Below are positions 1 to 64,000 of a DNA stretch of 64,000 nt, piece after piece. Below the pieces are notes generated by a model, which saw nothing but the letters and a program-made list of their open reading frames with translations, was not told where the DNA came from and did no database searches. Position 1 is the first letter of the stretch. Every line of letters begins with the position of its first letter. The position numbers were made by a program, and so were the translations under genes. The stretch covers positions 62,001 to 126,000 of IMG/VR virus record IMGVR_UViG_3300044957_000763. One strand, given 5' to 3'.

Positions 1-1053
1 GACTGGTTGGCTGGCGATTTTGTAATTCCGTTTGACAATAATGCGGCAGGCAACATATTTATTGAAAATGAATCAGACACAGCAACATTTACTCGTCAAA
101 CCCAATCTTTGAGAGTGCACGCATTGCTTGATGGTGACCCGGTTATCTATTGGAAATCAGGAAATAATGTTGGTATAGAAGTAGACAACTCAGTGTATTT
201 CTACGTTAGAATGCGATTAAATGCATCTGGTTTCAATACCAATGACACGAAACTATACATGGCCTGGTCTCCAGTAAGCAATCCTACGCCAAATGACTTT
301 GTTTTTTCTGAAAGTGTGGATGTAAGCGCAGACGCACACTTTGTTACTTACAAGTTTTCGCCTCCTTGGGTTGGTACTATGCGCTCAATTGCATTGCAGC
401 TACGTGGTGTTTTGCGCGAATCAGACGAGACGGTTTTGGCACTAGAAGACGAAGGCGATTATACATTTGACATTGATTATATTAGTTGCAACACCGACCT
501 TGGAAACAACAACATTACTGATAATTTCACACCTATTCGTATTGGCGTGACAGGCAAGGATGTCAAAGTTTGGGCAGGCAGAAAAAGTACACCAATCATT
601 AATGAAACCGATTTTCTTGGATGGCCTACAGAAAAATCTGAAATCATATTTGGAAAAATCTTGATAACAGAACCACAGTCAACATTTGGCTGGTCGCATA
701 TGCGATTTTACATTGGAGAGTCACAAGCCCCTGTTTTGTATGAGACCAAAGACTTTGATTTGATGTGGAGATTCCCTTCATCTGGCGGGATAACCGCGCT
801 TACCACATATCAAGGTGCGCTATGGGCGTTTGCACAAGGCTATCCTCAATACAATGCTTTTGATAATCCAGATTCGAGAACAGCGCATGCATATTCATAC
901 AATCGCACAGGAGAATACTGGAAGACAGAAAATCCAAATATGCCAAGAGACGAAGTTGTGTATGGATTTGTCAATGTTAGAACAGCGTGTCAATATCAAA
1001 ATTCATTGGTTGTCTGCGCTGATAGAGTGAACATAATTGAAGCCCCTGAATAA
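1..1053 (+). CDS. C-terminal part of a probable virion structural protein (5' partial)
   Basis: Frame 1 is open from base 1 (GAC TGG TTG GCT...) so the true start is upstream of the window; beta-rich, aromatic/acidic composition like the downstream structural genes; ends TAA 1051-1053. Confidence 0.6.
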   Translation, partial: DWLAGDFVIPFDNNAAGNIFIENESDTATFTRQTQSLRVHALLDGDPVIYWKSGNNVGIEVDNSVYFYVRMRLNASGFNTNDTKLYMAWSPVSNPTPNDFVFSESVDVSADAHFVTYKFSPPWVGTMRSIALQLRGVLRESDETVLALEDEGDYTFDIDYISCNTDLGNNNITDNFTPIRIGVTGKDVKVWAGRKSTPIINETDFLGWPTEKSEIIFGKILITEPQSTFGWSHMRFYIGESQAPVLYETKDFDLMWRFPSSGGITALTTYQGALWAFAQGYPQYNAFDNPDSRTAHAYSYNRTGEYWKTENPNMPRDEVVYGFVNVRTACQYQNSLVVCADRVNIIEAPE

Positions 1054-1093
1054 ATGTATAAGTAGACCAGCGAGTTCCAACGCGGAGACAAAT

Positions 1094-2062
1094 ATGACAA
1101 ATTCAAGACCAAACGACGTACAAAAAGCGATTGCCGGCTTAATGCAAGCCGACAGTGTGAGGAAATTTGGGCGTTTTCGTGCTTTGCTATGGCCAGATAT
1201 TGAGGCACGAACTGCAGCCAACGACTTAATGCTAAAAACACCGCCTGAAAATCGAGATAACTCATTCTGGAATCAATATTACGGTTATTGCACGAATGTT
1301 TATGAGACACCAAACGTGGCAATCTTAGACGGTCTTTCTGGCTTACTGAGATGGGGTGCTGGTATCTCAACAACTGTTCAAAAGTTCTCAAACACATATA
1401 CGTTTTTGGGTGTTGGCAATGGATTAGTTATTGGACAACTAGCAGCCGCTTTTACTGCTAATGGTACGGCTAATAGTATCAGTGTTAGGGAAACACCTAG
1501 TAACTATGCACAGAACAACTACAACACATATACCACGACCATTGCGGTTGGTGATGTATTATTGTTTACTGACAGCACTACACCTCCACCATCTACATCA
1601 CCTTGGCCGCCGGAACCTACAAACTTTGAGTACGCCGAGGTGGCAACGGTTTCTGCTGCAAGCGGTAGCCCTCTTGCCAGAACAATTACATTCACAAAAC
1701 CATTGAGATATTCGCGTTCTAGCGGTACGTATGTCGTTATTTCTGGTAGAAACAACGCTGCTGATATGGTGGCCTCTGGATATGGCTCAAGTAAAGCCTA
1801 TCGTGCAGTTGCCGCAAGTTATCCAACGGAAGGACTGATTGACGGATTGCCCACTCTGACATGGCAAGCAGATTACGGTGCATCAGAGGCTCAATTCCAC
1901 TGGACTGAAGCACTTATTGGTAGTGTTGCCGTTCCGCCGGTGAGCGCAGTAAGCACGCTTCCTGCTGGTGGAGTACTGCTTGCTAAAGCCGCTTGGTATC
2001 CAAGTCCTCTCGTTAAGGGTAATACGCTTGCGAGCCAGCAGTATCTGTTCTCGCTAGGATAA
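1094..2062 (+). CDS. Phage virion (tail/baseplate-associated) protein
   Basis: ATG at 1094 is in frame with the track's TTG at 1037. C-terminus KAYRAVAASYP...LTWQADYGASEAQFHWTEALIG...LLAKAAW resembles a recurrent phage tail-associated fold. Confidence 0.55.
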   Translation: MTNSRPNDVQKAIAGLMQADSVRKFGRFRALLWPDIEARTAANDLMLKTPPENRDNSFWNQYYGYCTNVYETPNVAILDGLSGLLRWGAGISTTVQKFSNTYTFLGVGNGLVIGQLAAAFTANGTANSISVRETPSNYAQNNYNTYTTTIAVGDVLLFTDSTTPPPSTSPWPPEPTNFEYAEVATVSAASGSPLARTITFTKPLRYSRSSGTYVVISGRNNAADMVASGYGSSKAYRAVAASYPTEGLIDGLPTLTWQADYGASEAQFHWTEALIGSVAVPPVSAVSTLPAGGVLLAKAAWYPSPLVKGNTLASQQYLFSLG

Positions 2063-2082
2063 TCAGCGATTGGAACTCGCTA

Positions 2083-2098
2083 TTAACCCAAGGGTTAA
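2083..2098. promoter_or_regulatory. Intergenic palindrome TTAACCC-AA-GGGTTAA
   Basis: Perfect 7-bp inverted repeat 18 nt upstream of the ATG at 2117; function unknown. Confidence 0.3.
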
Positions 2099-2116
2099 AT
2101 CCAACGGACAGACACT

Positions 2117-5100
2117 ATGCCTCAAGACGATTACGAACCACAACCAATAGACCCAGGCTCACTACCTGCAAACACTTATGCACATGGTATCTCATATCCG
2201 GTGCATGAGTCAATGTCTGCTGACTCGTCCCCGGCAGACGGGTTGTCTGACAAAAATCTGTCCTCTGACGCATCAAGTTTGTCTATCACACTAAGTGGTA
2301 TAGATGATTTCACATCATTCGAATCTCATAGTCAATCAGTATTGGCACAGTTCGCAGAAACAATGGCTTCTGGTGGAGGAGTCCAAACTCCGCCTGGTTT
2401 CCTTGGAGCAGTTGGGGCAATAGCCAATGCAAGCATTGTAGATGTCACAATAAACCAAATGTATACACCAGGTGGTATTTTACCATCTATCAACATTACA
2501 GATTTTTATGTTTTGGTCAACGGTGTTCTAAGAGGTGTTACATCTGCTACTAGAAGAGGTGCCTCTAGCCATTATGACCTTAGAACCGTTAGACTAACAC
2601 TTAGTAGTCCGGTAAGGTTTGGAGACATTGTTGAAGTAACATACATCAACACGGTTAGTGCTGGCTCTGTTACAGACACTGCTTTGCCAGCAAATTATCT
2701 ATCTTCTTTTTATTTACTCAATGCATTGAATATGACCCCAGGTTATTCATATAGCCTGCTGGAGATACTTGGTGGATTGAGTGACGAACCGTTTAGTCCA
2801 GAAGCGGCTGAAATTAATATTGATGCAAGACTGCTTGAATACCGAAAAGGGTTTCCATACACTACGATTTTATTGGATACAATCGCACCATATGGACAGG
2901 TAATTATCAATGAAGATGCTGCGTCTGGTGGTATTAAAGTACATCTTTTTGAAGCAGTAGATTCAAGTGGGAACGCAATTGCCGGCACAAACTATCTCGA
3001 GAACATTGCAGGAAGGCCGGTAAGAAAGGCTGGCGAATTGGCCGGAGCAGATGACGAGAGTCTTTATGAAATCATAGGTACAGGAAATATACACGCAATT
3101 AGTAAATCGTTGCCAAAGGTAGAATCTAATTATCCAGATGTAAAAGGCGTAAAATATTGCTGTGTTAGTACGGTTCCAAAAGCAGTATTAATTGATGCTA
3201 GAATAAAACCAACAGACCAGTGGTCACCAGTTTTTTATGGTATAGCCAATGATATCACCAAAGAGTACTACACTGTCAATTTTGCCAACGCAGTTAAGAC
3301 AGCGGGTGTTCGTATTCGACATGGAGGAAATGTGTATGCCGCAACTGGTTCTGGAGAACTAACATTTGCAGCTTATGACGATGTAAGTCATGTTGCAAGA
3401 GCGCAAATTTCACATTTTTCAGACTTTAGAGACGCCGCCGACTTCTCTACCGCTAGAGCAGATGGATGGTTTGATTACACAGATGGTATTTCTTTGGTCG
3501 ATTGGGAGCTAGTCAATGTCAATCGTTTGTGGATGCACCAAAGAGGCAAACTTAGTAGTGCGATTAAGTTTACAACATCTATTGGCACTACATTGATGGC
3601 ATTTACAACCACACAGGCATACACTTGGTCAAGCACAAGTGGTATGTCATTGGCCCAAACATTTAGTGGCAATATTCAAGCGATTACAACACATCGCGAT
3701 GATGTTTATGTTGGTCTAAGCGATGGGCGTGTTTATAGAACATCCAATGGTTCATCCTACACACACATCAATCCATCGACATCATTACCAGGAATCACAG
3801 CCCTGCAATCATTTGGCGGCGTGTTGTGGATTGGCACATCTAGAGACGGTGGTGACATATCATATGTTTACTCATATGATGGTACAAGCACAGCCCAGGC
3901 CAAGAACTTTTCTGGCAAATACGTTAGTTGCATGGCGTCAACTTCTAAATATCTATTCGTTGGTCTGAGCGACGATGTTAATACAAACGGAGGTGTTATC
4001 TATCTGTACGATGGCATCGCATGGACTCCTTCTCGAGACACTAGCACTGATAGAGTTGACGCAATGGGATATGGTGCTGGTGTTCTTTGGGCTGGCATGT
4101 CTGGTGGCATAATTCACACATTGTCTTTTGACAATACTGGCACTGCTACACAATGGGATATCCCACCACAGACCAGTGATGCAGAACAATACTACCAAAT
4201 TAAAGCAAGTTCAGACGGCAACTTTGTTTGGTTTGTTACAGATATAGGGTTACAGGTTTATTATGTGCCAGAAAAAACATATTCTTCTATTGAAGGACCA
4301 GCTATTTACAGTGATGGCGTGACTGCGGTCTACACCGAGAGTGACGTTACCAATTACAAAAATACCCAGTATTTACCAGGTGGTTTAGAGCAGGCGACTG
4401 TAACAGAGTCTGTAGTCAACCAAGATGACATCTTGGCGTATGCAGCAACGCTAACTCCATCAATCAACACAACATACCAGAACGCATGTTGGACAGGCTA
4501 CATACGTGCGGATTTTACCGATACATACACTATCTATGCAAATGGAGCAGAGGGTTTCAGGGTGTATATTGGCGGAGAACTTGACGGTGACGATTGGGTA
4601 GGCGGTGAACTGCTTATAGACAACTGGAATGAGCCGGCTATTGGTGAAAAATCTACGACATACGAGTTAATTGCGGGTCAAATGGTTCCAATTAGAGTTG
4701 AGGCCTATAGGTCTACTGGTGATTTTAATATTCACTTTAAGTGGGCAAGCACAAACACAACCAAGACTACGGTACCTGCTGAAAATCTATTTTTGGACAA
4801 TGTTGTTGACTCAAGAGCAACGCTCTATGATGTGTGTGAGTTTAATAACGCATACACTTACGCAGGAAGCGACGGCAGGCTGCATTCTCTTGACACAAGT
4901 CCGATATCATCACGAGTTCGACGTGTGTATGCCAGATTCCAAGATGCGGCAGGAAATATTACCGCATCGACTGTACTTACCAATGACTTCATTCTTGAAG
5001 ATACAGAACGGCGCGGTGATGAAATTGTGTCTAGTGGAAAAATCTATCAAGTCACCACAGACAAACAGATTGTTGCGACGTTTACTCCTCAACAAAACGG

Positions 5101-5842
5101 AGCATTATATGCACCTGACCGACGATTAAGAATTAGTGGGCGATATGAGTCTGTTCCATTCTATGTCGCTGCGTTAACTAGATGGGATATGATTTCATTC
5201 GCAGCAACGCTGGCAGCGGGGACTGAACAGGCCGCCGGCCTTGAGCAAGGTGTAGAAATTAATTTGTACGTTAGGACAGGAGACACTCGAGACGAGTTAT
5301 TGGCAACAGATTGGGGAGAAGCATATACTCGGTCAACAATACCGCCAGAAACAGATTCTGGCTATGTCGATACAGCACTGGTAGATGAGTTTAATCTTGA
5401 ACCAATTGAGCAGAAAAAATGGTTACAGTTCAAACTTGAACTTATTACTGCACAGCAGAATGTGTCTCCGGTTGTGCACGCAGTCACACTAAGTTATTTA
5501 GAAGCAGATGCATCGTATTTCTTTACAACGATGTTTGATACTTCAAACTATAGCGCAACCATACCAGCACCAGAATTCCGCAGGGGTATTTTAACAGCGA
5601 ACAGTCTTCCTAACGGTGGAATCATTAAATATGGATACACAACTAGTGATGAAGAAGGCGCCACGTTTGATTTTGCACAGTATGAAGAGATTACACCAAA
5701 TAGAATCTTTACATTACCAACTATATCATCGAAGATTCGTTTTGGCATTATGATTGTGTCTATAGATTCAATCAATCCAGCCGTAGTTGATGAATTTGGT
5801 GTGATTTTGGATGCCGGCAAAGAAGACATGAACTTTATGTGA
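2117..5842 (+). CDS. 1241-aa virion structural/adhesin-like protein (SwmB-like repeat, Ig-like, beta-propeller, PA14 domain)
   Basis: DFYVLVNG...VRLTLSSPVRFGDIVEVTY (SwmB-like); propeller blades IQAITTHRDDVYVG / ITALQSFGGVLWIGT / VSCMASTSKYLFVG; PA14 signature WTGYIRADFTDTYTIY...GFRVYIGG...LIDNW...GQMVPIRVE...HFKW at about 4480-4790. Confidence 0.7.
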   Translation: MPQDDYEPQPIDPGSLPANTYAHGISYPVHESMSADSSPADGLSDKNLSSDASSLSITLSGIDDFTSFESHSQSVLAQFAETMASGGGVQTPPGFLGAVGAIANASIVDVTINQMYTPGGILPSINITDFYVLVNGVLRGVTSATRRGASSHYDLRTVRLTLSSPVRFGDIVEVTYINTVSAGSVTDTALPANYLSSFYLLNALNMTPGYSYSLLEILGGLSDEPFSPEAAEINIDARLLEYRKGFPYTTILLDTIAPYGQVIINEDAASGGIKVHLFEAVDSSGNAIAGTNYLENIAGRPVRKAGELAGADDESLYEIIGTGNIHAISKSLPKVESNYPDVKGVKYCCVSTVPKAVLIDARIKPTDQWSPVFYGIANDITKEYYTVNFANAVKTAGVRIRHGGNVYAATGSGELTFAAYDDVSHVARAQISHFSDFRDAADFSTARADGWFDYTDGISLVDWELVNVNRLWMHQRGKLSSAIKFTTSIGTTLMAFTTTQAYTWSSTSGMSLAQTFSGNIQAITTHRDDVYVGLSDGRVYRTSNGSSYTHINPSTSLPGITALQSFGGVLWIGTSRDGGDISYVYSYDGTSTAQAKNFSGKYVSCMASTSKYLFVGLSDDVNTNGGVIYLYDGIAWTPSRDTSTDRVDAMGYGAGVLWAGMSGGIIHTLSFDNTGTATQWDIPPQTSDAEQYYQIKASSDGNFVWFVTDIGLQVYYVPEKTYSSIEGPAIYSDGVTAVYTESDVTNYKNTQYLPGGLEQATVTESVVNQDDILAYAATLTPSINTTYQNACWTGYIRADFTDTYTIYANGAEGFRVYIGGELDGDDWVGGELLIDNWNEPAIGEKSTTYELIAGQMVPIRVEAYRSTGDFNIHFKWASTNTTKTTVPAENLFLDNVVDSRATLYDVCEFNNAYTYAGSDGRLHSLDTSPISSRVRRVYARFQDAAGNITASTVLTNDFILEDTERRGDEIVSSGKIYQVTTDKQIVATFTPQQNGALYAPDRRLRISGRYESVPFYVAALTRWDMISFAATLAAGTEQAAGLEQGVEINLYVRTGDTRDELLATDWGEAYTRSTIPPETDSGYVDTALVDEFNLEPIEQKKWLQFKLELITAQQNVSPVVHAVTLSYLEADASYFFTTMFDTSNYSATIPAPEFRRGILTANSLPNGGIIKYGYTTSDEEGATFDFAQYEEITPNRIFTLPTISSKIRFGIMIVSIDSINPAVVDEFGVILDAGKEDMNFM

Positions 5843-5871
5843 TGCGGTCTGTACAAATACTTTAGCTGACC

Positions 5872-8800
5872 ATGCCAAAAATCACTGACATTTACCGATA
5901 CTACACGCTCACTGAGCTTCGCGACGTATGGTACCCAGGGTACGACGAGCGCAATATGGTCACAACTGAAAATCAATTCAGTGCGCTGTATCAATTTGTA
6001 GGCCCAGGCGTGCTAGATGGGTGGGATGTCACAATGATGCCGTCTGCCTTGCGCGGAGATACAATTGGTAGCGAGGAACTTGCTGAGAGAAGTTCATTGA
6101 TTGATGCTGAACCCGGTACGTATTTAGCCAAAGTTTACGAATTACTGGGAAGTCCTTCATTGATGGACGAACTCATCTGGGGGCAAGTTGTCAAGGTTTC
6201 TTCAGGCAGGGGAATTGTTGGAGTTTTCGCTGCTGAAACAGTACAAGATGCCTATTTTAGATTTCAAACACCGGACACAGTGTTTTATGTATGGGCAGAA
6301 TCGGGCTTGTGCCTTGCTTCAGAGGGTAGGTGTCATATTACAGTACCCGAAGACGGGCTTTATGAGCATGATGAACGAGCAACAGCTACATATTTAGCAA
6401 CTGTAGAAGTCACAGAACATGAGTCATATCCTGGTGAGGGATTTGTTCTGAGTGTGACATATGATGAGCGCAGAAAGAAACTACGCAACCTCGAAGGGGC
6501 ACTTCAAGAGGCACTTGATTTAGCATTTTATCGTCATGTTCATCTTGGCGGTTTTGACCACCCAAGCAAAATTCAACTTAGCACATATATAGTACTAGAA
6601 ACCACTGGTCCAGCAGGTTCGACTATTCTCAGCATTGTGGTGCCTAATGAGTATCTTGATAAGTGGAATAATGGTGAATTTGGTATACCAATTGTACGCC
6701 TTGACGACGAAGTTATGTCTGAAGGCGACTACACAATTAACGTGGCATCCAAAAGAATATTTCTAAAGAACAGCCTGCCGGCGGGTTCTGCTGTAACAAT
6801 TGTGATGCCACTGTTTGACCAAATTTCATTAAGAATGCACGAGGATTCCTTGATTACTGACAGTTATCAAGGTTTGAATCCAGGTAGACTTCGACCAATA
6901 TACATTACCGATGGTAGTACAGAAGTAGACGAAAATGGCCAGGAGCACGAGGTTATTTTTACATGGGATGGAGGATTGTATCGAGACGCACAAGTTTTCC
7001 TGGATGAGATACTTGTAGACAGTGACTTATACGAAATCATTCCAGAAGACGGTAGCATCAATTTTGACCCCGCACTTGATGGCAGTATTTACACGTCAGA
7101 GAGTCTTACACTTATATTGACAGAACTTGGTCAAGAGATTGAAAACACTATTTCTGGAGAACGACTTGAGAACCTTGATGCAAGTACAGTCACCAGAGGC
7201 ACACTCGACCCCACGCGCATAAGACAGCTAGACCACGTTGGATTAGTCCGATATCAAGAAATAGCAGAATTGCGACCTACAAAGAGATTATTCCAGCTTG
7301 GTGATGATTATAGGTACTATCCAGAAATTCTTTCATCTCAGTTACAGCATGCAACTGAAGTTTATCATGCATACCCAACAGTAAACATTGATGGAAGTCC
7401 GTATTTGTTAAGTACAAGACGCGGTCTTATGCAAACCTCAGACATATCGTCTGGTATTTTGTTATCAACATGGAACCCGGACAGGGGAAGACCAAAGAAG
7501 ACAATTGACAACTTGTTGCAGGATGGTTCTCAAAAAAATCATTTCAATGAAGTTTATCTCATAACACAACCGGGGCGAAATACGCTTGGCAAACTATATG
7601 TCAGTGAAAATCAGGGCTCAAGCTGGGCGGCCATTAGAATGCCGATTGATGGTGATGTTGTGTCTGGAGCAACTGATTTTTGGGTGTCTACACAAAAGAC
7701 ACAAAGTGAAACCAATAGTGGTATCAAGGTTTTTGAGTATTCAACATTGTACTATTTGGCCACAGACCATGGTGTTTGGACTGCTAGTATACCGGAAGAC
7801 GCGACAAGTAATGATTGGGTATGGAGCAAAGAGGCATATGCTGAAGACTTGGTGTATGCTATTCAAGAAATTTGTACTAAAAACCTCACATATAGCGCAG
7901 ACGGAAGTTCGGTAGAAAGCCAAGACCGAACGGTATATGTCGGCGCCGATGATGGATTTTACATCAATGGCGACCGACTGAATACCGAAAGGGTCAAGGG
8001 TTTCTACTGGATACGAAGCGGAAATGCACAGAATCAGTTGATTTGGTGGACGGATGATGCGGCATATATTTCACATTCTGGCGAACATATTGTTGAGACC
8101 AATCCAGATGGTAGTGGTCAAGACATGTGGATTCACCCCCTTGCCAATGTTGGCACCGTGTTGTTTGAAGTAAAGGTTGCAACCGTTACTGATGTCACAT
8201 TGCCGGCTGTGACATCAGTAGATGGATATACGCTTGGTATTGGCGACAGAGTTCTGTTGAAAAACCAAACAATCACCTCTGAAAACGGAGTTTATGAATT
8301 TGATGGTGCTAACCTTAATCTGGTTGCTGGTTCTCAACTTAACACGGTTCGAGTACAAGTTAACGGTGCTGGAAGCCTCAATGGTTCTGGATGGTTGTGC
8401 AGTGTAGATGGCTCTAATATCACATACAACAATTTGTGGTACAGAATAGCCTATGATATTGGAGCACTGTTCGCTTCAGCGGTTTTACAAGCAGACACAA
8501 GCAATCAGTTTTTTGTTTTTGCTAAACTTGGCAACAGTCGATGTAAAAGCATGGTTTTGACATATGACGATAACGATATTTTAGAAACACCAACGGTCAC
8601 TGTAAAAACATGGTCTAACAATGAGCAAGACTCACCAATCTATGCATGGTCAACATCTGATGGAAGCATTTATACGGGCTCTACTCGAGGTATTTGGAGG
8701 TCAACAGACAGTTGTGAAATATGGAAAAGAAATTCTCAACAATTCACACAATACGACACAATTACAATATACGACACCTCAACACTTGAACGGTTGTCAG

Positions 8801-11800
8801 ACCTAGATTACACAGTTGATGCAGACACTCAAGCAGTTACATTTGTTGATGGACAAACACCATGGGCTTCATATTTATATGAGCGAGTGTACACAGAATA
8901 TTACGTTGACCCATGGAATCCTCTGAAAGCAGATGTAGTTGTGTATATCAATGACAGTGTAGCAGAAATACCATACACACTGTACCCAGACGAGGGTCGA
9001 ATCAGTTTTTCATCAACGTTGAGTTCAGAGGATATTGTAAGGGTGACCATTATCCGTGCTGGGGCATACATATCAAACGTCGGAAGCACTCCGCATGAAG
9101 AACTGTTTAACGCAACGGTTGCTGGACTGACCTCACTGACAAAACTTGCTTATGAATTGGTTGGTAACGCAGTGGCAGGTACTGAAATTATTCTCAAAGA
9201 CCGCACTACTGTCCCAACATCTGCTGTACTATTAGAACTTCGATACCGTTCATTCCAAGAACGTGTAAGTGTAGTTATAGACCCTGACAACAATCGAGTT
9301 TATCTTGCGCATGACAGACAAGGCACCAATACGTTTCCAGCAGATTTCACAGAAGTATATTTGGTGGAAATTACCAATGTACTTGGTATTGAAGACGTAA
9401 TAAGTCAAGCCACTTCCAACCAAACATATCACATGAACTCGCTTATTGGCGTCAACACTATTCAGATGTCAATGACAGCCGAGGAAAAGGATGCTGGTTT
9501 CTACACTAATTTTTCGCGACCACCAGGACCCGGATTCAGTGCTGACCGTGGTCCCAAAAGCGCATTTTTCTTCAACTCATTGGTCGATTCATTTGACCTA
9601 ACTGGTTCATCGTCTAATGTGTGTTCAAAACTTGAACCTTCAGAACTTGACGCTCCATATAATCCTAGAAGCATCTACGTATTGTATGGAGTCAATCAAA
9701 CAGGCGAGGGCATGCGAGTTGGAACTGACAAAGGTGTTTGGATTTATGAAGACGCCAGATGGAAGAAGGAGTCATCTCTTAACGAATCCAATAGAGTGTA
9801 CTTCATTAAGAGTCGAGAAAGCACACTTACAATCGGTGCCAATAATGGTCTGTGGCAAAGAATAGGCGGAGAGTGGACTGCAAATCCATTGTATCCACAA
9901 AACATATTCGCACATGATAGCGGCGATTGGTTTGGTGGCACATTTGAAGCATTTGGTAAAAGCGATGGGTTGGCTTTTGTATGGACTGTTGGTGAGAATG
10001 CTTTCACATCAGACCCATTTATGCCGGTGGCAGAAACCAAAGTTTATGGTCTGTGGAAAAACAAATTCATACGCATCAAGGAAAATGGTGAACAACAAGA
10101 AATTGATGCACTGTATTTGTGTACAGAAAACGGTTTGTTTGGTGTAACTAACGGTGCGGCCACAGGAACTTATTCTGCATTCTTAGTCGGTCGTGAAATG
10201 TTTGGTGACAATCCACTTGAAATTTCGTACACCAATGCAGATGGTAATACGATTCAAGTCCCTGTGAAAATTTATCGTATTTTTAGAGGACTGCCTAGAC
10301 CAACATGTGATGGCAGCACTGCGAAACAACCAGTACCAATTCATATCTTAACAAACAATGGTGTTTACAAGGTTAGGAATTGGAGATGGTGTGACCCGTC
10401 TGATGCTGGTAGTTTGGATTTTTATGTTGAAAGTCATAACCTGGCAGGAATTACCTGTAATTGCTACGCACTAACAACACGCGCCTGCGCCGATGGTGTC
10501 GAACCATTGAGCAAGATTTTTGTTGGTACAGATTATGGTGTGTACCGTTCTTATAATGACGGTGCTGCATATGAGCGATGCGAAAGGATAAATAACGACA
10601 ATATAGCAGTTTACGATTTGGTATTCGATGGTCAATGTCTGATTGCAGCCACAGAAAGCGGTATTTTCTACTCAGATGATGATGGCGATACTTGGCACAG
10701 ACCAGACCCTGATAATGTCAATGCCTGTTTGCAAATTAGACCAACGGTTTCAACATCAGAAGAATTTGATGGACAATACATAGCGCAAACATTCAAACCG
10801 GTTACTGGTCAAACACATGTAATAAAAGTGGCTGCGTATTTGTCTGTAGAGTATCCAGAAACACATGATAACCCATCGGCATTGCTTGACAACTATCTGA
10901 GATTCACAATATGGTCAACTGATGTTAATGGTGTGCCTGACACTCTTCTTGACATCGCAAACGTTGATATTGTTGCATCAGACGTGCTCTATCCAAATTT
11001 CTGGTCTGCTGAATTTACATTTACACTGCCAAATCACACCAGTACATATGCTTTGGTGGCCGAAGAGGTGCCAGACCCAGGCGCCGGGGGGACTAAGGTC
11101 TTCAGGTGGCACAAAACAACACTGGACAATCCATATACTGACGGTAAGGCATTTAAGTATGACGGTGCGTGGTCAACTATTGATGGTTACGATGGCGGTG
11201 CTGCTGATTTGTTCTTCAGGGTGCACTTTGACCCAGAACCGGAAGCCACAGAGACTGTTGTTGATGTGGATTTATCAGAAGGAGAGGGCTATGGTTTTAT
11301 TGCAACTGACAACAACGCACTAACAACAGATTTCAAAATTGCGGCCGCTTGGGTTATTGATGACTCACAAAGTATGGACTGGGGAGACCCAGATGATGAT
11401 TTGGGTGATGGCTCACGAGGCGATGCACTAACATCTTTAATGAACGAAATATGGAGAAGAACCAAGTACATAAATATTGACTCAGACACATACTATCCAT
11501 CTTGGGGCTCTGTGTATACATTTGGGACAAGCATTATTGACAGAACAGATGGATACACAAATAATCCAGACCAGTTGGCTGTTTATCTTGGTGGTTTGTT
11601 TGAGAGAGGTAACAAATCAACACTAAATGAAGCCGCGCAACTTGCCACAACTACAATGTTCCCCCAGGCTATCATAGAGTCTATTTTGGAGTCTGATGAT
11701 TGGAGTATTTTAGTTGGCGAAGTTGTAGAGTATCTGAATGACCCTAGTAAACAATTGTTGCGACTTGATGACATAGTAGAATGGTTTGAATCACAGCCAG

Positions 11801-14007
11801 TTGGAACTCGTTCTGATTGGCCATACAATGACCCGGACCCAGAAGTCAGAATCAATACAATCAAAGACTATGAAGATGTCTCGGAGTATGTAATAACTCG
11901 ATGGGCAAATACCTTTGTGCCAATTATTTTTGTTATTGGCGACGGCGATGATACCGGTAGCCAAACTGCTGAAAATGTAGCATTGAGTGCTGTTGCTGGC
12001 TGGCCGGTTCACGGCACCAAAATTGTAGCACTGGGCACAGAAACATCACAAAGGCAAACCGACCTGAAAACCATGGGTGATGAGTCAGGTGGTATCTATG
12101 CAACTATCAAACGAGGCACATCCGGTGGAGACTGGGGTTTAGTCGAAAACACCCTAATGCACACTGGTGACAATTCTGTCTTTGTAAGCAGTTGGACAAA
12201 GTCGATTGATTTTGATGAATCTACATGGATTCGAAATGTTGAGGCTGGATTTAGCGCAGACCCAGGTTCAAGTTGCTCAATTCAATATCGTTTTACGCAA
12301 AACAGGGTTGATTGGTCTTCTTGGATTACACTTGAAAGCGGTGTCGCCGCAACTGTAGATTGTTTGGTTTATGGTTTGGAATTTACGGTATCAATGTCTG
12401 ATGGATGGGATGAATTCAATGACACACCAATCCGTCCTCAAGTCAATAGTATTACGTATACAGAAGTTACACCAGGAAGAAAATATCTAGTTACTGAGGC
12501 ACAGGATATTGATGGTATGTTGTTTGAATATTTACTGTCACCTATAATAGACATCCCAAGAACATCATCAATTACATGGGGTATTGTTCGCGGCAATTCT
12601 ACTGATTTTGCTGATTTTGAAACCGTGCGCACTAACCGCAAGGGCTGTCTTCCAAATAGACAACAAAGCATTCAATTTAGTGACGAAATTGTGCGCGAAT
12701 TGCTCAATACATCAACAGTTAATAATATCGCATACCAAGTCTTAGATGAAAACGGAGAACCAACCAATTGGTTGCCAGATGATACAATCAAAGTATACAT
12801 CGGTGGCATAGAAGTGCGACTAGACCCTGAAAACCCATATTACACTTATGATTATGCATTGGGCATCGTGTATTTTAGAGACGAGCAGCCTGCCGGAACA
12901 CAGGTAAGAGTAACTATCATTACTCCTCAAAAACTGTATGTATACGACGGGGAACCAACAACCACAACTGACAATCGTGTATATCGTGCTGTAAATGGTC
13001 GGTGGCCATATGACGCAACAGTGGTTGTGTTGGTGAATGGCAATATTATGCGCGGTGGTTACTGGATTTCTCCAGAAGAAGGTCTGGTTGTTTTCTTAAA
13101 AGAGCGCGAAGTGTCTGATATTGTCACAGTGTATATTCAGCACGCAGGAGTGTTTAGGGTTGGTTGTGAGATACTGGATTATAACAACACCGATGTCATT
13201 GTTGACAAACTTGGCGTGCATTACCTTCATTATGCCAATGTCAATGTTGAACGCTTCGGGTTATATTACACTCAAAGAGCCAATCGTAGTATTATCTTTA
13301 GTTATCAAAACCCAGACCCGCCGCAAATCACAGAAGGCACGTTGATAATTGCGCCTGATGACGACGCTACAGCATACACAAGACTTACCATAGAGTATCA
13401 ATATTCGTCTCCAAGCGATGCCAAGGAAAGAAAAACCACTACGAGTTGGTGGCGATATCGACCAGGAGAAAACACTGGTATTTATAGTGAGGTCGACGAC
13501 AATGATTTCGTTCGAATTTCAGCAATCAATGGTTTTGTAGGAGGTGAAGACTATGATAACCGAACTGTGCAAAGATTAATTGATATAGGCACACTTGATT
13601 TATTTAAGGACGGCGATAGGTGGTACGTAAAAGTCACACCACATGATGGGTTTAGTTATGGAGACGAGGTGGATTCATTACCTTCAATTATGCTTGGTGA
13701 TAACTCACCACCATGGGTGACTGATGCAAATGTATCTTCTCCGCAGAAGACCACGATTGATGGCAAATACTATGTGCCTGCAGGTGCAACTGTAACTGCA
13801 CAATATGTATTTGAAGACATTGATGGTACTAATGACGAAAGCACTGTTACATGGTACAACAAAGATTCAGAAGAATCGCTATATGTGGGTGCTAATTTGC
13901 CAACCGAGCTAGTTGTGTCGGGTCAAGTTTTATCATTCATAGTTTTGCCATATGATGGACAAAACTATGGAACAAGTGTTAGAAGCGACGAGGTAACTGT
14001 TCTCTAG
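5872..14007 (+). CDS. 2711-aa giant virion structural protein (BNR/propeller repeats, VWA domain, C-terminal Ig-like repeats)
   Basis: BNR-type motifs (VSENQGSSW, RSYNDGAAYE, YSDDDGDTW); phage motif VDGYTLGIGDRVLLKNQTITSENGVY; VWA with VIDDSQS...STLNEA...IFVIGDG; two C-terminal repeats ending VKVTPHDGFSYG and FIVLPYDGQNYG. Confidence 0.7.
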   Translation: MPKITDIYRYYTLTELRDVWYPGYDERNMVTTENQFSALYQFVGPGVLDGWDVTMMPSALRGDTIGSEELAERSSLIDAEPGTYLAKVYELLGSPSLMDELIWGQVVKVSSGRGIVGVFAAETVQDAYFRFQTPDTVFYVWAESGLCLASEGRCHITVPEDGLYEHDERATATYLATVEVTEHESYPGEGFVLSVTYDERRKKLRNLEGALQEALDLAFYRHVHLGGFDHPSKIQLSTYIVLETTGPAGSTILSIVVPNEYLDKWNNGEFGIPIVRLDDEVMSEGDYTINVASKRIFLKNSLPAGSAVTIVMPLFDQISLRMHEDSLITDSYQGLNPGRLRPIYITDGSTEVDENGQEHEVIFTWDGGLYRDAQVFLDEILVDSDLYEIIPEDGSINFDPALDGSIYTSESLTLILTELGQEIENTISGERLENLDASTVTRGTLDPTRIRQLDHVGLVRYQEIAELRPTKRLFQLGDDYRYYPEILSSQLQHATEVYHAYPTVNIDGSPYLLSTRRGLMQTSDISSGILLSTWNPDRGRPKKTIDNLLQDGSQKNHFNEVYLITQPGRNTLGKLYVSENQGSSWAAIRMPIDGDVVSGATDFWVSTQKTQSETNSGIKVFEYSTLYYLATDHGVWTASIPEDATSNDWVWSKEAYAEDLVYAIQEICTKNLTYSADGSSVESQDRTVYVGADDGFYINGDRLNTERVKGFYWIRSGNAQNQLIWWTDDAAYISHSGEHIVETNPDGSGQDMWIHPLANVGTVLFEVKVATVTDVTLPAVTSVDGYTLGIGDRVLLKNQTITSENGVYEFDGANLNLVAGSQLNTVRVQVNGAGSLNGSGWLCSVDGSNITYNNLWYRIAYDIGALFASAVLQADTSNQFFVFAKLGNSRCKSMVLTYDDNDILETPTVTVKTWSNNEQDSPIYAWSTSDGSIYTGSTRGIWRSTDSCEIWKRNSQQFTQYDTITIYDTSTLERLSDLDYTVDADTQAVTFVDGQTPWASYLYERVYTEYYVDPWNPLKADVVVYINDSVAEIPYTLYPDEGRISFSSTLSSEDIVRVTIIRAGAYISNVGSTPHEELFNATVAGLTSLTKLAYELVGNAVAGTEIILKDRTTVPTSAVLLELRYRSFQERVSVVIDPDNNRVYLAHDRQGTNTFPADFTEVYLVEITNVLGIEDVISQATSNQTYHMNSLIGVNTIQMSMTAEEKDAGFYTNFSRPPGPGFSADRGPKSAFFFNSLVDSFDLTGSSSNVCSKLEPSELDAPYNPRSIYVLYGVNQTGEGMRVGTDKGVWIYEDARWKKESSLNESNRVYFIKSRESTLTIGANNGLWQRIGGEWTANPLYPQNIFAHDSGDWFGGTFEAFGKSDGLAFVWTVGENAFTSDPFMPVAETKVYGLWKNKFIRIKENGEQQEIDALYLCTENGLFGVTNGAATGTYSAFLVGREMFGDNPLEISYTNADGNTIQVPVKIYRIFRGLPRPTCDGSTAKQPVPIHILTNNGVYKVRNWRWCDPSDAGSLDFYVESHNLAGITCNCYALTTRACADGVEPLSKIFVGTDYGVYRSYNDGAAYERCERINNDNIAVYDLVFDGQCLIAATESGIFYSDDDGDTWHRPDPDNVNACLQIRPTVSTSEEFDGQYIAQTFKPVTGQTHVIKVAAYLSVEYPETHDNPSALLDNYLRFTIWSTDVNGVPDTLLDIANVDIVASDVLYPNFWSAEFTFTLPNHTSTYALVAEEVPDPGAGGTKVFRWHKTTLDNPYTDGKAFKYDGAWSTIDGYDGGAADLFFRVHFDPEPEATETVVDVDLSEGEGYGFIATDNNALTTDFKIAAAWVIDDSQSMDWGDPDDDLGDGSRGDALTSLMNEIWRRTKYINIDSDTYYPSWGSVYTFGTSIIDRTDGYTNNPDQLAVYLGGLFERGNKSTLNEAAQLATTTMFPQAIIESILESDDWSILVGEVVEYLNDPSKQLLRLDDIVEWFESQPVGTRSDWPYNDPDPEVRINTIKDYEDVSEYVITRWANTFVPIIFVIGDGDDTGSQTAENVALSAVAGWPVHGTKIVALGTETSQRQTDLKTMGDESGGIYATIKRGTSGGDWGLVENTLMHTGDNSVFVSSWTKSIDFDESTWIRNVEAGFSADPGSSCSIQYRFTQNRVDWSSWITLESGVAATVDCLVYGLEFTVSMSDGWDEFNDTPIRPQVNSITYTEVTPGRKYLVTEAQDIDGMLFEYLLSPIIDIPRTSSITWGIVRGNSTDFADFETVRTNRKGCLPNRQQSIQFSDEIVRELLNTSTVNNIAYQVLDENGEPTNWLPDDTIKVYIGGIEVRLDPENPYYTYDYALGIVYFRDEQPAGTQVRVTIITPQKLYVYDGEPTTTTDNRVYRAVNGRWPYDATVVVLVNGNIMRGGYWISPEEGLVVFLKEREVSDIVTVYIQHAGVFRVGCEILDYNNTDVIVDKLGVHYLHYANVNVERFGLYYTQRANRSIIFSYQNPDPPQITEGTLIIAPDDDATAYTRLTIEYQYSSPSDAKERKTTTSWWRYRPGENTGIYSEVDDNDFVRISAINGFVGGEDYDNRTVQRLIDIGTLDLFKDGDRWYVKVTPHDGFSYGDEVDSLPSIMLGDNSPPWVTDANVSSPQKTTIDGKYYVPAGATVTAQYVFEDIDGTNDESTVTWYNKDSEESLYVGANLPTELVVSGQVLSFIVLPYDGQNYGTSVRSDEVTVL

Positions 14008-14034
14008 TAATCGAATACACGATATGAGGCACAT

Positions 14035-14958
14035 ATGTTAATTGATTTTCTAACACCAGAAGACATGTATCCAGAAATTATGGCGATGTCTATTGAAAAA
14101 GCCCAAAACTGGGGGCTTTTTATGTCGCATATTTCCGAAGCACAGAAACACACAAAAGGGGAGGGCATACTTGTGGCAGTATTGGATACTGGTGTTGCAT
14201 CCCATCCATGTTTAGATGGCGCAATTTTTGGTGATAAAGTCAACTTTACAGATTCACAAACTATTTTAGACCAGCAAGGTCATGGAACACACGTAGCCGG
14301 AATTATTGCCGCCAAAGAAATTAATGACAATGGTGTTATTGGAGTTGCACCAGAAGCACGAATCATGTCCGTAAAAGTCTTGAATGATTCTGCGCGTGGT
14401 AATTATGGTTGGATTGAACAAGGTATTCATCACGCAATTTCCAATGGTGCGGATATTATCAATCTGAGCCTGGGTTCACCACAGCCACCGCCTCCAAGTT
14501 TGTACGCGGCAATTCAAGAAGCTGCCAATAAAGGGATTATTGTGGTGGCGGCGGCCGGTAATGATGCGGCTGCAGTAAATTACCCCGCAAGATACGACGA
14601 AGTTATTGGGGTTGCTGCCGTAGACCAACAGGGGAATATGGCAAATTTTTCGTCACATGACACCGCAATTGATGTTAGTGCACCCGGTGTGGGTATTTAC
14701 TCCACCAGCTTAAACAATGGATATGCTGTATTAAATGGAACAAGTCAAGCGGCCCCGTTTGTGTCTGGTGTATGTGCTCTACTGCTTTCATACAGCCGTA
14801 ATACTGCCGGGGTTGAGCCAATTAAAGGGTATTTGAAGATGCTCGAGGCTCTTGATTCAGTATGCGACCCTAAGGGTCGCGCAGGGCACATCGGCAGGGA
14901 TGGAGATGTAGGCTTTGGTATCCCAGATTTTGCCAACGTAAATTGGAAACAACAATGA
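14035..14958 (+). CDS. Subtilisin-like S8 serine peptidase
   Basis: Catalytic triad motifs VAVLDTG, HGTHVAG and GTSQAAP, oxyanion AAGND; GAGG SD upstream; no signal peptide. Confidence 0.93.
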   Translation: MLIDFLTPEDMYPEIMAMSIEKAQNWGLFMSHISEAQKHTKGEGILVAVLDTGVASHPCLDGAIFGDKVNFTDSQTILDQQGHGTHVAGIIAAKEINDNGVIGVAPEARIMSVKVLNDSARGNYGWIEQGIHHAISNGADIINLSLGSPQPPPPSLYAAIQEAANKGIIVVAAAGNDAAAVNYPARYDEVIGVAAVDQQGNMANFSSHDTAIDVSAPGVGIYSTSLNNGYAVLNGTSQAAPFVSGVCALLLSYSRNTAGVEPIKGYLKMLEALDSVCDPKGRAGHIGRDGDVGFGIPDFANVNWKQQ

Positions 14959-15005
14959 ACTTTGGCACCTGCAGCATAATTCATGGTAACATGGTAGTCA
15001 AGTAA

Positions 15006-15569
15006 ATGAAGGTGTCTCAGCTACAAAAATGGACTAAATTAATTGCATACACTATCTCAGTATCTGTAATCTCGGCACTTGTTTGGCTAAATTTGTTTTC
15101 GCAGTTTTTACTGGTTACAGTAACTGGAAATTCTATGGAACCAACTTACAAAAATGGTTCTTGGCACTTGGCCAACAAAAAAAGCAGACAACTACAACGT
15201 GATGACGTAATTGTGTTCAAAATCAAAAACGAAACATACATCAAACGAATTGTTGCGTTACCCAACGATGAAATTCCAGTATGCTATGGAATAGATGAAG
15301 GTCAACTTTATGCTTCTATTGTTAAAATGGAGATTGTATGGATGGGATACCCACATGAATGGATACAAATTCCATTGGACTACATATGGGTAGAGGGGGA
15401 CGCTAAAAACAACATGAGTACCGGTTCTGGATATATTGGTCTAGTTCATGTAAAAGATATCATAGGAGTGATGAATTACACAGAACCCCCAGAGGTATTT
15501 TGGTATAAGTCGGTCGTAAACCAAAGACGTGTTAAAACTCCTGAAAGATTCAAAAAGAAACATGCTTAG
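15006..15569 (+). CDS. Signal peptidase I family (S26) peptidase
   Basis: N-terminal hydrophobic helix, then GNSMEPT (catalytic Ser), YIKRIVALP (catalytic Lys) and WVEGD box. Confidence 0.88.
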   Translation: MKVSQLQKWTKLIAYTISVSVISALVWLNLFSQFLLVTVTGNSMEPTYKNGSWHLANKKSRQLQRDDVIVFKIKNETYIKRIVALPNDEIPVCYGIDEGQLYASIVKMEIVWMGYPHEWIQIPLDYIWVEGDAKNNMSTGSGYIGLVHVKDIIGVMNYTEPPEVFWYKSVVNQRRVKTPERFKKKHA

Positions 15570-16227
15570 AACCAACAGATATGCACAATACAAGACTGAA
15601 GACCCAATGCGCAAAGTTATTCGTATTGGTCAAAGAGCATCATGTACTGTATCTGTTGTGACGCCTAAAGAATATGCAACTGGTAGCGGATTTCATGTTG
15701 GGCACGGTCTAATTGTTACAGCGGCTCATGTAGTAGGAGAGCAATCTCCTACTACATCAATTAATGTTACCTTTGATGGCATATCTATGTACCCGGCACA
15801 ATTTGTGTCTTCTAATCCAGAATTAGACATAGCTATTGTGCACTTACCAAAAATCAAAGAACACATCGGAAAGATAGAATTCGGAGACAGCAATGTGGTC
15901 GAACGCGGAGATATGATAGCAGTCATTGCGTCTCCAGAAGGATTTCACGACACAAGTACAGTTGGTAGGGTTACAAACATTCACCAGTCGCCAGAGATAA
16001 ATGAGGATTCTCCAGCGTGGAATGACTTAATTCTCATTGATATTGACCTCTTGCCTGGTTCGAGTGGCGGAATGGTGTTAAATCAAGATGGCAAGTTGAT
16101 TGGCATGGTTCTGGGTATACTAGACAGAACCGGACAAACACCGTTGTTAGTTGGATTGAATAGTGTTCAGCCAAGCAACAAACTAGTATCTATTGTGGCT
16201 GATGCCATACACTATATGTCGCGATAA
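15562..16227 (+). CDS. Trypsin-like (S1, HtrA-type catalytic domain) serine protease without PDZ
   Basis: GSGF, LIVTAAHVV, DIAIV and PGSSGG motifs; ATG 15562 chosen (15607 is an alternative). Confidence 0.88.
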   Translation: MLRTNRYAQYKTEDPMRKVIRIGQRASCTVSVVTPKEYATGSGFHVGHGLIVTAAHVVGEQSPTTSINVTFDGISMYPAQFVSSNPELDIAIVHLPKIKEHIGKIEFGDSNVVERGDMIAVIASPEGFHDTSTVGRVTNIHQSPEINEDSPAWNDLILIDIDLLPGSSGGMVLNQDGKLIGMVLGILDRTGQTPLLVGLNSVQPSNKLVSIVADAIHYMSR

Positions 16228-16230
16228 TGG

Positions 16231-16236
16231 TATTAT
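16231..16236 (+). promoter_or_regulatory. Extended -10-like element (TGG-TATTAT) 6 nt before the dnaJ ATG
   Basis: TATTAT-atcatt-ATG with no SD; same geometry recurs at five other genes. Confidence 0.45.
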
Positions 16237-16242
16237 ATCATT

Positions 16243-17307
16243 ATGAGTGGACAAACAAAATCTCCATATGAGACACTTGGGGTAAGCAATACGGCTTCGG
16301 CCAAGGAAATCCAGTCTGCATATCGTAAACTGGCGAGAGAATACCACCCAGACGTTAATCCAAGCCCCGATGCAGAAAATAAGTTCAAAGAAATTGCGAA
16401 CGCATATGCGCTATTAAGTGACCCGGAAAAAAGAAGAGATTTTGACAACGGCGTAATTGATGCCAAAGGAGAACCAGTATATTCTCATTCTGGCAGACAC
16501 GAATGGGGCGGCGGGAGTCCATTCGATTTTATGAACGGATTTGGATTTAACTTTCAGCCACAAGTTAGGAATTCAAATGTTGTAGTGCATTATGAGGTTA
16601 ATGCGTCAAAGTTGTTTTCAGAACATGACGCACATATTAAGTATCAAAAGGTGTCTTCGTGTCTGGAGTGTTCTGGAAGTGGCGGTACTGGCAATACAAC
16701 AATATGCAACGAATGTCAGGGTGTTGGACATAAGACACACGTCCGAAGGGCAGGCAACATGGTCATACAAGAGCGAGGTGTGTGTGATAAATGCAAGGGT
16801 AGAGGACAAACCTACGATTCTAATTGCAAATCATGTGATGGAATTGGACTCAAGACCTCAAATGAAGAAATATTTCTCAAAATACCTGCTAATTGCGCAT
16901 TCGGGAGTATGATTGTTTCAGAACAAGGTCATCAAGAAACATTATCGGCTCCGGCGGGTGATTTGGTAATTGTAATGGTGCCCATAAGCAAATATTGTAA
17001 ATTTGATGGATACACAGCTAACTATGAGTTACTTGTAGACCCTATAAGGGCGATGCTTGGATGCAAGGTAAAAGCCAATGGATTGAAGCCAGAAGAGGAA
17101 TTGATAATAGATATTCCTAAGATGACAGAACCGAACACTCGTATCGTATTAAAACACAAAGGTTTGTCCGATATGAATGGTAAACGACATGATGCAAATA
17201 TCGTAATTGTGTATAAGATGCCTGTCAACCTGACGGATGCGCAAGAAGCAGCGCTGAATGCATATTTGTCACCCAACGATAGTGCACCGGAGAAACAAAC
17301 AAAATGA
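16243..17307 (+). CDS. dnaJ: Class A DnaJ (Hsp40) co-chaperone
   Basis: J-domain with HPD, short G/F region, four CxxCxGxG zinc motifs (CLECSGSG, CNECQGVG, CDKCKGRG, CKSCDGIG), C-terminal GDL domain. Confidence 0.95.
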   Translation: MSGQTKSPYETLGVSNTASAKEIQSAYRKLAREYHPDVNPSPDAENKFKEIANAYALLSDPEKRRDFDNGVIDAKGEPVYSHSGRHEWGGGSPFDFMNGFGFNFQPQVRNSNVVVHYEVNASKLFSEHDAHIKYQKVSSCLECSGSGGTGNTTICNECQGVGHKTHVRRAGNMVIQERGVCDKCKGRGQTYDSNCKSCDGIGLKTSNEEIFLKIPANCAFGSMIVSEQGHQETLSAPAGDLVIVMVPISKYCKFDGYTANYELLVDPIRAMLGCKVKANGLKPEEELIIDIPKMTEPNTRIVLKHKGLSDMNGKRHDANIVIVYKMPVNLTDAQEAALNAYLSPNDSAPEKQTK

Positions 17308-17489
17308 GCATGAAAAGAACAATACCAGGTGGGCGAGTGGAATCTATTTACACTCAGTCTAAGAATGGCAAAGAGGTAATTGCAACTACTGTTACACCAG
17401 TAGATACAGAGGAAGAAGTAGCAATTACTGAAGAAACAGAAACACCAGAAACAGCCGTCGAAGAAGAACCTGAATCTAAAGAGCAATGA
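17304..17489 (+). CDS. Small acidic hypothetical protein
   Basis: 61 aa, ATGA-coupled to both neighbours, Glu/Thr-rich tail. Confidence 0.55.
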   Translation: MSMKRTIPGGRVESIYTQSKNGKEVIATTVTPVDTEEEVAITEETETPETAVEEEPESKEQ

Positions 17490-17941
17490 GCGAATGGTCT
17501 GAAGTAGCCAGGCAATATATCTCATTGGCGGCACCGTACATTGTGCCACCAATTGCGTTGTTGTTTGCCACATTCTTGTTCAAATTTATTCTAGCTAATC
17601 GAAAGACTCGACAATATGCCAAAATGTTGATGAATGTATTGCAGGGTCAACTCGAAGCATCTATTGGTGCTGAAAAAAGCAAACAAGTACTGGAGCTGTG
17701 GAATGATATTGTCAAAGAAACAGAACAAAACGCCAACAGCAAGTCCAAAACATATAGCGAAAAGTATTTCGTCACGAGGATGAAAAATGAAGTTGCTTTG
17801 AGTGAAGACGAGGAACGCGAAATATCCAAAATACTTGCAACAATGAGAAGACGCAGGGGCAAGGATGGAGAGGTTGGTGCGGCGAGCGATGACGAAGACA
17901 ACTACAAACTTCCGGTTTTACCATGTCTATGTGAACTATAG
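17486..17941 (+). CDS. Hypothetical membrane-anchored protein
   Basis: 151 aa, one hydrophobic segment YIVPPIALLFATFLFKFIL, coupled start. Confidence 0.6.
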   Translation: MSEWSEVARQYISLAAPYIVPPIALLFATFLFKFILANRKTRQYAKMLMNVLQGQLEASIGAEKSKQVLELWNDIVKETEQNANSKSKTYSEKYFVTRMKNEVALSEDEEREISKILATMRRRRGKDGEVGAASDDEDNYKLPVLPCLCEL

Positions 17942-17974
17942 GATGCGATAATATAATAAGGCACAGCCTGGATT

Positions 17975-20662
17975 ATGGTTCGTATAGTCATAGATAACGC
18001 AGTATCAAACATACTTGGAAATTTTCATACTGACTACGAAGTCTCTAATGAAATTAGAGAAGAACTTCGTAATGCCTTGGCGTATCAAGTTAGTGGTGCC
18101 GAATGGTCTGAAAAGTACAAAGATGGCACCTGGGACGGAAAGATTTCTCTATACAACAAAAGAGAGAAAAGTTTTCCAACCGGATTGTTATTTAGGGTCA
18201 AACAAGTACTACAAGACAGACATGTTGAGTTTGTGGTAGAGAACAAGCGCGAGAAACCAGAAACAAACAAACTTGTAACAACTGCGTTTCAAGAATACAA
18301 AAGAGCCCTGCGGCCTTATCAAGAGTTAGTTGTTGAAGCCGCTAAGGCTCGTGGTCGAGGTGTGTTATCAGTCGCCACTGGCGGCGGAAAAGCCCTGTGT
18401 GTCAATACCCCAATCCTAACCGCAAATCGAGGATGGGTCACCATGGGTGAAATCGAAACGGGAGATATTGTATTTGACGATAATGGAAATACGACTCGTG
18501 TCTTATGCGCTCATTCAGTTTTGTTTAACCAAACATGTTATGATATTGAGTTTTCTGACGGTAGCACAATCACTGCCGATGCTGAACATCTGTGGAGTGT
18601 AAAAGTCACCTCTGGATACAGTAACAAATCTCAAATGATTACACTAACAACTCAGCAAATGCTCAATGATATGCTCAATGAAGGCAGTAGCACTTGGAGA
18701 ACCAAAAAGCGAAAGGGAAGAACTGAAAAACGTTCAATGTTTTATATCGAGAGACCAAGTGTGATTTCATATCCTTCAATTGATGCAAAATTAGAGCTAG
18801 ACCCATATTTGCTCGGTTGCTGGCTTGGTGGTGGCGGTACCAAATCTGGCATATTCAGTACTTCCGAGGATTATTTTATAGATGTATTTGCTAAACATGG
18901 ATTCATTCTTAGGCATGTGAGCAAATATGACTATTACGTCAAGGGCATGCGACAAAAATTGCGCGCAATAGGTGTTTGGGACAATAAACATGTACCTGAG
19001 CAATATCTACGAGGCGATATCACAACAAGACAACATGTTTTAGCAGGAATTATAGACACAGACGGTCACATCGACTCTCGTGGTCGAATAGAAATCACAT
19101 TATGCAACGAAAGGCTTGCCAAAGATGTGGTTGAATTATGTAGAGGTCTTGGTGCCCAGGTGAATGCTAAGAAATCAGATGCAAAACTAAACAAAATAAT
19201 TGTTGGAAGTAGATGGAGGATAAAGATTTCACCAAATAACAATATCATGTGTTTGCTCCCTAGAAAATATGAAAAAATAAATTACAAACGAAGAAAAACT
19301 ATCGGTCGCGTGTATGTTAAATCAATCAACGAACGTAGTTCAACTCCGGTGAGATGTATTACTGTTGATTCCGCGAGTAGGCTATATCTTACAGGCGAAA
19401 CACTGATTCCAACACACAATACTATGATTTCTGCCGAACTGATAGCACAGCTTAAAGCATTGCCAGTCGTATTTATTGTGCCATCAAAGACCTTGATGCA
19501 CCAAACCAGAAAAGAGTTTCACAAATACCTTAGAGTCAACGGAGAAAAGACCAAAATAGGTATTGCCGGCGACAGTATTTGCGACCTAAACCCAGATGGA
19601 GTCAACATTCTTACGTGGCAAACAGCCCTGCAAGCATTTGACGAGAAATACACATCCAAAGGAGATAAGGTGGTGTATGATGAGTTCACTGGATTACAAG
19701 TACGCAAAACCAAAGCACAACTCATTGATGATGTGAATGATGCCACCAGAAAACTCAAACAAGCCGAAGAGAGCAAAGGTGATACCAAAGCAGCAAAGGC
19801 TGCACTTAAAAAAGCACAAACACGACTCAAAAATCGAGAACAACAACTCATCAACAAGAGCCAAATTAAGCAACTCATCAGAGACACTCCTGTTTTCATT
19901 GTAGACGAAGCACACACGGCTGCAATTGTCATTCAGCGACTTGGAGAACACGCGGGCAAATCGTATTACCGCTTTGGTGTCACTGCCACAGCATGGAGGG
20001 AGGACAATCAAGAGATACGCATTGAGGGCACATTTGGGCGCATTCTCATTAACATTCGCCCTAGTGACTTGATTAGAGACGGATGGTTGGTAAGACCGTA
20101 TATATTCATGGTCAAAATCAAGCATATCGAAACACACTCAGACTATAACGATGCGTATTTGAAACATGTTGTGAATTGTTGGGAGAGAAACTATCGAATT
20201 AAGCAATTTGCTGAAGGACTTTTTGCGGCCGGAAGAAAAGTTCTCATACTTGTAGAAAGACTTGAGCACGGAGAAATTCTAGAACAAATGGTTTACAATT
20301 CGGTTTTTGTGCCAGGCAAAGACGATGGTAGCGGAAATGAAACCATTACAGAAGATGTAGAAAACTACAGATTGGAAATGCTTGCACGATGTGGTCGTGG
20401 TGAGCACATTTTGATTGCTACACAATGGGCCAATGTCGGTGTTGATGAACCTGCTATTGATTCATTGATACTTGCGGGGTCTAATCGGTCTTCTGTTACC
20501 ACATTTCAACAGGTTGGAAGAATCCTAAGACCGGCAGAAGGTAAAGAAAACGCTATTGTTATTGATTTTTCAGACGAACAAGATGATTTACATGACCACT
20601 CTCTCAAAAGGAAGAGAGCCTACGCACTTGAACCTGAATTCAAAGTATACAGAGTTCAATAA
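17975..20662 (+). CDS. SF2 DNA helicase (UvsW-like), intein-containing
   Basis: N-terminal EKYKDGTWDGKISLY; LRPYQ Q-motif; Walker A VATGGGK|T split by an intein; IVDEAH; GVTATA; QQVGRILR. About 552 aa after splicing. Confidence 0.9.
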   Translation: MVRIVIDNAVSNILGNFHTDYEVSNEIREELRNALAYQVSGAEWSEKYKDGTWDGKISLYNKREKSFPTGLLFRVKQVLQDRHVEFVVENKREKPETNKLVTTAFQEYKRALRPYQELVVEAAKARGRGVLSVATGGGKALCVNTPILTANRGWVTMGEIETGDIVFDDNGNTTRVLCAHSVLFNQTCYDIEFSDGSTITADAEHLWSVKVTSGYSNKSQMITLTTQQMLNDMLNEGSSTWRTKKRKGRTEKRSMFYIERPSVISYPSIDAKLELDPYLLGCWLGGGGTKSGIFSTSEDYFIDVFAKHGFILRHVSKYDYYVKGMRQKLRAIGVWDNKHVPEQYLRGDITTRQHVLAGIIDTDGHIDSRGRIEITLCNERLAKDVVELCRGLGAQVNAKKSDAKLNKIIVGSRWRIKISPNNNIMCLLPRKYEKINYKRRKTIGRVYVKSINERSSTPVRCITVDSASRLYLTGETLIPTHNTMISAELIAQLKALPVVFIVPSKTLMHQTRKEFHKYLRVNGEKTKIGIAGDSICDLNPDGVNILTWQTALQAFDEKYTSKGDKVVYDEFTGLQVRKTKAQLIDDVNDATRKLKQAEESKGDTKAAKAALKKAQTRLKNREQQLINKSQIKQLIRDTPVFIVDEAHTAAIVIQRLGEHAGKSYYRFGVTATAWREDNQEIRIEGTFGRILINIRPSDLIRDGWLVRPYIFMVKIKHIETHSDYNDAYLKHVVNCWERNYRIKQFAEGLFAAGRKVLILVERLEHGEILEQMVYNSVFVPGKDDGSGNETITEDVENYRLEMLARCGRGEHILIATQWANVGVDEPAIDSLILAGSNRSSVTTFQQVGRILRPAEGKENAIVIDFSDEQDDLHDHSLKRKRAYALEPEFKVYRVQ
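18392..19420 (+). mobile_element. Class 3 intein (343 aa) with LAGLIDADG homing-endonuclease domain
   Basis: Starts Ala (ALCVNTPI), block B TADAEHLW, block F VRCITVD, block G IPTHN followed by Thr+1; HEN motifs LLGCWLGGG and LAGIIDTDG. Confidence 0.92.
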
Positions 20663-20708
20663 GGTGTAAACTTGCTTTTTGTAGAAGTTGATTATAGGTC
20701 TGGTCATT

Positions 20709-21041
20709 ATGCGAAGTCACAAAATCTCTGGTATGCCGCGAAAGTGTCTCAATCGCAATTGCGATGGGTTGTTCACAAAAGGTTCTCATCTCGGTTATAT
20801 GATGCAGTCAGAAATCGAAGTTTATGCTGTATTGCGATGTCCAACATGCCTTGACACATTTGTAATAAGTCAGCCCATGTCTATGGCGCATGAATACTAC
20901 AATAAGTTGCCAAAGACAGTAAAAGAAGCGGTTAAAGAAGGTGAACCTATTACAGTGGAAGAAATGCGCAACTTCCGTAAAAAATTATCTAAGCCAGAGA
21001 GCCTCAGGAATCTACTTGATACCGATAACAATTTAGAGTAG
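20709..21041 (+). CDS. Hypothetical zinc-ribbon protein
   Basis: CLNRNC and CPTC pairs; first ATG at 20709 (20733 possible). Confidence 0.6.
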   Translation: MRSHKISGMPRKCLNRNCDGLFTKGSHLGYMMQSEIEVYAVLRCPTCLDTFVISQPMSMAHEYYNKLPKTVKEAVKEGEPITVEEMRNFRKKLSKPESLRNLLDTDNNLE

Positions 21042-21090
21042 ATTGGCATAATTAACATAGCTGGTTGAATTCAAACAGTATAAATTCACT

Positions 21091-22815
21091 ATGAGTAAAA
21101 AAATCAAAGCTCTAGGAATCGACCTTGGCACCACTAACAGTGTTGCAGCATATTTAAGGGAAGATGGTTCCATAGAAATCATACCAAATGCCGAAGGTGA
21201 AAGACTGACACCTTCGGTCTTTGCGGTATGGGACAACGACGAAGTTATCGTTGGTAAGCTGGCACACGATGGTGAGTCCATGAATGCCCATAGTACCGTA
21301 AGGTCTATCAAGCGACATATGGGCACTAATTATCGCGTTGAAGTTCAAGGCAAGAAGTATAGCCCAGAGCAAATTAGCGCGGCTATTTTGTCCAAAATCA
21401 AAAATGACGCCGAAGCATATCTTGGATACAAGGTCGATAAAGCTGTTATTACTGTGCCAGCATATTTCAACAGTGATGAGCGCCAAAGTACAAAAACCGC
21501 TGGTGAAATCGCTGGATTTGAGGTACTTCGTGTTATCAATGAACCAACAGCGGCAGCATTGGCCTATGGGCTCGACAAAAAAGAAGGTCAGACAGTTGTG
21601 GTTTACGACCTAGGTGGAGGTACTTTTGATATTACAGTGCTGCAACTAAGCGGTGACGGCATGTTTAATGTCAAATCCACAAGTGGAGACACACATCTAG
21701 GTGGTGATGATTTTGACCAGGTCATTATGGATTACTGCAGAAATCAATGGCATGATTATGTGGCCAATAATGACTCAGAGACCGCTTTGCGAACTGCTGC
21801 TGAATCCGCCAAGAAGGTTCTGACATCTACACAACAAGCCAAAATAGCAATTCACGGACTGCCAGTGGTAACTCTAACAAGAGATGTCTTCAATCATTTA
21901 ATTGAACCAATTGTCATGAAAACCAAGTCTTGTTTAGAATTAGCACTTAGGGACGCAGGCTTAAATGCTTCTAAAATTGACGAGGTTGTCTTTGTGGGTG
22001 GTTCTACGCGCATACCCCTTGTTGCATCCATGGTCGAACAATGGACTGGCAAAAAGCCAAATAAGAGCGTGAATCCAGACGAGGCTGTTGCTGTTGGCGC
22101 AGCTAGACAAGCCGCTATACTATCTGGCCAGACTGCACCAGATATTCTTTTGGTTGACGTCATACCATTAACTTTGGGAATTGAGACCGCAAGTGGTGTT
22201 ATGGACAGGATGATAAATCGCAACACGACCATTCCAACAGAAGCCTCAAAAATGTTCACAACTACTGAAGACAACCAAAGTTCAGTAGCAATCAAAGTTT
22301 ATCAAGGTGAACGACTAAAGGCCGATGGCAATAAACTCCTGGGTCAATTCAAACTAGAGGGGATTCCAGAAAAACCCAGAGGTGTTCCTGAAATTGAAGT
22401 TAGTTTCCATGTTGATGCTAACGGAATCCTAAGCGTTAAGGCCAAAGAACTTGTAAGCCAAATCGCGCAAAAGGTTGTACTTACTGGAAGTTCAAGTTTG
22501 ACATCTGAAGAAGTTGAACAAATGATGAGTGACGCCGAGAGCTCTCGAGCAGATGACGAAAAATACTTTGTACTAGCTGCGGCCCAAGATAAGATTCGAG
22601 GAAGAATACATCAGATAGAGTCACTTAGACGTGATGCATGGAGTGTACTAAGTACAAGCACAAAAGAAGAAATTGATGATGCGTTTCAGTCGTTAACAGA
22701 TGCCCAAGAAGACAAAAACATTAAGTTGCTTGAGTCTCTTGATGAATCATGTCAAGAAATTATGGTCAAGGCCAATAAAGAATTGTCTGAATTTGCTTCG
22801 AAGTTGATTAGATGA
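21091..22815 (+). CDS. dnaK: Hsp70/DnaK chaperone
   Basis: [45 protein letters not shown], linker [21 protein letters not shown]. Confidence 0.96.
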
Positions 22816-23471
22816 GAATTACACCAGTAGAAGCGCACGCAAATGATACAAAACTTCGCGAACAATATGGCGATATTTTGTGTGGCATAGACGAAGTTGG
22901 ACGAGGCTCCTGGGCCGGGCCATTAGTGGTTGGGGCTGTAGTATTACCAAAAGATGTCATCATACCCAAGCTAACAGACAGCAAACAAATCTCAGCACAA
23001 TTAAGGGACTCTCTTGCAGAGCAAATCAAAGAAGTCGCCCTGGCGTGGACTGTTTTTCAGATTGAAGCGAACTCTATTGACAGAAAGGGACTTACTTGGG
23101 CAAACGCAATTGCCTCATACGAAGCAGGCAAGATAATCCAGCAAATAATTAATGTTGACTTGTTCGTCTTAGACCAAATGCCTGAATGTGACCTTGAACC
23201 GCACATTATGATGGCAAAGGCAGACTCTCTATCACATGTAGTTGCTGCTGCTTCAATCATAGCCAAGACATACAGAGATAATCTAATGAATGAACTCGGA
23301 GAGCAATATCCAGAATATCATCTCGATGCTCACAAGGGTTATGTATCACCATTGCATAAAATTGCTGTTAGGCAATACGGAAAAGTTCGGGGATTACATC
23401 GGTTCTCGTATAAGGTAGATGGAATCAATCCAGATGCTGGAAGAAGTGACTTACTGAGGCGCAAACAATGA
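22812..23471 (+). CDS. rnhB: Ribonuclease HII
   Basis: CGIDEVGRGSWAGP, DSK, KADSLSHVVAAASIIAK, HKGY. Confidence 0.93.
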   Translation: MRITPVEAHANDTKLREQYGDILCGIDEVGRGSWAGPLVVGAVVLPKDVIIPKLTDSKQISAQLRDSLAEQIKEVALAWTVFQIEANSIDRKGLTWANAIASYEAGKIIQQIINVDLFVLDQMPECDLEPHIMMAKADSLSHVVAAASIIAKTYRDNLMNELGEQYPEYHLDAHKGYVSPLHKIAVRQYGKVRGLHRFSYKVDGINPDAGRSDLLRRKQ

Positions 23472-23968
23472 AATACATTAACTTGAATTCCGAAGAAATG
23501 ATTTCAAAACTAAGGTCTGTGGATGAGCTTAAGGTCATAGGTATTACAGGATTCAAAATTATTGTATCACCACAGACTGATGAAGTAGGTCTGGTTTTTG
23601 TAGCCAACAACAACGAATATGTCATACCACTAAATCATCTTGAGTCAATAACAGCGTCATACCATGTAAACGGATTCGCCAAACACTCACACATTCCAGA
23701 CATTTATGCGACATACATTCATCTAACAAAAAGTTTAGGATTCACACTAACACATGCGATTCTTGAGTCAAAACATGGTGATGTGATGTATGGAAGATTA
23801 GTATGGAAAGACAGTGAAGGCAAGCTGTTTACTCAAATTGTCACACCTGGTGATGTATTTATTTTTTCAAACACATTCGGAGTCACACCAGGTGTGGTTA
23901 TAGCGTTGTTAGAAGATATGTGCACCTTAGACGAGTGGCCATATCACTATGATGTTGACGAGTGGTAG
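23468..23968 (+). CDS. Bifunctional-nuclease (BFN/DUF151)-like protein
   Basis: YVIPLNHLES...IPDIY...SLGFTLTHAILESKHGDVMYGRLVW...VTPGD follows the DUF151 pattern but is divergent. Confidence 0.6.
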   Translation: MKYINLNSEEMISKLRSVDELKVIGITGFKIIVSPQTDEVGLVFVANNNEYVIPLNHLESITASYHVNGFAKHSHIPDIYATYIHLTKSLGFTLTHAILESKHGDVMYGRLVWKDSEGKLFTQIVTPGDVFIFSNTFGVTPGVVIALLEDMCTLDEWPYHYDVDEW

Positions 23969-23969
23969 A

Positions 23970-25001
23970 TTATTTAACCCAGCAGAAGAACTCAAACTCA
24001 GCGGTAAGCAGCCCTGTGCTAACATTGAAAGATGACGACTTGACTACACTTTTGCTCAAGTCGACAACTTCTTTAGCGCCATCCCAGAACAAACTTTCCC
24101 ATTCGGTTGTGTCTGGGTTGTAGATGTTCAAACAGAATGTACTAGGCACACAAACTGACTGCCCTGGTAACTGAAGTGTGATATCTGAACCTGCGTTTTC
24201 TCCATAAGAAAGGTTCAAAGATTCGTCACCCTCTTGCCATGCATAGGCCTGGTCATAATCATCAAAATCGTAATCACCTGTCAGGTCTTCTAGTAAAACA
24301 GCGGCGGTACCTGAACCAGAGATAGTAACACCAGATACACCTATGAACGGAAATTGCGTACCCCAGTTACGTGCCAAATCTTGAACATCATTACCAGGGT
24401 CACAGTCTGTAGTGCCACCAAGGAAGAAATGTTCGACAGTTTGTACTTGAACCTGTAGCTGTGCATTCATGACATACATGTAATATCCAGCAAGATTTAC
24501 TCTAAAATCATAAAAACGAGCCACACGAGTTGGACACCCGGCATGTGATGGGTCTAGCTGATAAGACGGTACGTTATTTCCTGCACCACCGAACCCCGGA
24601 GGTACATCTGCAAAGACTTCAAAGACCGGTGGTTGATTCGGGTCGCCGTCGCTGATTAGTCCAAGACTAACACTCGTTTGATTTTCGTTGATAGAAATGC
24701 TTGCATTTTGAATAAGTGGTAGCGTAGCATTCACTGGGTCAAGCGCATTTGTGATTTGCTCCAAGAGCAATGCTCTGCCGTCTATAGCAGAACCTGGGCC
24801 TACTAGAATAGGCATTGTTAGGTCAATTTTTTCATGAGCACCGCCTATGTCTAAAACTCTAGCCTTAGGTGTACCTTGAATATATGTTTTTGCCTGAACA
24901 TCCATCGACCGGGTGCGCTTTGCTGTTTCGGCCAAAACAAAGCGGTCACCACCGATTCGTAATGTCTTGAATACTCCCAAGAGTTCGTTTCTAATAGGCA
25001 T
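23970..25001 (-). CDS. Putative tail tube-like structural protein (paralog 1)
   Basis: Shares K-x-YIQG-x-P...D-x-G...I-x-x-x-x-x-P motif with the adjacent ORF; beta-rich; AGGA SD. Confidence 0.45.
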   Translation of the reverse strand: MPIRNELLGVFKTLRIGGDRFVLAETAKRTRSMDVQAKTYIQGTPKARVLDIGGAHEKIDLTMPILVGPGSAIDGRALLLEQITNALDPVNATLPLIQNASISINENQTSVSLGLISDGDPNQPPVFEVFADVPPGFGGAGNNVPSYQLDPSHAGCPTRVARFYDFRVNLAGYYMYVMNAQLQVQVQTVEHFFLGGTTDCDPGNDVQDLARNWGTQFPFIGVSGVTISGSGTAAVLLEDLTGDYDFDDYDQAYAWQEGDESLNLSYGENAGSDITLQLPGQSVCVPSTFCLNIYNPDTTEWESLFWDGAKEVVDLSKSVVKSSSFNVSTGLLTAEFEFFCWVK

Positions 25002-25099
25002 TTTATCTTCCTGGCTTACAAGGTATACATTTTAATTCTTGGGTTGAACATCATGTACCTACTACAGATTTAGGTCATTAAGATAGACAGCCCTACTTT

Positions 25100-26104
25100 T
25101 TACGAGAAAAAGAATAATTCGGTTGGGTTGTTCTTGTGACTTGGTTTAACAATGCCCATGAAATCTGTTTTGCGTCGCAGTACGCCTGCTATCAACGGCA
25201 CTGTTGACACTTTGTACAGTGGAATTCTGAATAGAGCCCTTGCTGGACCAAATTGAAATGTTAGGTCTTCGTCCTGAATCCAGCCAGCATGCATGTGTGT
25301 CTCGGTGTCTCCGCCTAGTCTAAGCACTTCTTCAAATGTGCCGCCCCATCGAGTTTCTTCAACCCCTAAAATCAATGGTTGCTCTGGCATAAAAGCCCAA
25401 TCACTTGGCTGATTTGGACTTATCCCTGGCGCGGTCGCTGCTCGATTGTTGATGTGACACGGAGGAATAAACACAGGAGCGACAATCTTGTTTCGGACGT
25501 ACACCTCAAAAGAAACAACGTTTCTCATTGCACTTGAGACACGAGAGCAATCACAATCTTGTAAGGACAATTGTCGACCTAGAAGGAAGCTACTTGGTGG
25601 TGCCACCAAGTCTGCCGGTTCACGCTCGTTAATCATTCCAGTAAAGGTAGCTGATAAGGTGACGCCAGAATCTGGTGACATTTTGATTGTAAGTGATTCA
25701 ATGACCATGCAATTAAGCGACAGAAGTTCGTTATCTTCGTCTCCGCCATTGTCTTTATCGGCCGCTATACCTCCGTATGACAGTACATGATTGGTGTCAA
25801 TTATTGATGACGCATTTGGATTGTGTGCAATCTGCAGTAATCTTTGGGCTGCGGCTTCTAATGCTCCGTCTCTGTCTACACGCAGTGGAAGTGTAATGTT
25901 GCCTTTTATCACCTTCTTGCCCATATCAACAATAGATGAGTTAGGCCCGCCTTGAATGTAGTTTTTAAGGTCTACTTCGTGCTCATAGTTGATGTCACAC
26001 GAATTGACAATCGTGTAGTATCCATCAACACGTATTCCGCGCACCAAAATACCTGTGGCAATTTGGCCAGCGTCATATACTCCTGGGGTGTCACGGTAAA
26101 TCAT
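25100..26104 (-). CDS. Putative tail tube-like structural protein (paralog 2)
   Basis: KNYIQGGPNSSIVDMGKKVIKGNITLPL; IESLTIKMSPDSGVTLSATFTG is tube-like. Confidence 0.45.
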   Translation of the reverse strand: MIYRDTPGVYDAGQIATGILVRGIRVDGYYTIVNSCDINYEHEVDLKNYIQGGPNSSIVDMGKKVIKGNITLPLRVDRDGALEAAAQRLLQIAHNPNASSIIDTNHVLSYGGIAADKDNGGDEDNELLSLNCMVIESLTIKMSPDSGVTLSATFTGMINEREPADLVAPPSSFLLGRQLSLQDCDCSRVSSAMRNVVSFEVYVRNKIVAPVFIPPCHINNRAATAPGISPNQPSDWAFMPEQPLILGVEETRWGGTFEEVLRLGGDTETHMHAGWIQDEDLTFQFGPARALFRIPLYKVSTVPLIAGVLRRKTDFMGIVKPSHKNNPTELFFFS

Positions 26105-26147
26105 CGTCTATGGTGTTTATTTCGACCACAGAACGCTGTTCACCTTA

Positions 26148-28547
26148 TCATGTTGTGCTAACGGCTATAAGTTCATCGCCTTTATCTGGTGGCACCTTGA
26201 GCAATGGCTTGATTGATTCTCGAATCTCTGAAGGATTAAGCATTACGCTCGAGCCATCTTTCGTACTACAAACAAGTGCGGTGTTGTCAGCAATAGGTAT
26301 CGCTGCAATAACTAATCCTGTTCGGTCAAACTTAACGTTGTCAATCGTGTTCTTGCCTACGGCTTGACGACCCGAATAACACCTGAATTTAGATATTGGC
26401 AATTTTTGAACGTATCCTAATGATGCAACGAACATGATGTGGCCGTTGAAATCATTGTGGACAACCACTGACTGTGCTATTTTATCGTTGGTTGCGAGCT
26501 TGATGGCCCTAACACCGTTGGAGTTTCTACCCTGAATAGGGACAGAAGACAATGGATAGCAAACACCCTTGCCCATTTCTGTAGCGACAAGCAATTCGCC
26601 ATTATCAACACAAGGATGTGCGCTGATTAACCTTGAACCATCATTAATTTTCATGATATTGATTCCGGTTCGCTTCTTTGACTCAAACTCTGTTCCTTTG
26701 ATGCGCTTGACATGACCATCTTTTGTTGTAAGCACAAACATTTTCTTGACAGCAGATTCGAGTTCATATATGCCAATAACACTTTCGTCTGGACGACAAC
26801 CAATGAGTTGAGCGATGTGGGTGCCTTTGCCCTTTCCACTGTATGGTATATCATGACCTTGTTTGCAGTAGGCTGTTCCTGTGTCGGTCACAAACACAAT
26901 AGTGTTCAGTGTATTTGTCTCTACGTATTGAGAGCCTTGGTCAAACGAACCGTTTCTGCGAACATATCCATCAAGATTGATACTTACTACGATATCTTCC
27001 CGCTTAATTAGGTCTTGTGCCGAAACAGTTTCAGCATCGTCTCCGATTTGCGTTCGGCGGTCGTCACCATACTTCTCAACAAAATCATCTAATTGCTTAA
27101 GAACAGCATCCCGCATTGCGGATTTGGAAGACAGTAGTTTCTCGAGTTTTGAGGCACGTTTTTCAGCCTGGTCTTTTTGCTCAAGTAACTGATTGACTTC
27201 GAGTTTAGTTAGCTTCTTAAGGCTAATTTCAAGCACTGCTATTGCCTGCTCGTCGGTTTTGACGTATTTACACGCAATCAACCGCTCTTTTGCATCTGTA
27301 GGTGATTCAGAATCAAGAATCAAATCAACAACCTCTCGAATCTTTGAACATATGTTCACAAGACCTTCGAGAATATGGATGCGTTTGGTGAGTTTATCGA
27401 GTTCTGCTTCACTGCGCCTCTTGAGAATAGAAACTCGGTGATTGTAATAAGACATCGCCAGGTCAATGATTGAAACATTTTCACTGGCGCGCCCATTGAC
27501 AATGGCTGTTTGATTCACTGAGAATGTGTTGCGCAAACACGTATTTCGCAGAAGTGTCCTTATTACCAATTGCTCATCTGCTGTTTTAGACAGTGTGAAC
27601 ACAATCTTGATAACTTTGGCACCGTCTTTTCGGTGACTGAGTTCTTTAAGGTCTGTGACTCCATCGAGTTTTTTGTTTTGCACTAAATCCGCAACTTGTT
27701 GTGCTAATTTATCTGGTGAAGAGCCATACGGGAGTTCGTTGACGGTGATTGTCTTGTTGCCTTTGGAATCTGCACCAGTTTCCCATATTCCATCTATCGT
27801 GATGGTTCCTCGACCAGTGTTGTAATACTGACGTGTTGAACTTTGTCCGCGAATAACGCCACCAGTTGGGAAGTCAGGGCCTGGCATAAGTTCTAATAGT
27901 CGGTCAACAGTTACATCTTTGTTTGTGACACACTCTCGAATCACCGATGCGACTTCGCGTAAATTATGTGGTGCGAAATTACACGCGATACTTACTGCAA
28001 TACCAGAACCACCGTTACACAGAAGATTAGGAAACAGTCCCGGTAGAATAACTGGTTCGAAATCAGTTTCAGTATAGTTTGGCTGAAAATCTACCGCATC
28101 TGCGCTAACATCATCTACTACAGCGATTCCATATGGACTCAAACGAGCCTCTGTGTATCGCATCGCCGCTGCATCAAGACCGTCGACAGTGCCGAAATTT
28201 CCTTGACCGTGAATTAGCGGATACCTTAAAACCCAGTCTTGCACAAGACGAGTAAGAGTGGGGTAAATGACTGACTCACCATGTGGGTGCAAGTCGCCGC
28301 TAGTTTGTCCACAGACTTTGGCGCACTTGCAGTATTTACTACCGTCATCAAGTCCAAGCCTGTACATGGAATACAACAATCGACGTTGGGCCGGCTTGAG
28401 TCCGTCTTTAGAGTTCGGGATAGCACGTTGAAGAATTGCGTGTGTTGAGTATCGGACATATGAGTTGTCCAAAACTCTTGGCAATGACTGTTCTTCAATG
28501 TCACCGAAATACTCGATATTGACTGCGTCTTTTCTTTTTCTAGCCAA
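26148..28547 (-). CDS. gyrA: Type IIA topoisomerase subunit A (GyrA/ParC family)
   Basis: DGLKPAQRR, HPHGES, AAAMRYTEARL (catalytic Tyr), GPDFPTGG, six-bladed CTD; TTG start overlapping the gyrB stop. Confidence 0.95.
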   Translation of the reverse strand: MARKRKDAVNIEYFGDIEEQSLPRVLDNSYVRYSTHAILQRAIPNSKDGLKPAQRRLLYSMYRLGLDDGSKYCKCAKVCGQTSGDLHPHGESVIYPTLTRLVQDWVLRYPLIHGQGNFGTVDGLDAAAMRYTEARLSPYGIAVVDDVSADAVDFQPNYTETDFEPVILPGLFPNLLCNGGSGIAVSIACNFAPHNLREVASVIRECVTNKDVTVDRLLELMPGPDFPTGGVIRGQSSTRQYYNTGRGTITIDGIWETGADSKGNKTITVNELPYGSSPDKLAQQVADLVQNKKLDGVTDLKELSHRKDGAKVIKIVFTLSKTADEQLVIRTLLRNTCLRNTFSVNQTAIVNGRASENVSIIDLAMSYYNHRVSILKRRSEAELDKLTKRIHILEGLVNICSKIREVVDLILDSESPTDAKERLIACKYVKTDEQAIAVLEISLKKLTKLEVNQLLEQKDQAEKRASKLEKLLSSKSAMRDAVLKQLDDFVEKYGDDRRTQIGDDAETVSAQDLIKREDIVVSINLDGYVRRNGSFDQGSQYVETNTLNTIVFVTDTGTAYCKQGHDIPYSGKGKGTHIAQLIGCRPDESVIGIYELESAVKKMFVLTTKDGHVKRIKGTEFESKKRTGINIMKINDGSRLISAHPCVDNGELLVATEMGKGVCYPLSSVPIQGRNSNGVRAIKLATNDKIAQSVVVHNDFNGHIMFVASLGYVQKLPISKFRCYSGRQAVGKNTIDNVKFDRTGLVIAAIPIADNTALVCSTKDGSSVMLNPSEIRESIKPLLKVPPDKGDELIAVSTT

Positions 28548-30462
28548 CTTCTACACCCTCACCGCTTCTCTCAAGCAAGTATTCCTTTCTGGCAGACACT
28601 GACTTACCCATGAATGTTGATAATACTCGTTCGGCGTCAGCAGCATCTGGTACGCTAATGCGAATCAGTTTTCTGGTGGCATAGTCCATTGTGGTTTCTG
28701 CCAATTCGTGTGAGTTCATTTCTCCAAGACCTTTGAACCTTGTAATTCTTGGGCTCTTAAGTTTATCTACAATCTTCCTAAGCTCGTCATCATTCCAGCA
28801 ATAGTGTTTGACACCTTTGGAGTCCTCGACTTTGTAAAGTGGTGGAACGGCCAAATACAGATGACCATATGATACCAGAGGTTTCATGTATCGGTAGAAG
28901 AAAGCCAATAAAAGTGTTTCAATATGACCACCGTCAACATCGGCGTCAGTCATAATGATAATTCGTTCATATCTTCGGTCTTCAAGTCTAAAAGCCTCTT
29001 TGCCAGGTATTTCTACTCCAGAACCAATTGCAAGTACTAAACTCTTGACTTCTTCGTTTTTTAGTATACTTGCAAGGTCGTTTTTTTCTGCGTTCATGAT
29101 TTTACCACGCAATGGCAGAATTGCTTGAGTTTGTGGGTCTCGGCCATCAATAGCTGAACCAGCGGCCGAATCACCCTCTACGACAAACAACTCACTGTTG
29201 TGCCGGCTATCAACATTGCAGTCTTTGAGTTTGCCAGGAAGTCTAGTGCTTTTTGCAAAGGCACCTTTGCGCTTGATAAGGTCGGATTCTCGCTTTGCTG
29301 CTTCGCGGGCTTTTTGTGCTAACTGTGCTCGTTCAACGATTCTCTTGAGGAACTGAGGGTCTCTTTGAAAATAATCACTAAGTTGCTCTGATACAACAGA
29401 AAGAACCGAAGACTCGGCCTCTGAAGAACCTAACCTTCCCTTTGTTTGTCCTTCAAATTGTGGTTGTCGCAATCGGACAGTAAGAACCAGTACCAATCCA
29501 TCTCTGATATCATCGCTTTGTAAGCTATCTTTAATAAGGCCGCCTTTTTTGGCCGCAGTATTAACAGCAGATGTTAGCGCACGTTTGAACCCTGAGATAT
29601 GCGTACCACCTTCTGGTGTATGAATATTGTTGGCATATGAATGCAGGCTTTCATCGTCGTCCGAACGATACTGCATGCCAAATTTTACAGTTACTGCACC
29701 ACTTTTACCTTCAATAACAAGTGGTTGCTCTGGGTAAAGTCCTGTAGAATCACCGATAAAATCTGACAACATATCAATGATTCCACCGTCTGACAGGAAC
29801 GTATATTGTTTGTCATTTGGCTCATCATTAAATGTTACTTTCAAACCTGGATTAAGGTGTGCAATTTCTCGCAGTCTTCGAACTATAATGTTTGAATCAT
29901 AGTGCTTAACCGACTTAAAAATACCTTTGTCCGGTGTGAATGTGATTTTGGTTCCAGATTTTCCTGCACTGCCAATTTTCTCAACCTTAGTCGAAGGCTT
30001 ACCTTTTGAATAAGTTTGTTTATAGCTCCCAACTGCTCCTGCTGATTTGTCGACTCGATTTACCACAACCTCGAAATATTCAGATAGTGCGTTTACACAC
30101 GACACACCAACACCGTGCAAGCCACCAGATTCCTGATATGCTTCATCGTGACCAAATTTACCACCGGCATGTAACACGGTCATAACAACTTCAAGCGTAG
30201 ACCTACCGTCAGATGGGTGATTATCTACCGGAATCCCTCGACCATCGTCTTCAATAGACACAGTGAATCCGTCTTTGAATAAAACAACGTTGATGTTCGA
30301 GCAAAACCCTTGCATTGCTTCGTCTACGGAATTGTCTAGAACCTCACCTATTAAGTGATGCATTCCTCGCTCTCCGTCATCACCAACGTACATGCCAGGT
30401 CGCAACCTAACGGCATCCATCGGTTCTAAAACCGTGATTGATTGTGTACTGTACTTGGACAT
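28540..30462 (-). CDS. gyrB: Type IIA topoisomerase subunit B (GyrB/ParE family)
   Basis: RPGMYVG, DNSVDEA, DDGRGIP, GGLHGVGVSCVNALS, EGDSAAG, PLRGKI, IMTDADVDG, RFKGLGEMN. Confidence 0.96.
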   Translation of the reverse strand: MSKYSTQSITVLEPMDAVRLRPGMYVGDDGERGMHHLIGEVLDNSVDEAMQGFCSNINVVLFKDGFTVSIEDDGRGIPVDNHPSDGRSTLEVVMTVLHAGGKFGHDEAYQESGGLHGVGVSCVNALSEYFEVVVNRVDKSAGAVGSYKQTYSKGKPSTKVEKIGSAGKSGTKITFTPDKGIFKSVKHYDSNIIVRRLREIAHLNPGLKVTFNDEPNDKQYTFLSDGGIIDMLSDFIGDSTGLYPEQPLVIEGKSGAVTVKFGMQYRSDDDESLHSYANNIHTPEGGTHISGFKRALTSAVNTAAKKGGLIKDSLQSDDIRDGLVLVLTVRLRQPQFEGQTKGRLGSSEAESSVLSVVSEQLSDYFQRDPQFLKRIVERAQLAQKAREAAKRESDLIKRKGAFAKSTRLPGKLKDCNVDSRHNSELFVVEGDSAAGSAIDGRDPQTQAILPLRGKIMNAEKNDLASILKNEEVKSLVLAIGSGVEIPGKEAFRLEDRRYERIIIMTDADVDGGHIETLLLAFFYRYMKPLVSYGHLYLAVPPLYKVEDSKGVKHYCWNDDELRKIVDKLKSPRITRFKGLGEMNSHELAETTMDYATRKLIRISVPDAADAERVLSTFMGKSVSARKEYLLERSGEGVEVG

Positions 30463-30511
30463 AGGCTGATTAACCTATTATGACACATTTGAATCGAACT
30501 AGTCAAGTGTG

Positions 30512-31165
30512 TTATCGAGTTCGAACGATTGATGAAATTATTGAATCAATTTCATCAGCAACATCATATGCGCCTGTTGAATCCGCCAACTCTGAATATC
30601 GTCGCATTAACGCAATTGTATTCGCCATTGGTGGCGGCATGCCGCCAGGAGGGGCACTAGCAGGTGCCTTGGCTTTCACTGCGCCTAGTATCAAACCAGA
30701 TAAGATTTCAGAAAGTTCATCAAGTGTTGTGATGTCTTCAATGGTTTTTCCAAAAGGAAGTCGCTTCCAGCGACTATCTTCAGTGGCATTGAATTCAGCT
30801 TCTTGCTTTTCAGGCGTAGCCTTGGTCGATTTTGATGTTCGATTTCCTGTTTTTGACTCAACATCATCGCCCATTTCGGTACCACCGTATGCTTTCCATA
30901 CTTCGAGTGCTAGTTCTTCGGCGTCTCGAGCGGCATTACCGTCTACAACTGTGCCAATGTCATAATCATACAGGATTTTTGACACAGAATCGAGCGGGCC
31001 GACCAGTTGTTGTCTGGGGGCAGATGATGGTGGTGCGCCTGGAGGGGGCGGCATACCTGGTATTCCGCCCATTGGCGGAGGAGGTGGCATACCAATTGGT
31101 GGAGGTGGTATTGCGCCGGCGGGTGGCGCTGCTGACAAGGGAGGTGTTTGTGCAAAACGCCTCAT
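30512..31165 (-). CDS. Proline-rich hypothetical protein
   Basis: N-terminal PPPP/GM repeats, GAGG SD upstream, C-terminal amphipathic helix. Confidence 0.7.
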   Translation of the reverse strand: MRRFAQTPPLSAAPPAGAIPPPPIGMPPPPPMGGIPGMPPPPGAPPSSAPRQQLVGPLDSVSKILYDYDIGTVVDGNAARDAEELALEVWKAYGGTEMGDDVESKTGNRTSKSTKATPEKQEAEFNATEDSRWKRLPFGKTIEDITTLDELSEILSGLILGAVKAKAPASAPPGGMPPPMANTIALMRRYSELADSTGAYDVADEIDSIISSIVRTR

Positions 31166-31168
31166 GTT

Positions 31169-31636
31169 TTACCTCGATTGTGAATCTGTTCGATGTCGAC
31201 CGCGACCAGGCTTAAAGAAATATCTATCTGGGTGTGCCTCTTCGCCATCAGCAAAAGTAGCAACATCGTCCATGGTGTAACCATTTGGGTCTTGGTAGTC
31301 TGAGTTTCCAAAAAACACGTCCAAGTCGTCTTCGTTAATAATGTCAAATCCTGTTTCTGGCAAATTCCTGCCGGCTGAGCGAACAATTTGTTCTGCGGTT
31401 AATCCGCGGCCGTCTATGAAATATGGTGTATCAATGTCACTCCAGTCGCGCAAGTGGCCAATAGCCTGCAGCATTGCATCCATCATCTGACTTTCAATAG
31501 CATATGTAGACGCTTGTCTTTCCATGCTGTCAAACAAAGATGAAGCATAGGCAACAATCTGCGCTTGTTCGCCCTCATCGTAATAAGGAGCAACTTCAAG
31601 CAACATTTCATGTAATTTTGCTTCTATGTTTGACAT
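31169..31636 (-). CDS. Acidic hypothetical protein
   Basis: 155 aa, AGGA SD, stop 3 nt before the next start. Confidence 0.65.
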   Translation of the reverse strand: MSNIEAKLHEMLLEVAPYYDEGEQAQIVAYASSLFDSMERQASTYAIESQMMDAMLQAIGHLRDWSDIDTPYFIDGRGLTAEQIVRSAGRNLPETGFDIINEDDLDVFFGNSDYQDPNGYTMDDVATFADGEEAHPDRYFFKPGRGRHRTDSQSR

Positions 31637-31656
31637 TTAATCTTTCCTGCAGTGAT

Positions 31657-31671
31657 TTAGAGTCACTCTAA
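31657..31671. promoter_or_regulatory. Intergenic palindrome TTAGAGT-C-ACTCTAA
   Basis: 7-bp perfect inverted repeat 20 nt upstream of the minus-strand start at 31636. Confidence 0.3.
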
Positions 31672-31731
31672 TCCATTCATTAAACATTGATTGACAACAT
31701 TCCTTTATGTAAGCGAATTATCTGTACCTTC

Positions 31732-34700
31732 TTACACTCGAAACGTTGCTTTTAATTGTAAGTTTCCAAGTTGATATGGTCCCTCTCCTGTTGGCGGTTT
31801 AACTGCGATAGCTAGTTTCTTTGACGAACCAATCAGTCTTGGGTTTACATAGGCAATTCCGAGGTCAATAGCATCATCTTGAGTTGTTGGTAGATTTGCC
31901 CAGGTATCTGGGTTTTGTAACAAAGTGCTGCCAAATGCATCAGCATATGTAGACGAAGCGTCATCTATACTCAAGCCGTCTGGATTGTTCCACTCTTCGT
32001 CTTCGAGTGTATCTGTTTTGAGTCTCCAAAGACTTGGTTCTCCTTCTGGAGAATATCGCGTGTATACTACATAATCTCCATCTGGTGTATATGTTGGTCT
32101 CGTGCACTCAGAAGTATTTTGTGTGAGTCGTGTCTCTGTGTTAGTAGCCAACTCATATGAATACAACTGATATTCACCAGTCCTATCATTCGCATAGACA
32201 ACTATCGTTCCAGTCGGGTTCAGGCATGGATACCTACAATTACCTTCAACACTAACAACCACTTCGTGACCAGTGGCATCAGGTGTCACTTTCCATATCT
32301 CATAATCACCTGCGCCTACTTTTCTTGAGTAGTACACATGCGTTCCACTTGGATTCCATACTGGTTCTATTGAATTAGATGTATTAGGGTCTGTTAAAAA
32401 CATTTTTCCTGTACCGTCATTGTCCATTATCGCCACCCCGTAATTCAAGAATGACGTGGCACCAAATGAAAACCCGTAAACAATATCAAGATAAATGATT
32501 GAATCATCATTTGTTTGATAAACAATTCTTGCATTGTTATCCACAGGTTCCCAAGATGGCTGAGAACTTTGAATTAGTAAGCCATAGTGATTTGTCAATA
32601 AACTCAGCACTGAACTGGAATTAAGTTTGTAAATATTGACTCCGCCATTGCCCTGGCTAACATACGCCAGCTCTGTTCCGTTTTTGCTCCATGATGGCTG
32701 ATATGCATTTGCGTATGAACTTTCCGCAATAGTATTGTTGTCAGCACCTGTGGCTGCTATTTTGTAAATTTCATACTGACCATCAATATTGGAATCAAAA
32801 ACGATTTTTGCATCTGATTCGCCGTAATATGCGCTGCCGCATTCACCACTGTTCCACAGCAAATATGGTGCAAAAACTGTTCCAAGAGGTGTGTTTCGTG
32901 TATATATGTTTCGATAATTGTCTTCGCCTGCTACTAAAACGATTTTATTACCGTCGCTTCTCCAATCTGCTTGATAAACATTCAAGCCATTAGCATCAAC
33001 TTTGGTCTCTGTACCACCACCGATGGGCACATAATACAATTCCCATTTACCAGAACGATTACTAGTGAACATGACCTGAGTGTTGTCTGGAGAAATAGCC
33101 GGATAATCATTGTCACCAGTGGTGGACAATTGTGTCTGATTTGTGCCATCGTCATTCATTATCCAAATTTGTGGACTGCCTGTTCTAGTACTAACAAATG
33201 CAATTTTAGTACCGTCTTGGCTCCAGGCCGGGTGATAATCTTCTCCAGTATTAGTTGTTAATCGTGTAACAGCTCCGCCTGATGTAGCGCGTTTGTAAAT
33301 GTCAAGATTAGAATTTGTTCCACGGTCACTGGCAAACACCATGTATGAACCTGCGGTGTTCATATATGGGTGTTTGTCATTGTATGAGTTCGACATTACT
33401 TGAGACTCAGTACCAGCTAAATTCACTGAGTAAATCTGATGATTACCATTTCGGTCTGAACCAAAAACAATGTCATTTGTGTTTCTGTTGTATCGAGGGT
33501 CTGTGTCCTGAGAATATGTTTCTGTAAGTTCAATCTCGTCAGTACCATCAATATTTCTCCATACAAGTATGTTGCTTGCGGTGAGTTCTTTGGTGTACAT
33601 AACCCTACCGGCTACTGGGTCTACCCTAGGCCATTTTCCTGGAAAACTAACAGCAGAAACATCTCCGGTCTCCTTTGCCTCAACTCTGTAAATCTCACCG
33701 TTGCCATTTTGAGAGATGGCTTCAAATACGATTTCCTCGTCATTTGGAGTAAAAGAGGGACTACGATTTCCAAGTGGTGTAATCGCAGTGACTACCTGCA
33801 CCATGTTGGTGCCATCTGAGTCACACATCCAAACTTCGCCAGAGCGAATAAATGTGATTTTAGTCGCATCATTAGACCACCTTGCCTGGCCGTCCTCGGC
33901 TGTTGTTGATAGACTCGTATTTCCAGTACCATCTGGATTGATAAACCCAAAACCGGCCTGAGCATTGTTTGTCAAGGTTGTGTACAGAATTTTGTCATTG
34001 GTGCCCCAGTCAGGAAAAGCTGATGATGCACGCAATAAAGTTCTATCCCATGGAACTAACGTGCTGGCTGTGTAAATCCCATACGATGAATTAAACACGT
34101 CTAAAAAGCGCGACTGAATGACTATCTCTGATGAATCGGGACTTAAAGAGGCAAATCTATCATTGTATCCGAGACTTGTAATTCTAACTGCGTCATCATG
34201 CCCTGTAATTGAATACAATCCACTAACGTAATAGTTACTATCTTGACCAGAAAAATAGGTTATATCGTCATCTACGTTGTGCCCTGCTACTGGAGATGTA
34301 AGATATGTGTTTATTGTAATATTGCCTCCAGGACCAGTACCATCTGTTACGAAAATACCACCGTTATCTCCTAGAACTTTGCGACAGTACACTACCTTAA
34401 TTCCATCAGAACACCATCGTGCACCAATTTCTTCAGTTGTTGGTTCATTATCTGTGTTTGCTGATATAAAGCGAGCCATTGACGAACCGTTGACCTTGAT
34501 AGTGTGCAATCTATGAACTCCAGGATACGCCTCGTCTGTATACAACAATTCTGGCGAAGTGCTGCGCCAACTAATGTAGCTTTTATCAGTATCAGTGTCT
34601 GTCAGTTTGGTTAGCTTTTGTGTACTAATTGTGTAAAGAAATATCTGCGGTTTAAGAGGATGGTTTCCAGTTCCTCCTGGCATAATAATCGCAATGCGTT

Positions 34701-37158
34701 TTCTGTCTGGGTTATAACAAGCATATTCTGCCGGAATAGGTAAGTCAGTATCAGTGGTCAACTCAGTGGGAGTGCTTGAATTCAATTCATACAAGCGACC
34801 GCCATATGTAAACAATTGTCTTAATCCGTCTGCAGAAACATCTTGTAATACTGTGGTTTCAAAGTTCGTAGTATACTGAGTGGTAACCGTAGACGATGTC
34901 GGATTGTAATAGCATATAGCTGTGTTAAACCCTGGCACACTACGTTCAAAATACACTCTATTTAGACTTGCACAATAAATAGCTCTTTTATCTGAAACAA
35001 TTGCCTCGAGTGTTGCTGCTGTTTTGTTACTTCCGTCAAATGAACACAACAACAGTTTTTCTCTACCGATAGTGGAAGTTCTGTTAAATACAATTTGAGA
35101 ACCGTCATAAGACCATGAGCCGCCGTATAAACAATCGACAGTGTCTACTGATTGTGTTTCACCACCCAGCGGGTCTACATACTTAAGACTTCTTCTACCA
35201 AGTTCTGAAGCTGAATCATACACAATGGTCGTACCATCAGGGTCCCATGACAAATAGAATTCAGAATTGCTGTTGTACGTGATTCTATCAAGGTTAGTCC
35301 CAGTGGCTATATCTACACTATATATCTCGAAATTATCTTTGTTAAATGCAACTCGTGTTCCATCTGGTGACCATGCGATTGGTGACGATACTATATTGTT
35401 GCCAACAGCGACTTGAGATGAACCATCGGCGTTCATTACATACAATTTGAAATCATTACCAACTCTATTTGATGCAAAAGCAATTTTTGTACCGTCTGGA
35501 GAAACTGTTGGCCAAATGTTTACTCCAGAAGAGGTCAGTACTGTTTGGTTGGTGCCATCAGTGTGCATTGAGTAAATCTGATGTGCACCGCTTTGGTCGC
35601 TCATATAAATAATGCGTTCACTTACTGGATTGGCCGCATATTTCCAACTTGGAAAAGTACAATCAAATGCATTGTTAATCAATCGTGTTTGACCTGTTCC
35701 ATCTGAGTTGATTTTGTAAATCTGATAGTTCCCATCTTTGTTGGTAGAAAATGCAAGTTTTGAACTGTCTACATTCCATGTTGGTTGCCAACTGACTCCA
35801 GTGTTAGATGTGACAGGTGTTGCTATTCCGATGTTGAGGTCTGAACCAGTTTGGTAAATATTGATATTTCCATCACCACGGTCGCTGCAAAATGCAAAAA
35901 GCTCTCCGGTTCTATCGAATGCAGGGCAAAAACTTTCTGGACTGTTTTCTGTCAGTCTGTTAATTGGTATACCAGTAGACAAACAAGTCATAACAACCCT
36001 ATACTTGCTTCTTATCGAATCATAAATAATTCTCGTTCCATTGTGATTGCCCTGCGGAGAACCATCGTCATAAGCAGAATACGTGATGCGATTAAGGGAT
36101 GTGCCATCACTATTGATTGTGTAGATGTGTTTTGTTGCATTTGCACGTCCAGAAAACACAATGGATGTGCTTGACAACCAGGATGACTCTATGGCATCGC
36201 GGCCAGTTTGAGTTACCCTGGATATACCAGAACCATCGTCATTAATCGTATATATGTCGTAACTTCCTGTTCTGTTTGATGAAAATGCGATTACGTTGGA
36301 TGACGGGTTGTAAGCAGGGTCAATATTGGAAAATCCAGTAGCATCAACGTTAGTAGTACCTGTGCCATTTGATTGAATGTAGTAAATCTGCTCTACATCA
36401 TCCCTGGTACTAACAAAGCAAATTCTGGTGCCGTCGTAATTCCAACATGGTGAATAATCATCACCATCGTAAATAGAAGATGTGCGATTCGTTAGTCTTG
36501 TAAGACCTGTGCCATCAGACTTTATAGTATAAAGTTGCCATCCCGTATGCGCGTCTGAAGCAAACACGATTTTGTTAAAACTAGGGTTTAGAGGATTGGT
36601 AACCTTACACCAATGTGGGTCAATAGCATTATAAGAAGGTTCGGTTAGCGGAATTGCGCCAGTGCCATCGGCGTTAGCGCGATAGATTTGCTTTTTTCCG
36701 GCGCGGTCTGATACAAAAACAATCTGAGTACCGTCATAGTTATAGCTACCACTGTAGCTATCTAATGAGTGTGCAGTGAGTTGTAGTATTTCATTGTTTT
36801 CTTCTCCAGATGAAAAAATGTTTGACTCATTAGCATTGTGTGTCCCCAATGAATATGCGATTCTATACGCATCTACAATGGTTGATTTAATTTCATATCC
36901 AAGCGCAGTTAAGTCAACCCTGGGTGTTACAGTACCATCTTCGTTGATAAGGTCTACACTACTCGGGTCGCACCATACCTGAATAGATTTTGCTGGCGCG
37001 CCGGCAAATCTTAAGCTGACAATTGATTTCACATCCGTATCGTCATCGCCATACGTTCCAGCCTTGTAAGTACCCATATTAAGTACCGACAAGCCATCAT
37101 CTGTTACAATGTAACCAGGACCTGGATAATGTTTGCGCCAACGATAAGAGAATGCCAT
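31732..37158 (-). CDS. 1808-aa TolB/PD40-like multi-beta-propeller protein
   Basis: Dozens of repeats of the form P-x-W/F-S-x-D-G-x-x-I-x-F-x-S-x-R-x-G...IY-x-x-N-x-DG...RLT; non-repeat N- and C-termini; no signal peptide. Confidence 0.9.
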   Translation of the reverse strand: MAFSYRWRKHYPGPGYIVTDDGLSVLNMGTYKAGTYGDDDTDVKSIVSLRFAGAPAKSIQVWCDPSSVDLINEDGTVTPRVDLTALGYEIKSTIVDAYRIAYSLGTHNANESNIFSSGEENNEILQLTAHSLDSYSGSYNYDGTQIVFVSDRAGKKQIYRANADGTGAIPLTEPSYNAIDPHWCKVTNPLNPSFNKIVFASDAHTGWQLYTIKSDGTGLTRLTNRTSSIYDGDDYSPCWNYDGTRICFVSTRDDVEQIYYIQSNGTGTTNVDATGFSNIDPAYNPSSNVIAFSSNRTGSYDIYTINDDGSGISRVTQTGRDAIESSWLSSTSIVFSGRANATKHIYTINSDGTSLNRITYSAYDDGSPQGNHNGTRIIYDSIRSKYRVVMTCLSTGIPINRLTENSPESFCPAFDRTGELFAFCSDRGDGNINIYQTGSDLNIGIATPVTSNTGVSWQPTWNVDSSKLAFSTNKDGNYQIYKINSDGTGQTRLINNAFDCTFPSWKYAANPVSERIIYMSDQSGAHQIYSMHTDGTNQTVLTSSGVNIWPTVSPDGTKIAFASNRVGNDFKLYVMNADGSSQVAVGNNIVSSPIAWSPDGTRVAFNKDNFEIYSVDIATGTNLDRITYNSNSEFYLSWDPDGTTIVYDSASELGRRSLKYVDPLGGETQSVDTVDCLYGGSWSYDGSQIVFNRTSTIGREKLLLCSFDGSNKTAATLEAIVSDKRAIYCASLNRVYFERSVPGFNTAICYYNPTSSTVTTQYTTNFETTVLQDVSADGLRQLFTYGGRLYELNSSTPTELTTDTDLPIPAEYACYNPDRKRIAIIMPGGTGNHPLKPQIFLYTISTQKLTKLTDTDTDKSYISWRSTSPELLYTDEAYPGVHRLHTIKVNGSSMARFISANTDNEPTTEEIGARWCSDGIKVVYCRKVLGDNGGIFVTDGTGPGGNITINTYLTSPVAGHNVDDDITYFSGQDSNYYVSGLYSITGHDDAVRITSLGYNDRFASLSPDSSEIVIQSRFLDVFNSSYGIYTASTLVPWDRTLLRASSAFPDWGTNDKILYTTLTNNAQAGFGFINPDGTGNTSLSTTAEDGQARWSNDATKITFIRSGEVWMCDSDGTNMVQVVTAITPLGNRSPSFTPNDEEIVFEAISQNGNGEIYRVEAKETGDVSAVSFPGKWPRVDPVAGRVMYTKELTASNILVWRNIDGTDEIELTETYSQDTDPRYNRNTNDIVFGSDRNGNHQIYSVNLAGTESQVMSNSYNDKHPYMNTAGSYMVFASDRGTNSNLDIYKRATSGGAVTRLTTNTGEDYHPAWSQDGTKIAFVSTRTGSPQIWIMNDDGTNQTQLSTTGDNDYPAISPDNTQVMFTSNRSGKWELYYVPIGGGTETKVDANGLNVYQADWRSDGNKIVLVAGEDNYRNIYTRNTPLGTVFAPYLLWNSGECGSAYYGESDAKIVFDSNIDGQYEIYKIAATGADNNTIAESSYANAYQPSWSKNGTELAYVSQGNGGVNIYKLNSSSVLSLLTNHYGLLIQSSQPSWEPVDNNARIVYQTNDDSIIYLDIVYGFSFGATSFLNYGVAIMDNDGTGKMFLTDPNTSNSIEPVWNPSGTHVYYSRKVGAGDYEIWKVTPDATGHEVVVSVEGNCRYPCLNPTGTIVVYANDRTGEYQLYSYELATNTETRLTQNTSECTRPTYTPDGDYVVYTRYSPEGEPSLWRLKTDTLEDEEWNNPDGLSIDDASSTYADAFGSTLLQNPDTWANLPTTQDDAIDLGIAYVNPRLIGSSKKLAIAVKPPTGEGPYQLGNLQLKATFRV

Positions 37159-37164
37159 AAAACC

Positions 37165-37194
37165 TAAACCCCTTAGAAGAGTCCAAGGGGTTTA
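37165..37194. promoter_or_regulatory. Intergenic hairpin TAAACCCCTT-N10-AAGGGGTTTA
   Basis: 10-bp perfect stem between the phoH stop and the propeller-gene start, immediately upstream of the latter's ATG; could be a terminator or translational element. Confidence 0.4.
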
Positions 37195-37203
37195 TACATT
37201 GAG

Positions 37204-38595
37204 TTAATGTGCTTCCGGTCGACCAAATATAGCAGATGCGGCGGCTGCCAACGGCGAACGCTCTACCTTGGTCAATTTGACAACAGCGGCCATGTTGCTC
37301 TTTTTGGAGCCAATAGCGGCATGAGATAGACCATTTGAACGATTGTCCAAGAATGGATTTTCTACCTGCGATGGGTCTCCTAGAAGTATGATTTTAGAAT
37401 CTCTTCCGCAGCGTTCGACAACCATTCGTGCCACACGCGGACTGACGTTCTGCAATTCATCTACTATGACTACACTATTTGCAATTGAGCGACCTTGAAT
37501 ATACGCAAGTGCTTCAACTTCAATGATACCTTCGTCTACCATCTGTTCAAATGTTTCGCCTGCTGCGCGACGACGACTGTTAATGAGTTGTTGCACGTTG
37601 TCCTTCATAGGGCCAAGCCAAGCACTAAGTTTTTCGTATTTATCTCCTGGTAATGCACCAATATCTACGCCGCCGACTGGAATATTGGGTTTGATAACTA
37701 CAATCCTGTCGTATGCGCCGTCATTAACTTTTTGCAGTGCTACAGAGAGGCTTAGAATAGTTTTGCCTGTTCCGGCAGGACCTATCAAAACAACCAATGG
37801 AATATCTTCTGCTGCTAATGCCTCCATTGCGAATCTTTGCTCAATATTATGAGGTTTGATTCCCATGAATTCTGGTTTTTGTCCGTGTTTATCTCGGAAT
37901 ACACGAATTTCGTTGTCTCTAAACCAACATGGACAAACTTGTTCACTAAACTTGAACATGACAAATTCGTTGGAATTAAGTTTTGCAATTTGTTCTTGCA
38001 ATTGACTCGTCAACTGCTCTGTTTTAACCACTTCGCCGCTGCCGTACAAATTATTCCAGTCTTCAATGTTATCCAATTCAATGTGAACAACACCATCATA
38101 GATTTCATCTTCAAGCAAATCACTTCGATAGTTTTCTGCCGTACATCCCATTGACTGTGCCCTAACACGTAGCCCTGTGTCTTTTGACACAATTGCAACT
38201 TTTTTGTGACTTTGGGCTTTAAGCATCAAACATGTTTGAATGATAGCATTATCACTGTTAACGCGGACAATTGCAGGCATTTCTCCGCGTTGCACTGGTG
38301 CTTCTGGGTTGTAAATGAATAATCTTCCATTGTGCTCATTAATCACAACTCCTTTTGAAACTAAATCCTCCAAGTTTAGTTTGTCAAGGTGCCTGAAGAC
38401 TTCACGTGCAGCCCAACCAGTAGGGTCTCGACGTGTCTTGAGTTCATCAAGGTCGTCTATTACTGCGAGTGGTAAGTAGATGTCATTGTTCTTGAATTTG
38501 AATAATGCTGATGGGTCATGTATTAAAACGCAAGTATCAACGACGTAGGAGTGTTTAACCAAAGGATTCCTCTTTGTATTTTTTGTGCTTGCCAC
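37204..38595 (-). CDS. phoH: PIN-PhoH (PhoH2/YlaK-type) ATPase
   Basis: N-terminal PIN YVVDTCVLIHDP...NSDN...VSKDTGLR; PhoH GPAGTGKT, YIQGRSI, VDELQN, LGDPSQ; GTG start. Confidence 0.92.
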   Translation of the reverse strand: MASTKNTKRNPLVKHSYVVDTCVLIHDPSALFKFKNNDIYLPLAVIDDLDELKTRRDPTGWAAREVFRHLDKLNLEDLVSKGVVINEHNGRLFIYNPEAPVQRGEMPAIVRVNSDNAIIQTCLMLKAQSHKKVAIVSKDTGLRVRAQSMGCTAENYRSDLLEDEIYDGVVHIELDNIEDWNNLYGSGEVVKTEQLTSQLQEQIAKLNSNEFVMFKFSEQVCPCWFRDNEIRVFRDKHGQKPEFMGIKPHNIEQRFAMEALAAEDIPLVVLIGPAGTGKTILSLSVALQKVNDGAYDRIVVIKPNIPVGGVDIGALPGDKYEKLSAWLGPMKDNVQQLINSRRRAAGETFEQMVDEGIIEVEALAYIQGRSIANSVVIVDELQNVSPRVARMVVERCGRDSKIILLGDPSQVENPFLDNRSNGLSHAAIGSKKSNMAAVVKLTKVERSPLAAAASAIFGRPEAH

Positions 38596-38616
38596 AAATA
38601 CATTTTATTGGTAAAG

Positions 38617-39618
38617 TCATTCACCCACCTGCTCTTTATTGATACGTTGTAAAAAGTCAGAAGCATGCGGGTCGTATTTTACCTGTGGTGTTTTTCGACG
38701 TAAAATTGCTCTCAGTCTTTCAGCTTCTACTTCTTTCATAGTTTTGGTGTCTAGCCAGTTTAGTGCGCCGGCTTGACGGTCTTTCTCCTGTTGTCGTTGT
38801 TGTAACGAGCCATCTCTCAAATCACGCAATGCGTTTTTTACTCCATCTCCAGATACAAAATCTTGAGCGGTATGTAGTGTAGTAGTCTCAAGCAAATCAT
38901 AGTCAACATACATCGCTTTTTGTAACCTGCCTTGCATTACAATGGTTCTGTCTCCAACTTGATACACTTCTTCTTCTGACTTAAAGAAATATGGACATGC
39001 TCGAGGAAAACAAATGTAAATCTTAAATGGAAGAGCATGTCCAATATCACTGCCTGCTGTGAGTCTTCTTACATCATCTTCATCTGGAACCAATGACACT
39101 GCTATTTTAACACCCATATCAGGTACTGCAAAATCCCACTCGTAGTTATGTTGTGGTAGTTCTGGATAGAACGCGGGTGCAATTCCAAGTTCATTTTTTC
39201 GTTCTGAAAGTGCAACAAAAAGACCATACCCTACAGAGTCAGCCGTTGTACCAGGTCTATAGTATCCGAGGTCGTCCCAGTCAATTTCGTATCTCTTACC
39301 ATCAATCTCAATAGAACGAGACTTGTCGGCGCCGCCCGAATCATAGTAACGACGTGCAATTGGGTCGGAAAGGATTGTGTGAGAACGAATTGCTAACTTA
39401 AACAACTCTTCTGCGTTTTCTAGACCTGGGTTATAATCAGGATGATATTTTCGACAGGCGTTTTGGTATGCTCTGTCAAGGATATCAGCTAATACTCTTC
39501 TGTCAGCGGGTGTAGTGCCACTTGGCACGCTTTCGCGAACAAGCCCAAGGACATCGTAATAATCTACAGAGAAGTCTACTAGTTTTTTCGCGTCCATTCT
39601 TTTTGTTGTTGACGACAT
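38617..39618 (-). CDS. J-domain protein with unknown C-terminal region (class C)
   Basis: DYYDVLG...AYQNACRKYHPDYNPG...FKLAIRSHTILSDPIARRYYD. Confidence 0.85.
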   Translation of the reverse strand: MSSTTKRMDAKKLVDFSVDYYDVLGLVRESVPSGTTPADRRVLADILDRAYQNACRKYHPDYNPGLENAEELFKLAIRSHTILSDPIARRYYDSGGADKSRSIEIDGKRYEIDWDDLGYYRPGTTADSVGYGLFVALSERKNELGIAPAFYPELPQHNYEWDFAVPDMGVKIAVSLVPDEDDVRRLTAGSDIGHALPFKIYICFPRACPYFFKSEEEVYQVGDRTIVMQGRLQKAMYVDYDLLETTTLHTAQDFVSGDGVKNALRDLRDGSLQQRQQEKDRQAGALNWLDTKTMKEVEAERLRAILRRKTPQVKYDPHASDFLQRINKEQVGE

Positions 39619-39676
39619 GTGTAAAGTTGTACAGGACTAAGACAAGGTTTATAGTAAGCGAAAATCTAAAAAATCA

Positions 39677-40216
39677 ATGATGTGGTACAAGTTGGCCCAA
39701 TCAATAGAAGAGGATAAAAACACATTTGACCGCCAGACTCTTGATATGACTGGTGGTGTAAGTTCGCGCAAAACTCCCGATGACACTTTACCAGCAATGC
39801 CGGAAATTCAAGAGCCTAATTTAGTACCAGAAATCATTGAAGAAAAACCACAAATTGAAGAAGTCACAGAAATAAATGATGAACAAGGTGATGAGGTCAA
39901 TATTGAAGACACGTTTACAGACTATACACCCCCTAGTTCATCAGAAGAAGACCAAATAGAACAAGTCCAGGATATGTACCGCGCAGAAGATTTGTCTGCG
40001 ATACTAGAGAGTGCTGGAGTTGAATATCCAATGCACGAATCATGCCGATGTAGAATTCAATTTCGACCTGATGACAGTGCTGATGATTTACTAGTCCCAA
40101 GATGGGAAGTTAGCTCTGGTGCATGTAACTATTGCTTGGATGCACAAAGAATGTTTAATCAATATGTTGAGCAGTCGGGCGTTCGTGTACAGGCACCGAA
40201 TAATGTAAACGCTTAG
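39677..40216 (+). CDS. Acidic hypothetical protein with Cys/His motif
   Basis: MMWYKLAQ N-terminus; YPMHESCRC and ACNYC. Confidence 0.65.
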   Translation: MMWYKLAQSIEEDKNTFDRQTLDMTGGVSSRKTPDDTLPAMPEIQEPNLVPEIIEEKPQIEEVTEINDEQGDEVNIEDTFTDYTPPSSSEEDQIEQVQDMYRAEDLSAILESAGVEYPMHESCRCRIQFRPDDSADDLLVPRWEVSSGACNYCLDAQRMFNQYVEQSGVRVQAPNNVNA

Positions 40217-40733
40217 CCTTGTGTATTGGTGATAATACATTGGGTTTAATTTTGATGTCTTTAATTTTTGCTGTTATACCACTGTTCCACTGGTATTTTT
40301 CAGCCAATAGAAAGGCATGTTTAACCAAATCAGTGCCCTGAAGATTCATAACGATAGATTGATGGATGTATTCGTTCCACCATTGCTCTGCATCGTGTTG
40401 TGGTGCGACCATCATCAACACTTGCTCTGCAACACTTAAGGTGTTACTATACGGTGCTGTCAAATCATATAAGACACCATCATACATTAACACATCAACT
40501 GAACCATAAAATTGATGAACATATCCCTCTTCGTCAACTAGATACATTGCATTTGGATTGCAATTGTTAGGGTCTTTGTCCCACGAACACATGATGATTG
40601 CCCCAGACCAAATATCAATATTTGACATGGGAACACATTTCACATCGCCAATTCCAGCCAAGCTGATGATAGTAGGTTTTATGGCCCTTAGTTTAACAGA
40701 GTTTATAGCAAGTGCACCATATGTTTGATACAT
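40155..40733 (-). CDS. Hypothetical protein
   Basis: 192 aa, globular composition, start coupled to the upstream stop. Confidence 0.55.
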   Translation of the reverse strand: MYQTYGALAINSVKLRAIKPTIISLAGIGDVKCVPMSNIDIWSGAIIMCSWDKDPNNCNPNAMYLVDEEGYVHQFYGSVDVLMYDGVLYDLTAPYSNTLSVAEQVLMMVAPQHDAEQWWNEYIHQSIVMNLQGTDLVKHAFLLAEKYQWNSGITAKIKDIKIKPNVLSPIHKAKRLHYSVPVHERPTAQHID

Positions 40734-40735
40734 CG

Positions 40736-41353
40736 TTATGCGTCTCCAAATCTATTAGCCCAAATTGTGTGCACTGTCTTGGTTGAGTCGCCAGGAACCA
40801 AATACATACTCGGTGTCATCCACGCAAGTGCCCATTTTTGCTCGTAGGATGTTCGTAGAGCGCGTTCTACTGGTGTACACGGGGTTCCGTGCCTCGTTTG
40901 ATGAGGTGCGCGTTTTCTGGCTTTTTCGCGCTTGTTTAATATATGGCTGGAAATCTTTGGAGAACCAATGGTGATTAAGTGTATTGAGTCATCATATAAA
41001 GACCGACCATATGGTGTGAATCTTGATTCTTCATATACGATTTTTCCAGAACCAAAACTTGACTCAACTACTGCTTCGATATCTTGTAGTATGGTATTTT
41101 TAGAGTTGATATCATAGATATACCCACTGATATACGATTTTGCCCTACTGTGTGTCTTTTGAGCTATTTGCAATGGGTGTGAGAGCAATAAGGTTTCGAG
41201 TAGCCCTTCGGCTTCTTCTCGGCGGATTTCATCTGGAACAAATACTCTTGGAACATGTGATGCACCAGATAGATAGGCATGAATATAGACCAGTGATTCG
41301 CATTTAGATTTTGAACCAACTGCATTGTCTATCAGTGCAATCAGATTGTTCAT
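40736..41353 (-). CDS. Hypothetical protein
   Basis: 205 aa, tandem with neighbours. Confidence 0.55.
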   Translation of the reverse strand: MNNLIALIDNAVGSKSKCESLVYIHAYLSGASHVPRVFVPDEIRREEAEGLLETLLLSHPLQIAQKTHSRAKSYISGYIYDINSKNTILQDIEAVVESSFGSGKIVYEESRFTPYGRSLYDDSIHLITIGSPKISSHILNKREKARKRAPHQTRHGTPCTPVERALRTSYEQKWALAWMTPSMYLVPGDSTKTVHTIWANRFGDA

Positions 41354-41359
41354 TGCACT

Positions 41360-41620
41360 TTACCATTTGATTTTGGATATGCTTGCTTCAACAATGGGTT
41401 TAAGACTGATATCCGGTGAGTTCAATGCAGCCTTTGTGATTGAACCATGTTCTCGTTCAATCTCTTTCATCACTCGTTTTACACCAAGTGTGACATCTTG
41501 CTCTCTGGGTTTGTTTAATGAGTGTTTCAACAAAAGGTCACGCACAAGACTGGTCGCAAGACTTTCCATAACCTTGCGTGTCGTATCTTCCATTGTTGAA
41601 ACACTTAAACGATACCACAT
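41360..41620 (-). CDS. Small hypothetical protein
   Basis: 86 aa, helical, N-terminus MWYRLS. Confidence 0.55.
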   Translation of the reverse strand: MWYRLSVSTMEDTTRKVMESLATSLVRDLLLKHSLNKPREQDVTLGVKRVMKEIEREHGSITKAALNSPDISLKPIVEASISKIKW

Positions 41621-41624
41621 GTTC

Positions 41625-42020
41625 TTACTTGTTGAGTGCTGGGTCTTCGTTGCTTACGTATGCTACATTTTGACTCGGAACTACAATGACAGTTGTTCCG
41701 GCTTTACCTGTTTCCAGTGACACATTCACTTTGACTGTGTACAGCTTTGAATCAACTAATAGATTCCCACGAAACGGACCTAATCGGTCGTTCTTTCCGT
41801 CTGGTTGGTATGTTTGAATACACCAATGCCCAAATCCCTCATCTCTTATTGAATTATCCATAATCTCTTTCTCTTTTGTTTGACCGACATGTAATTCATT
41901 CATGTCTTGGTGGTTTATTATTAAACTTCGCATATGCAACCTGCATTGCCCATTGCTTTCAACCATATTGTACGGATTTATTTCATGGCTTTTATCACTA
42001 AAATAACAACAGAACCACAA
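41625..42020 (-). CDS. Small hypothetical protein (start uncertain)
   Basis: C-terminal half looks protein-like; true start probably an internal ATG. Confidence 0.4.
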   Translation of the reverse strand: MWFCCYFSDKSHEINPYNMVESNGQCRLHMRSLIINHQDMNELHVGQTKEKEIMDNSIRDEGFGHWCIQTYQPDGKNDRLGPFRGNLLVDSKLYTVKVNVSLETGKAGTTVIVVPSQNVAYVSNEDPALNK

Positions 42021-42153
42021 GGATTTTAGAAACTAATCTTAATCATTTTAACTAAGAAAGATATACATGCCTAAGTAGGGTGACAAACATGCGACAAAAT
42101 TCTAGATGAGACATTCTGAAGGTTTTGAACTCAAAGATGCGATAATCATGTAT

Positions 42154-44394
42154 ATGGCCGATTCTGTGTTGACGATAAATGGTGAGGTCTCATCTATACG
42201 TAGATTTGACAGTGGGTGGTGCATTGCAAGCATTGTTCCAAAATCAGATGACGACAAGTCACTAACGATAGACGCGGTTACAATTGTTGGCACGATGCCT
42301 GGTGTCACAGAGGGCATGAATATCGCTGTTACAGCTAAGAAATCCGTGCATGAGAAGTATGGAACTCAATACAAAGTGGTTGACCTTTTATCGTGTGGTT
42401 ATTCAACCCTAGATGGCTTGAAGCGATACTTGGCCGGTGACGATTTTCCAGATGTAGGCGATGTCACGGCAACACTTATTGTTAATCATTTTGGCGAGAA
42501 TGTGGTTGAAATTCTAGATGCAGACCCAGAGCGCGTGTTTGAAGTCAAGGGGGCAAACTCAAATCGACTCAAGCGTGTCGCTGAGTTATGGGTAAAAGCG
42601 CGTAATAATCAACGCGGTTCTCTTGAACTAATAAAACTTGGACTGACATCATTACTTGCGCATCGTGTAATTAAGCACTTTGACAATGAAAACATATTGG
42701 ATGTCCTGAAATCTAATCCATATCGACTGACAGAAGTTCGCGGAATCGGATTTACTCGCGCAGATGAGGTTGCTTTGAGATGCAATATATTGACAGATTC
42801 CCCAAGAAGAATTGAAGCAGCCATCAAATACACGCTAGATGAATATGGTGTTCAAGGCCACTGTTATATGAATACCAATCGTTTAATAGCATCGGTTTGT
42901 GATTTGCTCACAGTAGAATCGAGTCAGGTTGGCACCTGTATTAACACACTCAGAAAAAGTGGTGACATTGTCATTGACGGCGCGTCAACATATTCGTCCG
43001 AGATGTACAATGCCGAGGTTGAAGTCGCGGGTGAATTGATAAAGATGATTCAGTACCCCCATGGCACAACACATTACGACAATTACGAACAGGTTGAAAG
43101 TGACTTGGAAGATTTTTCTGATTTTGATTCATCAATCAAACTAGATGGACTCCAGTTACAGGCGATTATGACCGCACTGAATGAGCGAGTTTGCGTTATT
43201 ACTGGCGGTCCGGGAACTGGAAAGACCACTATTACTCGAGCACTAGTGTCTTTACTAGACAAACACGGGTATAGCTATGAATTGTGTTCACCAACTGGCC
43301 GCGCGGCTAAGCGATTGTCAGAATCATCTGGCAAACAAGCCAGAACAATTCATCGTTTGTTGTCGTGGCAACCGAGTACAAGTACGTTTATGTACAACGC
43401 ATCATTGCCATTGACCACAAACTTTGTTTTGGTTGATGAGTTCTCTATGGTGGATTTACGTTTGTTCAGAGATTTGCTTCGAGCTTTAGAGACAAGTGCT
43501 AGAATTGTGATAATAGGAGATAAAGACCAGTTACCGTCTGTTGGAGCAGGCAACGTCCTGCATGACATTATTGATTCTGGTGTTGTTCCAGTAGTGCGCT
43601 TGAACAAAGTGTTTCGGCAAGAGACAGGAAATACAATTGTTGATGTGGCTCACTCTATTGTCGGTGGTGAAATCCCAGAATTGCCAACACCCAAGGATTC
43701 TAAAGGCAAAAATTGCATGATGGTCAACATCGGTGATGACGCATCAAAAATGCAAAGTTTTATTCTGCAACTTATCACTAAAGAAATCCCCAAATTGACC
43801 GATGACTCCGGCGCTAATTTGAAGGCCAAAGACGTTCAGATTTTGACCCCAAGACGAACTGGTAAATATTCTGTTGATGAGATGAATCCGTGGATGCAAG
43901 ACGCTGTCAACCCTGAAAAACCAGGCGTAGACCAAATTAAAGATGGGCACAGGGTGCTACGTGTTGGTGATAGGGTTATGCAAATAAGGAACAACTATGC
44001 GCTTGGTGACTCAGGTGTGTTTAACGGAGACATTGGATATATTGTCTCGAGTTCTATGACAGCAGACGGACCATTGGTTGGAGTTAGATACCCAGATATC
44101 ATGCATCCGGTAGAGTATGACGATGAGACACTTGACCAAATTCAGCACGCATGGGTTTCAACAGTTCATAAATCCCAAGGCTCTGAGATTCCAGTTGTTA
44201 TTTTTGTACTCCAGAGTTGCCATGGTATCATGCTGCAACGTAACTTGCTCTACACCGGTGTTACAAGAGCTAAAAGGATTTGTTTAATTATGGGAGAACA
44301 CAATGCCCTAGTTACTGCAATTAACAATGACAAGGTCATTAATCGAAACACGGGTTTGTCGAGTAGACTACAAGAGATGACTGGTGTTGACTAA
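42154..44394 (+). CDS. recD2: RecD2-like SF1B DNA helicase
   Basis: OB-like N-terminus (HEKYGTQY), HhH NPYRLTEVRGIGF, ITGGPGTGKTT, SPTGRAAKRL, TIHRLL, VDEFSM, GDKDQLPSVGAG, TVHKSQGSE, LLYTGVTRAK. ATG 42154 preferred over the track's 42106. Confidence 0.93.
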   Translation: MADSVLTINGEVSSIRRFDSGWCIASIVPKSDDDKSLTIDAVTIVGTMPGVTEGMNIAVTAKKSVHEKYGTQYKVVDLLSCGYSTLDGLKRYLAGDDFPDVGDVTATLIVNHFGENVVEILDADPERVFEVKGANSNRLKRVAELWVKARNNQRGSLELIKLGLTSLLAHRVIKHFDNENILDVLKSNPYRLTEVRGIGFTRADEVALRCNILTDSPRRIEAAIKYTLDEYGVQGHCYMNTNRLIASVCDLLTVESSQVGTCINTLRKSGDIVIDGASTYSSEMYNAEVEVAGELIKMIQYPHGTTHYDNYEQVESDLEDFSDFDSSIKLDGLQLQAIMTALNERVCVITGGPGTGKTTITRALVSLLDKHGYSYELCSPTGRAAKRLSESSGKQARTIHRLLSWQPSTSTFMYNASLPLTTNFVLVDEFSMVDLRLFRDLLRALETSARIVIIGDKDQLPSVGAGNVLHDIIDSGVVPVVRLNKVFRQETGNTIVDVAHSIVGGEIPELPTPKDSKGKNCMMVNIGDDASKMQSFILQLITKEIPKLTDDSGANLKAKDVQILTPRRTGKYSVDEMNPWMQDAVNPEKPGVDQIKDGHRVLRVGDRVMQIRNNYALGDSGVFNGDIGYIVSSSMTADGPLVGVRYPDIMHPVEYDDETLDQIQHAWVSTVHKSQGSEIPVVIFVLQSCHGIMLQRNLLYTGVTRAKRICLIMGEHNALVTAINNDKVINRNTGLSSRLQEMTGVD

Positions 44395-45992
44395 TTCGAG
44401 TACACATTCGGGTCGACGCCTGGTACTTCTTTATAGTTTGGTTCCTGTTTTTTTGTTTGCATTTGCTTCGGCAAAGAGTTATTGATTTTCACCAAGAAAC
44501 TATGGATGATATTTGTGGCCACTTGTACTTCTGGGTATATTTTTGTCTTGTTTTTGTTGTTTTTGTAATCGAATTCTCTTGCTAACACCTTAATTTCAGC
44601 CATTGTTTCTCTCATTTTTTCTGCTTGGTTATCAATAGCAGCCTTGGGTCCACCTATTGCATGTATAGCCACTGCACGCTCAGCATGTGGCGCCAACAAG
44701 GGGGCGAATAATGAACCCCATTTATTGGGGTTCCACTTACTTGGGTTTGTGGCTATGTTTTTAATACCAAGTCCAACAGACTCTTTCACCCTATCTGTGT
44801 CTATCTTGGATAGTAATGATTTGTCTTGTGGCTCTGACACACCCAGGGCCTCGGTGTCATTTTGTTTTGTATCTTCTTTGGTTTTGGTTTGGGAAAACAC
44901 AGAGCGGTATCTTTTGCGTAATTCATCCGGGGTACCATTATAGAAACTCTTAGGGTCATACGCTAAACCTTTGAATCTATTTGGTAGCGTCTTTCTTAGG
45001 TCATCAACTGCTTCTCTAAGTTTTTCGGTTGTAAAAGTGACATTTTTGTCTTTAGTATTTTCAGCAATTTCAACTATAATAAGGGCTATATCATAAAGGT
45101 CATCGCATTGTTGCTTGACCTTTTCTGGTATTGTAGCTTTTAGATATTGACTTCTTTCCCACTCTTGGTTGATATACGATAGCGGGAAGCCCCAGACACC
45201 GCCGCCGGTGAATAATGTGGCCAATCCGGTGATTGCTGTTCGCCCGAGCGTTTTCCCAATTTGGTCTGGGTCCCATAGGCTGTCTCCGCGAACAGCAGCA
45301 TATTGCTCTAGACCATACAGGTATCCAAATGTGTTTTGAACTGACAGTTCGACCGCATCGCTTTTGAATTTTCTTGCAGGTTGATATGAACTCACAATGG
45401 TATGATTATTCATAATGGTGGAATCTCCCTGTTTGTTGAGGTGTAAGTTAGACGAGGCCAAGATTTGCATTGGTTGCGGTAGGTCATTAAGAGAAATTGC
45501 TGATTGGTCAACCATGTCTGATGTTGTGAAGTTGTCTGTGGTTGAAACAGCCAAACAAAGAATTGCCAATCTTGATATCCATATCTTGCCCCAGGGTGAA
45601 AGCACCAGCCAGGCATAGGATGTGTTGACATCTTCAACACCAGTTATTTGTATCCATTGGCCACCAAGGGAACTAAATTCTGACCCAAGAATTTCTTTGA
45701 CCTTGCTGTTGTTTAGAGAGGCGTAAAAGTCTTCTGCGTACTTGAGCTGGTTGAGCTTGGTTAATAGCTTGTGTCTGCCGACTAACAAGCGGTGGGTGAA
45801 TATGTCAATGCCATTAAATGTCCCAGATTCATCCACAAAATTAAAAGCAAACCACTTACGATGCTGGTTCTCGTTTGCCTCTTCGACAATGAAGTTTACC
45901 CCGCCGCGTGTGTGCGACCTGACAATACGCCCCATGTACAATGGTTTGTGGAATATCATCCAGTCGGTTATGGATTGCAGATTTGGAGCCAT
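44391..45992 (-). CDS. Hypothetical protein (533 aa), possibly two modules; contains an antisense gene
   Basis: ATG 45992 has a GAGG SD (AAAGAGGTAT-ATG); the frame is open to 44391; an internal ATG at 45413 is an alternative start. Confidence 0.5.
   Translation of the reverse strand: MAPNLQSITDWMIFHKPLYMGRIVRSHTRGGVNFIVEEANENQHRKWFAFNFVDESGTFNGIDIFTHRLLVGRHKLLTKLNQLKYAEDFYASLNNSKVKEILGSEFSSLGGQWIQITGVEDVNTSYAWLVLSPWGKIWISRLAILCLAVSTTDNFTTSDMVDQSAISLNDLPQPMQILASSNLHLNKQGDSTIMNNHTIVSSYQPARKFKSDAVELSVQNTFGYLYGLEQYAAVRGDSLWDPDQIGKTLGRTAITGLATLFTGGGVWGFPLSYINQEWERSQYLKATIPEKVKQQCDDLYDIALIIVEIAENTKDKNVTFTTEKLREAVDDLRKTLPNRFKGLAYDPKSFYNGTPDELRKRYRSVFSQTKTKEDTKQNDTEALGVSEPQDKSLLSKIDTDRVKESVGLGIKNIATNPSKWNPNKWGSLFAPLLAPHAERAVAIHAIGGPKAAIDNQAEKMRETMAEIKVLAREFDYKNNKNKTKIYPEVQVATNIIHSFLVKINNSLPKQMQTKKQEPNYKEVPGVDPNVYSN
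45415..45618 (+). CDS. DUF1289-like small Cys-rich protein
   Basis: SPCLLRCKLDEAKICIGCGRSLREIADWSTMSDVVK matches the family pattern SPC...C...C-x-GC-x-R-x-x-x-EI-x-x-W. Confidence 0.75.
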   Translation: MVESPCLLRCKLDEAKICIGCGRSLREIADWSTMSDVVKLSVVETAKQRIANLDIHILPQGESTSQA

Positions 45993-46056
45993 ATACCTCT
46001 TTGTACGGAATTGGTTGTGAACTTTCCTGTGAATATAGGTTTGACAGTGTCGTGAT

Positions 46057-47922
46057 ATGAATAGAAATACTATGAGCGTACATTCAAAGAAAGAATCTGA
46101 AGACATGTATGGTGGCATGTTTGGTGATTTGCCGACATTGGCGTCAGATGATACTGGCGAAATCAACTCATTTGCAAGTGATGTAATTAATCGAGAAGTT
46201 AGCGCAAACAGGTTTACAGACTTATTTTCTGCCTTGAGCAGAAAGATAGGTGATGGCTGGACAGCCATTCGTCACATAGGCGACCACGATGCCAAAGATG
46301 TGGCTACACGTTGGCGGCAAGAAAAATATCTTAATGAAGCGATAGACCCGCTCAACACTGGCAAACGGAATTTTAATTTAACAAATCCTCAAATATTTAG
46401 ACAATTTATTGCGGATATAGACGCTCAAGCCCAACAAATTGTTACAAAAGCCATCGAAAAACAACGCAGGGCTCCAGAAATTGCAATTTTGGATGCAGAA
46501 AAAGCACTTCAAAATGCTAAAGCATATCAAAAACAGGCAGAACTTGATAAAGCTGCCGCCGAAGTTGCGCACAATGCATTGCAAAATTCTACAGATATGG
46601 CAGCAAAAAACGCAGCAAAAGCAGAATTTGACCGAGCCAGTGCTGCACTAACAGTTTATGAAAGTCGACTCAGAGCCGCTAATGATAATTTTGTACAAAC
46701 ACGCCTGAAGAACCATACTCCAGAAGCAAGAGACGCAGCCAACGCAAGGGCGGATGAAATGGAGAAACATCGTGGTGATTACGCCCAAGCGATTCAAAAC
46801 AAAATCAAATCCGCTCTCAATAAGCCAGGAGGAGTGGAACTGGGTGCAAATGATTTCAAAATCAGTGTGAACGACTCGGTTACAGTCCCTGGCAAAAAAA
46901 GGCAGTTGCCAGCTATTGAAGTTGAAACCATCAAACTAGACAAGGCAAAGTACAACAATGTCATTGATACCATAAAGAATGAAAAAAACGAGATAGCCAA
47001 GGCAAGAGGTGAAGTACAAACACGTATCGACGCACGACCTCCCAAGAAGGGAGACACTAAGGTTGTTGATGGCAAGAAGTGGTATTTCAATGGAAAACTA
47101 TGGCTTCTTGTCGGCGGCGCAGCCGCAGCACTGGCTTATAAGGATGAAATACAAGGTGCATACGAAAGTTATAAGAACAATAATCAAGATGTTAATGTTG
47201 GTTCTAAAACCACAGGCCAAGAATCCGATGACAAAAGTTCAGATTTGTCAAGTGGATATGACCCGTATAAATCGCATGAGACATCTCCAGAGGATATGAA
47301 CAAATGGGCTCCAGGAGGTTCGTATCCAAACACTCAACCATCAAAATCCTACGAGGAAGACCCATGGGACAAGTTCAAGACCAAGTCTCCTGCTCAACAA
47401 CGTAAGTTTGAGTCTGGCTCTGATGACGACAGCGGTTGGTGGAATGCGCCAGGTGTTTCCAAGCCTAAATATGATGATATGGGGTATGTCGGTGGTTCAG
47501 ATGAGTCATGGGCTCGCACTGCATTAAAATCAGGTCCCAATGCAGGCGAACTAGATGATTCCGAACTTGCTGATTATGGGGCAGACCAATTGATTGCCGC
47601 ACAAAACTTCTTGTCGTACTATGGTCTTGGTACTGAAAAACAACCAGGCATACAAATCATCAATTCGTTATTAATGGGAAGTTTTGACGGTAAATCATTT
47701 GAAGAATACAAAAACACACATTCTGAAGCTGAAGTCCGCGATGCAATGAAGAGGTTTGGGCAAGGGTTGAGTATGTTTAATGCGCAAATGGGTAGCTTGG
47801 CCAAAAACCTAGAGTCTTTTTATCAAGAGCAACAAAGACGAATTGAGTCTGAGACACTTAAACCGAAATCAAATGAGCAACCAAACGAGCAATCAAATGA
47901 GCAATCAGAACGAACTCAATAG
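46057..47922 (+). CDS. 621-aa hypothetical coiled-coil protein with one hydrophobic segment
   Basis: Ala/Lys/Gln-rich helical N-half, LWLLVGGAAAALAY segment, acidic low-complexity C-half. Confidence 0.7.
   Translation: MNRNTMSVHSKKESEDMYGGMFGDLPTLASDDTGEINSFASDVINREVSANRFTDLFSALSRKIGDGWTAIRHIGDHDAKDVATRWRQEKYLNEAIDPLNTGKRNFNLTNPQIFRQFIADIDAQAQQIVTKAIEKQRRAPEIAILDAEKALQNAKAYQKQAELDKAAAEVAHNALQNSTDMAAKNAAKAEFDRASAALTVYESRLRAANDNFVQTRLKNHTPEARDAANARADEMEKHRGDYAQAIQNKIKSALNKPGGVELGANDFKISVNDSVTVPGKKRQLPAIEVETIKLDKAKYNNVIDTIKNEKNEIAKARGEVQTRIDARPPKKGDTKVVDGKKWYFNGKLWLLVGGAAAALAYKDEIQGAYESYKNNNQDVNVGSKTTGQESDDKSSDLSSGYDPYKSHETSPEDMNKWAPGGSYPNTQPSKSYEEDPWDKFKTKSPAQQRKFESGSDDDSGWWNAPGVSKPKYDDMGYVGGSDESWARTALKSGPNAGELDDSELADYGADQLIAAQNFLSYYGLGTEKQPGIQIINSLLMGSFDGKSFEEYKNTHSEAEVRDAMKRFGQGLSMFNAQMGSLAKNLESFYQEQQRRIESETLKPKSNEQPNEQSNEQSERTQ
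47869..47904 (+). repeat. Three tandem 12-nt repeats
   Basis: TCAAATGAGCAA / CCAAACGAGCAA / TCAAATGAGCAA in the overlap of two genes. Confidence 0.8.
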
Positions 47923-48439
47923 GGCATTATATGATGTCATTAGAAGTTTGCGCGATAGCGGTATGACTCGCGAGGCGTCGCAAGTGATTGCCGCCGCTGA
48001 ACGCATTGCTGCGGCTGGTCCAGAACTATTGAATTCCAACCATATCACACAAGTTGGTCGCAGTGAACTTGGTCTTCGTGGTGGCCAGCAAACCAAGTTC
48101 TGGGAAGTATTTGGCCCTGTTCTTGGGTGGTTTAGACCAACTACGGGTCCGGCAAGAGGTGTCCCAGTGCCACAAATTATGCCAGGAGAGTCAATAGCGA
48201 ACTTCAGGCGAAGGTGCTATCAATGGTTACAACAATACGCACAGATTTCTGGGCAACAAGAGTTGATGACAAGTATGAGGAATTTGTTCTCTATGATTCA
48301 GCAACCAGCTACTATGAAACAACTTGAGGAAACCAATCGAAAAATCTACGATGAATTTGGTCGACAGTATGCTGAGGCCCAAGCAAAGGCCAAACAACGT
48401 GATAAGAAACCAACTCCGAAAACGCAAACAGTGACATAA
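47897..48439 (+). CDS. Hypothetical helical protein
   Basis: ATG 47897 (or 47873), in frame with the track ORF 47843. Confidence 0.6.
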   Translation: MSNQNELNRALYDVIRSLRDSGMTREASQVIAAAERIAAAGPELLNSNHITQVGRSELGLRGGQQTKFWEVFGPVLGWFRPTTGPARGVPVPQIMPGESIANFRRRCYQWLQQYAQISGQQELMTSMRNLFSMIQQPATMKQLEETNRKIYDEFGRQYAEAQAKAKQRDKKPTPKTQTVT

Positions 48440-48445
48440 TACTTT

Positions 48446-49399
48446 GTGCCGCCTAGAAAACCCAAGACACAAATAGCTGTGATTCAGCATATTTCCAATG
48501 CTTGTTCGTGTCCGTTCTACACTTCGAACAAGAGTGGTAAAGGTTTCTGCTTCATCAAGAATGCGATGACGTTAGACGAAGCCACAGGTTTTGTCTCAGA
48601 AAGCCGTGATTTAACACCAGAAGACTGGGCAGAAGACTGCGGTGGTTCGTGGGACTATTGTAGTGTATTGCCGTTGTTGTATGATTATGACGAGGGTGAT
48701 GTTGACCCCAATGCTCGAGATGTGGCTGATACATATAATCCATTTGAAGACGAAGGTGAAGACGAACCAGAAGCTCGTCCGTTAACTTCATTTACACCAC
48801 CGGCAATTGCTGAAAAACAAGCCGAAGAACGTGCTGAATTAGAACAAGAAAGTTATTCTGCTGGCAGTCTTGAATATGCCTCTGATGCAACGTTCTCTAT
48901 GCACCAGGTGCCAGACCCGTACAAGGTCAAATGTGATGCTATATTGGTTCCGGTAAACAACTTGTTGGAACCCATGGACCTTATGCTTATGAGGCACGCC
49001 GGTGCATATTTTGACTCAGCAAGCACCTCTTATCACGGACCAATTGTGACAGGAGAGATATATCCAGTCAAGTCGCCATATCCAAGTATTAGTGCGCGAA
49101 ATGTGGTGTACAGAGGTGTTGTTGCCGGTGTGCAATCCATCAACGTTGTTGAAATCGAAGATGCTGTGAGGAAAACACTATACCACGCCGAAGGTAATGG
49201 GGTCAATACGTTGGCAATGATGCCAATGGATTATGGTGGATATGACATAGAACTTACTGCTCAAGCACAAATTTCAACCATTCATGAGTTCTTAGTCACT
49301 GTTGAAACCAAGAACTTAAAGCACATTGTAATTCTGATTCCAGATGATACCACAATGGATGTGTTTGAAGACTATCAAAAGAGAATTTTTGATAATTAG
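48446..49399 (+). CDS. Cys-cluster plus degenerate macrodomain protein
   Basis: N-terminal CSCPFY...FCF...CGGSWDYC; acidic linker; C-terminal KCDAILVPVN...GEIYPV...IEDAVRKTL...NTLAMMPMDYG...LKHIVILI macro-like fold. Confidence 0.65.
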   Translation: MPPRKPKTQIAVIQHISNACSCPFYTSNKSGKGFCFIKNAMTLDEATGFVSESRDLTPEDWAEDCGGSWDYCSVLPLLYDYDEGDVDPNARDVADTYNPFEDEGEDEPEARPLTSFTPPAIAEKQAEERAELEQESYSAGSLEYASDATFSMHQVPDPYKVKCDAILVPVNNLLEPMDLMLMRHAGAYFDSASTSYHGPIVTGEIYPVKSPYPSISARNVVYRGVVAGVQSINVVEIEDAVRKTLYHAEGNGVNTLAMMPMDYGGYDIELTAQAQISTIHEFLVTVETKNLKHIVILIPDDTTMDVFEDYQKRIFDN

Positions 49400-49421
49400 T
49401 TGTAGGTTGTAATATCACTGC

Positions 49422-49778
49422 GTGCGAAAAAAGCCAGTGGAGCCAATCATGCCAATAAAAGACCTAAACACCGCCAGCGCACTTGTAAGAGGCTTAGTTG
49501 ATGCCATTCAGTGCCCAGCATTTGTTACTAGTCAAAGTAATGGGCTGGTGGCTTGCAATAAAGCAGCAAAAAGCATCAAAGGCAAAGACTTGTCAATGGT
49601 TCAGATGTCTGATGGTCAAGTTGTTGATATCAGTGGTAAGCAATACAAGGTCATTAGTAAAAAACTCAACCATAAAACAGATTGTATTTTATTCGAGTTA
49701 CACGATGTCACTGACCCGACAGAAAGACTGAAGTTCGCCGGGGCAGTACTTGACAAGGCATTGAGCGGGGCGTTTTAA
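49422..49778 (+). CDS. Stand-alone PAS-like small protein
   Basis: LVDAIQCPAFVTSQSNGLVACNKAA resembles a PAS N-terminus; ends ELHDVTD. Confidence 0.45.
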   Translation: MRKKPVEPIMPIKDLNTASALVRGLVDAIQCPAFVTSQSNGLVACNKAAKSIKGKDLSMVQMSDGQVVDISGKQYKVISKKLNHKTDCILFELHDVTDPTERLKFAGAVLDKALSGAF

Positions 49779-49780
49779 TT

Positions 49781-50356
49781 GTGTTTTCATCTGGTGAACA
49801 CAATAGCTCTGAAGAAAAGATTAATCAATTATCAGAGCAGGTTAAGCTACAAGTTGGTGCCTATGAGGCGATGGCCGAGGTTTACGAGAAGTACTCTCTA
49901 GCCCTTGCACGCATTATGGAGCTGCTCAGGCAACTTCATGACGGTGTCCGAAATAATGACGCCAATATTGAACAGCATTTTGCCGAAATAGTTACGTGTG
50001 TTACTGTAGTTGGCGAAAGCATCAAACACGCCGAAGAAGCAATTCGCCTAGACCACTCTGTTTTTTCTCAAAGATTTAATGAGTTTGTAGTTGTTTTGGA
50101 CAAAATCTTAAACAAAGTAGAGAGCACTGATAATGATATTGCTGCTTTGAGAAAATCAGCTCAAGAGTTTTACGAATCTATTAACCAAACATCATATTCA
50201 ACGCTGACTATGGTAAAAGATTTACACACACAAAGTCAAAAATCTTTAGATTTTTGGAAGCGCTGGAGAATTTGGCTATATGCTTTCATTGGGGTAATTG
50301 GTATTTTGGAGTTCCTCATGCAGTTCGGCATTCTGAAGTTAACCTGGTTCAAGTAA
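49781..50356 (+). CDS. Coiled-coil protein with C-terminal transmembrane helix
   Basis: Heptad-rich body; WKRWRIWLYAFIGVIGILEFLM tail. Confidence 0.65.
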   Translation: MFSSGEHNSSEEKINQLSEQVKLQVGAYEAMAEVYEKYSLALARIMELLRQLHDGVRNNDANIEQHFAEIVTCVTVVGESIKHAEEAIRLDHSVFSQRFNEFVVVLDKILNKVESTDNDIAALRKSAQEFYESINQTSYSTLTMVKDLHTQSQKSLDFWKRWRIWLYAFIGVIGILEFLMQFGILKLTWFK

Positions 50357-50359
50357 AGT

Positions 50360-50368
50360 TGGTATAAT
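50360..50368 (+). promoter_or_regulatory. Extended -10 promoter TGG-TATAAT
   Basis: Perfect TGnTATAAT, 6 nt before GTG 50375, no SD. Confidence 0.6.
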
Positions 50369-50374
50369 GCCTCT

Positions 50375-51067
50375 GTGAACCAAGAACTAGAATACGTCAG
50401 GGGCAGGACTGTGTATGCCGTGCGCTCTGGTTCGTACATGTACGGGCTAAATCATGACAATAGCGACGAAGACTCCCTCGGCGTGTTTGTTGACACACCG
50501 AATCGCACACTTGGTTTTTCCCCATACAAGACCATTAAAAACCCAGAATCAGACGAGACTTACAAGACTTTGCATGATTATGCAAAGCACCTGGCCAATG
50601 GTTCTTCTTTTTGGGTTGAAACACTGTTCGCACCAGAATCTTGCATTATTACCCAGCATCCTGCGTTTGATTGCTTCATCCTTCATCGAAATGCGTTTTT
50701 GACCAAGGCTTTGATTTCAAAATCACTTGGATTTATCGAAGCAATGACACGATTAAAACTGAGTGATGATACACCTAATATCTACAAACAACTATCACAC
50801 GCTGTCAGAGTTGGGTATATGATTGAGCGATGGCTTGACACGGGTATTTTTGAGGTGCAAATATCAGAGCATCGAGACGAACTAATGGATATTAAGTTTG
50901 CCAGGTCTTCAATTCAATTAGCGCACGACAAAGCTAAAAAGATGCATGAATCCATTGATGCACAATTACAGAAGTGTGGTCTGCCAGAAGATATCGGCAA
51001 TGAATTACTGAACGAGATAGTCACAGAGGCAACATTTGCTTATTGGACACATATGGGTGAGATGTAA
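50375..51067 (+). CDS. Pol-beta superfamily nucleotidyltransferase (PF10127/RlaP-like)
   Basis: AVRSGSYMYGLNHDNSDEDSLGVFV (GS...DxD) and KQLSHAVRV...WLDTG helical domain. Confidence 0.8.
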   Translation: MNQELEYVRGRTVYAVRSGSYMYGLNHDNSDEDSLGVFVDTPNRTLGFSPYKTIKNPESDETYKTLHDYAKHLANGSSFWVETLFAPESCIITQHPAFDCFILHRNAFLTKALISKSLGFIEAMTRLKLSDDTPNIYKQLSHAVRVGYMIERWLDTGIFEVQISEHRDELMDIKFARSSIQLAHDKAKKMHESIDAQLQKCGLPEDIGNELLNEIVTEATFAYWTHMGEM

Positions 51068-51378
51068 TGCCAGGTGTTATTCAAGAACTAAGTGATGTAA
51101 TGCGCGTTTGGCCTCATCAAGTCACTCCAGACAGTAGTGAGTATGACGCTGTTGTATTTGAGTATACAAAGGGAAATTGTTGGGATGTTGTTAGGTGGAT
51201 GGTTAATATCCGACAAGAATATGGACTGTCGGTTGTTTGTTGCTTTAATACCAACTGGGGTCTCGCCGGCACTAGCCTGCATTGCGTGGTGGATTCATTT
51301 GGCCCGCATTGGTTTAATAGCACTCATGAACTGGTGCAGGGTCTAAAGAACATGGTGGCAGGAAATGACTCGCTCTAA
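51067..51378 (+). CDS. Hypothetical protein
   Basis: 103 aa, TAATG-coupled. Confidence 0.5.
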   Translation: MPGVIQELSDVMRVWPHQVTPDSSEYDAVVFEYTKGNCWDVVRWMVNIRQEYGLSVVCCFNTNWGLAGTSLHCVVDSFGPHWFNSTHELVQGLKNMVAGNDSL

Positions 51379-51658
51379 ATGTCATGTTTGCGGCTCGACT
51401 TTTAATGTGCAAAAGCATGAGATGAGGTATTTGGGTAACGGGGACATTAAATCAGCACAGTTTGAGCATCCGGTTTCATATCCAGACTGGCAGGCACACA
51501 TTATGCTTACTTGTCCAATACACCGCCTGCCAAGAATGCCAGACAGTTGCTTGATTGATTTAGAGAGATTCATTGCTATAGAAAAACGCACCGCAATGAT
51601 TGATGAGCAGATTGAGACTGATTATTTAGAATCAGATTCCGAGGATATCATCGAGTAA
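51365..51658 (+). CDS. Small Cys/His hypothetical protein
   Basis: CHVC and CPIH motifs. Confidence 0.55.
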   Translation: MTRSKCHVCGSTFNVQKHEMRYLGNGDIKSAQFEHPVSYPDWQAHIMLTCPIHRLPRMPDSCLIDLERFIAIEKRTAMIDEQIETDYLESDSEDIIE

Positions 51659-51934
51659 TTGGTCGATGACTTTATTGGCAATTCTGTCATTGCCCATTTC
51701 GTAAAGATTTTCAGCAGTTTGAAGCCTGTTGTCAATGGGATTGTTTTGTATCCATGCACTTTGTGCTTGTATTAGCGGACAATCATTTGAGTTATTCATA
51801 AAGCAACGCGAATTGGAAACCCATGCTACTTCTGACATATTGAACTGTTTATTACACCCTGGACAAGTCCTGGTAAGCGATAACTTTGAAGTTTTCGCTT
51901 GGTTTTGGGGCTTCATATATTGTTTGATGTCCAC
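51632..51934 (-). CDS. Small hypothetical protein
   Basis: CPGC motif, C-terminal amphipathic helix. Confidence 0.5.
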   Translation of the reverse strand: MDIKQYMKPQNQAKTSKLSLTRTCPGCNKQFNMSEVAWVSNSRCFMNNSNDCPLIQAQSAWIQNNPIDNRLQTAENLYEMGNDRIANKVIDQLLDDILGI

Positions 51935-51969
51935 AATAAGTCTTTATAAAGCTGCGCACATCGTACCTA

Positions 51970-52003
51970 CAAAAAACAAGGCACTGCATTGCAGTGCCTT
52001 GTT
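51970..52003 (-). terminator. Rho-independent terminator
   Basis: 13-bp perfect stem AACAAGGCACTGC-ATT-GCAGTGCCTTGTT followed by a U-tract on the minus strand, 41 nt after the stop at 52045. Confidence 0.8.
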
Positions 52004-52044
52004 GTAAGGACGAACCCGTTGTGCCTCGAACACAGATGGGATTG

Positions 52045-52491
52045 TTACCAGCCCCGGTTGAAGTCCGAAGGCATCTGAGGCGTAACACCAACAGGAGCCT
52101 GGGCACCACTGGCACCAACAGCAGTGTTAATGTCGGCCTGAATGTTCTGAATCTCTCGTGCCAATGACAAGGCTCGAGTTGTGAGATAGTGAAGTTTCAA
52201 TCCAAAATGTGCTGCGATGTAGGCTTGTTCAGTCGCTGTGATGTTAGCGTTGGTTGTAACACCAACACCAGTTGGGTCTGCGATGTTATACGTACCGATG
52301 AATTGATTCTTAACTTGAAAAAGTTCAACCAATAGCAGATTAAGTGCTGTAGCAACATCGTCGTATGTTTTGGTTGGGTCGGTAATGTCTGGCTCGCCGT
52401 TGGCACCTACTGGGTTTACCATTTCGCGCAAGTCAGTAAGGTTGTTGACCGTTGTTGAAGGGCCGTTCAAATTACTAGGATATGTTGGCAT
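52045..52491 (-). CDS. Hypothetical (possibly virion) protein
   Basis: 148 aa, GGAG SD, followed by its own terminator. Confidence 0.7.
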   Translation of the reverse strand: MPTYPSNLNGPSTTVNNLTDLREMVNPVGANGEPDITDPTKTYDDVATALNLLLVELFQVKNQFIGTYNIADPTGVGVTTNANITATEQAYIAAHFGLKLHYLTTRALSLAREIQNIQADINTAVGASGAQAPVGVTPQMPSDFNRGW

Positions 52492-52564
52492 TGTGTTCTC
52501 CGTGTTTTTGGGCCGTCGAGGCGTCCCTGCATTGTTTTTCTACACCAATATTCTCAACACCTAC

Positions 52565-52572
52565 TATTTATA
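52565..52572 (-). promoter_or_regulatory. TATAAATA (T4-late-like) element
   Basis: Intergenic, 73 nt upstream of the 52491 start on the minus strand; single intergenic instance. Confidence 0.3.
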
Positions 52573-52608
52573 AGACTTTTTTCCATATCGTATCAGTATA
52601 AGTTTCTC

Positions 52609-54468
52609 GTGGCTGATGAATTTCTTCAAATAAAAGCTGTAGGGCGCGGGTTGAGGCTTAATGAATCTGGTGTTTTGTTAGTAGATTTGTCTCGTGACCT
52701 GTCTTGGTCTGGTCAGCACGTGTTTACTGAACCCGTGCAGTTTTCCGGTTCACAGCGATATCAAATTGAACAAATTGTTGACAATAATGCCGCACTTGGC
52801 GCGGTATATTGGCACAACGGTCTTGCTATTCAAAAAGCTGTTCCAAGCGGTCCTTATAAGGTGTTGTTATTTGATGGTTCTAGGGTTTCTTGGAGCACAC
52901 CTGCAATTAGCCATGTGACCGGAGTGCTATCAGTAGATAACGGTGGCACCGGACTATCTAGGATTAATCGAGGGGCGATTCTCTTCGCGGCCGACAACAA
53001 TTACATCGCTGGATTACCAGCCGGTGCGCATGGCCAGGCACTGATAATACAAAATGGGTTACCTTCGTGGGGGTTTGTTGGCAATATTCGTGGAGATACG
53101 TCGACTGGATTTGTTCCAATGTCGGCGTCAGTTAATTATTTATCCGACAGTCCGATATTTGTGACCGGAGACACAGTTGAATTAACTGGCACTCTTAAAG
53201 TGGGTGCGAATTTAGTTTTTAACTCCAATACAAATCACACTTCTATTGGAACGAATGATGTCAGCATTATTCTCAAAAAGACAGGCGCATTTGAAATTGG
53301 TTCAACAAAGTTCAATACCCGAGGTGTGATGACAGCCGGCGGAATCCAGGCAGATTTGATTCAAGGGTTGATTCCTGTGTCTAAGGGCGGAACTGGTCTT
53401 AATGCGCTTGCTCCAGGAGACCTTTTGTATGCTAACGAATCAGGAAGTTTATCTCGACTAGCGGCCCCAAATGGAGCAGGATGGGTTATTGGCACCAATA
53501 CCAACGGTATGCCTGTATGGGTTGATATTGCATCTGTAAAGATAGAAGGTGGTTATCGACGTGTTAAGCTAGAAACTGATGGTACTACGTTGTTTTTTGT
53601 CAATGACAACAAGGAGCGTATAGCACTTATTGGAGCAGGCCGCCAATCAACACCATCCGTAACACCAGTCCATCTTGGTGGAACAGGTGATGATTTATCA
53701 GGCGTAACCAAACGCGGTGCAATTCTCACCGGCCGAAGCAGAGACGCCTGGACTGCGATTCAACCCGGCCCAGCAGGTCATATTTTGTCTTCTAGTGGCA
53801 CTAATGAGATACCACATTGGATAGAACCACCTCTGATAATCAGTGCAGGACTTGGCATCAAGATAATCAACAAAGAAGTTTCTATTGATACTAGTACTGA
53901 AATATCATGGATTGCCAATCATAGTTTTGAATCTTTGAGGTCTAAAGCGATTGAAGCTGATTCGATTTGCCTAAAGACATTGAACAATCTTGAATCACCA
54001 AAAGTGGGTGCGCTATGGACAGACGGTGACGATGTGTATTTGCAAACCCGCAGAGGTAAAAAGGCACTGATTAATTTTGGAGAAGAGCTAAACACAAAAC
54101 ATATTGTGGTGTTGTCAATAGCACAAGCATTGAATCTTTCAGACATCGCGCTTCAAGCAAGTAAATTAGCAGGTAGTGCCATTGTTGTGCCTTTTTCTGT
54201 AGTTAATCCCAGCAGCATAACCAGATGGAAACTTAAACGAATAGACGTTTTACCGTTCGGATTGTCTGAACCAATTAGATTGCAGGTAAACAGAAACGGA
54301 CAGGAAATTCTTGAAAATTACATTAATGTGCACAATACACAGGTTGGATGCATTAACTTTACTGAATCAATCTTGACATCTGGCGATGTGCTCTGCCTGA
54401 GCGCTGTTGTTGACGGAATAAACGGTTTGCTAAATGCAACAGCACTGTTGGAGGAATATCATGGCTGA
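52609..54468 (+). CDS. Tail fibre/collar-like protein
   Basis: Repeated V-x-x-GGTG motifs (VDNGGTG, VSKGGTG, VHLGGTG) with GDLLYA and G-x-VL...NG-x-P-x-W units typical of phage fibres; GTG start. Confidence 0.7.
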   Translation: MADEFLQIKAVGRGLRLNESGVLLVDLSRDLSWSGQHVFTEPVQFSGSQRYQIEQIVDNNAALGAVYWHNGLAIQKAVPSGPYKVLLFDGSRVSWSTPAISHVTGVLSVDNGGTGLSRINRGAILFAADNNYIAGLPAGAHGQALIIQNGLPSWGFVGNIRGDTSTGFVPMSASVNYLSDSPIFVTGDTVELTGTLKVGANLVFNSNTNHTSIGTNDVSIILKKTGAFEIGSTKFNTRGVMTAGGIQADLIQGLIPVSKGGTGLNALAPGDLLYANESGSLSRLAAPNGAGWVIGTNTNGMPVWVDIASVKIEGGYRRVKLETDGTTLFFVNDNKERIALIGAGRQSTPSVTPVHLGGTGDDLSGVTKRGAILTGRSRDAWTAIQPGPAGHILSSSGTNEIPHWIEPPLIISAGLGIKIINKEVSIDTSTEISWIANHSFESLRSKAIEADSICLKTLNNLESPKVGALWTDGDDVYLQTRRGKKALINFGEELNTKHIVVLSIAQALNLSDIALQASKLAGSAIVVPFSVVNPSSITRWKLKRIDVLPFGLSEPIRLQVNRNGQEILENYINVHNTQVGCINFTESILTSGDVLCLSAVVDGINGLLNATALLEEYHG

Positions 54469-56941
54469 TGGATTTTATATCGTACCGCCAAGAAAGGTTC
54501 CGGGTCTTGAGGTCGGTGCCAATTATGTTCGCTCTCTTAATAGCTTGTCTGGCGATTTGCTACTGGCAGTAGAATCACCATTAGACCTGAGTGTAGTTGA
54601 CAATACGCTTACACTGTCTGTTACTCCAAATTATTATGTTAGGCGCTCTGGAGACACGATTACAGGTAACCTTGAGTTTCTTCCGTCTTCTCCTGGCCCA
54701 TATGGACTCAGGCTTCTTGCTACAAGTTTACAACCAACAGATAACGCAATTGGTGCGTTGTATTATGATACAGGACTTGGTGTTCTTCGTATTTACACCG
54801 CGATTGGATGGCAAGACGTTGCTCAAATTGGCGCATTAACTTTAGCCCAAGCCAATACGCTGTTTCTTAAACTGGATGCAAGTAACGACCCAATGTCTGG
54901 CGACCTTGACATGGGCACGGGTATTTTTCGGTTGGCTAATCGCGCCAGTAATCCAGTTACTGGTCATCTTGGAGACCTTTATTACAATACAGTTTCTGGC
55001 ACGACTAAGCTATATAATGGCTCATGGGTGGATATTGGTTCTGGCGGAGTATCTATTTCAGCCGGAACTGGAATCACATTGACCCCAGACCCAATTATTA
55101 GCACTGGTTCAGTGGCTTTGAATTTGGCCGCAAATCTGACATGGACTGGCAATCACACATTCAATAATGCGATTGTGTTCGCACCAGCTCAAACGTTTTT
55201 GATTTCCGGCTTGACCACACCATCTGAGGCGAACGGTGATATTATTCGCAGAGCATCCGGTTCGTGGCAAAGATATGGTATTGGTTCTGCTGGTCAGGTT
55301 TTGACTGTGTCGTCTGGCTTGCCAGTATGGGCAGACCCTGCCTCGGGCACTACGCTGGATATTGGTACTCCAGACGACAGCACATACACAGATGGATTTT
55401 TTGAAGACTGGACTCCAACAACTGACATTAGCGACGCTTTTGATGATGTAAACGAATTGCTTATTGATATTGTTCCAGCACAAGGGAGCGACCTTGGCGG
55501 TACAACTTTAACCCAGACCATTATACCATCAATGTATAGTGCGGTTTTGTCGAGTGGTTTAACTTCTTCAGACTGGTATCAGGGTGGAAAGGTCGCCGGT
55601 GATACTATTTCCACATATTGTGTTGGTAGTGCGTTTACTTTAGATTCTGCAAGTCCTGCAGACACATATCATCTTGGGTGGAAAGGCAAGCCTTCTTCGT
55701 TTGGAACAATACATCATGTTTTGTATTCCGCAGGTTCGTCTTCGAACAATGCTTCGTATAATTTGACAACAAATATCAACGGAAGTTCTGGAACGATTAA
55801 CATTGTAATCACCACCTACAACAGCATTTGGAGAATAGCGAGTACAACTATTACCTATACCCATTCTGCTGATGGATATAAAGGACACACACTTAATCAT
55901 ACTGTTGGTGGTGAAACGCTTAAACGAGAGTATTGGCGCGATACTTATAGTTCTTCTAATCCAAATCCATCTTTCTCAACTGGAGCAGGGGTTGCAGATG
56001 TTACCCCGGTAGATAAGTGGGTATCTGGAATTATTTACTATGACCTGAATAGCACACTGAATGCCAGTTTTGTCGCGGCGTCTGGTATTTTCAATCGTTG
56101 TTATCATCCATCACAGGTTGCCAGAGTGGCATGTACTGGTTCTAACAATATCAATTTGTTGCCGTCACCAACGCCTACATACACTGATACTTATGACAGA
56201 GTTAGTACTCCAGTATTGGTTACGCTGAATGTATCGAATCAGGCGACACCACCGCCCATTACTACGAGAAATCTAACTGTGACCTTGTATAAACCAACAG
56301 GCAACACGGCAAGCAGCAGTGTCACTTTGGCAAGACCGGTGAATACATATCCATCTAACTACAGCACAACCACGATTGAGTATTTTTATGATGAAGGTTA
56401 CAGATTACGAGCACACCCATCTACAAGCGCTTTTGGTTCGTATTCGTCATCATTGGCGTTCGATACTGTTGGTAACTATGCACAAGTGAGAAATGGTCAA
56501 TTAAGCTATCCGGTTGTGGCTGATTATCAGAACAATCCATCTCCATACAACTATACGCCATCATTTACTGGAAACAGAGAATATGAAAGATATTTCTACA
56601 AAACTTCTGCGTCAACAGGCACATTAACGTTTACCGGATTTACTGTAACAAATATTGCATCTTGGAATACTGGCAATCTCAATATGCTCATTTATCTCGA
56701 GAATGATGCTAAGTGGTTTGACCTTGGTGTGGATGTCGGGGCAGACCCTGGTACCAGAGATGGCAGTACGCGAGCATTGGCGTATGGCGCAAAAAATACA
56801 GGTAGTTCTGGTAGCACTCTAAACTGGTCGATTGGCACTTTTACTACAGGACCCTCTGGTTCTGGAAATGATGCCAAGTTTAGACTTGTAATTACATTCA
56901 GAAACTCCACATACACTATAAATAGCATTACGAGTACATAA
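54461..56941 (+). CDS. Tail fibre-like virion protein
   Basis: ATG 54461 with GGAGG SD; GALYYDT...IYTAIGW, GTGITLTP and GSAGQVLTVSSGLPVW motifs; Ser/Thr-rich. Confidence 0.7.
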   Translation: MADGFYIVPPRKVPGLEVGANYVRSLNSLSGDLLLAVESPLDLSVVDNTLTLSVTPNYYVRRSGDTITGNLEFLPSSPGPYGLRLLATSLQPTDNAIGALYYDTGLGVLRIYTAIGWQDVAQIGALTLAQANTLFLKLDASNDPMSGDLDMGTGIFRLANRASNPVTGHLGDLYYNTVSGTTKLYNGSWVDIGSGGVSISAGTGITLTPDPIISTGSVALNLAANLTWTGNHTFNNAIVFAPAQTFLISGLTTPSEANGDIIRRASGSWQRYGIGSAGQVLTVSSGLPVWADPASGTTLDIGTPDDSTYTDGFFEDWTPTTDISDAFDDVNELLIDIVPAQGSDLGGTTLTQTIIPSMYSAVLSSGLTSSDWYQGGKVAGDTISTYCVGSAFTLDSASPADTYHLGWKGKPSSFGTIHHVLYSAGSSSNNASYNLTTNINGSSGTINIVITTYNSIWRIASTTITYTHSADGYKGHTLNHTVGGETLKREYWRDTYSSSNPNPSFSTGAGVADVTPVDKWVSGIIYYDLNSTLNASFVAASGIFNRCYHPSQVARVACTGSNNINLLPSPTPTYTDTYDRVSTPVLVTLNVSNQATPPPITTRNLTVTLYKPTGNTASSSVTLARPVNTYPSNYSTTTIEYFYDEGYRLRAHPSTSAFGSYSSSLAFDTVGNYAQVRNGQLSYPVVADYQNNPSPYNYTPSFTGNREYERYFYKTSASTGTLTFTGFTVTNIASWNTGNLNMLIYLENDAKWFDLGVDVGADPGTRDGSTRALAYGAKNTGSSGSTLNWSIGTFTTGPSGSGNDAKFRLVITFRNSTYTINSITST

Positions 56942-56943
56942 CA

Positions 56944-59900
56944 ATGCCCTGGAACAAGACAGACCGTTCATTTAAGACGCTTATCAACAAACGAGTCACA
57001 GACTCGGATGCTAAGTTTTACTTCAATGAAAAAGGTGATTTCACAATCAACACTCACCAGCTTGAGTTGTGGGTTGATGCTATCCCAGGCACTGCCCCAG
57101 GAGCAACAACAGACATTGTTGAGTACTACAACACACTCACTCTTGTAGAGGACACAAGCGTACCGACGAAACAAACATGGTTCGCCACTTCTAATTCCAG
57201 CACCGTGCCGGCGCAAACAGATGAAACATCCAGGCTGAAAAACTGGGTTTCTGACAAGTATGGTTCAACGTATGAAATCGTTCTATATGACACTTCTAAT
57301 GTGCAGATTCCTCCATCTGATGGTTGTGGCTGGTTCTTTGATTATCAGACTGGTATTCTGACATTTACTTCAACTACAACCACTACGGGTGGTGGTGGTT
57401 CTCTTTCGTCTCGAGCCCCATTCAAAATCAAAGGTTACCGATATGTCGGTCGCACAGGTGTTGATGGCAATATTATCAAGAATGAAGTTCGGGTTGCCAC
57501 AACTCCAGCGACTTCTTTTGCTGGATGGTCATATGCATCAGAACTCATTGACACTGGTATTACAAGTGCATCATTGTCAATTGATGGCATATCACTCAAC
57601 ACAACCGAAGGACTAACCGGTGATAGAATTCTCATTAAGAACTGGAGCACGTTGTCCAACAATGGCATATACTATGTTGAACGCGCCGGCGATGGTGCGT
57701 CTGATACGTGGCGATTTAGGCGAGCACCAGATTTCAATGACACGCAGGATGTGTTCCCAGGCACGATGGTGTTTGTGCGTAGTGGAACTGTTAATGCGCG
57801 CACTGTATGGTCGATGTCTAATGCATCATTCACCACACTCGACGCCGTTGGTGTAACTGGTGAAATCACTTTTGCGCAGTTTATTACCGCCACTACCAGA
57901 TGGAGCGCACTAACTGCGCCAGATGCCAATTTGTCATTGGCTATGTCTACGTATACAACTACGTTCAACTGGCCAACCGGTACTGGTTCTAACAATTTAC
58001 TTTCTTTGACCACAGATGCTTCTGCAAACGGCACTGGTGTATTGTTGAATATTGCTACTGGTGCATCATCAACTGTTGTGCCATTCCGAGTGCGTAGAGA
58101 CACTACAGATTATCTGACAGTTAACGCCACTGGTGGCGTTTTGATTGGTAACTTGACTTCTGGTCGGGTAACCTATGCTGGTACATCTGGATTGCTGCAA
58201 GACTCAGCAAATCTGACGTTTAATGGAAATAGGCTGTCACTTCCGACAACTGGCAGTTCTGGTGGACTCCTTATTGGTGGTGACGCTAATCTTTATCGAA
58301 GTGCATCTGATGTACTTGCTACAGATGACCATTTTAATTTAGCTGCCTTAAATAGCGAAATCAGGCTAACAAACAATTCTGCTGGTTCTGGTGGATTGTT
58401 ATTCAACAGTAATATGCGCATGAGTGCTCATATTAATGAGGGGTTTTTGTTTTCGCCAGATACTTATGCACAAACGTCTGGTGAAAGACCAGGACTGTTC
58501 ATTTCTGTAAATTGCGCCCCGGCATCGACGTCTTCGGCTTTATATTATGGAATTAAAAATGATACTTATTTCAATGATGATTCAGGCACCAATTTCACTG
58601 GTGAAATTGCTGGGTCATTTAACTACACAAGTATTTTGTCCAATAATATCGGCAGCCACACATTGAATCGCGCTATATCTGTTTATGGGCAGGTGTCTTA
58701 TTTTGACCTTAATGGCGGTAGCGGCGCCATTTTATCCAATGCTATTGCTGGTTATTTTTTGGTTAATGATTCATTTTCAGGTGCACGAATTACGAATGCT
58801 ACTGGTGTGTATATAGCATTAGGTGACACTTCGTATAGTGCCAATGGTCAGTCTCGTTATGGACTATATATTTCCGGGATGCCAGACCCGGGTTCATATA
58901 CAGGAACCACTACTGCTGCAATTTATCTAGCTGGAGGAATTGGTTCACGCAATGGAATATGGTTTGGGTCAGATACAAACCTTTATCTAAGCGCCTCTAA
59001 TACCCTGAAAACAGATGACTCCTTCGTGGTTGGAGCAAATCTTAGTGTTTTGAATGCCGGAACTTTTTCACTTTATGAAAGTGGAAGTGTTAACTTCTCT
59101 AGTTTTGCGGCCGGAACACAAGCGAACGACCTTAGATACACTCTTCCAACATCTCAGCCAATAGCCAACCAGATACTATCTGCCACTTCGGTTTCTGGTA
59201 CCGGACCATATGATATAACTCTTGGCTGGACGACACCAGCAACCTCTGGTCTTACCATTGGCGACGGAATTACTGGTTCTACTGTTGGTAGCGTATTATT
59301 TGTTGGTGCCGGTTCAACACTTGCTCAAGATAATGCAAATCTGTTCTGGGATGACACTAATAACACCCTTGGCATCGGCACTACAAGAACTGGCGCAATT
59401 TCAGGGACTAATCCAAGTGTCAGGATTAAAGGAACGGGAACCACCTCTGGAACCTCTTCGTTTGAAGTTCAAGATTCTACTGGAAATACGATTGTATTTG
59501 CACGAAATGACCGCCGAGTTGGTGTTGGGACAAACGCACCAGCCGCAGCGCTTCAAGTTAATTCAGCCGATAACCCAGTTGGGATTTTCTCATTCAATGA
59601 TTTCACAGTTGTAGCAATTGATAATATCTCGCCAGTACATTCTGCAGGAGGTAATGTTGGAGCGAAAATCACTGGCATTGGTGATGAAAATGGCGGATTA
59701 GAACTTTATGGAGATATTGGACTATCGCTAAACACAGCCGATAGTGGTACTGTTTCAATATGGAACGACAGCGCCCTTAGAGCAGAATTTACAAATTCTT
59801 CTCTGCTATTGTATCCTTATGGAACGTCTGCTGGAAATACATACGAAATAATCTTTTATGAGTTGAGCACCAACGGAAGCAACACTTTATCATTTAAGGC

Positions 59901-61407
59901 ACCAGACTCAATAGGCACTACAATCACCCATGTTCTACCTAGTGATGTGCCAGCAACTGGAGAGGTACTTAAGGTTGCAAACTATTCTGCTGGTGTTGCA
60001 ACTCTTGAATGGGCTGCCGATGCTACCGCAAGCGGAATGACGGTTGGCGGTACAGTTTCTGGCGGCACAACAGGAAGTGTTTTGTTTGTTGGCACCGGGC
60101 CTGTGTTGGCGCAAGACAATGCTAACTTTTTCTGGGATGACGCCAATAATTATATGGGTGTTGGAACCTCAACACCTGCGGCAAGGCTGAATGTTTCTGG
60201 TGCCCAGTCTTCTGCCGCATGGGGAGCGTCTGGAATTCTGTTTAGGGTAAATGGTGTCACTCTTACCGACACCACCTCTAGTGGAACAATAACTAACGTT
60301 GTTGGGTCGAGCATCGCCGCCACCACGTTTGCTGCATCTAACTCTACAACATATACACATGCGGCAACTCTGTATATGACCGGATTGCCAGCGGCTGGAA
60401 CAAACGTAGCAATCACGAATGCATATACGTTATGGGTGAACAATGGTGCTGTAAGATTTGATGATTATGTTGGCATTGGCACAGCACCAACATCTTCTAG
60501 ACTTACCATTGGTGGTGGATTATCGGCATCGGCATGGGGAACCACTGGTTTAGGACTCCGGGTCGTTGGAGGAACCTTTACAGATACTTCGTCTTCCGGG
60601 ACTGTTGCTAGTGTTGTTTCTAACAGTTTTGGTCAACCAACATTTGCTGCATCTAACTCTACAACATTTACTAATGCGGCAACTCTGTATATTGGGAACG
60701 CTCCAACAGCGGGAACAAATGTTACTATTACAAACACATTTTCGATGTGGGTCAATTCAGGCATATCAAGATTTGATGATGGTATTCAAGCCAGAAACCT
60801 TACATCTGGACGGGTTACTTACGCTGGTACCAGTGGCTTACTTCAAGACTCCGCAAACATGACATTTGATGGCAATAGGTTGTCATTAGCCACAACGGGT
60901 GTTTCTGGTGGATTACTTATTGGTGGTGACGCTAACCTTTATCGAAGTGCCGCTGATACACTAAGAACAGATGATTCATTAGTTGTGGGTGTCAACCTAA
61001 CAGTTAGTTCTTTAACATCAACTAGGGTTACATTTGCCAGCACAGGTGGATTACTTGCAGATTCTTCTGCATTTACATTCAATAGTGGTACTGGTCAACT
61101 TGCTTTATCTACCACGGGTTCCTCCGCCGGCATCTTGATTGGTGGAGACGCTAATCTTTATCGTTCCGCGTCTAACATACTCAAAACAGATGATGCTTTT
61201 GAAGCAGTATCATTCAATAAGCTCGCGATTACTGCGCCGGCAACATCAGCAACACTTACAATTGCCGATGGAGCAACATTGACTGTCAGTGCTTCTGCAA
61301 CGATTCAAAACGGCAATCATTCCAACACAAACACTGGAGACGAAACTGTCACAACAATTCATAATAAAGTAGGATATACAAATTCATTCCTACTAATGGG
61401 AGCATAA
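56944..61407 (+). CDS. 1487-aa modular tail fibre protein
   Basis: IDGISL...GDRILIKN...NGIY motif, GIGT/GVGT fibre repeats, repeated GRVTYAGTSGLLQDSAN and GGDANLYRSA modules. Confidence 0.8.
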   Translation: MPWNKTDRSFKTLINKRVTDSDAKFYFNEKGDFTINTHQLELWVDAIPGTAPGATTDIVEYYNTLTLVEDTSVPTKQTWFATSNSSTVPAQTDETSRLKNWVSDKYGSTYEIVLYDTSNVQIPPSDGCGWFFDYQTGILTFTSTTTTTGGGGSLSSRAPFKIKGYRYVGRTGVDGNIIKNEVRVATTPATSFAGWSYASELIDTGITSASLSIDGISLNTTEGLTGDRILIKNWSTLSNNGIYYVERAGDGASDTWRFRRAPDFNDTQDVFPGTMVFVRSGTVNARTVWSMSNASFTTLDAVGVTGEITFAQFITATTRWSALTAPDANLSLAMSTYTTTFNWPTGTGSNNLLSLTTDASANGTGVLLNIATGASSTVVPFRVRRDTTDYLTVNATGGVLIGNLTSGRVTYAGTSGLLQDSANLTFNGNRLSLPTTGSSGGLLIGGDANLYRSASDVLATDDHFNLAALNSEIRLTNNSAGSGGLLFNSNMRMSAHINEGFLFSPDTYAQTSGERPGLFISVNCAPASTSSALYYGIKNDTYFNDDSGTNFTGEIAGSFNYTSILSNNIGSHTLNRAISVYGQVSYFDLNGGSGAILSNAIAGYFLVNDSFSGARITNATGVYIALGDTSYSANGQSRYGLYISGMPDPGSYTGTTTAAIYLAGGIGSRNGIWFGSDTNLYLSASNTLKTDDSFVVGANLSVLNAGTFSLYESGSVNFSSFAAGTQANDLRYTLPTSQPIANQILSATSVSGTGPYDITLGWTTPATSGLTIGDGITGSTVGSVLFVGAGSTLAQDNANLFWDDTNNTLGIGTTRTGAISGTNPSVRIKGTGTTSGTSSFEVQDSTGNTIVFARNDRRVGVGTNAPAAALQVNSADNPVGIFSFNDFTVVAIDNISPVHSAGGNVGAKITGIGDENGGLELYGDIGLSLNTADSGTVSIWNDSALRAEFTNSSLLLYPYGTSAGNTYEIIFYELSTNGSNTLSFKAPDSIGTTITHVLPSDVPATGEVLKVANYSAGVATLEWAADATASGMTVGGTVSGGTTGSVLFVGTGPVLAQDNANFFWDDANNYMGVGTSTPAARLNVSGAQSSAAWGASGILFRVNGVTLTDTTSSGTITNVVGSSIAATTFAASNSTTYTHAATLYMTGLPAAGTNVAITNAYTLWVNNGAVRFDDYVGIGTAPTSSRLTIGGGLSASAWGTTGLGLRVVGGTFTDTSSSGTVASVVSNSFGQPTFAASNSTTFTNAATLYIGNAPTAGTNVTITNTFSMWVNSGISRFDDGIQARNLTSGRVTYAGTSGLLQDSANMTFDGNRLSLATTGVSGGLLIGGDANLYRSAADTLRTDDSLVVGVNLTVSSLTSTRVTFASTGGLLADSSAFTFNSGTGQLALSTTGSSAGILIGGDANLYRSASNILKTDDAFEAVSFNKLAITAPATSATLTIADGATLTVSASATIQNGNHSNTNTGDETVTTIHNKVGYTNSFLLMGA
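58105..58163 (+). repeat. 59-nt perfect direct repeat, copy 1 (copy 2 at 62690-62748)
   Basis: ACAGATTATCTGACAGTTAACGCCACTGGTGGCGTTTTGATTGGTAACTTGACTTCTGG is identical in both fibre genes. Confidence 0.9.
60841..60885 (+). repeat. 45-nt perfect direct repeat, copy 1 (copy 2 at 62780-62824)
   Basis: CTTCAAGACTCCGCAAACATGACATTTGATGGCAATAGGTTGTCA is identical; near-identity continues to about 60985/62925. Confidence 0.9.
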
Positions 61408-61408
61408 T

Positions 61409-61738
61409 ATGCCAAACGTAATCAAGGTTCTAGGTCAACAAAACCCATTAGCTGCAACGCTAACAACACTGTATACAGTTCCTGGCTCAACATCTACAGT
61501 TACATCTACGATTGTAGTGTGTAATCGTAGCGCCACTGCAACCAGTTTCAGAATTGCTATTAGACCAGGTGGTGCAACTATCAGCAATGAGCATTACATA
61601 TATTACGATGTCCCAATCGCCGGCAATGACACATTTACTGCAACAATTGGTATGACACTTGCCACAACCGATGTTGTTTCTGTATATGCTACATTGGCAA
61701 CTCTTAGTTTTAATCTTTTTGGTCAGGAGAGCAGTTAA
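61409..61738 (+). CDS. Small virion/tail-fibre-associated protein
   Basis: TTLYTVPGSTSTVTSTIVVCN...FRIAIRP...NLFGQE, a common phage small beta-sandwich. Confidence 0.7.
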   Translation: MPNVIKVLGQQNPLAATLTTLYTVPGSTSTVTSTIVVCNRSATATSFRIAIRPGGATISNEHYIYYDVPIAGNDTFTATIGMTLATTDVVSVYATLATLSFNLFGQESS

Positions 61739-61741
61739 TAC

Positions 61742-64000
61742 ATGTCTCAAGGTAATACTAGTAAGAATTTTGCATTTCAAAGATGGGATGGTTTATATCA
61801 TCCTGCTAAAAATCTGTCTTTGAATATGTCAACTTTTACTACGACACACACTTGGGCCACTGGTACATCAACAAACAATCTACTCACACTTACCACAGAT
61901 GCGTCTGCAAATGGCACAGGGGCACTTCTTTTTGTTGGCACTGGCAACTCATCTACGGTTGTGCCACTTTTGGTAAAATCTGGAGCGACCACAGCACTAA
62001 CTGTCAATGCTTCTGCTCAGGTTTTGGTTAATTCTTTGACATCTGGTCGAGTAACCTATGCTGGCACAAATGGCTTGTTGCAAGACTCAGCGAATATGAC
62101 ATTTGATGGTAACAGGCTGTCTCTTGCTACCACAGGAAATACAGGCGGGTTACTCATTGGAGGGGACGCTAATCTCTACAGAAATGCAGCTAACGAGCTT
62201 GCCACAGATGACACTCTGAATGTCGGAGTGGCGTTGAATGTTATAAGCAATATCACAACGTCCGGTGGATATTTAATAAGCGGCGAAGGCGGTGGCGGTT
62301 TAACTGGTGCTGTTCAACTGCTTGGCGACACATCTGGAGTCGTTACAATTAGACCTCAAGACACCGCTGGTACTTATAATTTCAACTTACCAACTACTGC
62401 TGGTACCTCTGGACATGTTTTGACTTCTGGAGGTGGCGGCTTCACCGCCATGACCTGGACTGACCCAGCTTCGCTTGGTGTTCGATGGAACTCGATTGCT
62501 AATCCAAATGGCAACCAATCCCTTACCATGTCTACTCATACGACGACCTGGAACTGGGCAACTGGTACGTCAACCAATAACTTATTTTCTTTGACAACTG
62601 ACGCCTCTGCCAATGGCACAGGGGTGTTGCTTAACGTTGCAACGGGTGCATCATCAACTGTTGTTCCATTCAGAGTACGCAGAGATACCACAGATTATCT
62701 GACAGTTAACGCCACTGGTGGCGTTTTGATTGGTAACTTGACTTCTGGCCGTGTTACCTATGCTGGTACCAGTGGTTTGCTTCAAGACTCCGCAAACATG
62801 ACATTTGATGGCAATAGGTTGTCACTAGTAACAACAGGTAGTTCTGGTGGATTGTTAATTGGTGGTGACGCTAACCTTTATCGAAGTGCTGCTGATACAC
62901 TAAGAACAGATGATTCATTAGTTGTTTCAACTAATTTGACAGTAAGCACAATGACCATTGGTAGCATACTTTTTGCTGGAACCTCGGGACTTGTAAGTCA
63001 AGATAACACAAATCTGTTCTGGGATGACACTAATAACACGTTTGGTATCGGGGCCACGCGAACTGGCGCGATTTCTAGTACCAATCCAAGTGCAAGAATT
63101 GTTGGAACAGGGGCCACCTCTGCGACATCTTCTTTTGAGGTTCAAACCAATGCGGCAGCTACCATCCTTTTTGTAAGAAATGATAGCAGAATAGGCATTG
63201 GAACAAACTCACCATCATTTGACTTGTCGCTTGGTGGAGCAGTAGCGCGGACAATTGGTGTAAACCGTCGCGGTACTGGTACTGGTCACAATCTTACAGT
63301 TCAAGCCGGGGGTGCTCAGGTGGGAGGAACTGATTTGAGTGGCGGAACACTTATATTAAGCTCCGGCATATCCACAGGGTTGGGTCCTGGTTATGTTGAT
63401 ATTTATGCCATAAACACCTACGGGCTTACAAGTGGCACCACAGACCGCAACGCTGTTTTTCACGCTCGCTTTGGTGAAGGAAAATTCGGCATAGGCACAA
63501 GCACGCTCACCTATGATATCACTCTTGCATCAATCATTAGCGAAGCCCCGTATACATATGTGATTGGCGTACAGACCGCTACTGCTAATAATGGTCACAG
63601 TTTGAATCTTCAGGCCGGTAATGTTACAACCACGGCAGATTTGAATGGTGGAAATCTTATACTAACTGCTGGAAACAGCACTGGTAGCGGTTCGTCAAGT
63701 ATCAGTTTTTACACAGCAACTGCTGGCGGTAGCGGCACAACGGTCAGAACATCAAGTCTTAAGATGACACTGACCGGAGCAGGCCAATTACAAATCTCAA
63801 CAACAGGCAGTTCCGCTGGCATTCTCATCGGTGGAGACGCTCTTCTTTACCGCTCAGCCGCAGACACTCTTCGAACACCTGATTCTCTCGTTATTGATAC
63901 AAACCTAACTGTTTCTGGCACCGCTTCTATTGGTGCCGTCGGCGGCACAACTGGAACAATCAATCTCCTTGGTTCAACGTCTGGAACAGTAAGCGTACTT
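61742..64000 (+). CDS. Modular tail fibre protein (3' partial; absent from the ORF track)
   Basis: ATG 61742 (MSQGNTSKNFAFQRWDG...). The stretches I translated (5' part and 62222-64000) contain no stop, giving 753 codons to the window end; it shares modules with 56944-61407. Confidence 0.85.
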   Translation, partial: MSQGNTSKNFAFQRWDGLYHPAKNLSLNMSTFTTTHTWATGTSTNNLLTLTTDASANGTGALLFVGTGNSSTVVPLLVKSGATTALTVNASAQVLVNSLTSGRVTYAGTNGLLQDSANMTFDGNRLSLATTGNTGGLLIGGDANLYRNAANELATDDTLNVGVALNVISNITTSGGYLISGEGGGGLTGAVQLLGDTSGVVTIRPQDTAGTYNFNLPTTAGTSGHVLTSGGGGFTAMTWTDPASLGVRWNSIANPNGNQSLTMSTHTTTWNWATGTSTNNLFSLTTDASANGTGVLLNVATGASSTVVPFRVRRDTTDYLTVNATGGVLIGNLTSGRVTYAGTSGLLQDSANMTFDGNRLSLVTTGSSGGLLIGGDANLYRSAADTLRTDDSLVVSTNLTVSTMTIGSILFAGTSGLVSQDNTNLFWDDTNNTFGIGATRTGAISSTNPSARIVGTGATSATSSFEVQTNAAATILFVRNDSRIGIGTNSPSFDLSLGGAVARTIGVNRRGTGTGHNLTVQAGGAQVGGTDLSGGTLILSSGISTGLGPGYVDIYAINTYGLTSGTTDRNAVFHARFGEGKFGIGTSTLTYDITLASIISEAPYTYVIGVQTATANNGHSLNLQAGNVTTTADLNGGNLILTAGNSTGSGSSSISFYTATAGGSGTTVRTSSLKMTLTGAGQLQISTTGSSAGILIGGDALLYRSAADTLRTPDSLVIDTNLTVSGTASIGAVGGTTGTINLLGSTSGTVSVL

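What the first reader, a model, noticed from the sequence alone, without database searches (positions are those of the whole stretch)
14035..22815. Candidate phage proteostasis/maturation module: three proteases, DnaJ and Hsp70 directly behind the giant virion genes
Seen: S8, S26 and S1 proteases, dnaJ and dnaK lie co-oriented immediately after about 14 kb of very large structural genes; a second J-protein is at 38617. Known: some large phages carry single chaperones or J-proteins. Inference: this is a self-contained fold-and-process pipeline for the 1200-2700-aa virion proteins. I do not recognise this combination as a described system.
Basis: partly seen in the sequence, partly recalled or inferred. 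Interest (0 to 1): 0.7.

Follow-up and report, generated by a model that had tools for sequence, protein, structure and literature searches.

The report
Conserved protease–chaperone gene block in megaphage
A 479-kb freshwater phage and about three dozen relatives carry three intact serine proteases, a DnaJ and a DnaK behind a 2,711-residue protein; this is new as a conserved arrangement, but nothing yet shows it is a dedicated folding-and-cutting line for the giant proteins.

Summary
Window 14035-22815 encodes an S8 subtilisin, a membrane-anchored S26 signal peptidase I, a PDZ-less HtrA-like S1 protease, a full DnaJ and a DnaK, all co-oriented behind giant ORFs. All have intact catalytic motifs and dN/dS of 0.03-0.18.

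RNase HII follows dnaK.

The window belongs to a 478,840-bp lake-water megaphage. Thirty-seven related loci show these linkages:
- the giant protein precedes S8 in 34 of 35 loci;
- S8, S1, DnaJ and UvsW are linked in every locus that extends far enough;
- S26 is missing from the block in 4 of 36 loci and sits elsewhere in two whole genomes;
- DnaK travels with RNase HII, tube and gyrase genes, and lies 30-40 kb away in one complete genome.

So the set is a conserved repertoire in two separable blocks, not one tight module. S26 acts outside the membrane and the giant proteins have no signal peptides. The giant proteins' virion role is unproven.

Best reading: a phage-borne Hsp70 system plus proteases working in two compartments. 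A specific S8/S1 link to the giant protein is possible but untested.

The parts
1..1053 (+). 3' end of a 2,483-aa giant ORF (genome 55602-63053), part of a 37-kb co-oriented array of giant ORFs
   Evidence: no Pfam hit; 57% identical to the G001 relative
1037..2062 (+). 341-aa ORF of unknown function, highly conserved (78% to the G001 relative)
2117..5842 (+). 1,241-aa protein with a PA14 (carbohydrate-binding type) domain at residues 758-889; no signal peptide
   Evidence: orthologues precede the 2,700-aa gene in relatives
5872..14007 (+). 2,711-aa protein, function unknown; the immediate upstream neighbour of S8 in 34 of 35 related loci
   Evidence: 69% identical to the G001 relative
14035..14958 (+). 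S8 subtilisin, intracellular type: no signal peptide, no classical prodomain, a conserved 40-residue N-terminal extension, and D/H/N/S catalytic residues conserved
   Evidence: dN/dS 0.03; 97th percentile of conservation
15006..15569 (+). S26 type I signal peptidase with an N-terminal membrane anchor and a conserved Ser/Lys dyad; the fastest-evolving member
15562..16227 (+). S1 (HtrA/DegP-like) protease domain without PDZ domains; H/D/S triad conserved; the ORF opens at 15529 but the probable start is Met at 15562
16243..17307 (+). Type I DnaJ: J domain with HPD, four CxxCxGxG zinc-finger motifs, C-terminal domain; short G/F region
17304..17489 (+). 61-aa ORF with an acidic tail, overlapping the dnaJ stop and the next start; conserved after dnaJ in relatives
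17486..17941 (+). 151-aa protein with one N-terminal transmembrane helix; undetected in the block in the four S26-less loci (L099, L181, L182, L184)
17975..20662 (+). UvsW-type SF2 helicase interrupted in its Walker A loop by a LAGLIDADG intein (about 18392-19423)
   Evidence: intein-free orthologues of 551 and 559 aa
20688..21041 (+). Small zinc-ribbon protein (probable start 20709 or 20733); stays next to UvsW when DnaK moves away
21091..22815 (+). DnaK/Hsp70, 574 aa, with canonical ATPase and substrate-binding motifs
   Evidence: dN/dS 0.04
22812..23471 (+). RNase HII, start overlapping the dnaK stop
23468..23968 (+). 166-aa conserved protein of unknown function (ESKxGD motif)
38617..39618 (-). 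Second J-domain protein (HPD present, no DnaJ zinc finger or C-terminal domain), 73% identical to the G001 relative

Best explanation
Window 14035-22815 is part of a conserved core region of a clade of freshwater megaphages. It gives the phage its own Hsp70 system: a type I DnaJ, a second J-protein and a DnaK. No GrpE is encoded, so nucleotide exchange would have to come from the host, or the system runs without it. The region also encodes three serine proteases that work in two compartments. The intracellular-type subtilisin and the PDZ-less HtrA-like protease lack export signals, so they act in the cytoplasm. The signal peptidase I is anchored by one N-terminal helix, so it acts at the outer face of the membrane.

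The genes form two separable linkage blocks rather than one operon-like module. Block A is the giant 2,711-aa protein, S8, (S26), S1, DnaJ, small ORFs, UvsW helicase and the zinc-ribbon ORF. Block B is DnaK, RNase HII, the 166-aa ORF, the tube-like pair and gyrase.

My inferred mechanism has three parts:
- The chaperones, together with a GroEL encoded about 52 kb further along the genome (just past the window's end), raise folding capacity for a proteome that holds 16 ORFs over 1,000 aa.
- S26 removes signal peptides from the phage's own exported proteins. A heuristic finds about six candidates. It does not act on the giant proteins.
- S8 and S1 cut cytoplasmic targets. The neighbouring giant protein is the most obvious candidate substrate, but this is unproven.

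Shown here: gene identities, intact active sites, purifying selection and linkage patterns. Inferred: compartments, from sequence features. Not shown: substrates and timing of expression.
For: Identities and motifs. Membrane anchor on S26 only, and no signal peptide on S8, S1 or the giant ORFs. About six other phage ORFs have signal-peptide-like N-termini. No GrpE. GroEL at genome 136266-137783. Sixteen ORFs over 1,000 aa. dN/dS 0.03-0.18. S8 at the 97th, DnaK at the 80th and the second J-protein at the 88th percentile of conservation against a 56%-median relative. Linkage across 37 loci. Split into two blocks and a relocated S26 in whole records. Tightly packed or overlapping genes with no + strand terminator-like site between genes.
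Against: The giant protein's near-invariant adjacency to S8 (34 of 35 loci) would fit a specific enzyme-substrate pair better than a general quality-control role. No expression data exist, because all sequencing runs that hold the sequence are DNA. There are no virion proteomics. Compartment assignment rests on a hydropathy heuristic, not on a trained predictor. Loci were found through S1, so the conservation of S1 itself is by construction. Many loci are close relatives of one another.
Confidence: 0.45

Rival explanations
1. One reading: a dedicated maturation line in which DnaJ and DnaK fold the 1,200-2,700-aa virion proteins and S8 and S1 (with S26) trim them.
For: The giant protein lies directly upstream of S8 in 34 of 35 loci, across lineages down to 36% S1 identity. 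The genes are co-oriented and tightly packed. S8 is as conserved as the tube-like proteins. No canonical prohead protease family was detected.
Against: S26's active site is extracytoplasmic and the giant ORFs lack signal peptides. S26 and DnaK leave the block in whole genomes. L099 keeps S8-S1-DnaJ without giant genes upstream. Virion status of the giant ORFs is unverified. The missing prohead protease is uninformative, because Pfam capsid models also find nothing. Whole-genome collinearity explains much of the synteny.
Confidence: 0.2
2. A replication-associated set. DnaJ and DnaK remodel replication or recombination complexes, as host DnaK and DnaJ do for phage lambda and for plasmids (established knowledge). 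The proteases belong to the same non-structural gene region, and the giant genes merely abut it.
For: DnaJ is linked to the UvsW helicase in every locus, including the rearranged L099. DnaK travels with RNase HII and gyrase. The nearest cultured-phage S8 homologues lie among primase, DnaB, RuvC and polymerase genes (Moorella phage MTATph1) or RNR, dUTPase and ligase genes (Bacillus phage FADO). Other megaphages have DnaK and DnaJ near gyrase and no proteases within 20 kb either side of DnaK.
Against: Tube-like structural genes sit in the same block as DnaK, so gene neighbourhood in this genome does not sort cleanly by function. There is no known role for subtilisin or HtrA-like proteases in replication.
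Confidence: 0.15
3. Host takeover or counter-defence. The cytoplasmic proteases destroy host proteins or defence factors, and the J-proteins hijack or titrate the host Hsp70 network.
For: The literature raises this possibility for phage DnaJ and DnaK and cites DnaJ-dependent phage sensing by bNACHT25 (PMC12619734). Jumbo-phage peptidases have been proposed to target host proteins (PMC7824862). No substrate is evident in cis for S1 or S26.
Against: Counter-defence genes are usually variable and patchy. Here S8 is among the most conserved genes of the clade, and the arrangement is stable across about a dozen sub-lineages.
Confidence: 0.12

Closest known systems
DnaK and DnaJ genes of other huge phages (Lak phages, the LR7565xx huge phages, 'moraphages' of PMC12619734)
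   Same: Phage-encoded full-length Hsp70 with a DnaJ within 0-12 kb, often near gyrase. Freshwater origin and a proposed role in folding or counter-defence.
   Different: DnaK is only 41-48% identical. Those genomes show no homologue of this S8, S26 or S1 by tblastn, and no proteases within 20 kb of DnaK. The moraphages reach only 307 kb.
Bacillus intracellular subtilisin proteases (ISPs) and their homologues in large Bacillus and Moorella phages
   Same: Subtilisin fold with an intact triad, no signal peptide, and a short N-terminal extension in place of the roughly 77-residue prodomain. About 40% identical to phage copies.
   Different: The cultured-phage copies sit in replication or nucleotide-metabolism regions, not next to giant ORFs, an S1 protease or DnaJ. 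Whether the extension is ISP-like and inhibitory was not tested.
Bacterial type I signal peptidase (LepB/SipS family)
   Same: Passes the NCBIfam equivalog cut-off. Has one N-terminal anchor, the SM.PT serine box and the KR lysine box.
   Different: Phage-encoded. No genuine phage record in GenBank carries a homologue; the five matches are weak (28-34% identity over 48-66% of the protein), and the one large record among them also holds bacterial-type DnaK and DegP matches, so I read these records as carrying bacterial DNA. The box E Asp and Arg are replaced in most members of the clade.
HtrA/DegP family proteases
   Same: The protease domain aligns to Thermotoga HtrA, with the H/D/S triad kept.
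   Different: No PDZ domain and no signal peptide, about 220 aa. It forms its own clade and drops to 37% identity or less against cellular HtrA.
T4 UvsW with its small partner UvsW.1
   Same: A UvsW_N plus SF2 helicase followed by a small conserved ORF that stays with it. The comparison to UvsW.1 rests on my own knowledge of T4.
   Different: The small ORF is a zinc ribbon with no detectable similarity to any solved structure. The helicase carries an intein in some members.

Membership tests
Peptidase S8 (subtilase) | Asp-His-Ser triad with the oxyanion Asn in subtilisin order | tested here: met
   D in VAVLDTG, H in GHGTH, N in AAAGND and S in GTSQAAP are conserved in 9 of 9 orthologues. Pfam 195 bits against a cut-off of 21.8.
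Type VII secretion mycosin (TIGR03921) | Score above the equivalog cut-off; signal peptide and C-terminal membrane anchor | tested here: not met
   211 bits against a cut-off of 278.75. No hydrophobic segment at either end.
Signal peptidase I (S26, TIGR02227) | Score above the equivalog cut-off; Ser/Lys dyad; N-terminal membrane anchor | tested here: met
   76.8 bits against a cut-off of 47. The SM.PT and KR boxes are conserved in 8 of 8 orthologues. Hydrophobic segment at residues 10-40.
HtrA/DegP (Do family, TIGR02037) | Trypsin-like domain followed by one or two PDZ domains; periplasmic targeting | tested here: not met
   Triad present, but 86 bits against a cut-off of 416, no PDZ hit and no signal peptide.
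Type I DnaJ (TIGR02349) | J domain with HPD, G/F-rich linker, four CxxCxGxG motifs, C-terminal substrate-binding domain | tested here: inconclusive
   HPD, the four zinc motifs and the C-terminal domain are present and conserved. The G/F region is short. 231 bits against the equivalog cut-off of 377.
DnaK (Hsp70) | Full nucleotide-binding and substrate-binding domains with the conserved interdomain linker | tested here: met
   Pfam HSP70 607 bits. Aligns over residues 6-491 to Geobacillus DnaK, with motifs kept. NCBIfam PRK00290 scores 647.9 against a cut-off of 648, which is borderline.
Complete DnaK-DnaJ-GrpE chaperone system | A GrpE nucleotide exchange factor encoded with DnaK and DnaJ | tested here: not met
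   No GrpE match in the 479-kb genome, while the control genomes matched.
Caudoviral prohead (capsid maturation) protease | Membership of S77, S78, S78_2 or ClpP-like families, encoded next to portal and capsid genes | tested here: inconclusive
   None of the four families was found. Pfam capsid models also find nothing, so divergence hides the structural genes. The position of S8 and S1 relative to the capsid gene is unknown.
Operon-like functional module (one self-contained system) | Components stay together when genomes rearrange | tested here: not met
   S8-S1-DnaJ-UvsW stays together. DnaK moves 30-40 kb away in G002, and S26 moves 90-176 kb away in G002 and G003. L099 lacks the giant gene, S26 and DnaK nearby.

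The most novel reading that the evidence does not exclude
The intracellular-type subtilisin, perhaps with the HtrA-like protease, is the dedicated morphogenetic protease of this megaphage clade. It would process the 2,711-aa protein encoded immediately upstream, and possibly head proteins, in place of a canonical herpesvirus/HK97-type prohead protease. The adjacent DnaJ would deliver these very long substrates to the phage's own Hsp70. That would be a new class of virion maturation machinery in tailed phages.
Probability: 0.15. Interest if true: 0.75.

Novelty: new variant of a known kind. Interest (0 to 1): 0.5.

Why it matters
Huge phages are known to carry chaperones, but what those chaperones do is open. 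This clade offers a fixed, strongly constrained trio (subtilisin, HtrA-like protease, DnaJ) that sits beside one particular 2,700-residue protein in about three dozen genomes. That arrangement makes a concrete enzyme-substrate hypothesis testable by co-expression.

The clade also shows a type I signal peptidase as a conserved phage gene, which I could not find in any genuine cultured phage record. This implies that these phages manage their own secreted proteins.

If the specific link fails, the result is still useful. It shows that apparent 'modules' in collinear megaphage genomes can be boundary effects, and that only rearranged relatives discriminate between the two.

Tried and rejected
- Close-relative scans of IMG/VR with single proteins (DnaJ, S8, DnaK, tube-like) found nothing useful. 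Only the alignment-based scan worked.
- No nucleotide match in GenBank phages.
- Giant ORFs: there were no hits in PHROGs, none in Pfam beyond PA14 and a weak BNR-like repeat, none in PDB sequences beyond the PA14 domain, and none in the ESM Atlas. A second Atlas call failed on length.
- I hypothesised that the zinc-ribbon ORF upstream of dnaK is a DnaK partner, either an exchange factor or an Hsp70 escort. Complex prediction gave no verdict, which is evidence neither for nor against binding. Its AlphaFold model (pLDDT 72) has no PDB match. Synteny then showed that the ORF stays with UvsW when DnaK moves, so I dropped the idea.
- The hunt for a canonical prohead protease and capsid gene by Pfam was negative and uninformative. 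Scanning the ten most conserved unassigned ORFs found only metabolic and replication enzymes.
- Sigma-70 promoter and terminator scans showed no enrichment. A 7-mer enrichment scan of upstream regions gave motifs but no clear regulatory link between the giant genes and the proteases.
- No RNA sequencing run holds the region, so co-expression could not be examined and read laying was not used.
- IMG/VR labels G003 a provirus. I saw no GC step or clear host flank in the parts I fetched.


Full report
**What the window is.** The window is bases 62001-126000 of a 478,840-bp IMG/VR virus record with terminal repeats. I found a 127-bp exact terminal overlap. It carries gyrase A and B, a PIN-PhoH fusion, RecD2, UvsW, a tube-like protein and many ORFs without any family. 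The sequencing runs that hold it are lake-water and freshwater-sediment DNA metagenomes. No RNA run holds it. It is therefore a freshwater megaphage. No GenBank phage is similar at the nucleotide level.

**Checking the observation.**
- S8, 14035-14958, E 2e-57.
- S26, 15006-15569, E 6e-17.
- Trypsin_2, 15529-16227, E 3e-23.
- DnaJ with J domain, zinc finger and C-terminal domain, 16243-17307.
- HSP70, 21091-22815, E 3e-182.

The second J-protein at 38617-39618 on the - strand has an HPD motif. Upstream lie the tail of a 2,483-aa ORF, a 341-aa ORF, a 1,241-aa PA14-domain protein and a 2,711-aa protein. These form the end of a 37-kb array of co-oriented giant ORFs starting at genome position 38826.

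- a 61-aa acidic ORF that overlaps both of its neighbours;
- a 151-aa single-pass membrane protein;
- an 895-aa UvsW-type helicase split in its Walker A loop by a LAGLIDADG intein;
- a small zinc-ribbon ORF.

RNase HII overlaps the dnaK stop, and a conserved 166-aa ORF follows. The genes are packed with gaps of 0-50 nt or with overlaps. No terminator-like site lies between genes on the + strand.

**The proteins themselves.**

S8 aligns to subtilisins with Asp, His, the oxyanion Asn and Ser all intact. It has no signal peptide and no classical prodomain. It has a conserved N-terminal extension of about 40 residues, like intracellular subtilisins, which are among its PDB matches. Its best NCBIfam match, mycosin, falls below the cut-off.

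S26 passes the NCBIfam signal peptidase I cut-off (76.8 bits against 47). It keeps the serine and lysine boxes in all eight orthologues and has one N-terminal hydrophobic anchor behind a lysine-rich N-terminus. Its catalytic domain should therefore face outward.

S1 is an HtrA-type protease domain with its triad kept, but with no PDZ domain and no signal peptide. Orthologues are all about 220 aa, so the real start is the Met at 15562.

DnaJ has HPD, four CxxCxGxG motifs and the C-terminal domain. DnaK aligns over its ATPase and substrate-binding domains to Geobacillus DnaK, with motifs kept.

The genome has no GrpE. It has a GroEL at 136266-137783. S8, S26, S1 and DnaK are each single-copy.

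**Relatives and synteny.** Single-protein scans of IMG/VR found almost nothing. A metagenome scan with DnaJ found two contigs at about 92-95% amino-acid identity with identical gene order, including the intein.

A protein search with S1 gave a graded series of orthologues from 92% down to 43% identity. This series is sharply separated from cellular HtrA, which reaches 37% at most. Their contigs show the same order: PA14 giant, 2,600-2,700-aa giant, S8, S26, S1, DnaJ, small ORF, membrane ORF, UvsW, small ORF, DnaK, RNase HII, 166-aa ORF, then the tube-like pair and gyrase on the other strand.

An alignment-based scan then added 27 IMG/VR loci on contigs up to 441 kb, plus three genome-collection loci.

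Counting across the 37 loci:
- The 2,711-aa homologue is directly upstream of S8 in 34 of 35 assessable loci.
- S8 and S1 are adjacent, with or without S26 between them, in 36 of 36.
- S26 lies between them in 32 of 36.
- DnaJ follows S1 in every locus that extends far enough, and the UvsW helicase follows DnaJ likewise.
- DnaK follows the zinc-ribbon ORF in 26 of 28.

A tree of S8 plus S1 shows roughly a dozen well-separated branches. The S26-less loci are scattered among them. Because the loci were found through S1, S1's own presence is by construction. Several loci are near-duplicates of one another.

**What the rearranged relatives say.** Much of this synteny reflects general collinearity. 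A 531-kb relative (see below) matches 345 of 476 ORFs in conserved order at a median 56% identity. The informative cases are therefore the exceptions.

In L099, S8-S1-DnaJ-small ORF-helicase is intact. Upstream, however, lie opposite-strand sugar-modification genes. S26 and the membrane ORF are missing. No DnaK lies within 19 kb downstream. The following genes are homologues of the block that in my genome lies on the far side of the giant array.

In G002, a complete 441-kb record, the giant-S8-S1-DnaJ-UvsW-zinc-ribbon block is at 151-172 kb. DnaK-RNase HII-166-aa ORF, the tube pair and gyrase sit together at 194-204 kb. S26 is alone at 337 kb.

In G003, S26 lies about 90 kb from the block, among phage genes.

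So the repertoire is conserved across the clade, but linkage resolves into two blocks:
- Block A: giant protein, S8, (S26), S1, DnaJ, small ORFs, UvsW, zinc ribbon.
- Block B: DnaK, RNase HII, 166-aa ORF, tube pair, gyrase.

S26 moves between locations. The membrane ORF is undetected in the block in all four S26-less loci. It was not found beside S26 at its new site in G002.

**Selection.** Against relatives with dS of about 0.8-2.6, dN/dS is 0.03 for S8 and S1, 0.04 for DnaK, 0.08 for DnaJ and 0.09-0.18 for S26. Against the 531-kb relative, the conservation percentiles are as follows:

| Protein | Percentile of shared ORFs |
|---|---|
| S8 | 97th (79% identity) |
| Second J-protein | 88th |
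| GroEL | 85th |
| 2,711-aa protein | 84th |
| DnaK | 80th |
| S1 | 66th |
| DnaJ | 35th |
| S26 | 11th |

S8's rank is level with the tube-like proteins and GyrB. All of these genes are functional, and S8 is a core gene of the clade.

**Are the giant ORFs virion proteins?** I could not show it. They have no PHROG, virion Pfam or PDB-sequence match. The exceptions are the PA14 domain, a weak BNR-like repeat, and a 65-residue stretch similar to a cyanophage 'virion structural protein'. Three indirect points favour a structural role:
- Several are very conserved, at 69-78% identity.
- A head-tail-adaptor-like gene lies just beyond the array.
- Tube-like genes are near.

None of the giant ORFs has a signal-peptide-like N-terminus.

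**Mechanism.** The three proteases cannot form a single linear pipeline, because they work in two compartments. S26 should process exported proteins. A heuristic scan finds about six phage ORFs with classical signal-peptide-like N-termini and none among the giants. S8 and S1 are cytoplasmic. Their nearly fixed position beside the 2,711-aa gene makes that protein the obvious candidate substrate, but nothing tests this.

DnaJ, the second J-protein and DnaK form a plausible phage Hsp70 system that must borrow a nucleotide exchange factor. With GroEL and 16 ORFs over 1,000 aa, a general folding-capacity role is the simplest reading.

Against a purely structural link, the nearest cultured-phage S8 genes lie in replication and nucleotide-metabolism regions. 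DnaJ is always next to a helicase. DnaK travels with RNase HII and gyrase. Other DnaK-bearing megaphages have DnaJ and gyrase nearby and no proteases within 20 kb either side of DnaK. They also show no homologues of these three proteases.

Canonical prohead proteases were not detected, but neither was any capsid protein. That absence therefore says nothing.

**Comparison with the literature.** Phage DnaK and DnaJ in large freshwater phages have been reported, with the role left open: folding, assembly or counter-defence (PMC12619734). DnaJ is noted as sporadic in jumbo phages (PMC7824862). I found no paper describing a subtilisin, signal peptidase, HtrA-like protease and DnaJ arrangement, or a phage signal peptidase I in jumbo phages. 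The only GenBank 'phage' records matching S26 do so weakly, and I read them as carrying bacterial DNA.

**Verdict.** The strong form does not hold for S26, for the Hsp70 system's autonomy, or for tight linkage of DnaK, and it is untested for S8 and S1. That strong form is a self-contained pipeline for giant virion proteins. I rate it a new variant of a known kind (phage-encoded chaperones and proteases), of moderate interest. It carries one specific, testable and potentially novel sub-hypothesis about S8 and S1 and the 2,711-aa protein.

Noticed in passing
G001 contig C5 (JAFDWS010000002.1, 1,363,254 bp) positions 1 to about 531,300; loci L107-L146: The first ~531 kb of a 1.36-Mb contig of an 'Armatimonadota bacterium' MAG is a complete, circularly permuted, collinear relative of this phage (345 of 476 ORFs, 26-83% identity). 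At about 531.5-533 kb GC steps from 0.55 to 0.60 and phage matches stop. This is either a half-megabase integrated phage, which would also be a host clue, or a chimeric assembly. There is no repeat between the contig start and the junction, and no tRNA at the junction.
   Followed up: partly
window 18392-19423 (inside UvsW, 17975-20662): A LAGLIDADG intein is inserted exactly in the helicase Walker A motif (GGGK / T). It is absent in the L095 and L098 orthologues (551 and 559 aa). In L096 it is reduced to a mini-version whose first Cys is replaced by Ala, so splicing there is doubtful. Two paralogous inteins lie elsewhere in the genome, at 437772-438872 and 375797-376951.
   Followed up: partly
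genome 316,000-369,000 (outside the window): The GC-rich motif GCCCCGGAA occurs 33 times, almost all within a 53-kb region and mostly on the + strand, often about 35 nt upstream of ORF starts. It may be a region-specific regulatory or repeat element.
   Followed up: no
window 20688-21041: A small, highly conserved zinc-ribbon ORF (CxxxxC ... CPxC) always follows UvsW and stays with it when DnaK is elsewhere. Its position resembles that of T4 uvsW.1. Its predicted fold has no PDB match.
   Followed up: partly
window 15006-15569 and 17486-17941: The signal peptidase and the 151-aa single-pass membrane protein co-vary. The membrane ORF is undetected in the block in the four loci that lack S26 there (L099, L181, L182, L184). 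It was not found beside S26 at its relocated site in G002.
   Followed up: partly
G003 (IMGVR_UViG_3300042879_006196, 347 kb) and G005 (300 kb): Two relatives carry a second, more canonical DnaK (780 and 729 bits) besides the clade-type copy. IMG/VR labels G003 a provirus, but I saw no GC step or clear host flank in its last 67 kb.
   Followed up: partly
genome 136266-137783 (about 10 kb past the window's end): A phage-encoded GroEL-type chaperonin, 70% identical to the G001 relative. No GrpE is present in the genome. GroES was not checked.
   Followed up: no
window 23468-23968: A conserved 166-aa ORF after RNase HII has an invariant ESKxGD motif and an acidic, Trp-containing C-terminus. It matches no family.
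   Followed up: no
window 23970-26104 (- strand): Two paralogous ORFs of about 340 aa, one weakly tube-like (Phage_tube_2, 25 bits, below the cut-off), are among the most conserved genes of the clade (76-83%). They sit between RNase HII and gyrase, so structural and replication genes are interleaved here.
   Followed up: no
window 14000-24000, upstream of gene starts: No Shine-Dalgarno-like sequence is evident upstream of the genes in this region. A TGCGATAA motif (36 copies in the genome, 12 of them upstream of ORFs) lies 31 nt before the UvsW start.
   Followed up: no

What the first reader, a model, noticed from the sequence alone, without database searches (positions are those of the whole stretch)
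16231..52608. -10 hexamer exactly 6 nt before the start codon at six genes: probable leaderless transcription programme
Seen: dnaJ TATTAT-atcatt-ATG (16231); dnaK TATAAA-ttcact-ATG (21079); phoH TAAAAT-gtattt-GTG (minus, 38602-38607); PAS gene TAATAT-cactgc-GTG (49410); nucleotidyltransferase TATAAT-gcctct-GTG (50363); fibre gene TATAAG-tttctc-GTG (52597). The macro gene has CATAAT with 5 nt. None has an SD, whereas several other genes (14035, 25001, 31165, 31636, 54461) do. Known: a TSS about 7 nt after the -10 box would fall on the start codon, the hallmark of leaderless mRNA (common in Actinobacteria and Deinococcus-Thermus). Inference: two translation-initiation classes exist, possibly letting these mRNAs escape shutdown of canonical initiation.
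Basis: partly seen in the sequence, partly recalled or inferred. Interest (0 to 1): 0.6.

Follow-up and report, generated by a model that had tools for sequence, protein, structure and literature searches.

The report
Leaderless-type promoters in a lake megaphage
In this 479-kb lake-water phage about one gene in six has a bacterial-type -10 promoter box 5-7 bases before its start codon, so its mRNA should begin at the start codon (leaderless); this is a known expression style that the phage shares with its relatives and with its probable Armatimonadota host, not a new mechanism.

Summary
The pattern is far above chance genome-wide. In the 478,840-bp virus genome, 59 of 436 genes have a hexamer matching TATAAT at 5 or more of 6 positions, 5-7 nt before the first start codon. 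About 10.6 are expected (Poisson 8e-25). These sites also carry features nobody selected for: an extended -10 TGn, a pyrimidine at -1, and an excess of divergent neighbours. The same motif precedes the phage's tRNA clusters and its tmRNA gene.

In the window, dnaJ, dnaK, the RlaP nucleotidyltransferase and the "fibre" gene keep hexamer and spacing in relatives while the flanks diverge. The "macro" site is plausible. A RecD2 helicase (ATG 42154) is a missed case. The phoH and "PAS" sites are wrong: orthologues show SD-led starts at TTG 38562 and ATG 49449.

The spacing-6 peak recurs in a relative with 56% protein identity. It also recurs in the Armatimonadota chromosome assembled next to that relative. 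So this looks like host-type leaderless grammar, not an escape-from-shutdown programme. No RNA data exist, so the transcription starts are inferred. This is a new member of a known kind.

The parts
16228..16245 (+). dnaJ: TGg + TATTAT + 6 nt + ATG. Extended -10 promoter abutting the start codon, 15 nt after the stop of the upstream trypsin-like protease gene.
   Evidence: Sequence. PWM 8.6 bits, FDR about 1-3%. TGG, TAnnAT and the 6-nt spacing are kept in L001 (TAGAAT) and L002/L003 (TATCAT) with spacer changes. J domain starts at residue 8.
21079..21093 (+). dnaK: TATAAA + 6 nt + ATG. No TGn; belongs to the TATAAV flavour.
   Evidence: PWM 5.5, local FDR about 16%. Relatives keep agTATAA(T/G) + 6 nt + ATG while the rest of the intergenic region diverges (L001 TATAAT, L002 TATAAG). 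The 66% relative has TATAAG at 12 nt, i.e. a short leader.
42138..42156 (+). RecD2/YrrC-like helicase: TGc + GATAAT + 7 nt + ATG 42154.
   Evidence: The upstream ATGs at 42106 and 42148 are not conserved in L005 (ACG, CTG). TGcGATAAT and the 7-nt spacing are conserved with spacer changes. Pfam OB_YrrC starts at residue 17.
48432..48448 (+). The TGA is also the stop codon of the upstream gene.
   Evidence: PWM 9.7. Fully conserved in L005. The G001 orthologue has CATAAT + 8 nt + GTG. Plausible leaderless or 1-3-nt leader.
49410..49451 (+). GGAG at 49439-49442 + 6 nt + ATG 49449 is.
   Evidence: L005 shows 3 of 3 non-synonymous codon changes between 49425 and 49436, while GGAG and the ATG are conserved. 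The G001 orthologue starts at the homologous ATG behind AGGAG. The conserved hexamer could still be a promoter with a leader of about 27 nt.
50360..50377 (+). RlaP-family nucleotidyltransferase: TGg + TATAAT + 6 nt + GTG. The strongest site in the window.
   Evidence: PWM 11.5. Among the 64 best extended -10 hits of the genome. TTAACC lies 18 nt upstream. Conserved in L005/L006 with a spacer change and in the 46%-identity G001 orthologue (TACAAT + 6 nt + GTG).
52597..52611 (+). 'fibre' gene (name unconfirmed): TATAAG + 6 nt + GTG, in a 117-nt divergent intergenic region that must hold a promoter.
   Evidence: cagTATAAG + 6 nt + GTG is kept in L005/L006 while spacer and upstream bases change. 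Codon 2 shows a synonymous change. The 37%-identity G001 orthologue has cagTATAAA + 6 nt + GTG.
The real start is TTG 38562, behind AGAGGA at 38573-38568.
   Evidence: PWM only 2.2, local FDR about 67%. The hexamer begins with the in-frame TAA. The G001 orthologue starts at the homologous TTG behind AGGAG..
30460..30485 (-). gyrB: TGt + CATAAT + 14 nt + ATG. Conserved extended -10 promoter with a leader of about 7 nt and no SD (short-leader class).
   Evidence: The G001 orthologue has TGcCATAAT + 11 nt + ATG.
54450..54463 (+). Example of the SD-led class: GGAGGA + 5 nt + ATG 54461.
   Evidence: Conserved in L005, L006 and G001.

Best explanation
The window is part of a complete 478,840-bp virus genome from lake water. 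Roughly 50-75 of its 437 or so genes (11-17%) are preceded by a sigma70-type -10 element whose 3' end lies 5-7 nt, most often 6 nt, before the start codon. About half of these elements have the extended form TGnTATAAT.

Mechanism. Bacterial RNA polymerase normally starts about 7 nt downstream of the -10 hexamer, preferring a purine after a pyrimidine. Transcription from these promoters should therefore begin at the A or G of the start codon. The resulting leaderless mRNAs would be translated through their 5'-terminal AUG or GUG rather than through a Shine-Dalgarno pairing. A second class of genes is SD-led. A few genes (gyrB, the 2711-aa protein at 5872) have the same promoters 11-14 nt upstream, giving leaders of 4-7 nt.

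In the window, the leaderless-type genes are dnaJ, dnaK, a RecD2 helicase, the RlaP nucleotidyltransferase, the gene at 52609 and probably the gene at 48446. phoH and the gene at 49449 are SD-led.

The grammar is inherited and host-like. It recurs in a relative with 56% protein identity and in the Armatimonadota-labelled chromosome assembled next to that relative.

Shown: motif, spacing, enrichment, flanking features and conservation. Inferred: the transcription start position, leaderless translation, and which sigma factor reads the sites (the host's, or one of the three phage-encoded sigma factors for the TG-less TATAAA/G/C flavour).
For: 1. Positional peak. 22, 27 and 10 genes at spacings 5, 6 and 7, against 3.55 per spacing in the background; P = 8e-25. 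PWM score of 5 or more in 75 genes at FDR 4-9%.
2. Features not used to pick the sites.
- T at -3 in 47%, G at -2 in 58%, G or C at -1 in 74% of sites, relative to the hexamer.
- TGn in 44% of sites, against 10.9% of all such hexamers in the genome.
- Pyrimidine before the start codon in 78%.
3. The motif is a promoter. 48 of the 64 best hits are intergenic. Many lie upstream of tRNA clusters, and one lies 8 nt before the tmRNA gene, which is non-coding. Several have TTGACA at about 17 nt.
4. Gene-order context.
- The upstream neighbour is divergent for 30% of these genes, against 13% of the others.
- Six divergent pairs have start codons only 19-55 nt apart, each with its own box. That leaves no room for leaders.
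5. Conservation.
- Hexamer and spacing are kept at dnaJ, dnaK, RecD2, the nucleotidyltransferase and the 'fibre' gene in relatives at 80-94% identity, while flanks and spacers change.
- The nucleotidyltransferase and 'fibre' sites are also kept in the 37-46% orthologues of G001.
- Genome-wide orthologue association: odds ratio 4.1, p = 0.0012.
6. The same spacing-6 peak appears in the relative (31-33 of 555 genes) and in 535 kb of adjoining bacterial sequence (TANNNT in 32 of 442 genes), with the same G-rich positions before the box.
7. Literature. A TANNNT signal with its first T about 12 nt before the start is the accepted computational mark of leaderless genes (PMC3160421). It has been verified experimentally in Deinococcus (PMC4007540, PMC12340547).
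Against: - No transcription start has been mapped. All 12 listed runs are lake-water or freshwater-sediment metagenomes, and none is on record as RNA.
- A generic -35/-10 scan of the window is not enriched over shuffles, so most sites rely on the -10 alone.
- dnaK and 'fibre' lack TGn and lack T at the last hexamer position, which is normally highly conserved.
- Four window sites would start with GUG, which works poorly on leaderless mRNA in E. coli. It does work in mycobacteria and Deinococcus.
- Start codon usage does not differ between the TA-led and SD-led classes.
- In the 56% relative, dnaJ and dnaK have the box at other spacings.
- Gene starts come from my own caller, not from a curated annotation.
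Confidence: 0.75

Rival explanations
1. Chance plus annotation artefact. AT-rich hexamers are common, and taking the first ATG/GTG/TTG after an in-frame stop enriches TAA/TAG-containing hexamers just upstream, so the six sites mean nothing.
For: This is true for two of the six. The phoH and 'PAS' hexamers start with the in-frame TAA, and their real starts lie downstream behind SD sequences. About one such site is expected among the 45 or so genes of the window.
Against: The genome-wide peak has P = 8e-25. TGn and the -1 pyrimidine were not selected for. The reverse scan from motif to ORF shows the same peak. The sites are conserved in relatives.
Confidence: 0.05
2. The boxes are real promoters but the mRNAs are not leaderless. 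Transcription starts a few bases upstream or downstream, or the true start codons lie further downstream, giving ordinary short-leader mRNAs.
For: The same promoters occur at 11-14 nt at gyrB and at the gene at 5872, and at 12 nt at dnaK of G001. The 'macro' spacing varies between 5 and 8 nt. There is a modest excess at spacings 8-12 in the relative and in the bacterial part.
Against: The sharp mode at 6 nt is exactly the canonical distance from -10 to +1. No SD or alternative conserved start is seen at dnaJ, dnaK, the nucleotidyltransferase or 'fibre'. Leaders of 0-3 nt behave as leaderless in any case.
Confidence: 0.12
3. The motif is a translation signal, not a promoter: an A/U-rich element (for example an S1 or standby site) that helps initiation on polycistronic mRNAs lacking SD.
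For: 38% of the co-directional TA-led genes sit 25 nt or less after the upstream gene. dnaJ is one of them, so read-through transcripts must exist. Many genomes have non-SD A/U-rich upstream signals.
Against: G at -14 and TG are promoter features, not A/U-rich ones. The identical motif precedes tRNA clusters and the tmRNA gene. TTGACA at 17 nt occurs at several sites. Divergent neighbours are enriched.
Confidence: 0.05
4. One reading: leaderless mRNAs form a phage programme that lets these genes escape a phage-imposed shutdown of canonical (SD/IF3-dependent) initiation, as proposed for Thermus phage phiYS40.
For: Two initiation classes do coexist. The TA-led class is concentrated at 140-320 kb, among small, probably early genes. 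The phiYS40 precedent is from my own knowledge of Sevostyanova et al. 2007, which is listed in PMC12340547; I could not read the paper itself.
Against: No IF1, IF3, S1 or S21 gene is present in the phage. The putative host chromosome shows the same signal in about 7-8% of its genes, so leaderless translation is normal there. Both structural and replication genes are found in both classes.
Confidence: 0.1

Closest known systems
TA-led (leaderless) genes of bacteria as defined computationally by Zheng et al. 2011 (PMC3160421) and verified in Deinococcus (PMC4007540, PMC12340547)
   Same: A TANNNT/TATAAT signal whose first T lies about 12 nt before the start codon. No SD. Coexists with SD-led genes. 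AUG and GUG starts. The -10 alone is often sufficient and a -35 is dispensable.
   Different: Here the signal is in a 479-kb virus genome of 44.5% GC, and in an Armatimonadota-labelled chromosome. That phylum does not appear in the parts of the 2011 survey that I read. The TGn extension is frequent. The fraction of genes (11-17%) is lower than in Deinococcus-Thermus (36-46%).
Thermus thermophilus phage phiYS40 middle/late genes (Sevostyanova et al. 2007, J Mol Biol 366:420; cited from memory and from the reference list of PMC12340547)
   Same: A large phage using host RNA polymerase, with -10 or extended -10 promoters lacking a -35, placed so that many transcripts are leaderless.
   Different: The genome here is about three times larger and the host phylum is different. 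The temporal class is unknown. The densest cluster looks like an early or accessory region rather than a late one. No evidence exists on initiation-factor changes.
Extended -10 (TGn) sigma70 promoters
   Same: TG one base upstream of the hexamer in 44% of sites. No aggregate -35 signal.
   Different: A subclass of 18 sites, including dnaK and 'fibre', has TATAA followed by A, G or C and never has TG. It may be read by one of the three phage sigma factors.
Jumbo phages with mapped transcriptomes (phiKZ, PMC8244752; AR9, PMC5312081)
   Same: Giant phage genomes with several promoter classes.
   Different: phiKZ showed no leaderless transcript, and AR9 leaders are 26-491 nt long. Both use their own multisubunit RNA polymerases. 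No such polymerase was detected here by Pfam.

Membership tests
TA-led / leaderless genes (Zheng et al. 2011 criteria) | TANNNT-like signal with its first T about 12 nt upstream of the translation start | tested here: met
   Modal spacing is 6 nt between hexamer and start, which puts the first T at -12. This holds at dnaJ, dnaK, the nucleotidyltransferase and 'fibre'.
TA-led / leaderless genes (Zheng et al. 2011 criteria) | Signal enriched over background or shuffled controls | tested here: met
   59 observed against 10.6 expected, P = 8e-25. Internal starts show under 1% per spacing. A Markov-simulated genome gives 20 PWM hits against 64 observed.
TA-led / leaderless genes (Zheng et al. 2011 criteria) | No Shine-Dalgarno sequence at the same start | tested here: met
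   84 of 101 TA-led genes have no 4-mer SD at any plausible start. None is present at the validated window sites.
Leaderless mRNA (experimental definition) | Transcription start mapped at, or within a few nt of, the start codon | not testable with these tools
   All 12 listed runs are environmental metagenomes and none is on record as RNA.
Extended -10 sigma70 promoter | TG at -15/-14, one base upstream of the hexamer | tested here: met
   Genome-wide 44% against 10.9%. In the window it is met at dnaJ, RecD2, 'macro' and the nucleotidyltransferase, and not met at dnaK and 'fibre'.
Canonical two-hexamer sigma70 promoter | TTGACA-like -35 box 16-18 nt upstream | tested here: not met
   No aggregate -35 information. 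The generic scan of the window is not enriched over shuffles. Only some sites have TTGACA, such as genome positions 231413 and 158808, and several promoters upstream of tRNA clusters.
T4-type late promoter (TATAAATA, gp55) | Conserved octamer TATAAATA | tested here: not met
   Positions 7-8 are not conserved. dnaK has TATAAATT, and its relatives have TATAATAG and TATAAGTC. The 'fibre' gene has TATAAGTT.
phiYS40-type leaderless programme with altered initiation factors | Phage-driven change of IF2/IF3 favouring leaderless translation | not testable with these tools
   Only gene content could be checked. The phage has no IF1, IF3, S1 or S21 homologue.

The most novel reading that the evidence does not exclude
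The phage runs at least three separate expression grammars: host-type extended -10 leaderless promoters, a TG-less TATAAA/G/C leaderless flavour, and a GC-rich CCGGCCCCGGA element with A-rich short leaders at 316-370 kb. Each would be read by a different one of its three sigma factors. Because a leaderless gene can only be translated from its own promoter's transcript, promoter position would itself gate translation in time. This would be a transcription-coded translation switch in a half-megabase phage of Armatimonadota.
Probability: 0.12. Interest if true: 0.7.

Novelty: new member of a known kind. Interest (0 to 1): 0.45.

Why it matters
The result corrects gene starts, because first-GTG calls are unreliable here. 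It supplies a promoter model for annotating this uncultured megaphage family.

It also gives an independent host clue. The phage's promoter and leaderless grammar matches that of the Armatimonadota chromosome assembled next to a relative.

It extends leaderless gene organisation to a roughly 0.5-Mb phage. The jumbo phages with mapped transcriptomes (phiKZ, AR9) show the opposite, with long leaders and their own polymerases. It also extends the pattern to a phylum where I found no report of it in the two literature searches I ran.

In practice, leaderless genes are translated only from their own promoter. Expression of dnaJ, dnaK and similar genes would then be set by promoter firing, not by read-through transcription.

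Tried and rejected
- Megablast of dnaK against the phage collection found no match.
- Single-protein scans of IMG/VR with DnaK and with the nucleotidyltransferase found no relatives.
- The search for RNA runs returned only environmental metagenome runs, none on record as RNA. It could not show a transcription start.
- The generic -35/-10 and terminator scans of the window were no better than shuffles, so they do not help identify these promoters.
- T4-type late promoter: the octamer is not conserved.
- Stop-codon recoding was considered because ARAGORN reports tRNAs with CTA and TCA anticodons. Reading TAG or TGA as sense gives no region-specific ORF gain, so the code is standard.
- Integration of the phage: no tyrosine or serine recombinase in this genome. 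No tRNA gene and no integrase among the 10 ORFs I scanned at the G001 junction. The phage-bacterium join in G001 therefore stays unexplained.
- Pfam and PHROGs gave no support for the names 'macro', 'PAS' or 'fibre'.
- The phiYS40 paper itself is not held. It is cited from memory and from a reference list.
Full report
**What the window is.** The window is bases 62,001-126,000 of a single 478,840-bp contig with 44.5% GC. The tools classify it as a virus record with direct terminal repeats and 100% estimated completeness. All twelve listed sequencing runs that hold this stretch, or part of it, are lake-water or freshwater-sediment metagenomes, and none is on record as RNA. The genome carries 63 tRNA genes and a tmRNA gene. 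It encodes three sigma70-family proteins. It has no detectable IF1, IF3, S1, S21, RNA polymerase beta domain or integrase. It uses the standard genetic code. No gene finder was installed, so I wrote a Markov-model gene caller. It found 437 genes covering 84% of the genome. For each gene I kept every start codon compatible with the coding signal.

**Checking the observation.** Pfam confirms DnaJ, Hsp70, PIN+PhoH and an RlaP-family nucleotidyltransferase. It gives no support for the names 'macro', 'PAS' or 'fibre'.

**Is it more than chance?** I counted hexamers matching TATAAT at 5 or more of 6 positions, by spacing from the first start codon of each gene. The counts are 22, 27 and 10 at spacings 5, 6 and 7. 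The mean is 3.55 per spacing at 9-30. That is 59 observed against 10.6 expected, Poisson P = 8e-25. Internal in-frame ATG/GTG/TTG codons carry such hexamers in under 1% of cases per spacing.

The reverse test needs no gene calls. Of 55 occurrences of TGnTATAAT, 10 are followed at exactly 6 nt by a start codon opening an ORF of at least 60 aa. Of the 64 best matches to an 11-nt matrix, about 24 are followed at 5-8 nt by a start opening an ORF of at least 58 aa. A first-order Markov genome gives 20 such matrix matches.

**Why the motif is a promoter.**
- I aligned 109 start-proximal hexamers, chosen only by hexamer match and spacing. The alignment shows T at -3 in 47%, G at -2 in 58% and G or C at -1 in 74%. 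This is the extended -10 element TGn, often TGTGn. There is no aggregate -35 signal.
- TGn accompanies 44% of these sites, against 10.9% of all such hexamers in the genome.
- The base before the start codon is a pyrimidine in 78% of sites. That fits the known preference for a pyrimidine at -1 and a purine at +1 of transcription starts.
- Of the 64 best matrix hits, 48 are intergenic. Many lie upstream of tRNA clusters, and one lies 8 nt before the tmRNA gene. Several have TTGACA about 17 nt upstream. Non-coding genes need no translation signal, so this argues against a ribosome-binding role.
- Genes with the box have a divergent upstream neighbour in 30% of cases, against 13% for other genes.
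- Six divergent gene pairs have start codons only 19-55 nt apart, each with its own box at 5-7 nt. That leaves no room for leaders.
- RNA polymerase starts about 7 nt after the -10 hexamer (established knowledge). A 6-nt spacer therefore puts +1 on the first base of the start codon.
- A TANNNT signal with its first T about 12 nt before the start is the accepted computational mark of leaderless genes (PMC3160421). It has been validated in Deinococcus (PMC4007540, PMC12340547).

**Distribution across the genome.** After subtracting background, about 50-75 genes (11-17%) belong to this class. They are concentrated at 140-320 kb, among small genes and the tRNA clusters. About 156 genes have an SD-like 4-mer instead.

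A subclass of 18 sites has TATAA followed by A, G or C and never has TG, whereas 44 of the 83 hexamers ending in T do. This subclass is itself enriched at spacings 6-7. It may be read by a phage sigma factor, but that is inference.

**The individual window sites, judged with relatives.** A protein search with DnaK found relatives at 94% to 62% identity. I fetched syntenic loci L001 (80%), L002/L003 (89%) and L004 (66%). I also fetched L005/L006, which are collinear with window 40,353-58,082 at about 80% nucleotide identity.
- **dnaJ.** TGG, TAnnAT and the 6-nt spacing are kept, while the hexamer middle and the spacer change (TATTAT, TAGAAT, TATCAT).
- **dnaK.** agTATAA(A/T/G) + 6 nt + ATG is kept, while the rest of the intergenic region diverges.
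- **Nucleotidyltransferase.** TGgTATAAT + 6 nt + GTG is kept, with one spacer change.
- **'fibre'.** cagTATAAG + 6 nt + GTG is kept, with changes in the spacer and upstream. Codon 2 has a synonymous change, so the GTG is the real start.
- **'macro'.** TGaCATAAT + 5 nt + GTG is fully conserved.
TGcGATAAT + 7 nt + ATG 42154. The two upstream ATGs are not conserved in L005.
- **'PAS', rejected.** Three of three codons between the GTG at 49422 and the ATG at 49449 carry non-synonymous changes. GGAG + 6 nt + ATG 49449 is conserved.
- **phoH, rejected.** The orthologue in G001 starts at the TTG homologous to 38562, behind AGGAG. The window has AGAGGA there.

**A distant relative and the probable host.** L004 lies on a 1,363,254-bp contig of an NCBI MAG labelled Armatimonadetes bacterium, held here as G001. 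I read 1.08 Mb of that contig. Positions 1 to about 532 kb (GC 0.53) form one complete, circularly permuted, syntenic relative of this phage, with 306 reciprocal best hits at a mean 56% identity. After that point GC rises to 0.60-0.61 and phage genes stop.

The relative shows the same peak, with 31-33 of 555 genes at spacing 6. So does the bacterial part, where TANNNT is found at spacing 6 in 32 of 442 genes against a background of 2-5. Both have the same G-rich positions before the box and mostly ATG or GTG starts.

Orthologous genes share the leaderless-type arrangement more often than chance would give: 14 pairs, odds ratio 4.1, p = 0.0012. These pairs include the nucleotidyltransferase (TACAAT + 6 nt + GTG) and 'fibre' (cagTATAAA + 6 nt + GTG), at only 46% and 37% protein identity. 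In that relative, dnaJ and dnaK have the box at other spacings. gyrB and the gene at 5872 have conserved boxes 11-14 nt upstream in both genomes. A short-leader class therefore grades into the leaderless one.

**Interpretation.** The best-supported reading is host-type sigma70 promoters, often of the extended -10 kind, that abut the start codon and give leaderless mRNAs. Neither the concept nor the signature is new. A large Thermus phage, phiYS40, is a precedent. I know it from memory and from the reference list of PMC12340547; the paper itself is not held. By contrast, phiKZ showed no leaderless transcripts (PMC8244752), and AR9 has leaders of 26-491 nt (PMC5312081).

It has no support. The phage has no initiation-factor or ribosomal-protein genes, and the putative host itself uses the same grammar.

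The host clue points to Armatimonadota, but it rests on one assembled contig whose phage-bacterium junction I could not explain. I found no integrase in this phage. At the junction I found no tRNA gene, and none of the 10 ORFs I scanned there is an integrase.

**Limits.** No transcription start has been mapped. Gene starts come from my own caller. The matrix was trained on the sites it scores, although the enrichment tests do not depend on it. The generic two-hexamer scan of the window is uninformative.

Noticed in passing
L004, L007-L065 (G001 contig C5 = NCBI GCA_018268375.1 JAFDWS010000002.1), positions 1-532,000 versus 532,000-1,363,254: A 1.36-Mb contig of an 'Armatimonadetes bacterium' MAG begins with one complete, circularly permuted relative of this phage, about 532 kb long (GC 0.53). 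It starts and ends at the point that equals about 136 kb in this genome. The contig then continues into bacterial DNA of GC 0.61. This is either a half-megabase prophage or an assembly chimera. No tRNA gene was found at the junction, none of the 10 ORFs scanned there is an integrase, and this phage has no recombinase.
   Followed up: partly
Outside the window: genome 316,000-370,000 (would be window coordinates 254,000-308,000), + strand: There are 60 copies of GGCCCCGG. Nearly every intergenic region in this array of short genes carries CCGG(C/T)CCCGGA(A/G) 20-45 nt before the ATG. About half of the copies form the left arm of a GC hairpin followed by a T-run; the others stand alone. Starts there have an A-rich '...aaacaATC ATG' context with no SD and no TATAAT. 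This is a third, phage-specific expression signal.
   Followed up: partly
Outside the window: genome 32.7-33.2, 144-168, 205-218, 233, 256 and 319 kb: The genome has 63 tRNA genes and a tmRNA with tag ANNNFALAV. ARAGORN also reports tRNAs with anticodons CTA (157,728) and TCA (233,368), which would read UAG and UGA. No region gains ORF length when TAG or TGA is read as sense, so there is no sign of recoding.
   Followed up: partly
Outside the window: genome 173,235; 316,424; 432,057: Three sigma70-family genes score over the Pfam cut-off, and no multisubunit RNA polymerase was detected. This suggests a sigma cascade on the host polymerase.
   Followed up: no
window 37,159-37,206, minus strand: Between the phoH stop codon and the ATG of the 1808-aa Tricorn/PD40-repeat protein lies TGTATAAA, followed by a 13-bp GC hairpin whose T-run abuts the ATG. 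The G001 orthologue keeps TGTATAAG and the hairpin, with compensatory stem changes. A start about 7 nt after the box would fall inside the left arm of the stem. Transcripts started there could then not form the terminator.
   Followed up: no
window 17,939-17,977 and 5,850-5,874, + strand: There are more conserved -10-like boxes at a short distance from start codons without SD. TGcGATAAT lies 24 nt before the UvsW-like helicase ATG at 17975. TGTACAAA lies 14 nt before the ATG at 5872 of the 2711-aa protein, and it is identical in G001.
   Followed up: no
genome ends (1-100 and 478,741-478,840; outside the window): The two contig ends share a tandemly repeated unit of about 70 nt, in line with the direct terminal repeats reported for the record.
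   Followed up: no

What the first reader, a model, noticed from the sequence alone, without database searches (positions are those of the whole stretch)
21091..22815. Phage Hsp70 has lost the DnaK nucleotide-cleft latch and may be GrpE-independent
Seen by manual alignment to E. coli DnaK: K55/R56 (PAKRQ) correspond to LAHDG; E264 (RLKEAAE) is T in ALRTAAE; the subdomain IIB hairpin NLPYITADATGPKH is shortened to AIHGLPVV. Known: the K55-E267 and R56-E264 salt bridges and this loop slow ADP release and define GrpE dependence, and HscA-type Hsp70s lack them. No grpE is in the window. Inference: a fast-cycling Hsp70 decoupled from the host nucleotide-exchange factor.
Basis: partly seen in the sequence, partly recalled or inferred. 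Interest (0 to 1): 0.68.

Follow-up and report, generated by a model that had tools for sequence, protein, structure and literature searches.

The report
Phage Hsp70 without GrpE latch
A 479-kb lake-water phage encodes its own Hsp70 chaperone with two dedicated J-protein partners, and this Hsp70 belongs to a phage-restricted subfamily whose nucleotide cleft has been remodelled so that it probably recycles without the exchange factor GrpE, the one chaperone component the phage does not carry.

Summary
ORF 21091-22815 (+) is an intact 574-aa Hsp70.

- E. coli K55/R56 are H59/D60.
- E264 is T235; E267 is kept as E238.
- V59/L257 are S/D.
- The IIB hairpin that carries the GrpE signature is 9 residues shorter.

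In 79 diverse cellular DnaKs these latch positions are K/R, R/N, E/D and E without exception.

This is not private decay. The protein belongs to a monophyletic clade (support 95-96) found on huge-phage contigs. The clade carries a conserved A-phi-D-x-E motif: no K/R at position 55, D/E56 in 120 of 125 members and E58 in all. It also has an altered or deleted GrpE signature and has lost the invariant D148.

Catalytic, linker and most J-domain-contact residues are kept, though D477 and E217 are replaced. dN/dS is 0.04.

The complete genome also encodes DnaJ, a second clade-specific J-protein, GroES/GroEL, a ClpB-like protein and Hsp20. It encodes no GrpE, by the Pfam model or by a custom profile. 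Eleven clade-bearing phage records have 0 GrpE. Four of 12 huge phages with a classical DnaK do encode GrpE.

GrpE-independent fast exchange is the best-supported reading, but it is inferred and not measured. Absence of a phage grpE is not diagnostic by itself.

The parts
21091..22815 (+). Hsp70 gene, 574 aa (NBD, linker ILLVDV 352-357, SBD-beta, helical lid, no acidic C-terminal tail)
   Evidence: Pfam HSP70 3e-182. NCBIfam DnaK PRK00290 scores 647.9 against a cut-off of 648, and TIGR02350 scores 625.8 against 822.6. AF2 model has pLDDT 88.2, and its best PDB matches are full-length DnaK structures. dN/dS is 0.037 against a 94%-identical relative.
21262..21279 (+). IB helix motif A58-H59-D60-G61-E62-S63, replacing DnaK A54-K55-R56-Q57-A58-V59: the basic half of both cleft salt bridges and the V59 hydrophobic contact are gone
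   Evidence: Alignments. Clade-wide pattern is A-phi-D-x-E, with E at position 58 in 120/120. R56D and A58E are two of only seven sites that separate the clade from cellular DnaK.
21784..21807 (+). IIB helix A232-L233-R234-T235-A236-A237-E238-S239 (DnaK R261-K268): E264 is T235, E267 is kept as E238, R261 is A232
21838..21885 (+). Shortened IIB beta-hairpin [16 protein letters not shown] (residues 250-265): 9 residues shorter than DnaK 278-303, and the GrpE signature 290-295 and Y285 are deleted
   Evidence: The AF2 model keeps two short strands, 249-252 and 260-263. The same kind of deletion is seen in HscA (PMC8215388).
16243..17307 (+). Phage DnaJ-like class A J-protein, 354 aa (J domain with HPD at 35-37, CxxCxGxG zinc centre, DnaJ_C)
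   Evidence: Pfam DnaJ 6e-25, DnaJ_CXXCXGXG and DnaJ_C. NCBIfam DnaJ_bact scores 231.5, below its cut-off of 377. A DnaJ-like gene lies 1-5 kb from hsp70 in all clade phages examined. Complex prediction of Hsp70 + ATP + J domain gave weak support: 0.60 against 0.00 for the best control.
38617..39618 (-). Second J-protein (JDP2), 333 aa: J domain with an insertion, HPD at 59-61, and a C-terminal domain of about 230 aa with no known family
   Evidence: Pfam DnaJ 2e-10 only. Full-length homologues (33-38% identity, E 1e-67 to 1e-87) occur in five other clade phages at a similar distance from hsp70. No atlas or PHROG function was found.
14035..16227 (+). Three protease genes directly upstream of dnaJ: S8 subtilase-like (14035-14958), S26/S24 peptidase-like (15006-15569), trypsin-like (15529-16227)
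   Evidence: Pfam Trypsin_2 3e-23 for 15529-16227. The S8 and S26/S24 assignments come from the precomputed Pfam hits on the syntenic genes of the 94% relative. ORFs listed.

Best explanation
The gene encodes a functional Hsp70 of a phage-restricted subfamily. It works with two phage-encoded J-domain proteins as a self-contained chaperone machine, and probably needs no nucleotide-exchange factor.

Shown:
- The ATPase catalytic residues, the interdomain linker, the substrate pocket and most J-domain contact residues are conserved (D477 and E217 are not), and the gene is under strong purifying selection.
- Both cleft salt bridges of DnaK cannot form as in DnaK. The basic residues K55/R56 are H/D and E264 is T.
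- The hydrophobic V59-L257 contact is polar, and the IIB hairpin with the GrpE signature is cut by 9 residues.
- The conserved DnaK residues that touch the GrpE beta-domain (56, 60, 264, 285) are all changed or deleted.

Inferred: with acidic D60/E62 on lobe I facing the retained E238 on lobe II, the cleft is less firmly closed. ADP would then leave quickly on its own, as in HscA and HscC. The cycle would be paced by the phage J-proteins and be insensitive to host GrpE, and probably to other host factors that dock on IIB.

Likely role (inferred from context): folding and assembly of phage proteins, including several giant ones. It would act alongside the phage's own GroES/GroEL, ClpB-like protein, Hsp20 and proteases.
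For: Alignment of latch and hairpin.

Conservation in 79 cellular DnaKs compared with 120 clade members.

Site comparison over 605 positions:
- Only seven clade-defining sites, led by R56D and A58E.
- K55, Q260 and D148 are among the sites that are invariant in cells but replaced in the clade.
- D8, K70, E171, D194, T199, D201, R167, Q378, L391, D393, P419 and V436 are kept.

Clade monophyly: FastTree 95 and IQ-TREE SH-aLRT 96. Hairpin shortening needs 3 changes within the clade, which is convergent with HscA/HscC.

GrpE:
- None in the complete genome by the Pfam model at E<=1.
- None with a custom profile built from E. coli, Armatimonadota and four phage GrpEs, run as hmmsearch --max over 3,830 ORFs; best E 0.9.
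- The rest of the network is present: two J-proteins, GroES+GroEL, ClpB-like and Hsp20.
- 0 of 11 clade-bearing phage records have GrpE, including ones rated 100%, 100% and 89% complete. All have a DnaJ-like gene near hsp70 and most have JDP2.
- GrpE is found in 4 of 12 huge phages with a classical KR/E/E DnaK.

GrpE contact residues come from the M. tuberculosis complex paper PMC10803776. The literature basis for latch, signature and HscA/HscC behaviour is PMC8215388 and PMC4753570.

dN/dS 0.037. Full Hsp70 fold, pLDDT 88.
Against: - No kinetic or binding measurement exists.
- E267 is retained, and H59 could form a weak bridge with it. Eukaryotic Hsp70s with only the lower bridge still use exchange factors in vivo (PMC4753570).
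- M. tuberculosis DnaK has N56, so no upper bridge, and is GrpE-dependent.
- Most clade members keep a full-length hairpin with P293 and H295. The deletion is therefore not required for the clade's function.
- The G32 loop (NAEGER), another GrpE contact, is conserved, although it is conserved in all Hsp70s including HscA/HscC.
- Eight of 12 huge phages with a classical DnaK also lack grpE. The co-occurrence contrast (0/11 against 4/12) is suggestive and not significant.
- The near-invariance of D56 and the strict invariance of E58 (never D) point to a specific contact that this explanation does not identify.
Confidence: 0.6

Rival explanations
1. The Hsp70 still depends on the host's GrpE. The latch changes only tune the basal off-rate, and host GrpE binds through the remaining conserved surfaces: the G32 loop, IA/IIA, the linker and the SBD.
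For: - A candidate host lineage has its own GrpE and a classical DnaK: the Armatimonadota MAG G017 carries a syntenic phage-like block.
- Many phages with a classical DnaK carry no grpE and must borrow the host's.
- M. tuberculosis DnaK with N56 is GrpE-dependent.
- G32, R34, Y130 and the E20 equivalents are conserved.
Against: - All four conserved region-I contacts are changed or deleted: 56, 60, 264 and 285.
- The GrpE signature is deleted.
- Position 56, which H-bonds GrpE in the M. tuberculosis complex, is acidic throughout the clade.
- HscA and HscC, with the same kinds of change, do not use GrpE (PMC8215388, PMC4753570).
- The phage carries every other component of the network but not GrpE.
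Confidence: 0.17
2. The acidic pair D56/E58 is a new docking or latch site, and the latch has not simply been lost. One possibility is a charge-reversed latch to basic residues of the IIB helix (R234 here, R261/R263 elsewhere). Another is a binding site for an unidentified phage-encoded regulator or exchange factor, for example the C-terminal domain of JDP2 or one of the unannotated neighbours.
For: - E58 is invariant (120/120, never D) and D/E56 occupies 120 of 125 clade members, while overall identity falls to about 48%. That is more than relaxed selection would give.
- JDP2, with an unknown conserved C-terminal domain, co-occurs with the clade.
- R234 sits next to T235.
Against: - No basic residue on the IIB helix is conserved across the clade. 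Position 263 is R69/W40/M8/L3, 261 is absent or A in 36 of 120, and 268 is mostly Q.
- No candidate factor was identified.
- The tools give no model coordinates, so the geometry could not be checked.
Confidence: 0.15
3. The protein is not primarily a folding chaperone. It may be a host-takeover or counter-defence device, for example titrating host J-proteins, sigma-32-type regulators or chaperone-dependent defence systems, with the cleft changes incidental.
For: - Phage chaperone genes have been proposed as counter-defence tools, and a phage J-protein is known to manipulate host DnaK and sigma-32 (PMC12619734; PMC3486835).
- D148 and D477 at the allosteric/J interface are altered.
Against: - The substrate pocket, lid, linker and catalytic residues are intact.
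- The gene comes with a class A DnaJ carrying zinc-finger and client-binding domains, and with GroESL, ClpB-like and Hsp20 genes. This is the signature of a folding network.
- The genome encodes several giant proteins that would plausibly need one.
Confidence: 0.08

Closest known systems
DnaK (bacterial Hsp70, the form without the subdomain IB insert; e.g. Geobacillus kaustophilus DnaK, PDB 2V7Y)
   Same: Best sequence match: 52% identity over residues 6-491, E 2e-153. Same domain order. Catalytic, linker, pocket and most J-contact residues are conserved. It is paired with a class A DnaJ.
   Different: - K55/R56/E264 latch replaced and V59/L257 polar.
- GrpE signature hairpin deleted.
- D148 (34/34 in cellular DnaK) is S.
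- Arch residues are small (A/T).
- No acidic C-terminal tail: 574 aa against about 610-640.
- Below both NCBIfam DnaK equivalog cut-offs.
- Branches outside all cellular DnaKs sampled.
HscA (Fe-S cluster Hsp70)
   Same: Lacks both cleft salt bridges and the GrpE signature hairpin. HscA is known to release ADP about 700-fold faster than DnaK and to work without GrpE (PMC8215388). The functional analogy is close.
   Different: - No N-terminal extension.
- Pocket V436 is kept, not M.
- Arch position 429 is T, not F.
- Partner is a DnaJ-type protein, not an HscB-type J-protein.
- 42% identity.
- NCBIfam HscA scores are below their cut-offs.
- Not grouped with HscA in the trees.
HscC (specialised Hsp70 with DjlC)
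   Same: Similar length (556 against 574 aa). Lacks the IB insert, the latch and the GrpE signature. Has a hydrophobic residue at 55 (PAVS, against PAVD in most of the clade). Comes with dedicated J-proteins.
   Different: - Only 32% identity.
- No 4-8 residue insertion in SBD loop L1,2.
- The clade's D56/E58 motif is absent from E. coli HscC.
DnaK/DnaJ genes of other huge phages (Lak phages, LR7565xx megaphages, moraphages)
   Same: Phage-borne Hsp70 with a J-protein on genomes of 350-735 kb (PMC12619734).
   Different: Those examined have a classical KR/E/E latch, a full hairpin and the IB insert. They nest among cellular DnaKs, and 4 of 6 complete ones also carry GrpE. The moraphage DnaKs are reported as recent acquisitions from Flavobacteriales.

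Membership tests
Hsp70 superfamily (Pfam PF00012) | Full-length match to the HSP70 model, covering the actin-like NBD, linker, SBD-beta and lid | tested here: met
   E 3e-182, residues 8-562 on profile 2-594 of 599. AF2 model TM 0.92 to a full-length DnaK model.
Hsp70 superfamily (Pfam PF00012) | ATPase catalytic and phosphate-binding residues (D8, K70, E171, D194, T199, D201) and the hydrophobic linker with D393 | tested here: met
   All are identical in P0001 and conserved in 44-45 of 45 clade representatives.
DnaK (NCBIfam equivalogs PRK00290 / TIGR02350) | Score at or above the curated equivalog cut-off | tested here: not met
   647.9 against 648, and 625.8 against 822.55.
DnaK (GrpE-dependent type, as defined by Brehmer et al. 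2001 in PMC8215388) | Cleft salt bridges K55-E267 and R56-E264 | tested here: not met
   H59, D60, T235 and E238: only the acidic partner of the lower bridge remains.
DnaK (GrpE-dependent type, as defined by Brehmer et al. 2001 in PMC8215388) | Exposed IIB loop with the GrpE signature (residues 290-295) | tested here: not met
   9-residue deletion; 24 residues against 33 between the positions equivalent to E. coli 271 and 303.
DnaK (GrpE-dependent type, as defined by Brehmer et al. 2001 in PMC8215388) | Slow intrinsic ADP release that GrpE stimulates | not testable with these tools
   Needs stopped-flow kinetics with purified proteins.
HscA | N-terminal extension of about 17 residues; F at arch position 429; M at pocket position 436; HscB partner in an isc operon | tested here: not met
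   No extension; T at 429; V at 436. The neighbours are DnaJ, a helicase and RNase HII. HscA models score below their cut-offs. HscB was not searched for.
HscC | Insertion of 4-8 residues in SBD loop L1,2, small NBD deletions, length 550-580 aa | tested here: not met
   The length fits (574 aa), but there is no L1,2 insertion and identity is only 32%.
Phage 'A-phi-D-x-E' Hsp70 clade (defined here) | One branch separate from cellular DnaK; no K/R at 55; D/E at 56; E at 58; no IB insert; encoded on large phage contigs next to a DnaJ-like gene | tested here: met
   Support 95 and 96. Motif counts. Synteny. Only 1 of 201 Armatimonadota genomes holds such a gene, inside a phage-like block.

The most novel reading that the evidence does not exclude
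A phage-restricted Hsp70 subfamily forms an orthogonal chaperone machine with its own class A DnaJ and a clade-specific J-protein of unknown C-terminal fold. This machine runs without any exchange factor and is insulated from host GrpE and ClpB control. The near-invariant acidic pair D56/E58 is a new functional element of the Hsp70 cleft. It may act as an electrostatic spring against E267 that keeps the cleft open, or as the docking site of a still unknown phage cofactor.
Probability: 0.35. Interest if true: 0.7.

Novelty: new variant of a known kind. Interest (0 to 1): 0.55.

Why it matters
Hsp70 cycling in bacteria is thought to rest on one exchange factor, GrpE. The only known exceptions are the specialised HscA and HscC.

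A third, large and apparently virus-borne lineage would show that losing exchange-factor dependence is a recurrent evolutionary route for specialised Hsp70s. This lineage has reshaped the same cleft elements, shortened the same hairpin at least twice independently, and travels with its own J-proteins.

It would also offer a naturally minimal two-component Hsp70 system. It gives a concrete, testable site (D56/E58) for studying how cleft electrostatics set the ADP off-rate.

For phage biology, it shows that some huge phages bring a near-complete proteostasis network: Hsp70, two J-proteins, GroES/GroEL, a ClpB-like protein, a small Hsp and proteases. This network appears built to run independently of the host's regulators.

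Tried and rejected
- **Megablast against phage records:** no match for the gene.
- **Single-protein scans of IMG/VR:** P0001 and P0045 found nothing. Close relatives seem to be withheld or absent, so the co-occurrence test rests on 11 clade records.
- **Genome-collection scan:** It served as a cellular reference panel, not as proof that the clade is absent from cells.
- **HscA or HscC membership:** rejected.
- **Recent capture from a host DnaK:** rejected. The candidate host lineage's own DnaK is classical, and the clade branches outside all sampled DnaKs.
- **Decaying or pseudogenised gene:** rejected. The frame is intact, dN/dS is 0.037 and the fold is confident.
- **Complex prediction (Hsp70 + ATP + J domain of the phage DnaJ):** weak support only. 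Score 0.60, best of 3 controls 0.00. The mark is reached by 51 of 78 solved complexes and 2 of 108 mismatches, but a pass at 0.60 or below is weak. Runs agree in at least 93% of contacts and partner pLDDT is at least 83. A like complex is solved, so the pass may be from memory.
- **Residue-level structural superposition:** not possible, because the tools return no coordinates.
- **Atlas search for the JDP2 C-terminal domain:** no usable hit.
- **RNA evidence:** no RNA runs hold the locus.
- **dN/dS for dnaJ:** my calculation gave a meaningless value because the pair was not properly aligned. I discard it.
- **Large representative protein search:** not used, as the word search and family scans sufficed.
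Full report
**What is there.** The window is bases 62,001-126,000 of a 478,840-bp virus record with direct terminal repeats, rated 100% complete. It is found in lake-water metagenomes. ORF 21091-22815 (+) encodes a 574-aa protein. It matches Pfam HSP70 end to end (E 3e-182). Its best solved relatives are Geobacillus and M. tuberculosis DnaK, at about 50% identity. An AlphaFold2 model built on 47 relatives is confident (pLDDT 88.2, pTM 0.78) and has the complete NBD, linker, SBD-beta and lid architecture. Full-length DnaK structures are its best PDB matches. The gene is under strong purifying selection: dN/dS 0.037 against a 94%-identical relative. It is the only Hsp70 in the genome.

**Check of the observation.** Three alignments agree: HMMER pairwise, MAFFT with E. 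coli DnaK, HscA and HscC taken from NC_000913, and MAFFT of 290 Hsp70s.
- E. coli A54-K55-R56-Q57-A58-V59 corresponds to phage A58-H59-D60-G61-E62-S63.
- E. coli K263-E264-A265-A266-E267 corresponds to R234-T235-A236-A237-E238.
- The stretch equal to E. coli 271-303 is 24 instead of 33 residues. This removes Y285 and the GrpE signature 290-295.

The positions are not free to vary in cells. Among 79 DnaKs from many bacterial and some archaeal phyla, position 55 is K or R in all, 56 is R (73) or N (6), 264 is E or D in all, and 267 is E in all.

The review PMC8215388 states that the K55-E267 and R56-E264 bridges slow nucleotide release. It also states that the GrpE signature 290-295 is deleted in HscA, that HscA releases ADP about 700-fold faster, and that HscC likewise lacks these elements. 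PMC4753570 states that HscA and HscC do not depend on GrpE.

**It is a clade trait, not a private loss.** The word-based protein search returned about 120 relatives of 48-94% identity and 563-619 aa, many on contigs of 100-446 kb. Nearly all carry A-phi-D-x-E in place of A-K-R-Q-A.
- No K or R at position 55 (V, C, A, I, H).
- D or E at position 56 in 120 members, with five outliers carrying N, A or S.
- E at position 58 in 120 of 120.
- E267 kept in 119.

With cellular DnaKs, phage-borne classical DnaKs, HscA and HscC, these proteins form one branch. Support is 95 in FastTree and 96 SH-aLRT in IQ-TREE.

I compared 45 clade representatives with 34 cellular ones over 605 positions. Only seven sites are conserved in both groups but differ between them, and R56D and A58E head that list. 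Sites that are near-invariant in cells but replaced in the clade include K55, Q260 on the IIB helix and D148, which is 34/34 in cells and is linked to substrate-triggered ATP hydrolysis (PMC8215388).

The GrpE signature is altered throughout the clade. G292 is deleted in 102 of 120 members and K294 is hydrophobic. The whole hairpin tip is deleted in this protein's subclade and in others, and the short state needs three changes on the tree. The same shortening is seen in HscA and HscC, so it is a convergent change.

**Partners and the missing GrpE.**
- A class A DnaJ-like protein at 16243-17307 (+), with HPD, a zinc centre and a C-terminal domain.
- A second J-protein (JDP2) at 38617-39618 (-), with HPD and a 230-residue C-terminal part that has no family match.

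JDP2 has full-length homologues in five other clade phages, at 33-38% identity.

GrpE is not found in the complete genome with the Pfam model at E<=1. It is also not found with a profile I built from E. coli, Armatimonadota and four phage GrpEs and ran without filters over all 3,830 open frames; the best E was 0.9.

Outside the window the genome does encode other chaperones.
- GroES and GroEL; GroEL passes its equivalog cut-off.
- An 839-aa ClpB-like protein.
- An Hsp20.
- A further AAA+ protein.

Three protease genes sit just upstream of dnaJ. GrpE is thus the one standard component missing from an otherwise complete kit.

**Comparative test.**

| Group | Records | With GrpE | Other features |
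|---|---|---|---|
| Clade-type Hsp70 (own genome plus ten IMG/VR records; three rated 100%, 100% and 89% complete) | 11 | 0 | All have a DnaJ-like gene 1-5 kb from hsp70; most have JDP2 |
| Huge phages with classical KR/E/E DnaK | 12 | 4 (LR756502, LR745206, LR756504, Lak-A1) | Eight lack GrpE |

Phage GrpE therefore travels only with classical DnaKs in this sample. The contrast is not statistically strong, and absence of a phage grpE is not diagnostic by itself.

**GrpE contact surface.** In the M. tuberculosis DnaK-GrpE structure, the beta-domain of GrpE contacts DnaK R44, N56 and T60 on IB, and E236 and Y257 on IIB (PMC10803776). By the alignment, E236 and Y257 are E. coli E264 and Y285. 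Of the four contacts that are conserved in cellular DnaK (56, 60, 264, 285), the phage protein has D, M, T and a deletion. Contacts through G32, Y130 and the E20 equivalent are kept, but G32 is conserved in all Hsp70s, including HscA and HscC.

**Most likely mechanism.** The machine is an ordinary Hsp70 in its ATPase, allosteric linker, substrate pocket and most of its J-domain interface. D8, K70, E171, D194, T199, D201, R167, Q378, L391, D393, P419, F426 and V436 are all kept, whereas the J-contact residues D477 and E217 are replaced by H and N. A complex prediction with ATP and the J domain of the phage DnaJ gave only weak support. The score was 0.60 against 0.00 for the best of three controls, the runs agreed in at least 93% of contacts, and partner pLDDT was at least 83. 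A like complex has been solved, so the pass may be from memory.

What differs is the top of the nucleotide cleft. The basic side of both bridges is gone and replaced by an acidic pair that faces a retained glutamate. The hydrophobic contact is polar, and the hairpin that GrpE grips is cut away. By analogy with HscA, HscC and the DnaK latch mutants summarised in PMC8215388, this should give fast spontaneous ADP release and no response to GrpE. The cycle would then be governed by the phage's own J-proteins. This step is inference.

A role in folding and assembly of phage proteins is suggested by two things. One is the accompanying chaperones and proteases. The other is a set of giant open frames nearby, of 2,711, 1,808 and 1,487 aa.

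**Rivals.**
- *Host GrpE is still used.* A candidate host lineage has GrpE and a classical DnaK, and M. tuberculosis DnaK with N56 needs GrpE. But the region-I contacts and the signature are gone.
- *The acidic pair is a new latch or docking site.* The strict invariance of E58 argues for a specific contact. But no basic IIB residue is conserved across the clade, and I could not inspect coordinates.
- *A takeover or counter-defence role.* This has been proposed for phage chaperones in PMC12619734. It fits poorly with the complete folding kit.

**Comparison and novelty.** The protein is closest in sequence to the DnaKs that lack the IB insert. It fails both NCBIfam DnaK equivalog cut-offs and the two sequence features that define the GrpE-dependent type. 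It is functionally most like HscA and HscC but fails their defining features. Phage DnaK and DnaJ genes have been reported (PMC12619734; the megaphage records). Those I examined are classical and nest among cellular DnaKs. I found no paper describing a phage-specific Hsp70 lineage with a remodelled cleft, but the library is incomplete. I rate it a new variant of a known kind, of moderate interest. The biochemical prediction is clear and cheap to test.

**Limits.** Clade contigs other than the eleven IMG/VR records could not be scanned whole. The trees are quick or FastTree searches with long HscA and HscC branches, so the root is unknown. No residue-level structural superposition was possible. 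No expression data were found.

Noticed in passing
window 17975-20662 (+): The UvsW-like helicase (895 aa) is interrupted by an intein with a homing-endonuclease domain (Pfam UvsW_N, Hom_end, ResIII). The syntenic helicase on the Armatimonadota contig is 476 aa and has no intein.
   Followed up: partly
L181 (GCA_018268375.1, contig JAFDWS010000002.1, 1.36 Mb) = G017:C5:35-57 kb: A MAG labelled Armatimonadetes carries the same gene block on a 1.36-Mb contig. The order is giant protein, S8, S26, trypsin-like, DnaJ, helicase, Hsp70 (66% identity), RNase HII, GyrA, GyrB, Tricorn-like giant protein. The same contig also holds housekeeping genes and a cellular GrpE 673 kb away. This could be a prophage, a chimeric assembly or a host hint. 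Only 1 of 201 genomes of that phylum has such an Hsp70.
   Followed up: partly
G000:C1:135800-138300 (L208), 182295-184814 (L207), 218995-219264, 280733-282772 (L209); all outside the window: The phage also encodes GroES and GroEL (GroEL passes its equivalog cut-off), an 839-aa ClpB-like AAA+ protein, an Hsp20 and a 679-aa AAA+/FtsH-like protein. The ClpB-like match skips profile positions 449-532, so part of the middle domain appears to be missing. From my own knowledge, that is the region that binds DnaK subdomain IIB in ClpB.
   Followed up: partly
window 38617-39618 (-): The second J-protein has a conserved C-terminal domain of about 230 residues with no Pfam, PHROG or atlas match. Its motifs include VDW..G.YR.GT, PAF.P....NY.WDF and LPFKIY.C.P. 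It lies at the head of a minus-strand run with a PIN-PhoH fusion (37204-38595) and a 1,808-aa Tricorn-like protein (31732-37158).
   Followed up: partly
window 21091-22815, residues equivalent to E. coli D148, D477, E206, M404/A429, D540/H544: Other functional sites also diverge beyond the cleft. D148 (34/34 in cellular DnaK) is S/N/H in the clade. D477, which contacts the J domain, is H here. The substrate arch is A/T, both small. The lid latch D540 is R. Together these suggest altered allosteric coupling and client kinetics.
   Followed up: partly
window 5872-14007 (+), 31732-37158 (-), 56944-61407 (+): There are very large open frames of 2,711, 1,808 and 1,487 aa. The second resembles Tricorn/PD40 beta-propeller proteins in the syntenic relatives. 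They are possible clients of the phage chaperones.
   Followed up: no
window 26148-30462 (-): Phage-encoded DNA gyrase A and B subunits (799 and 640 aa) lie downstream of the Hsp70-RNase HII pair, as in the relatives. They were identified from the precomputed Pfam hits on the syntenic loci.
   Followed up: no
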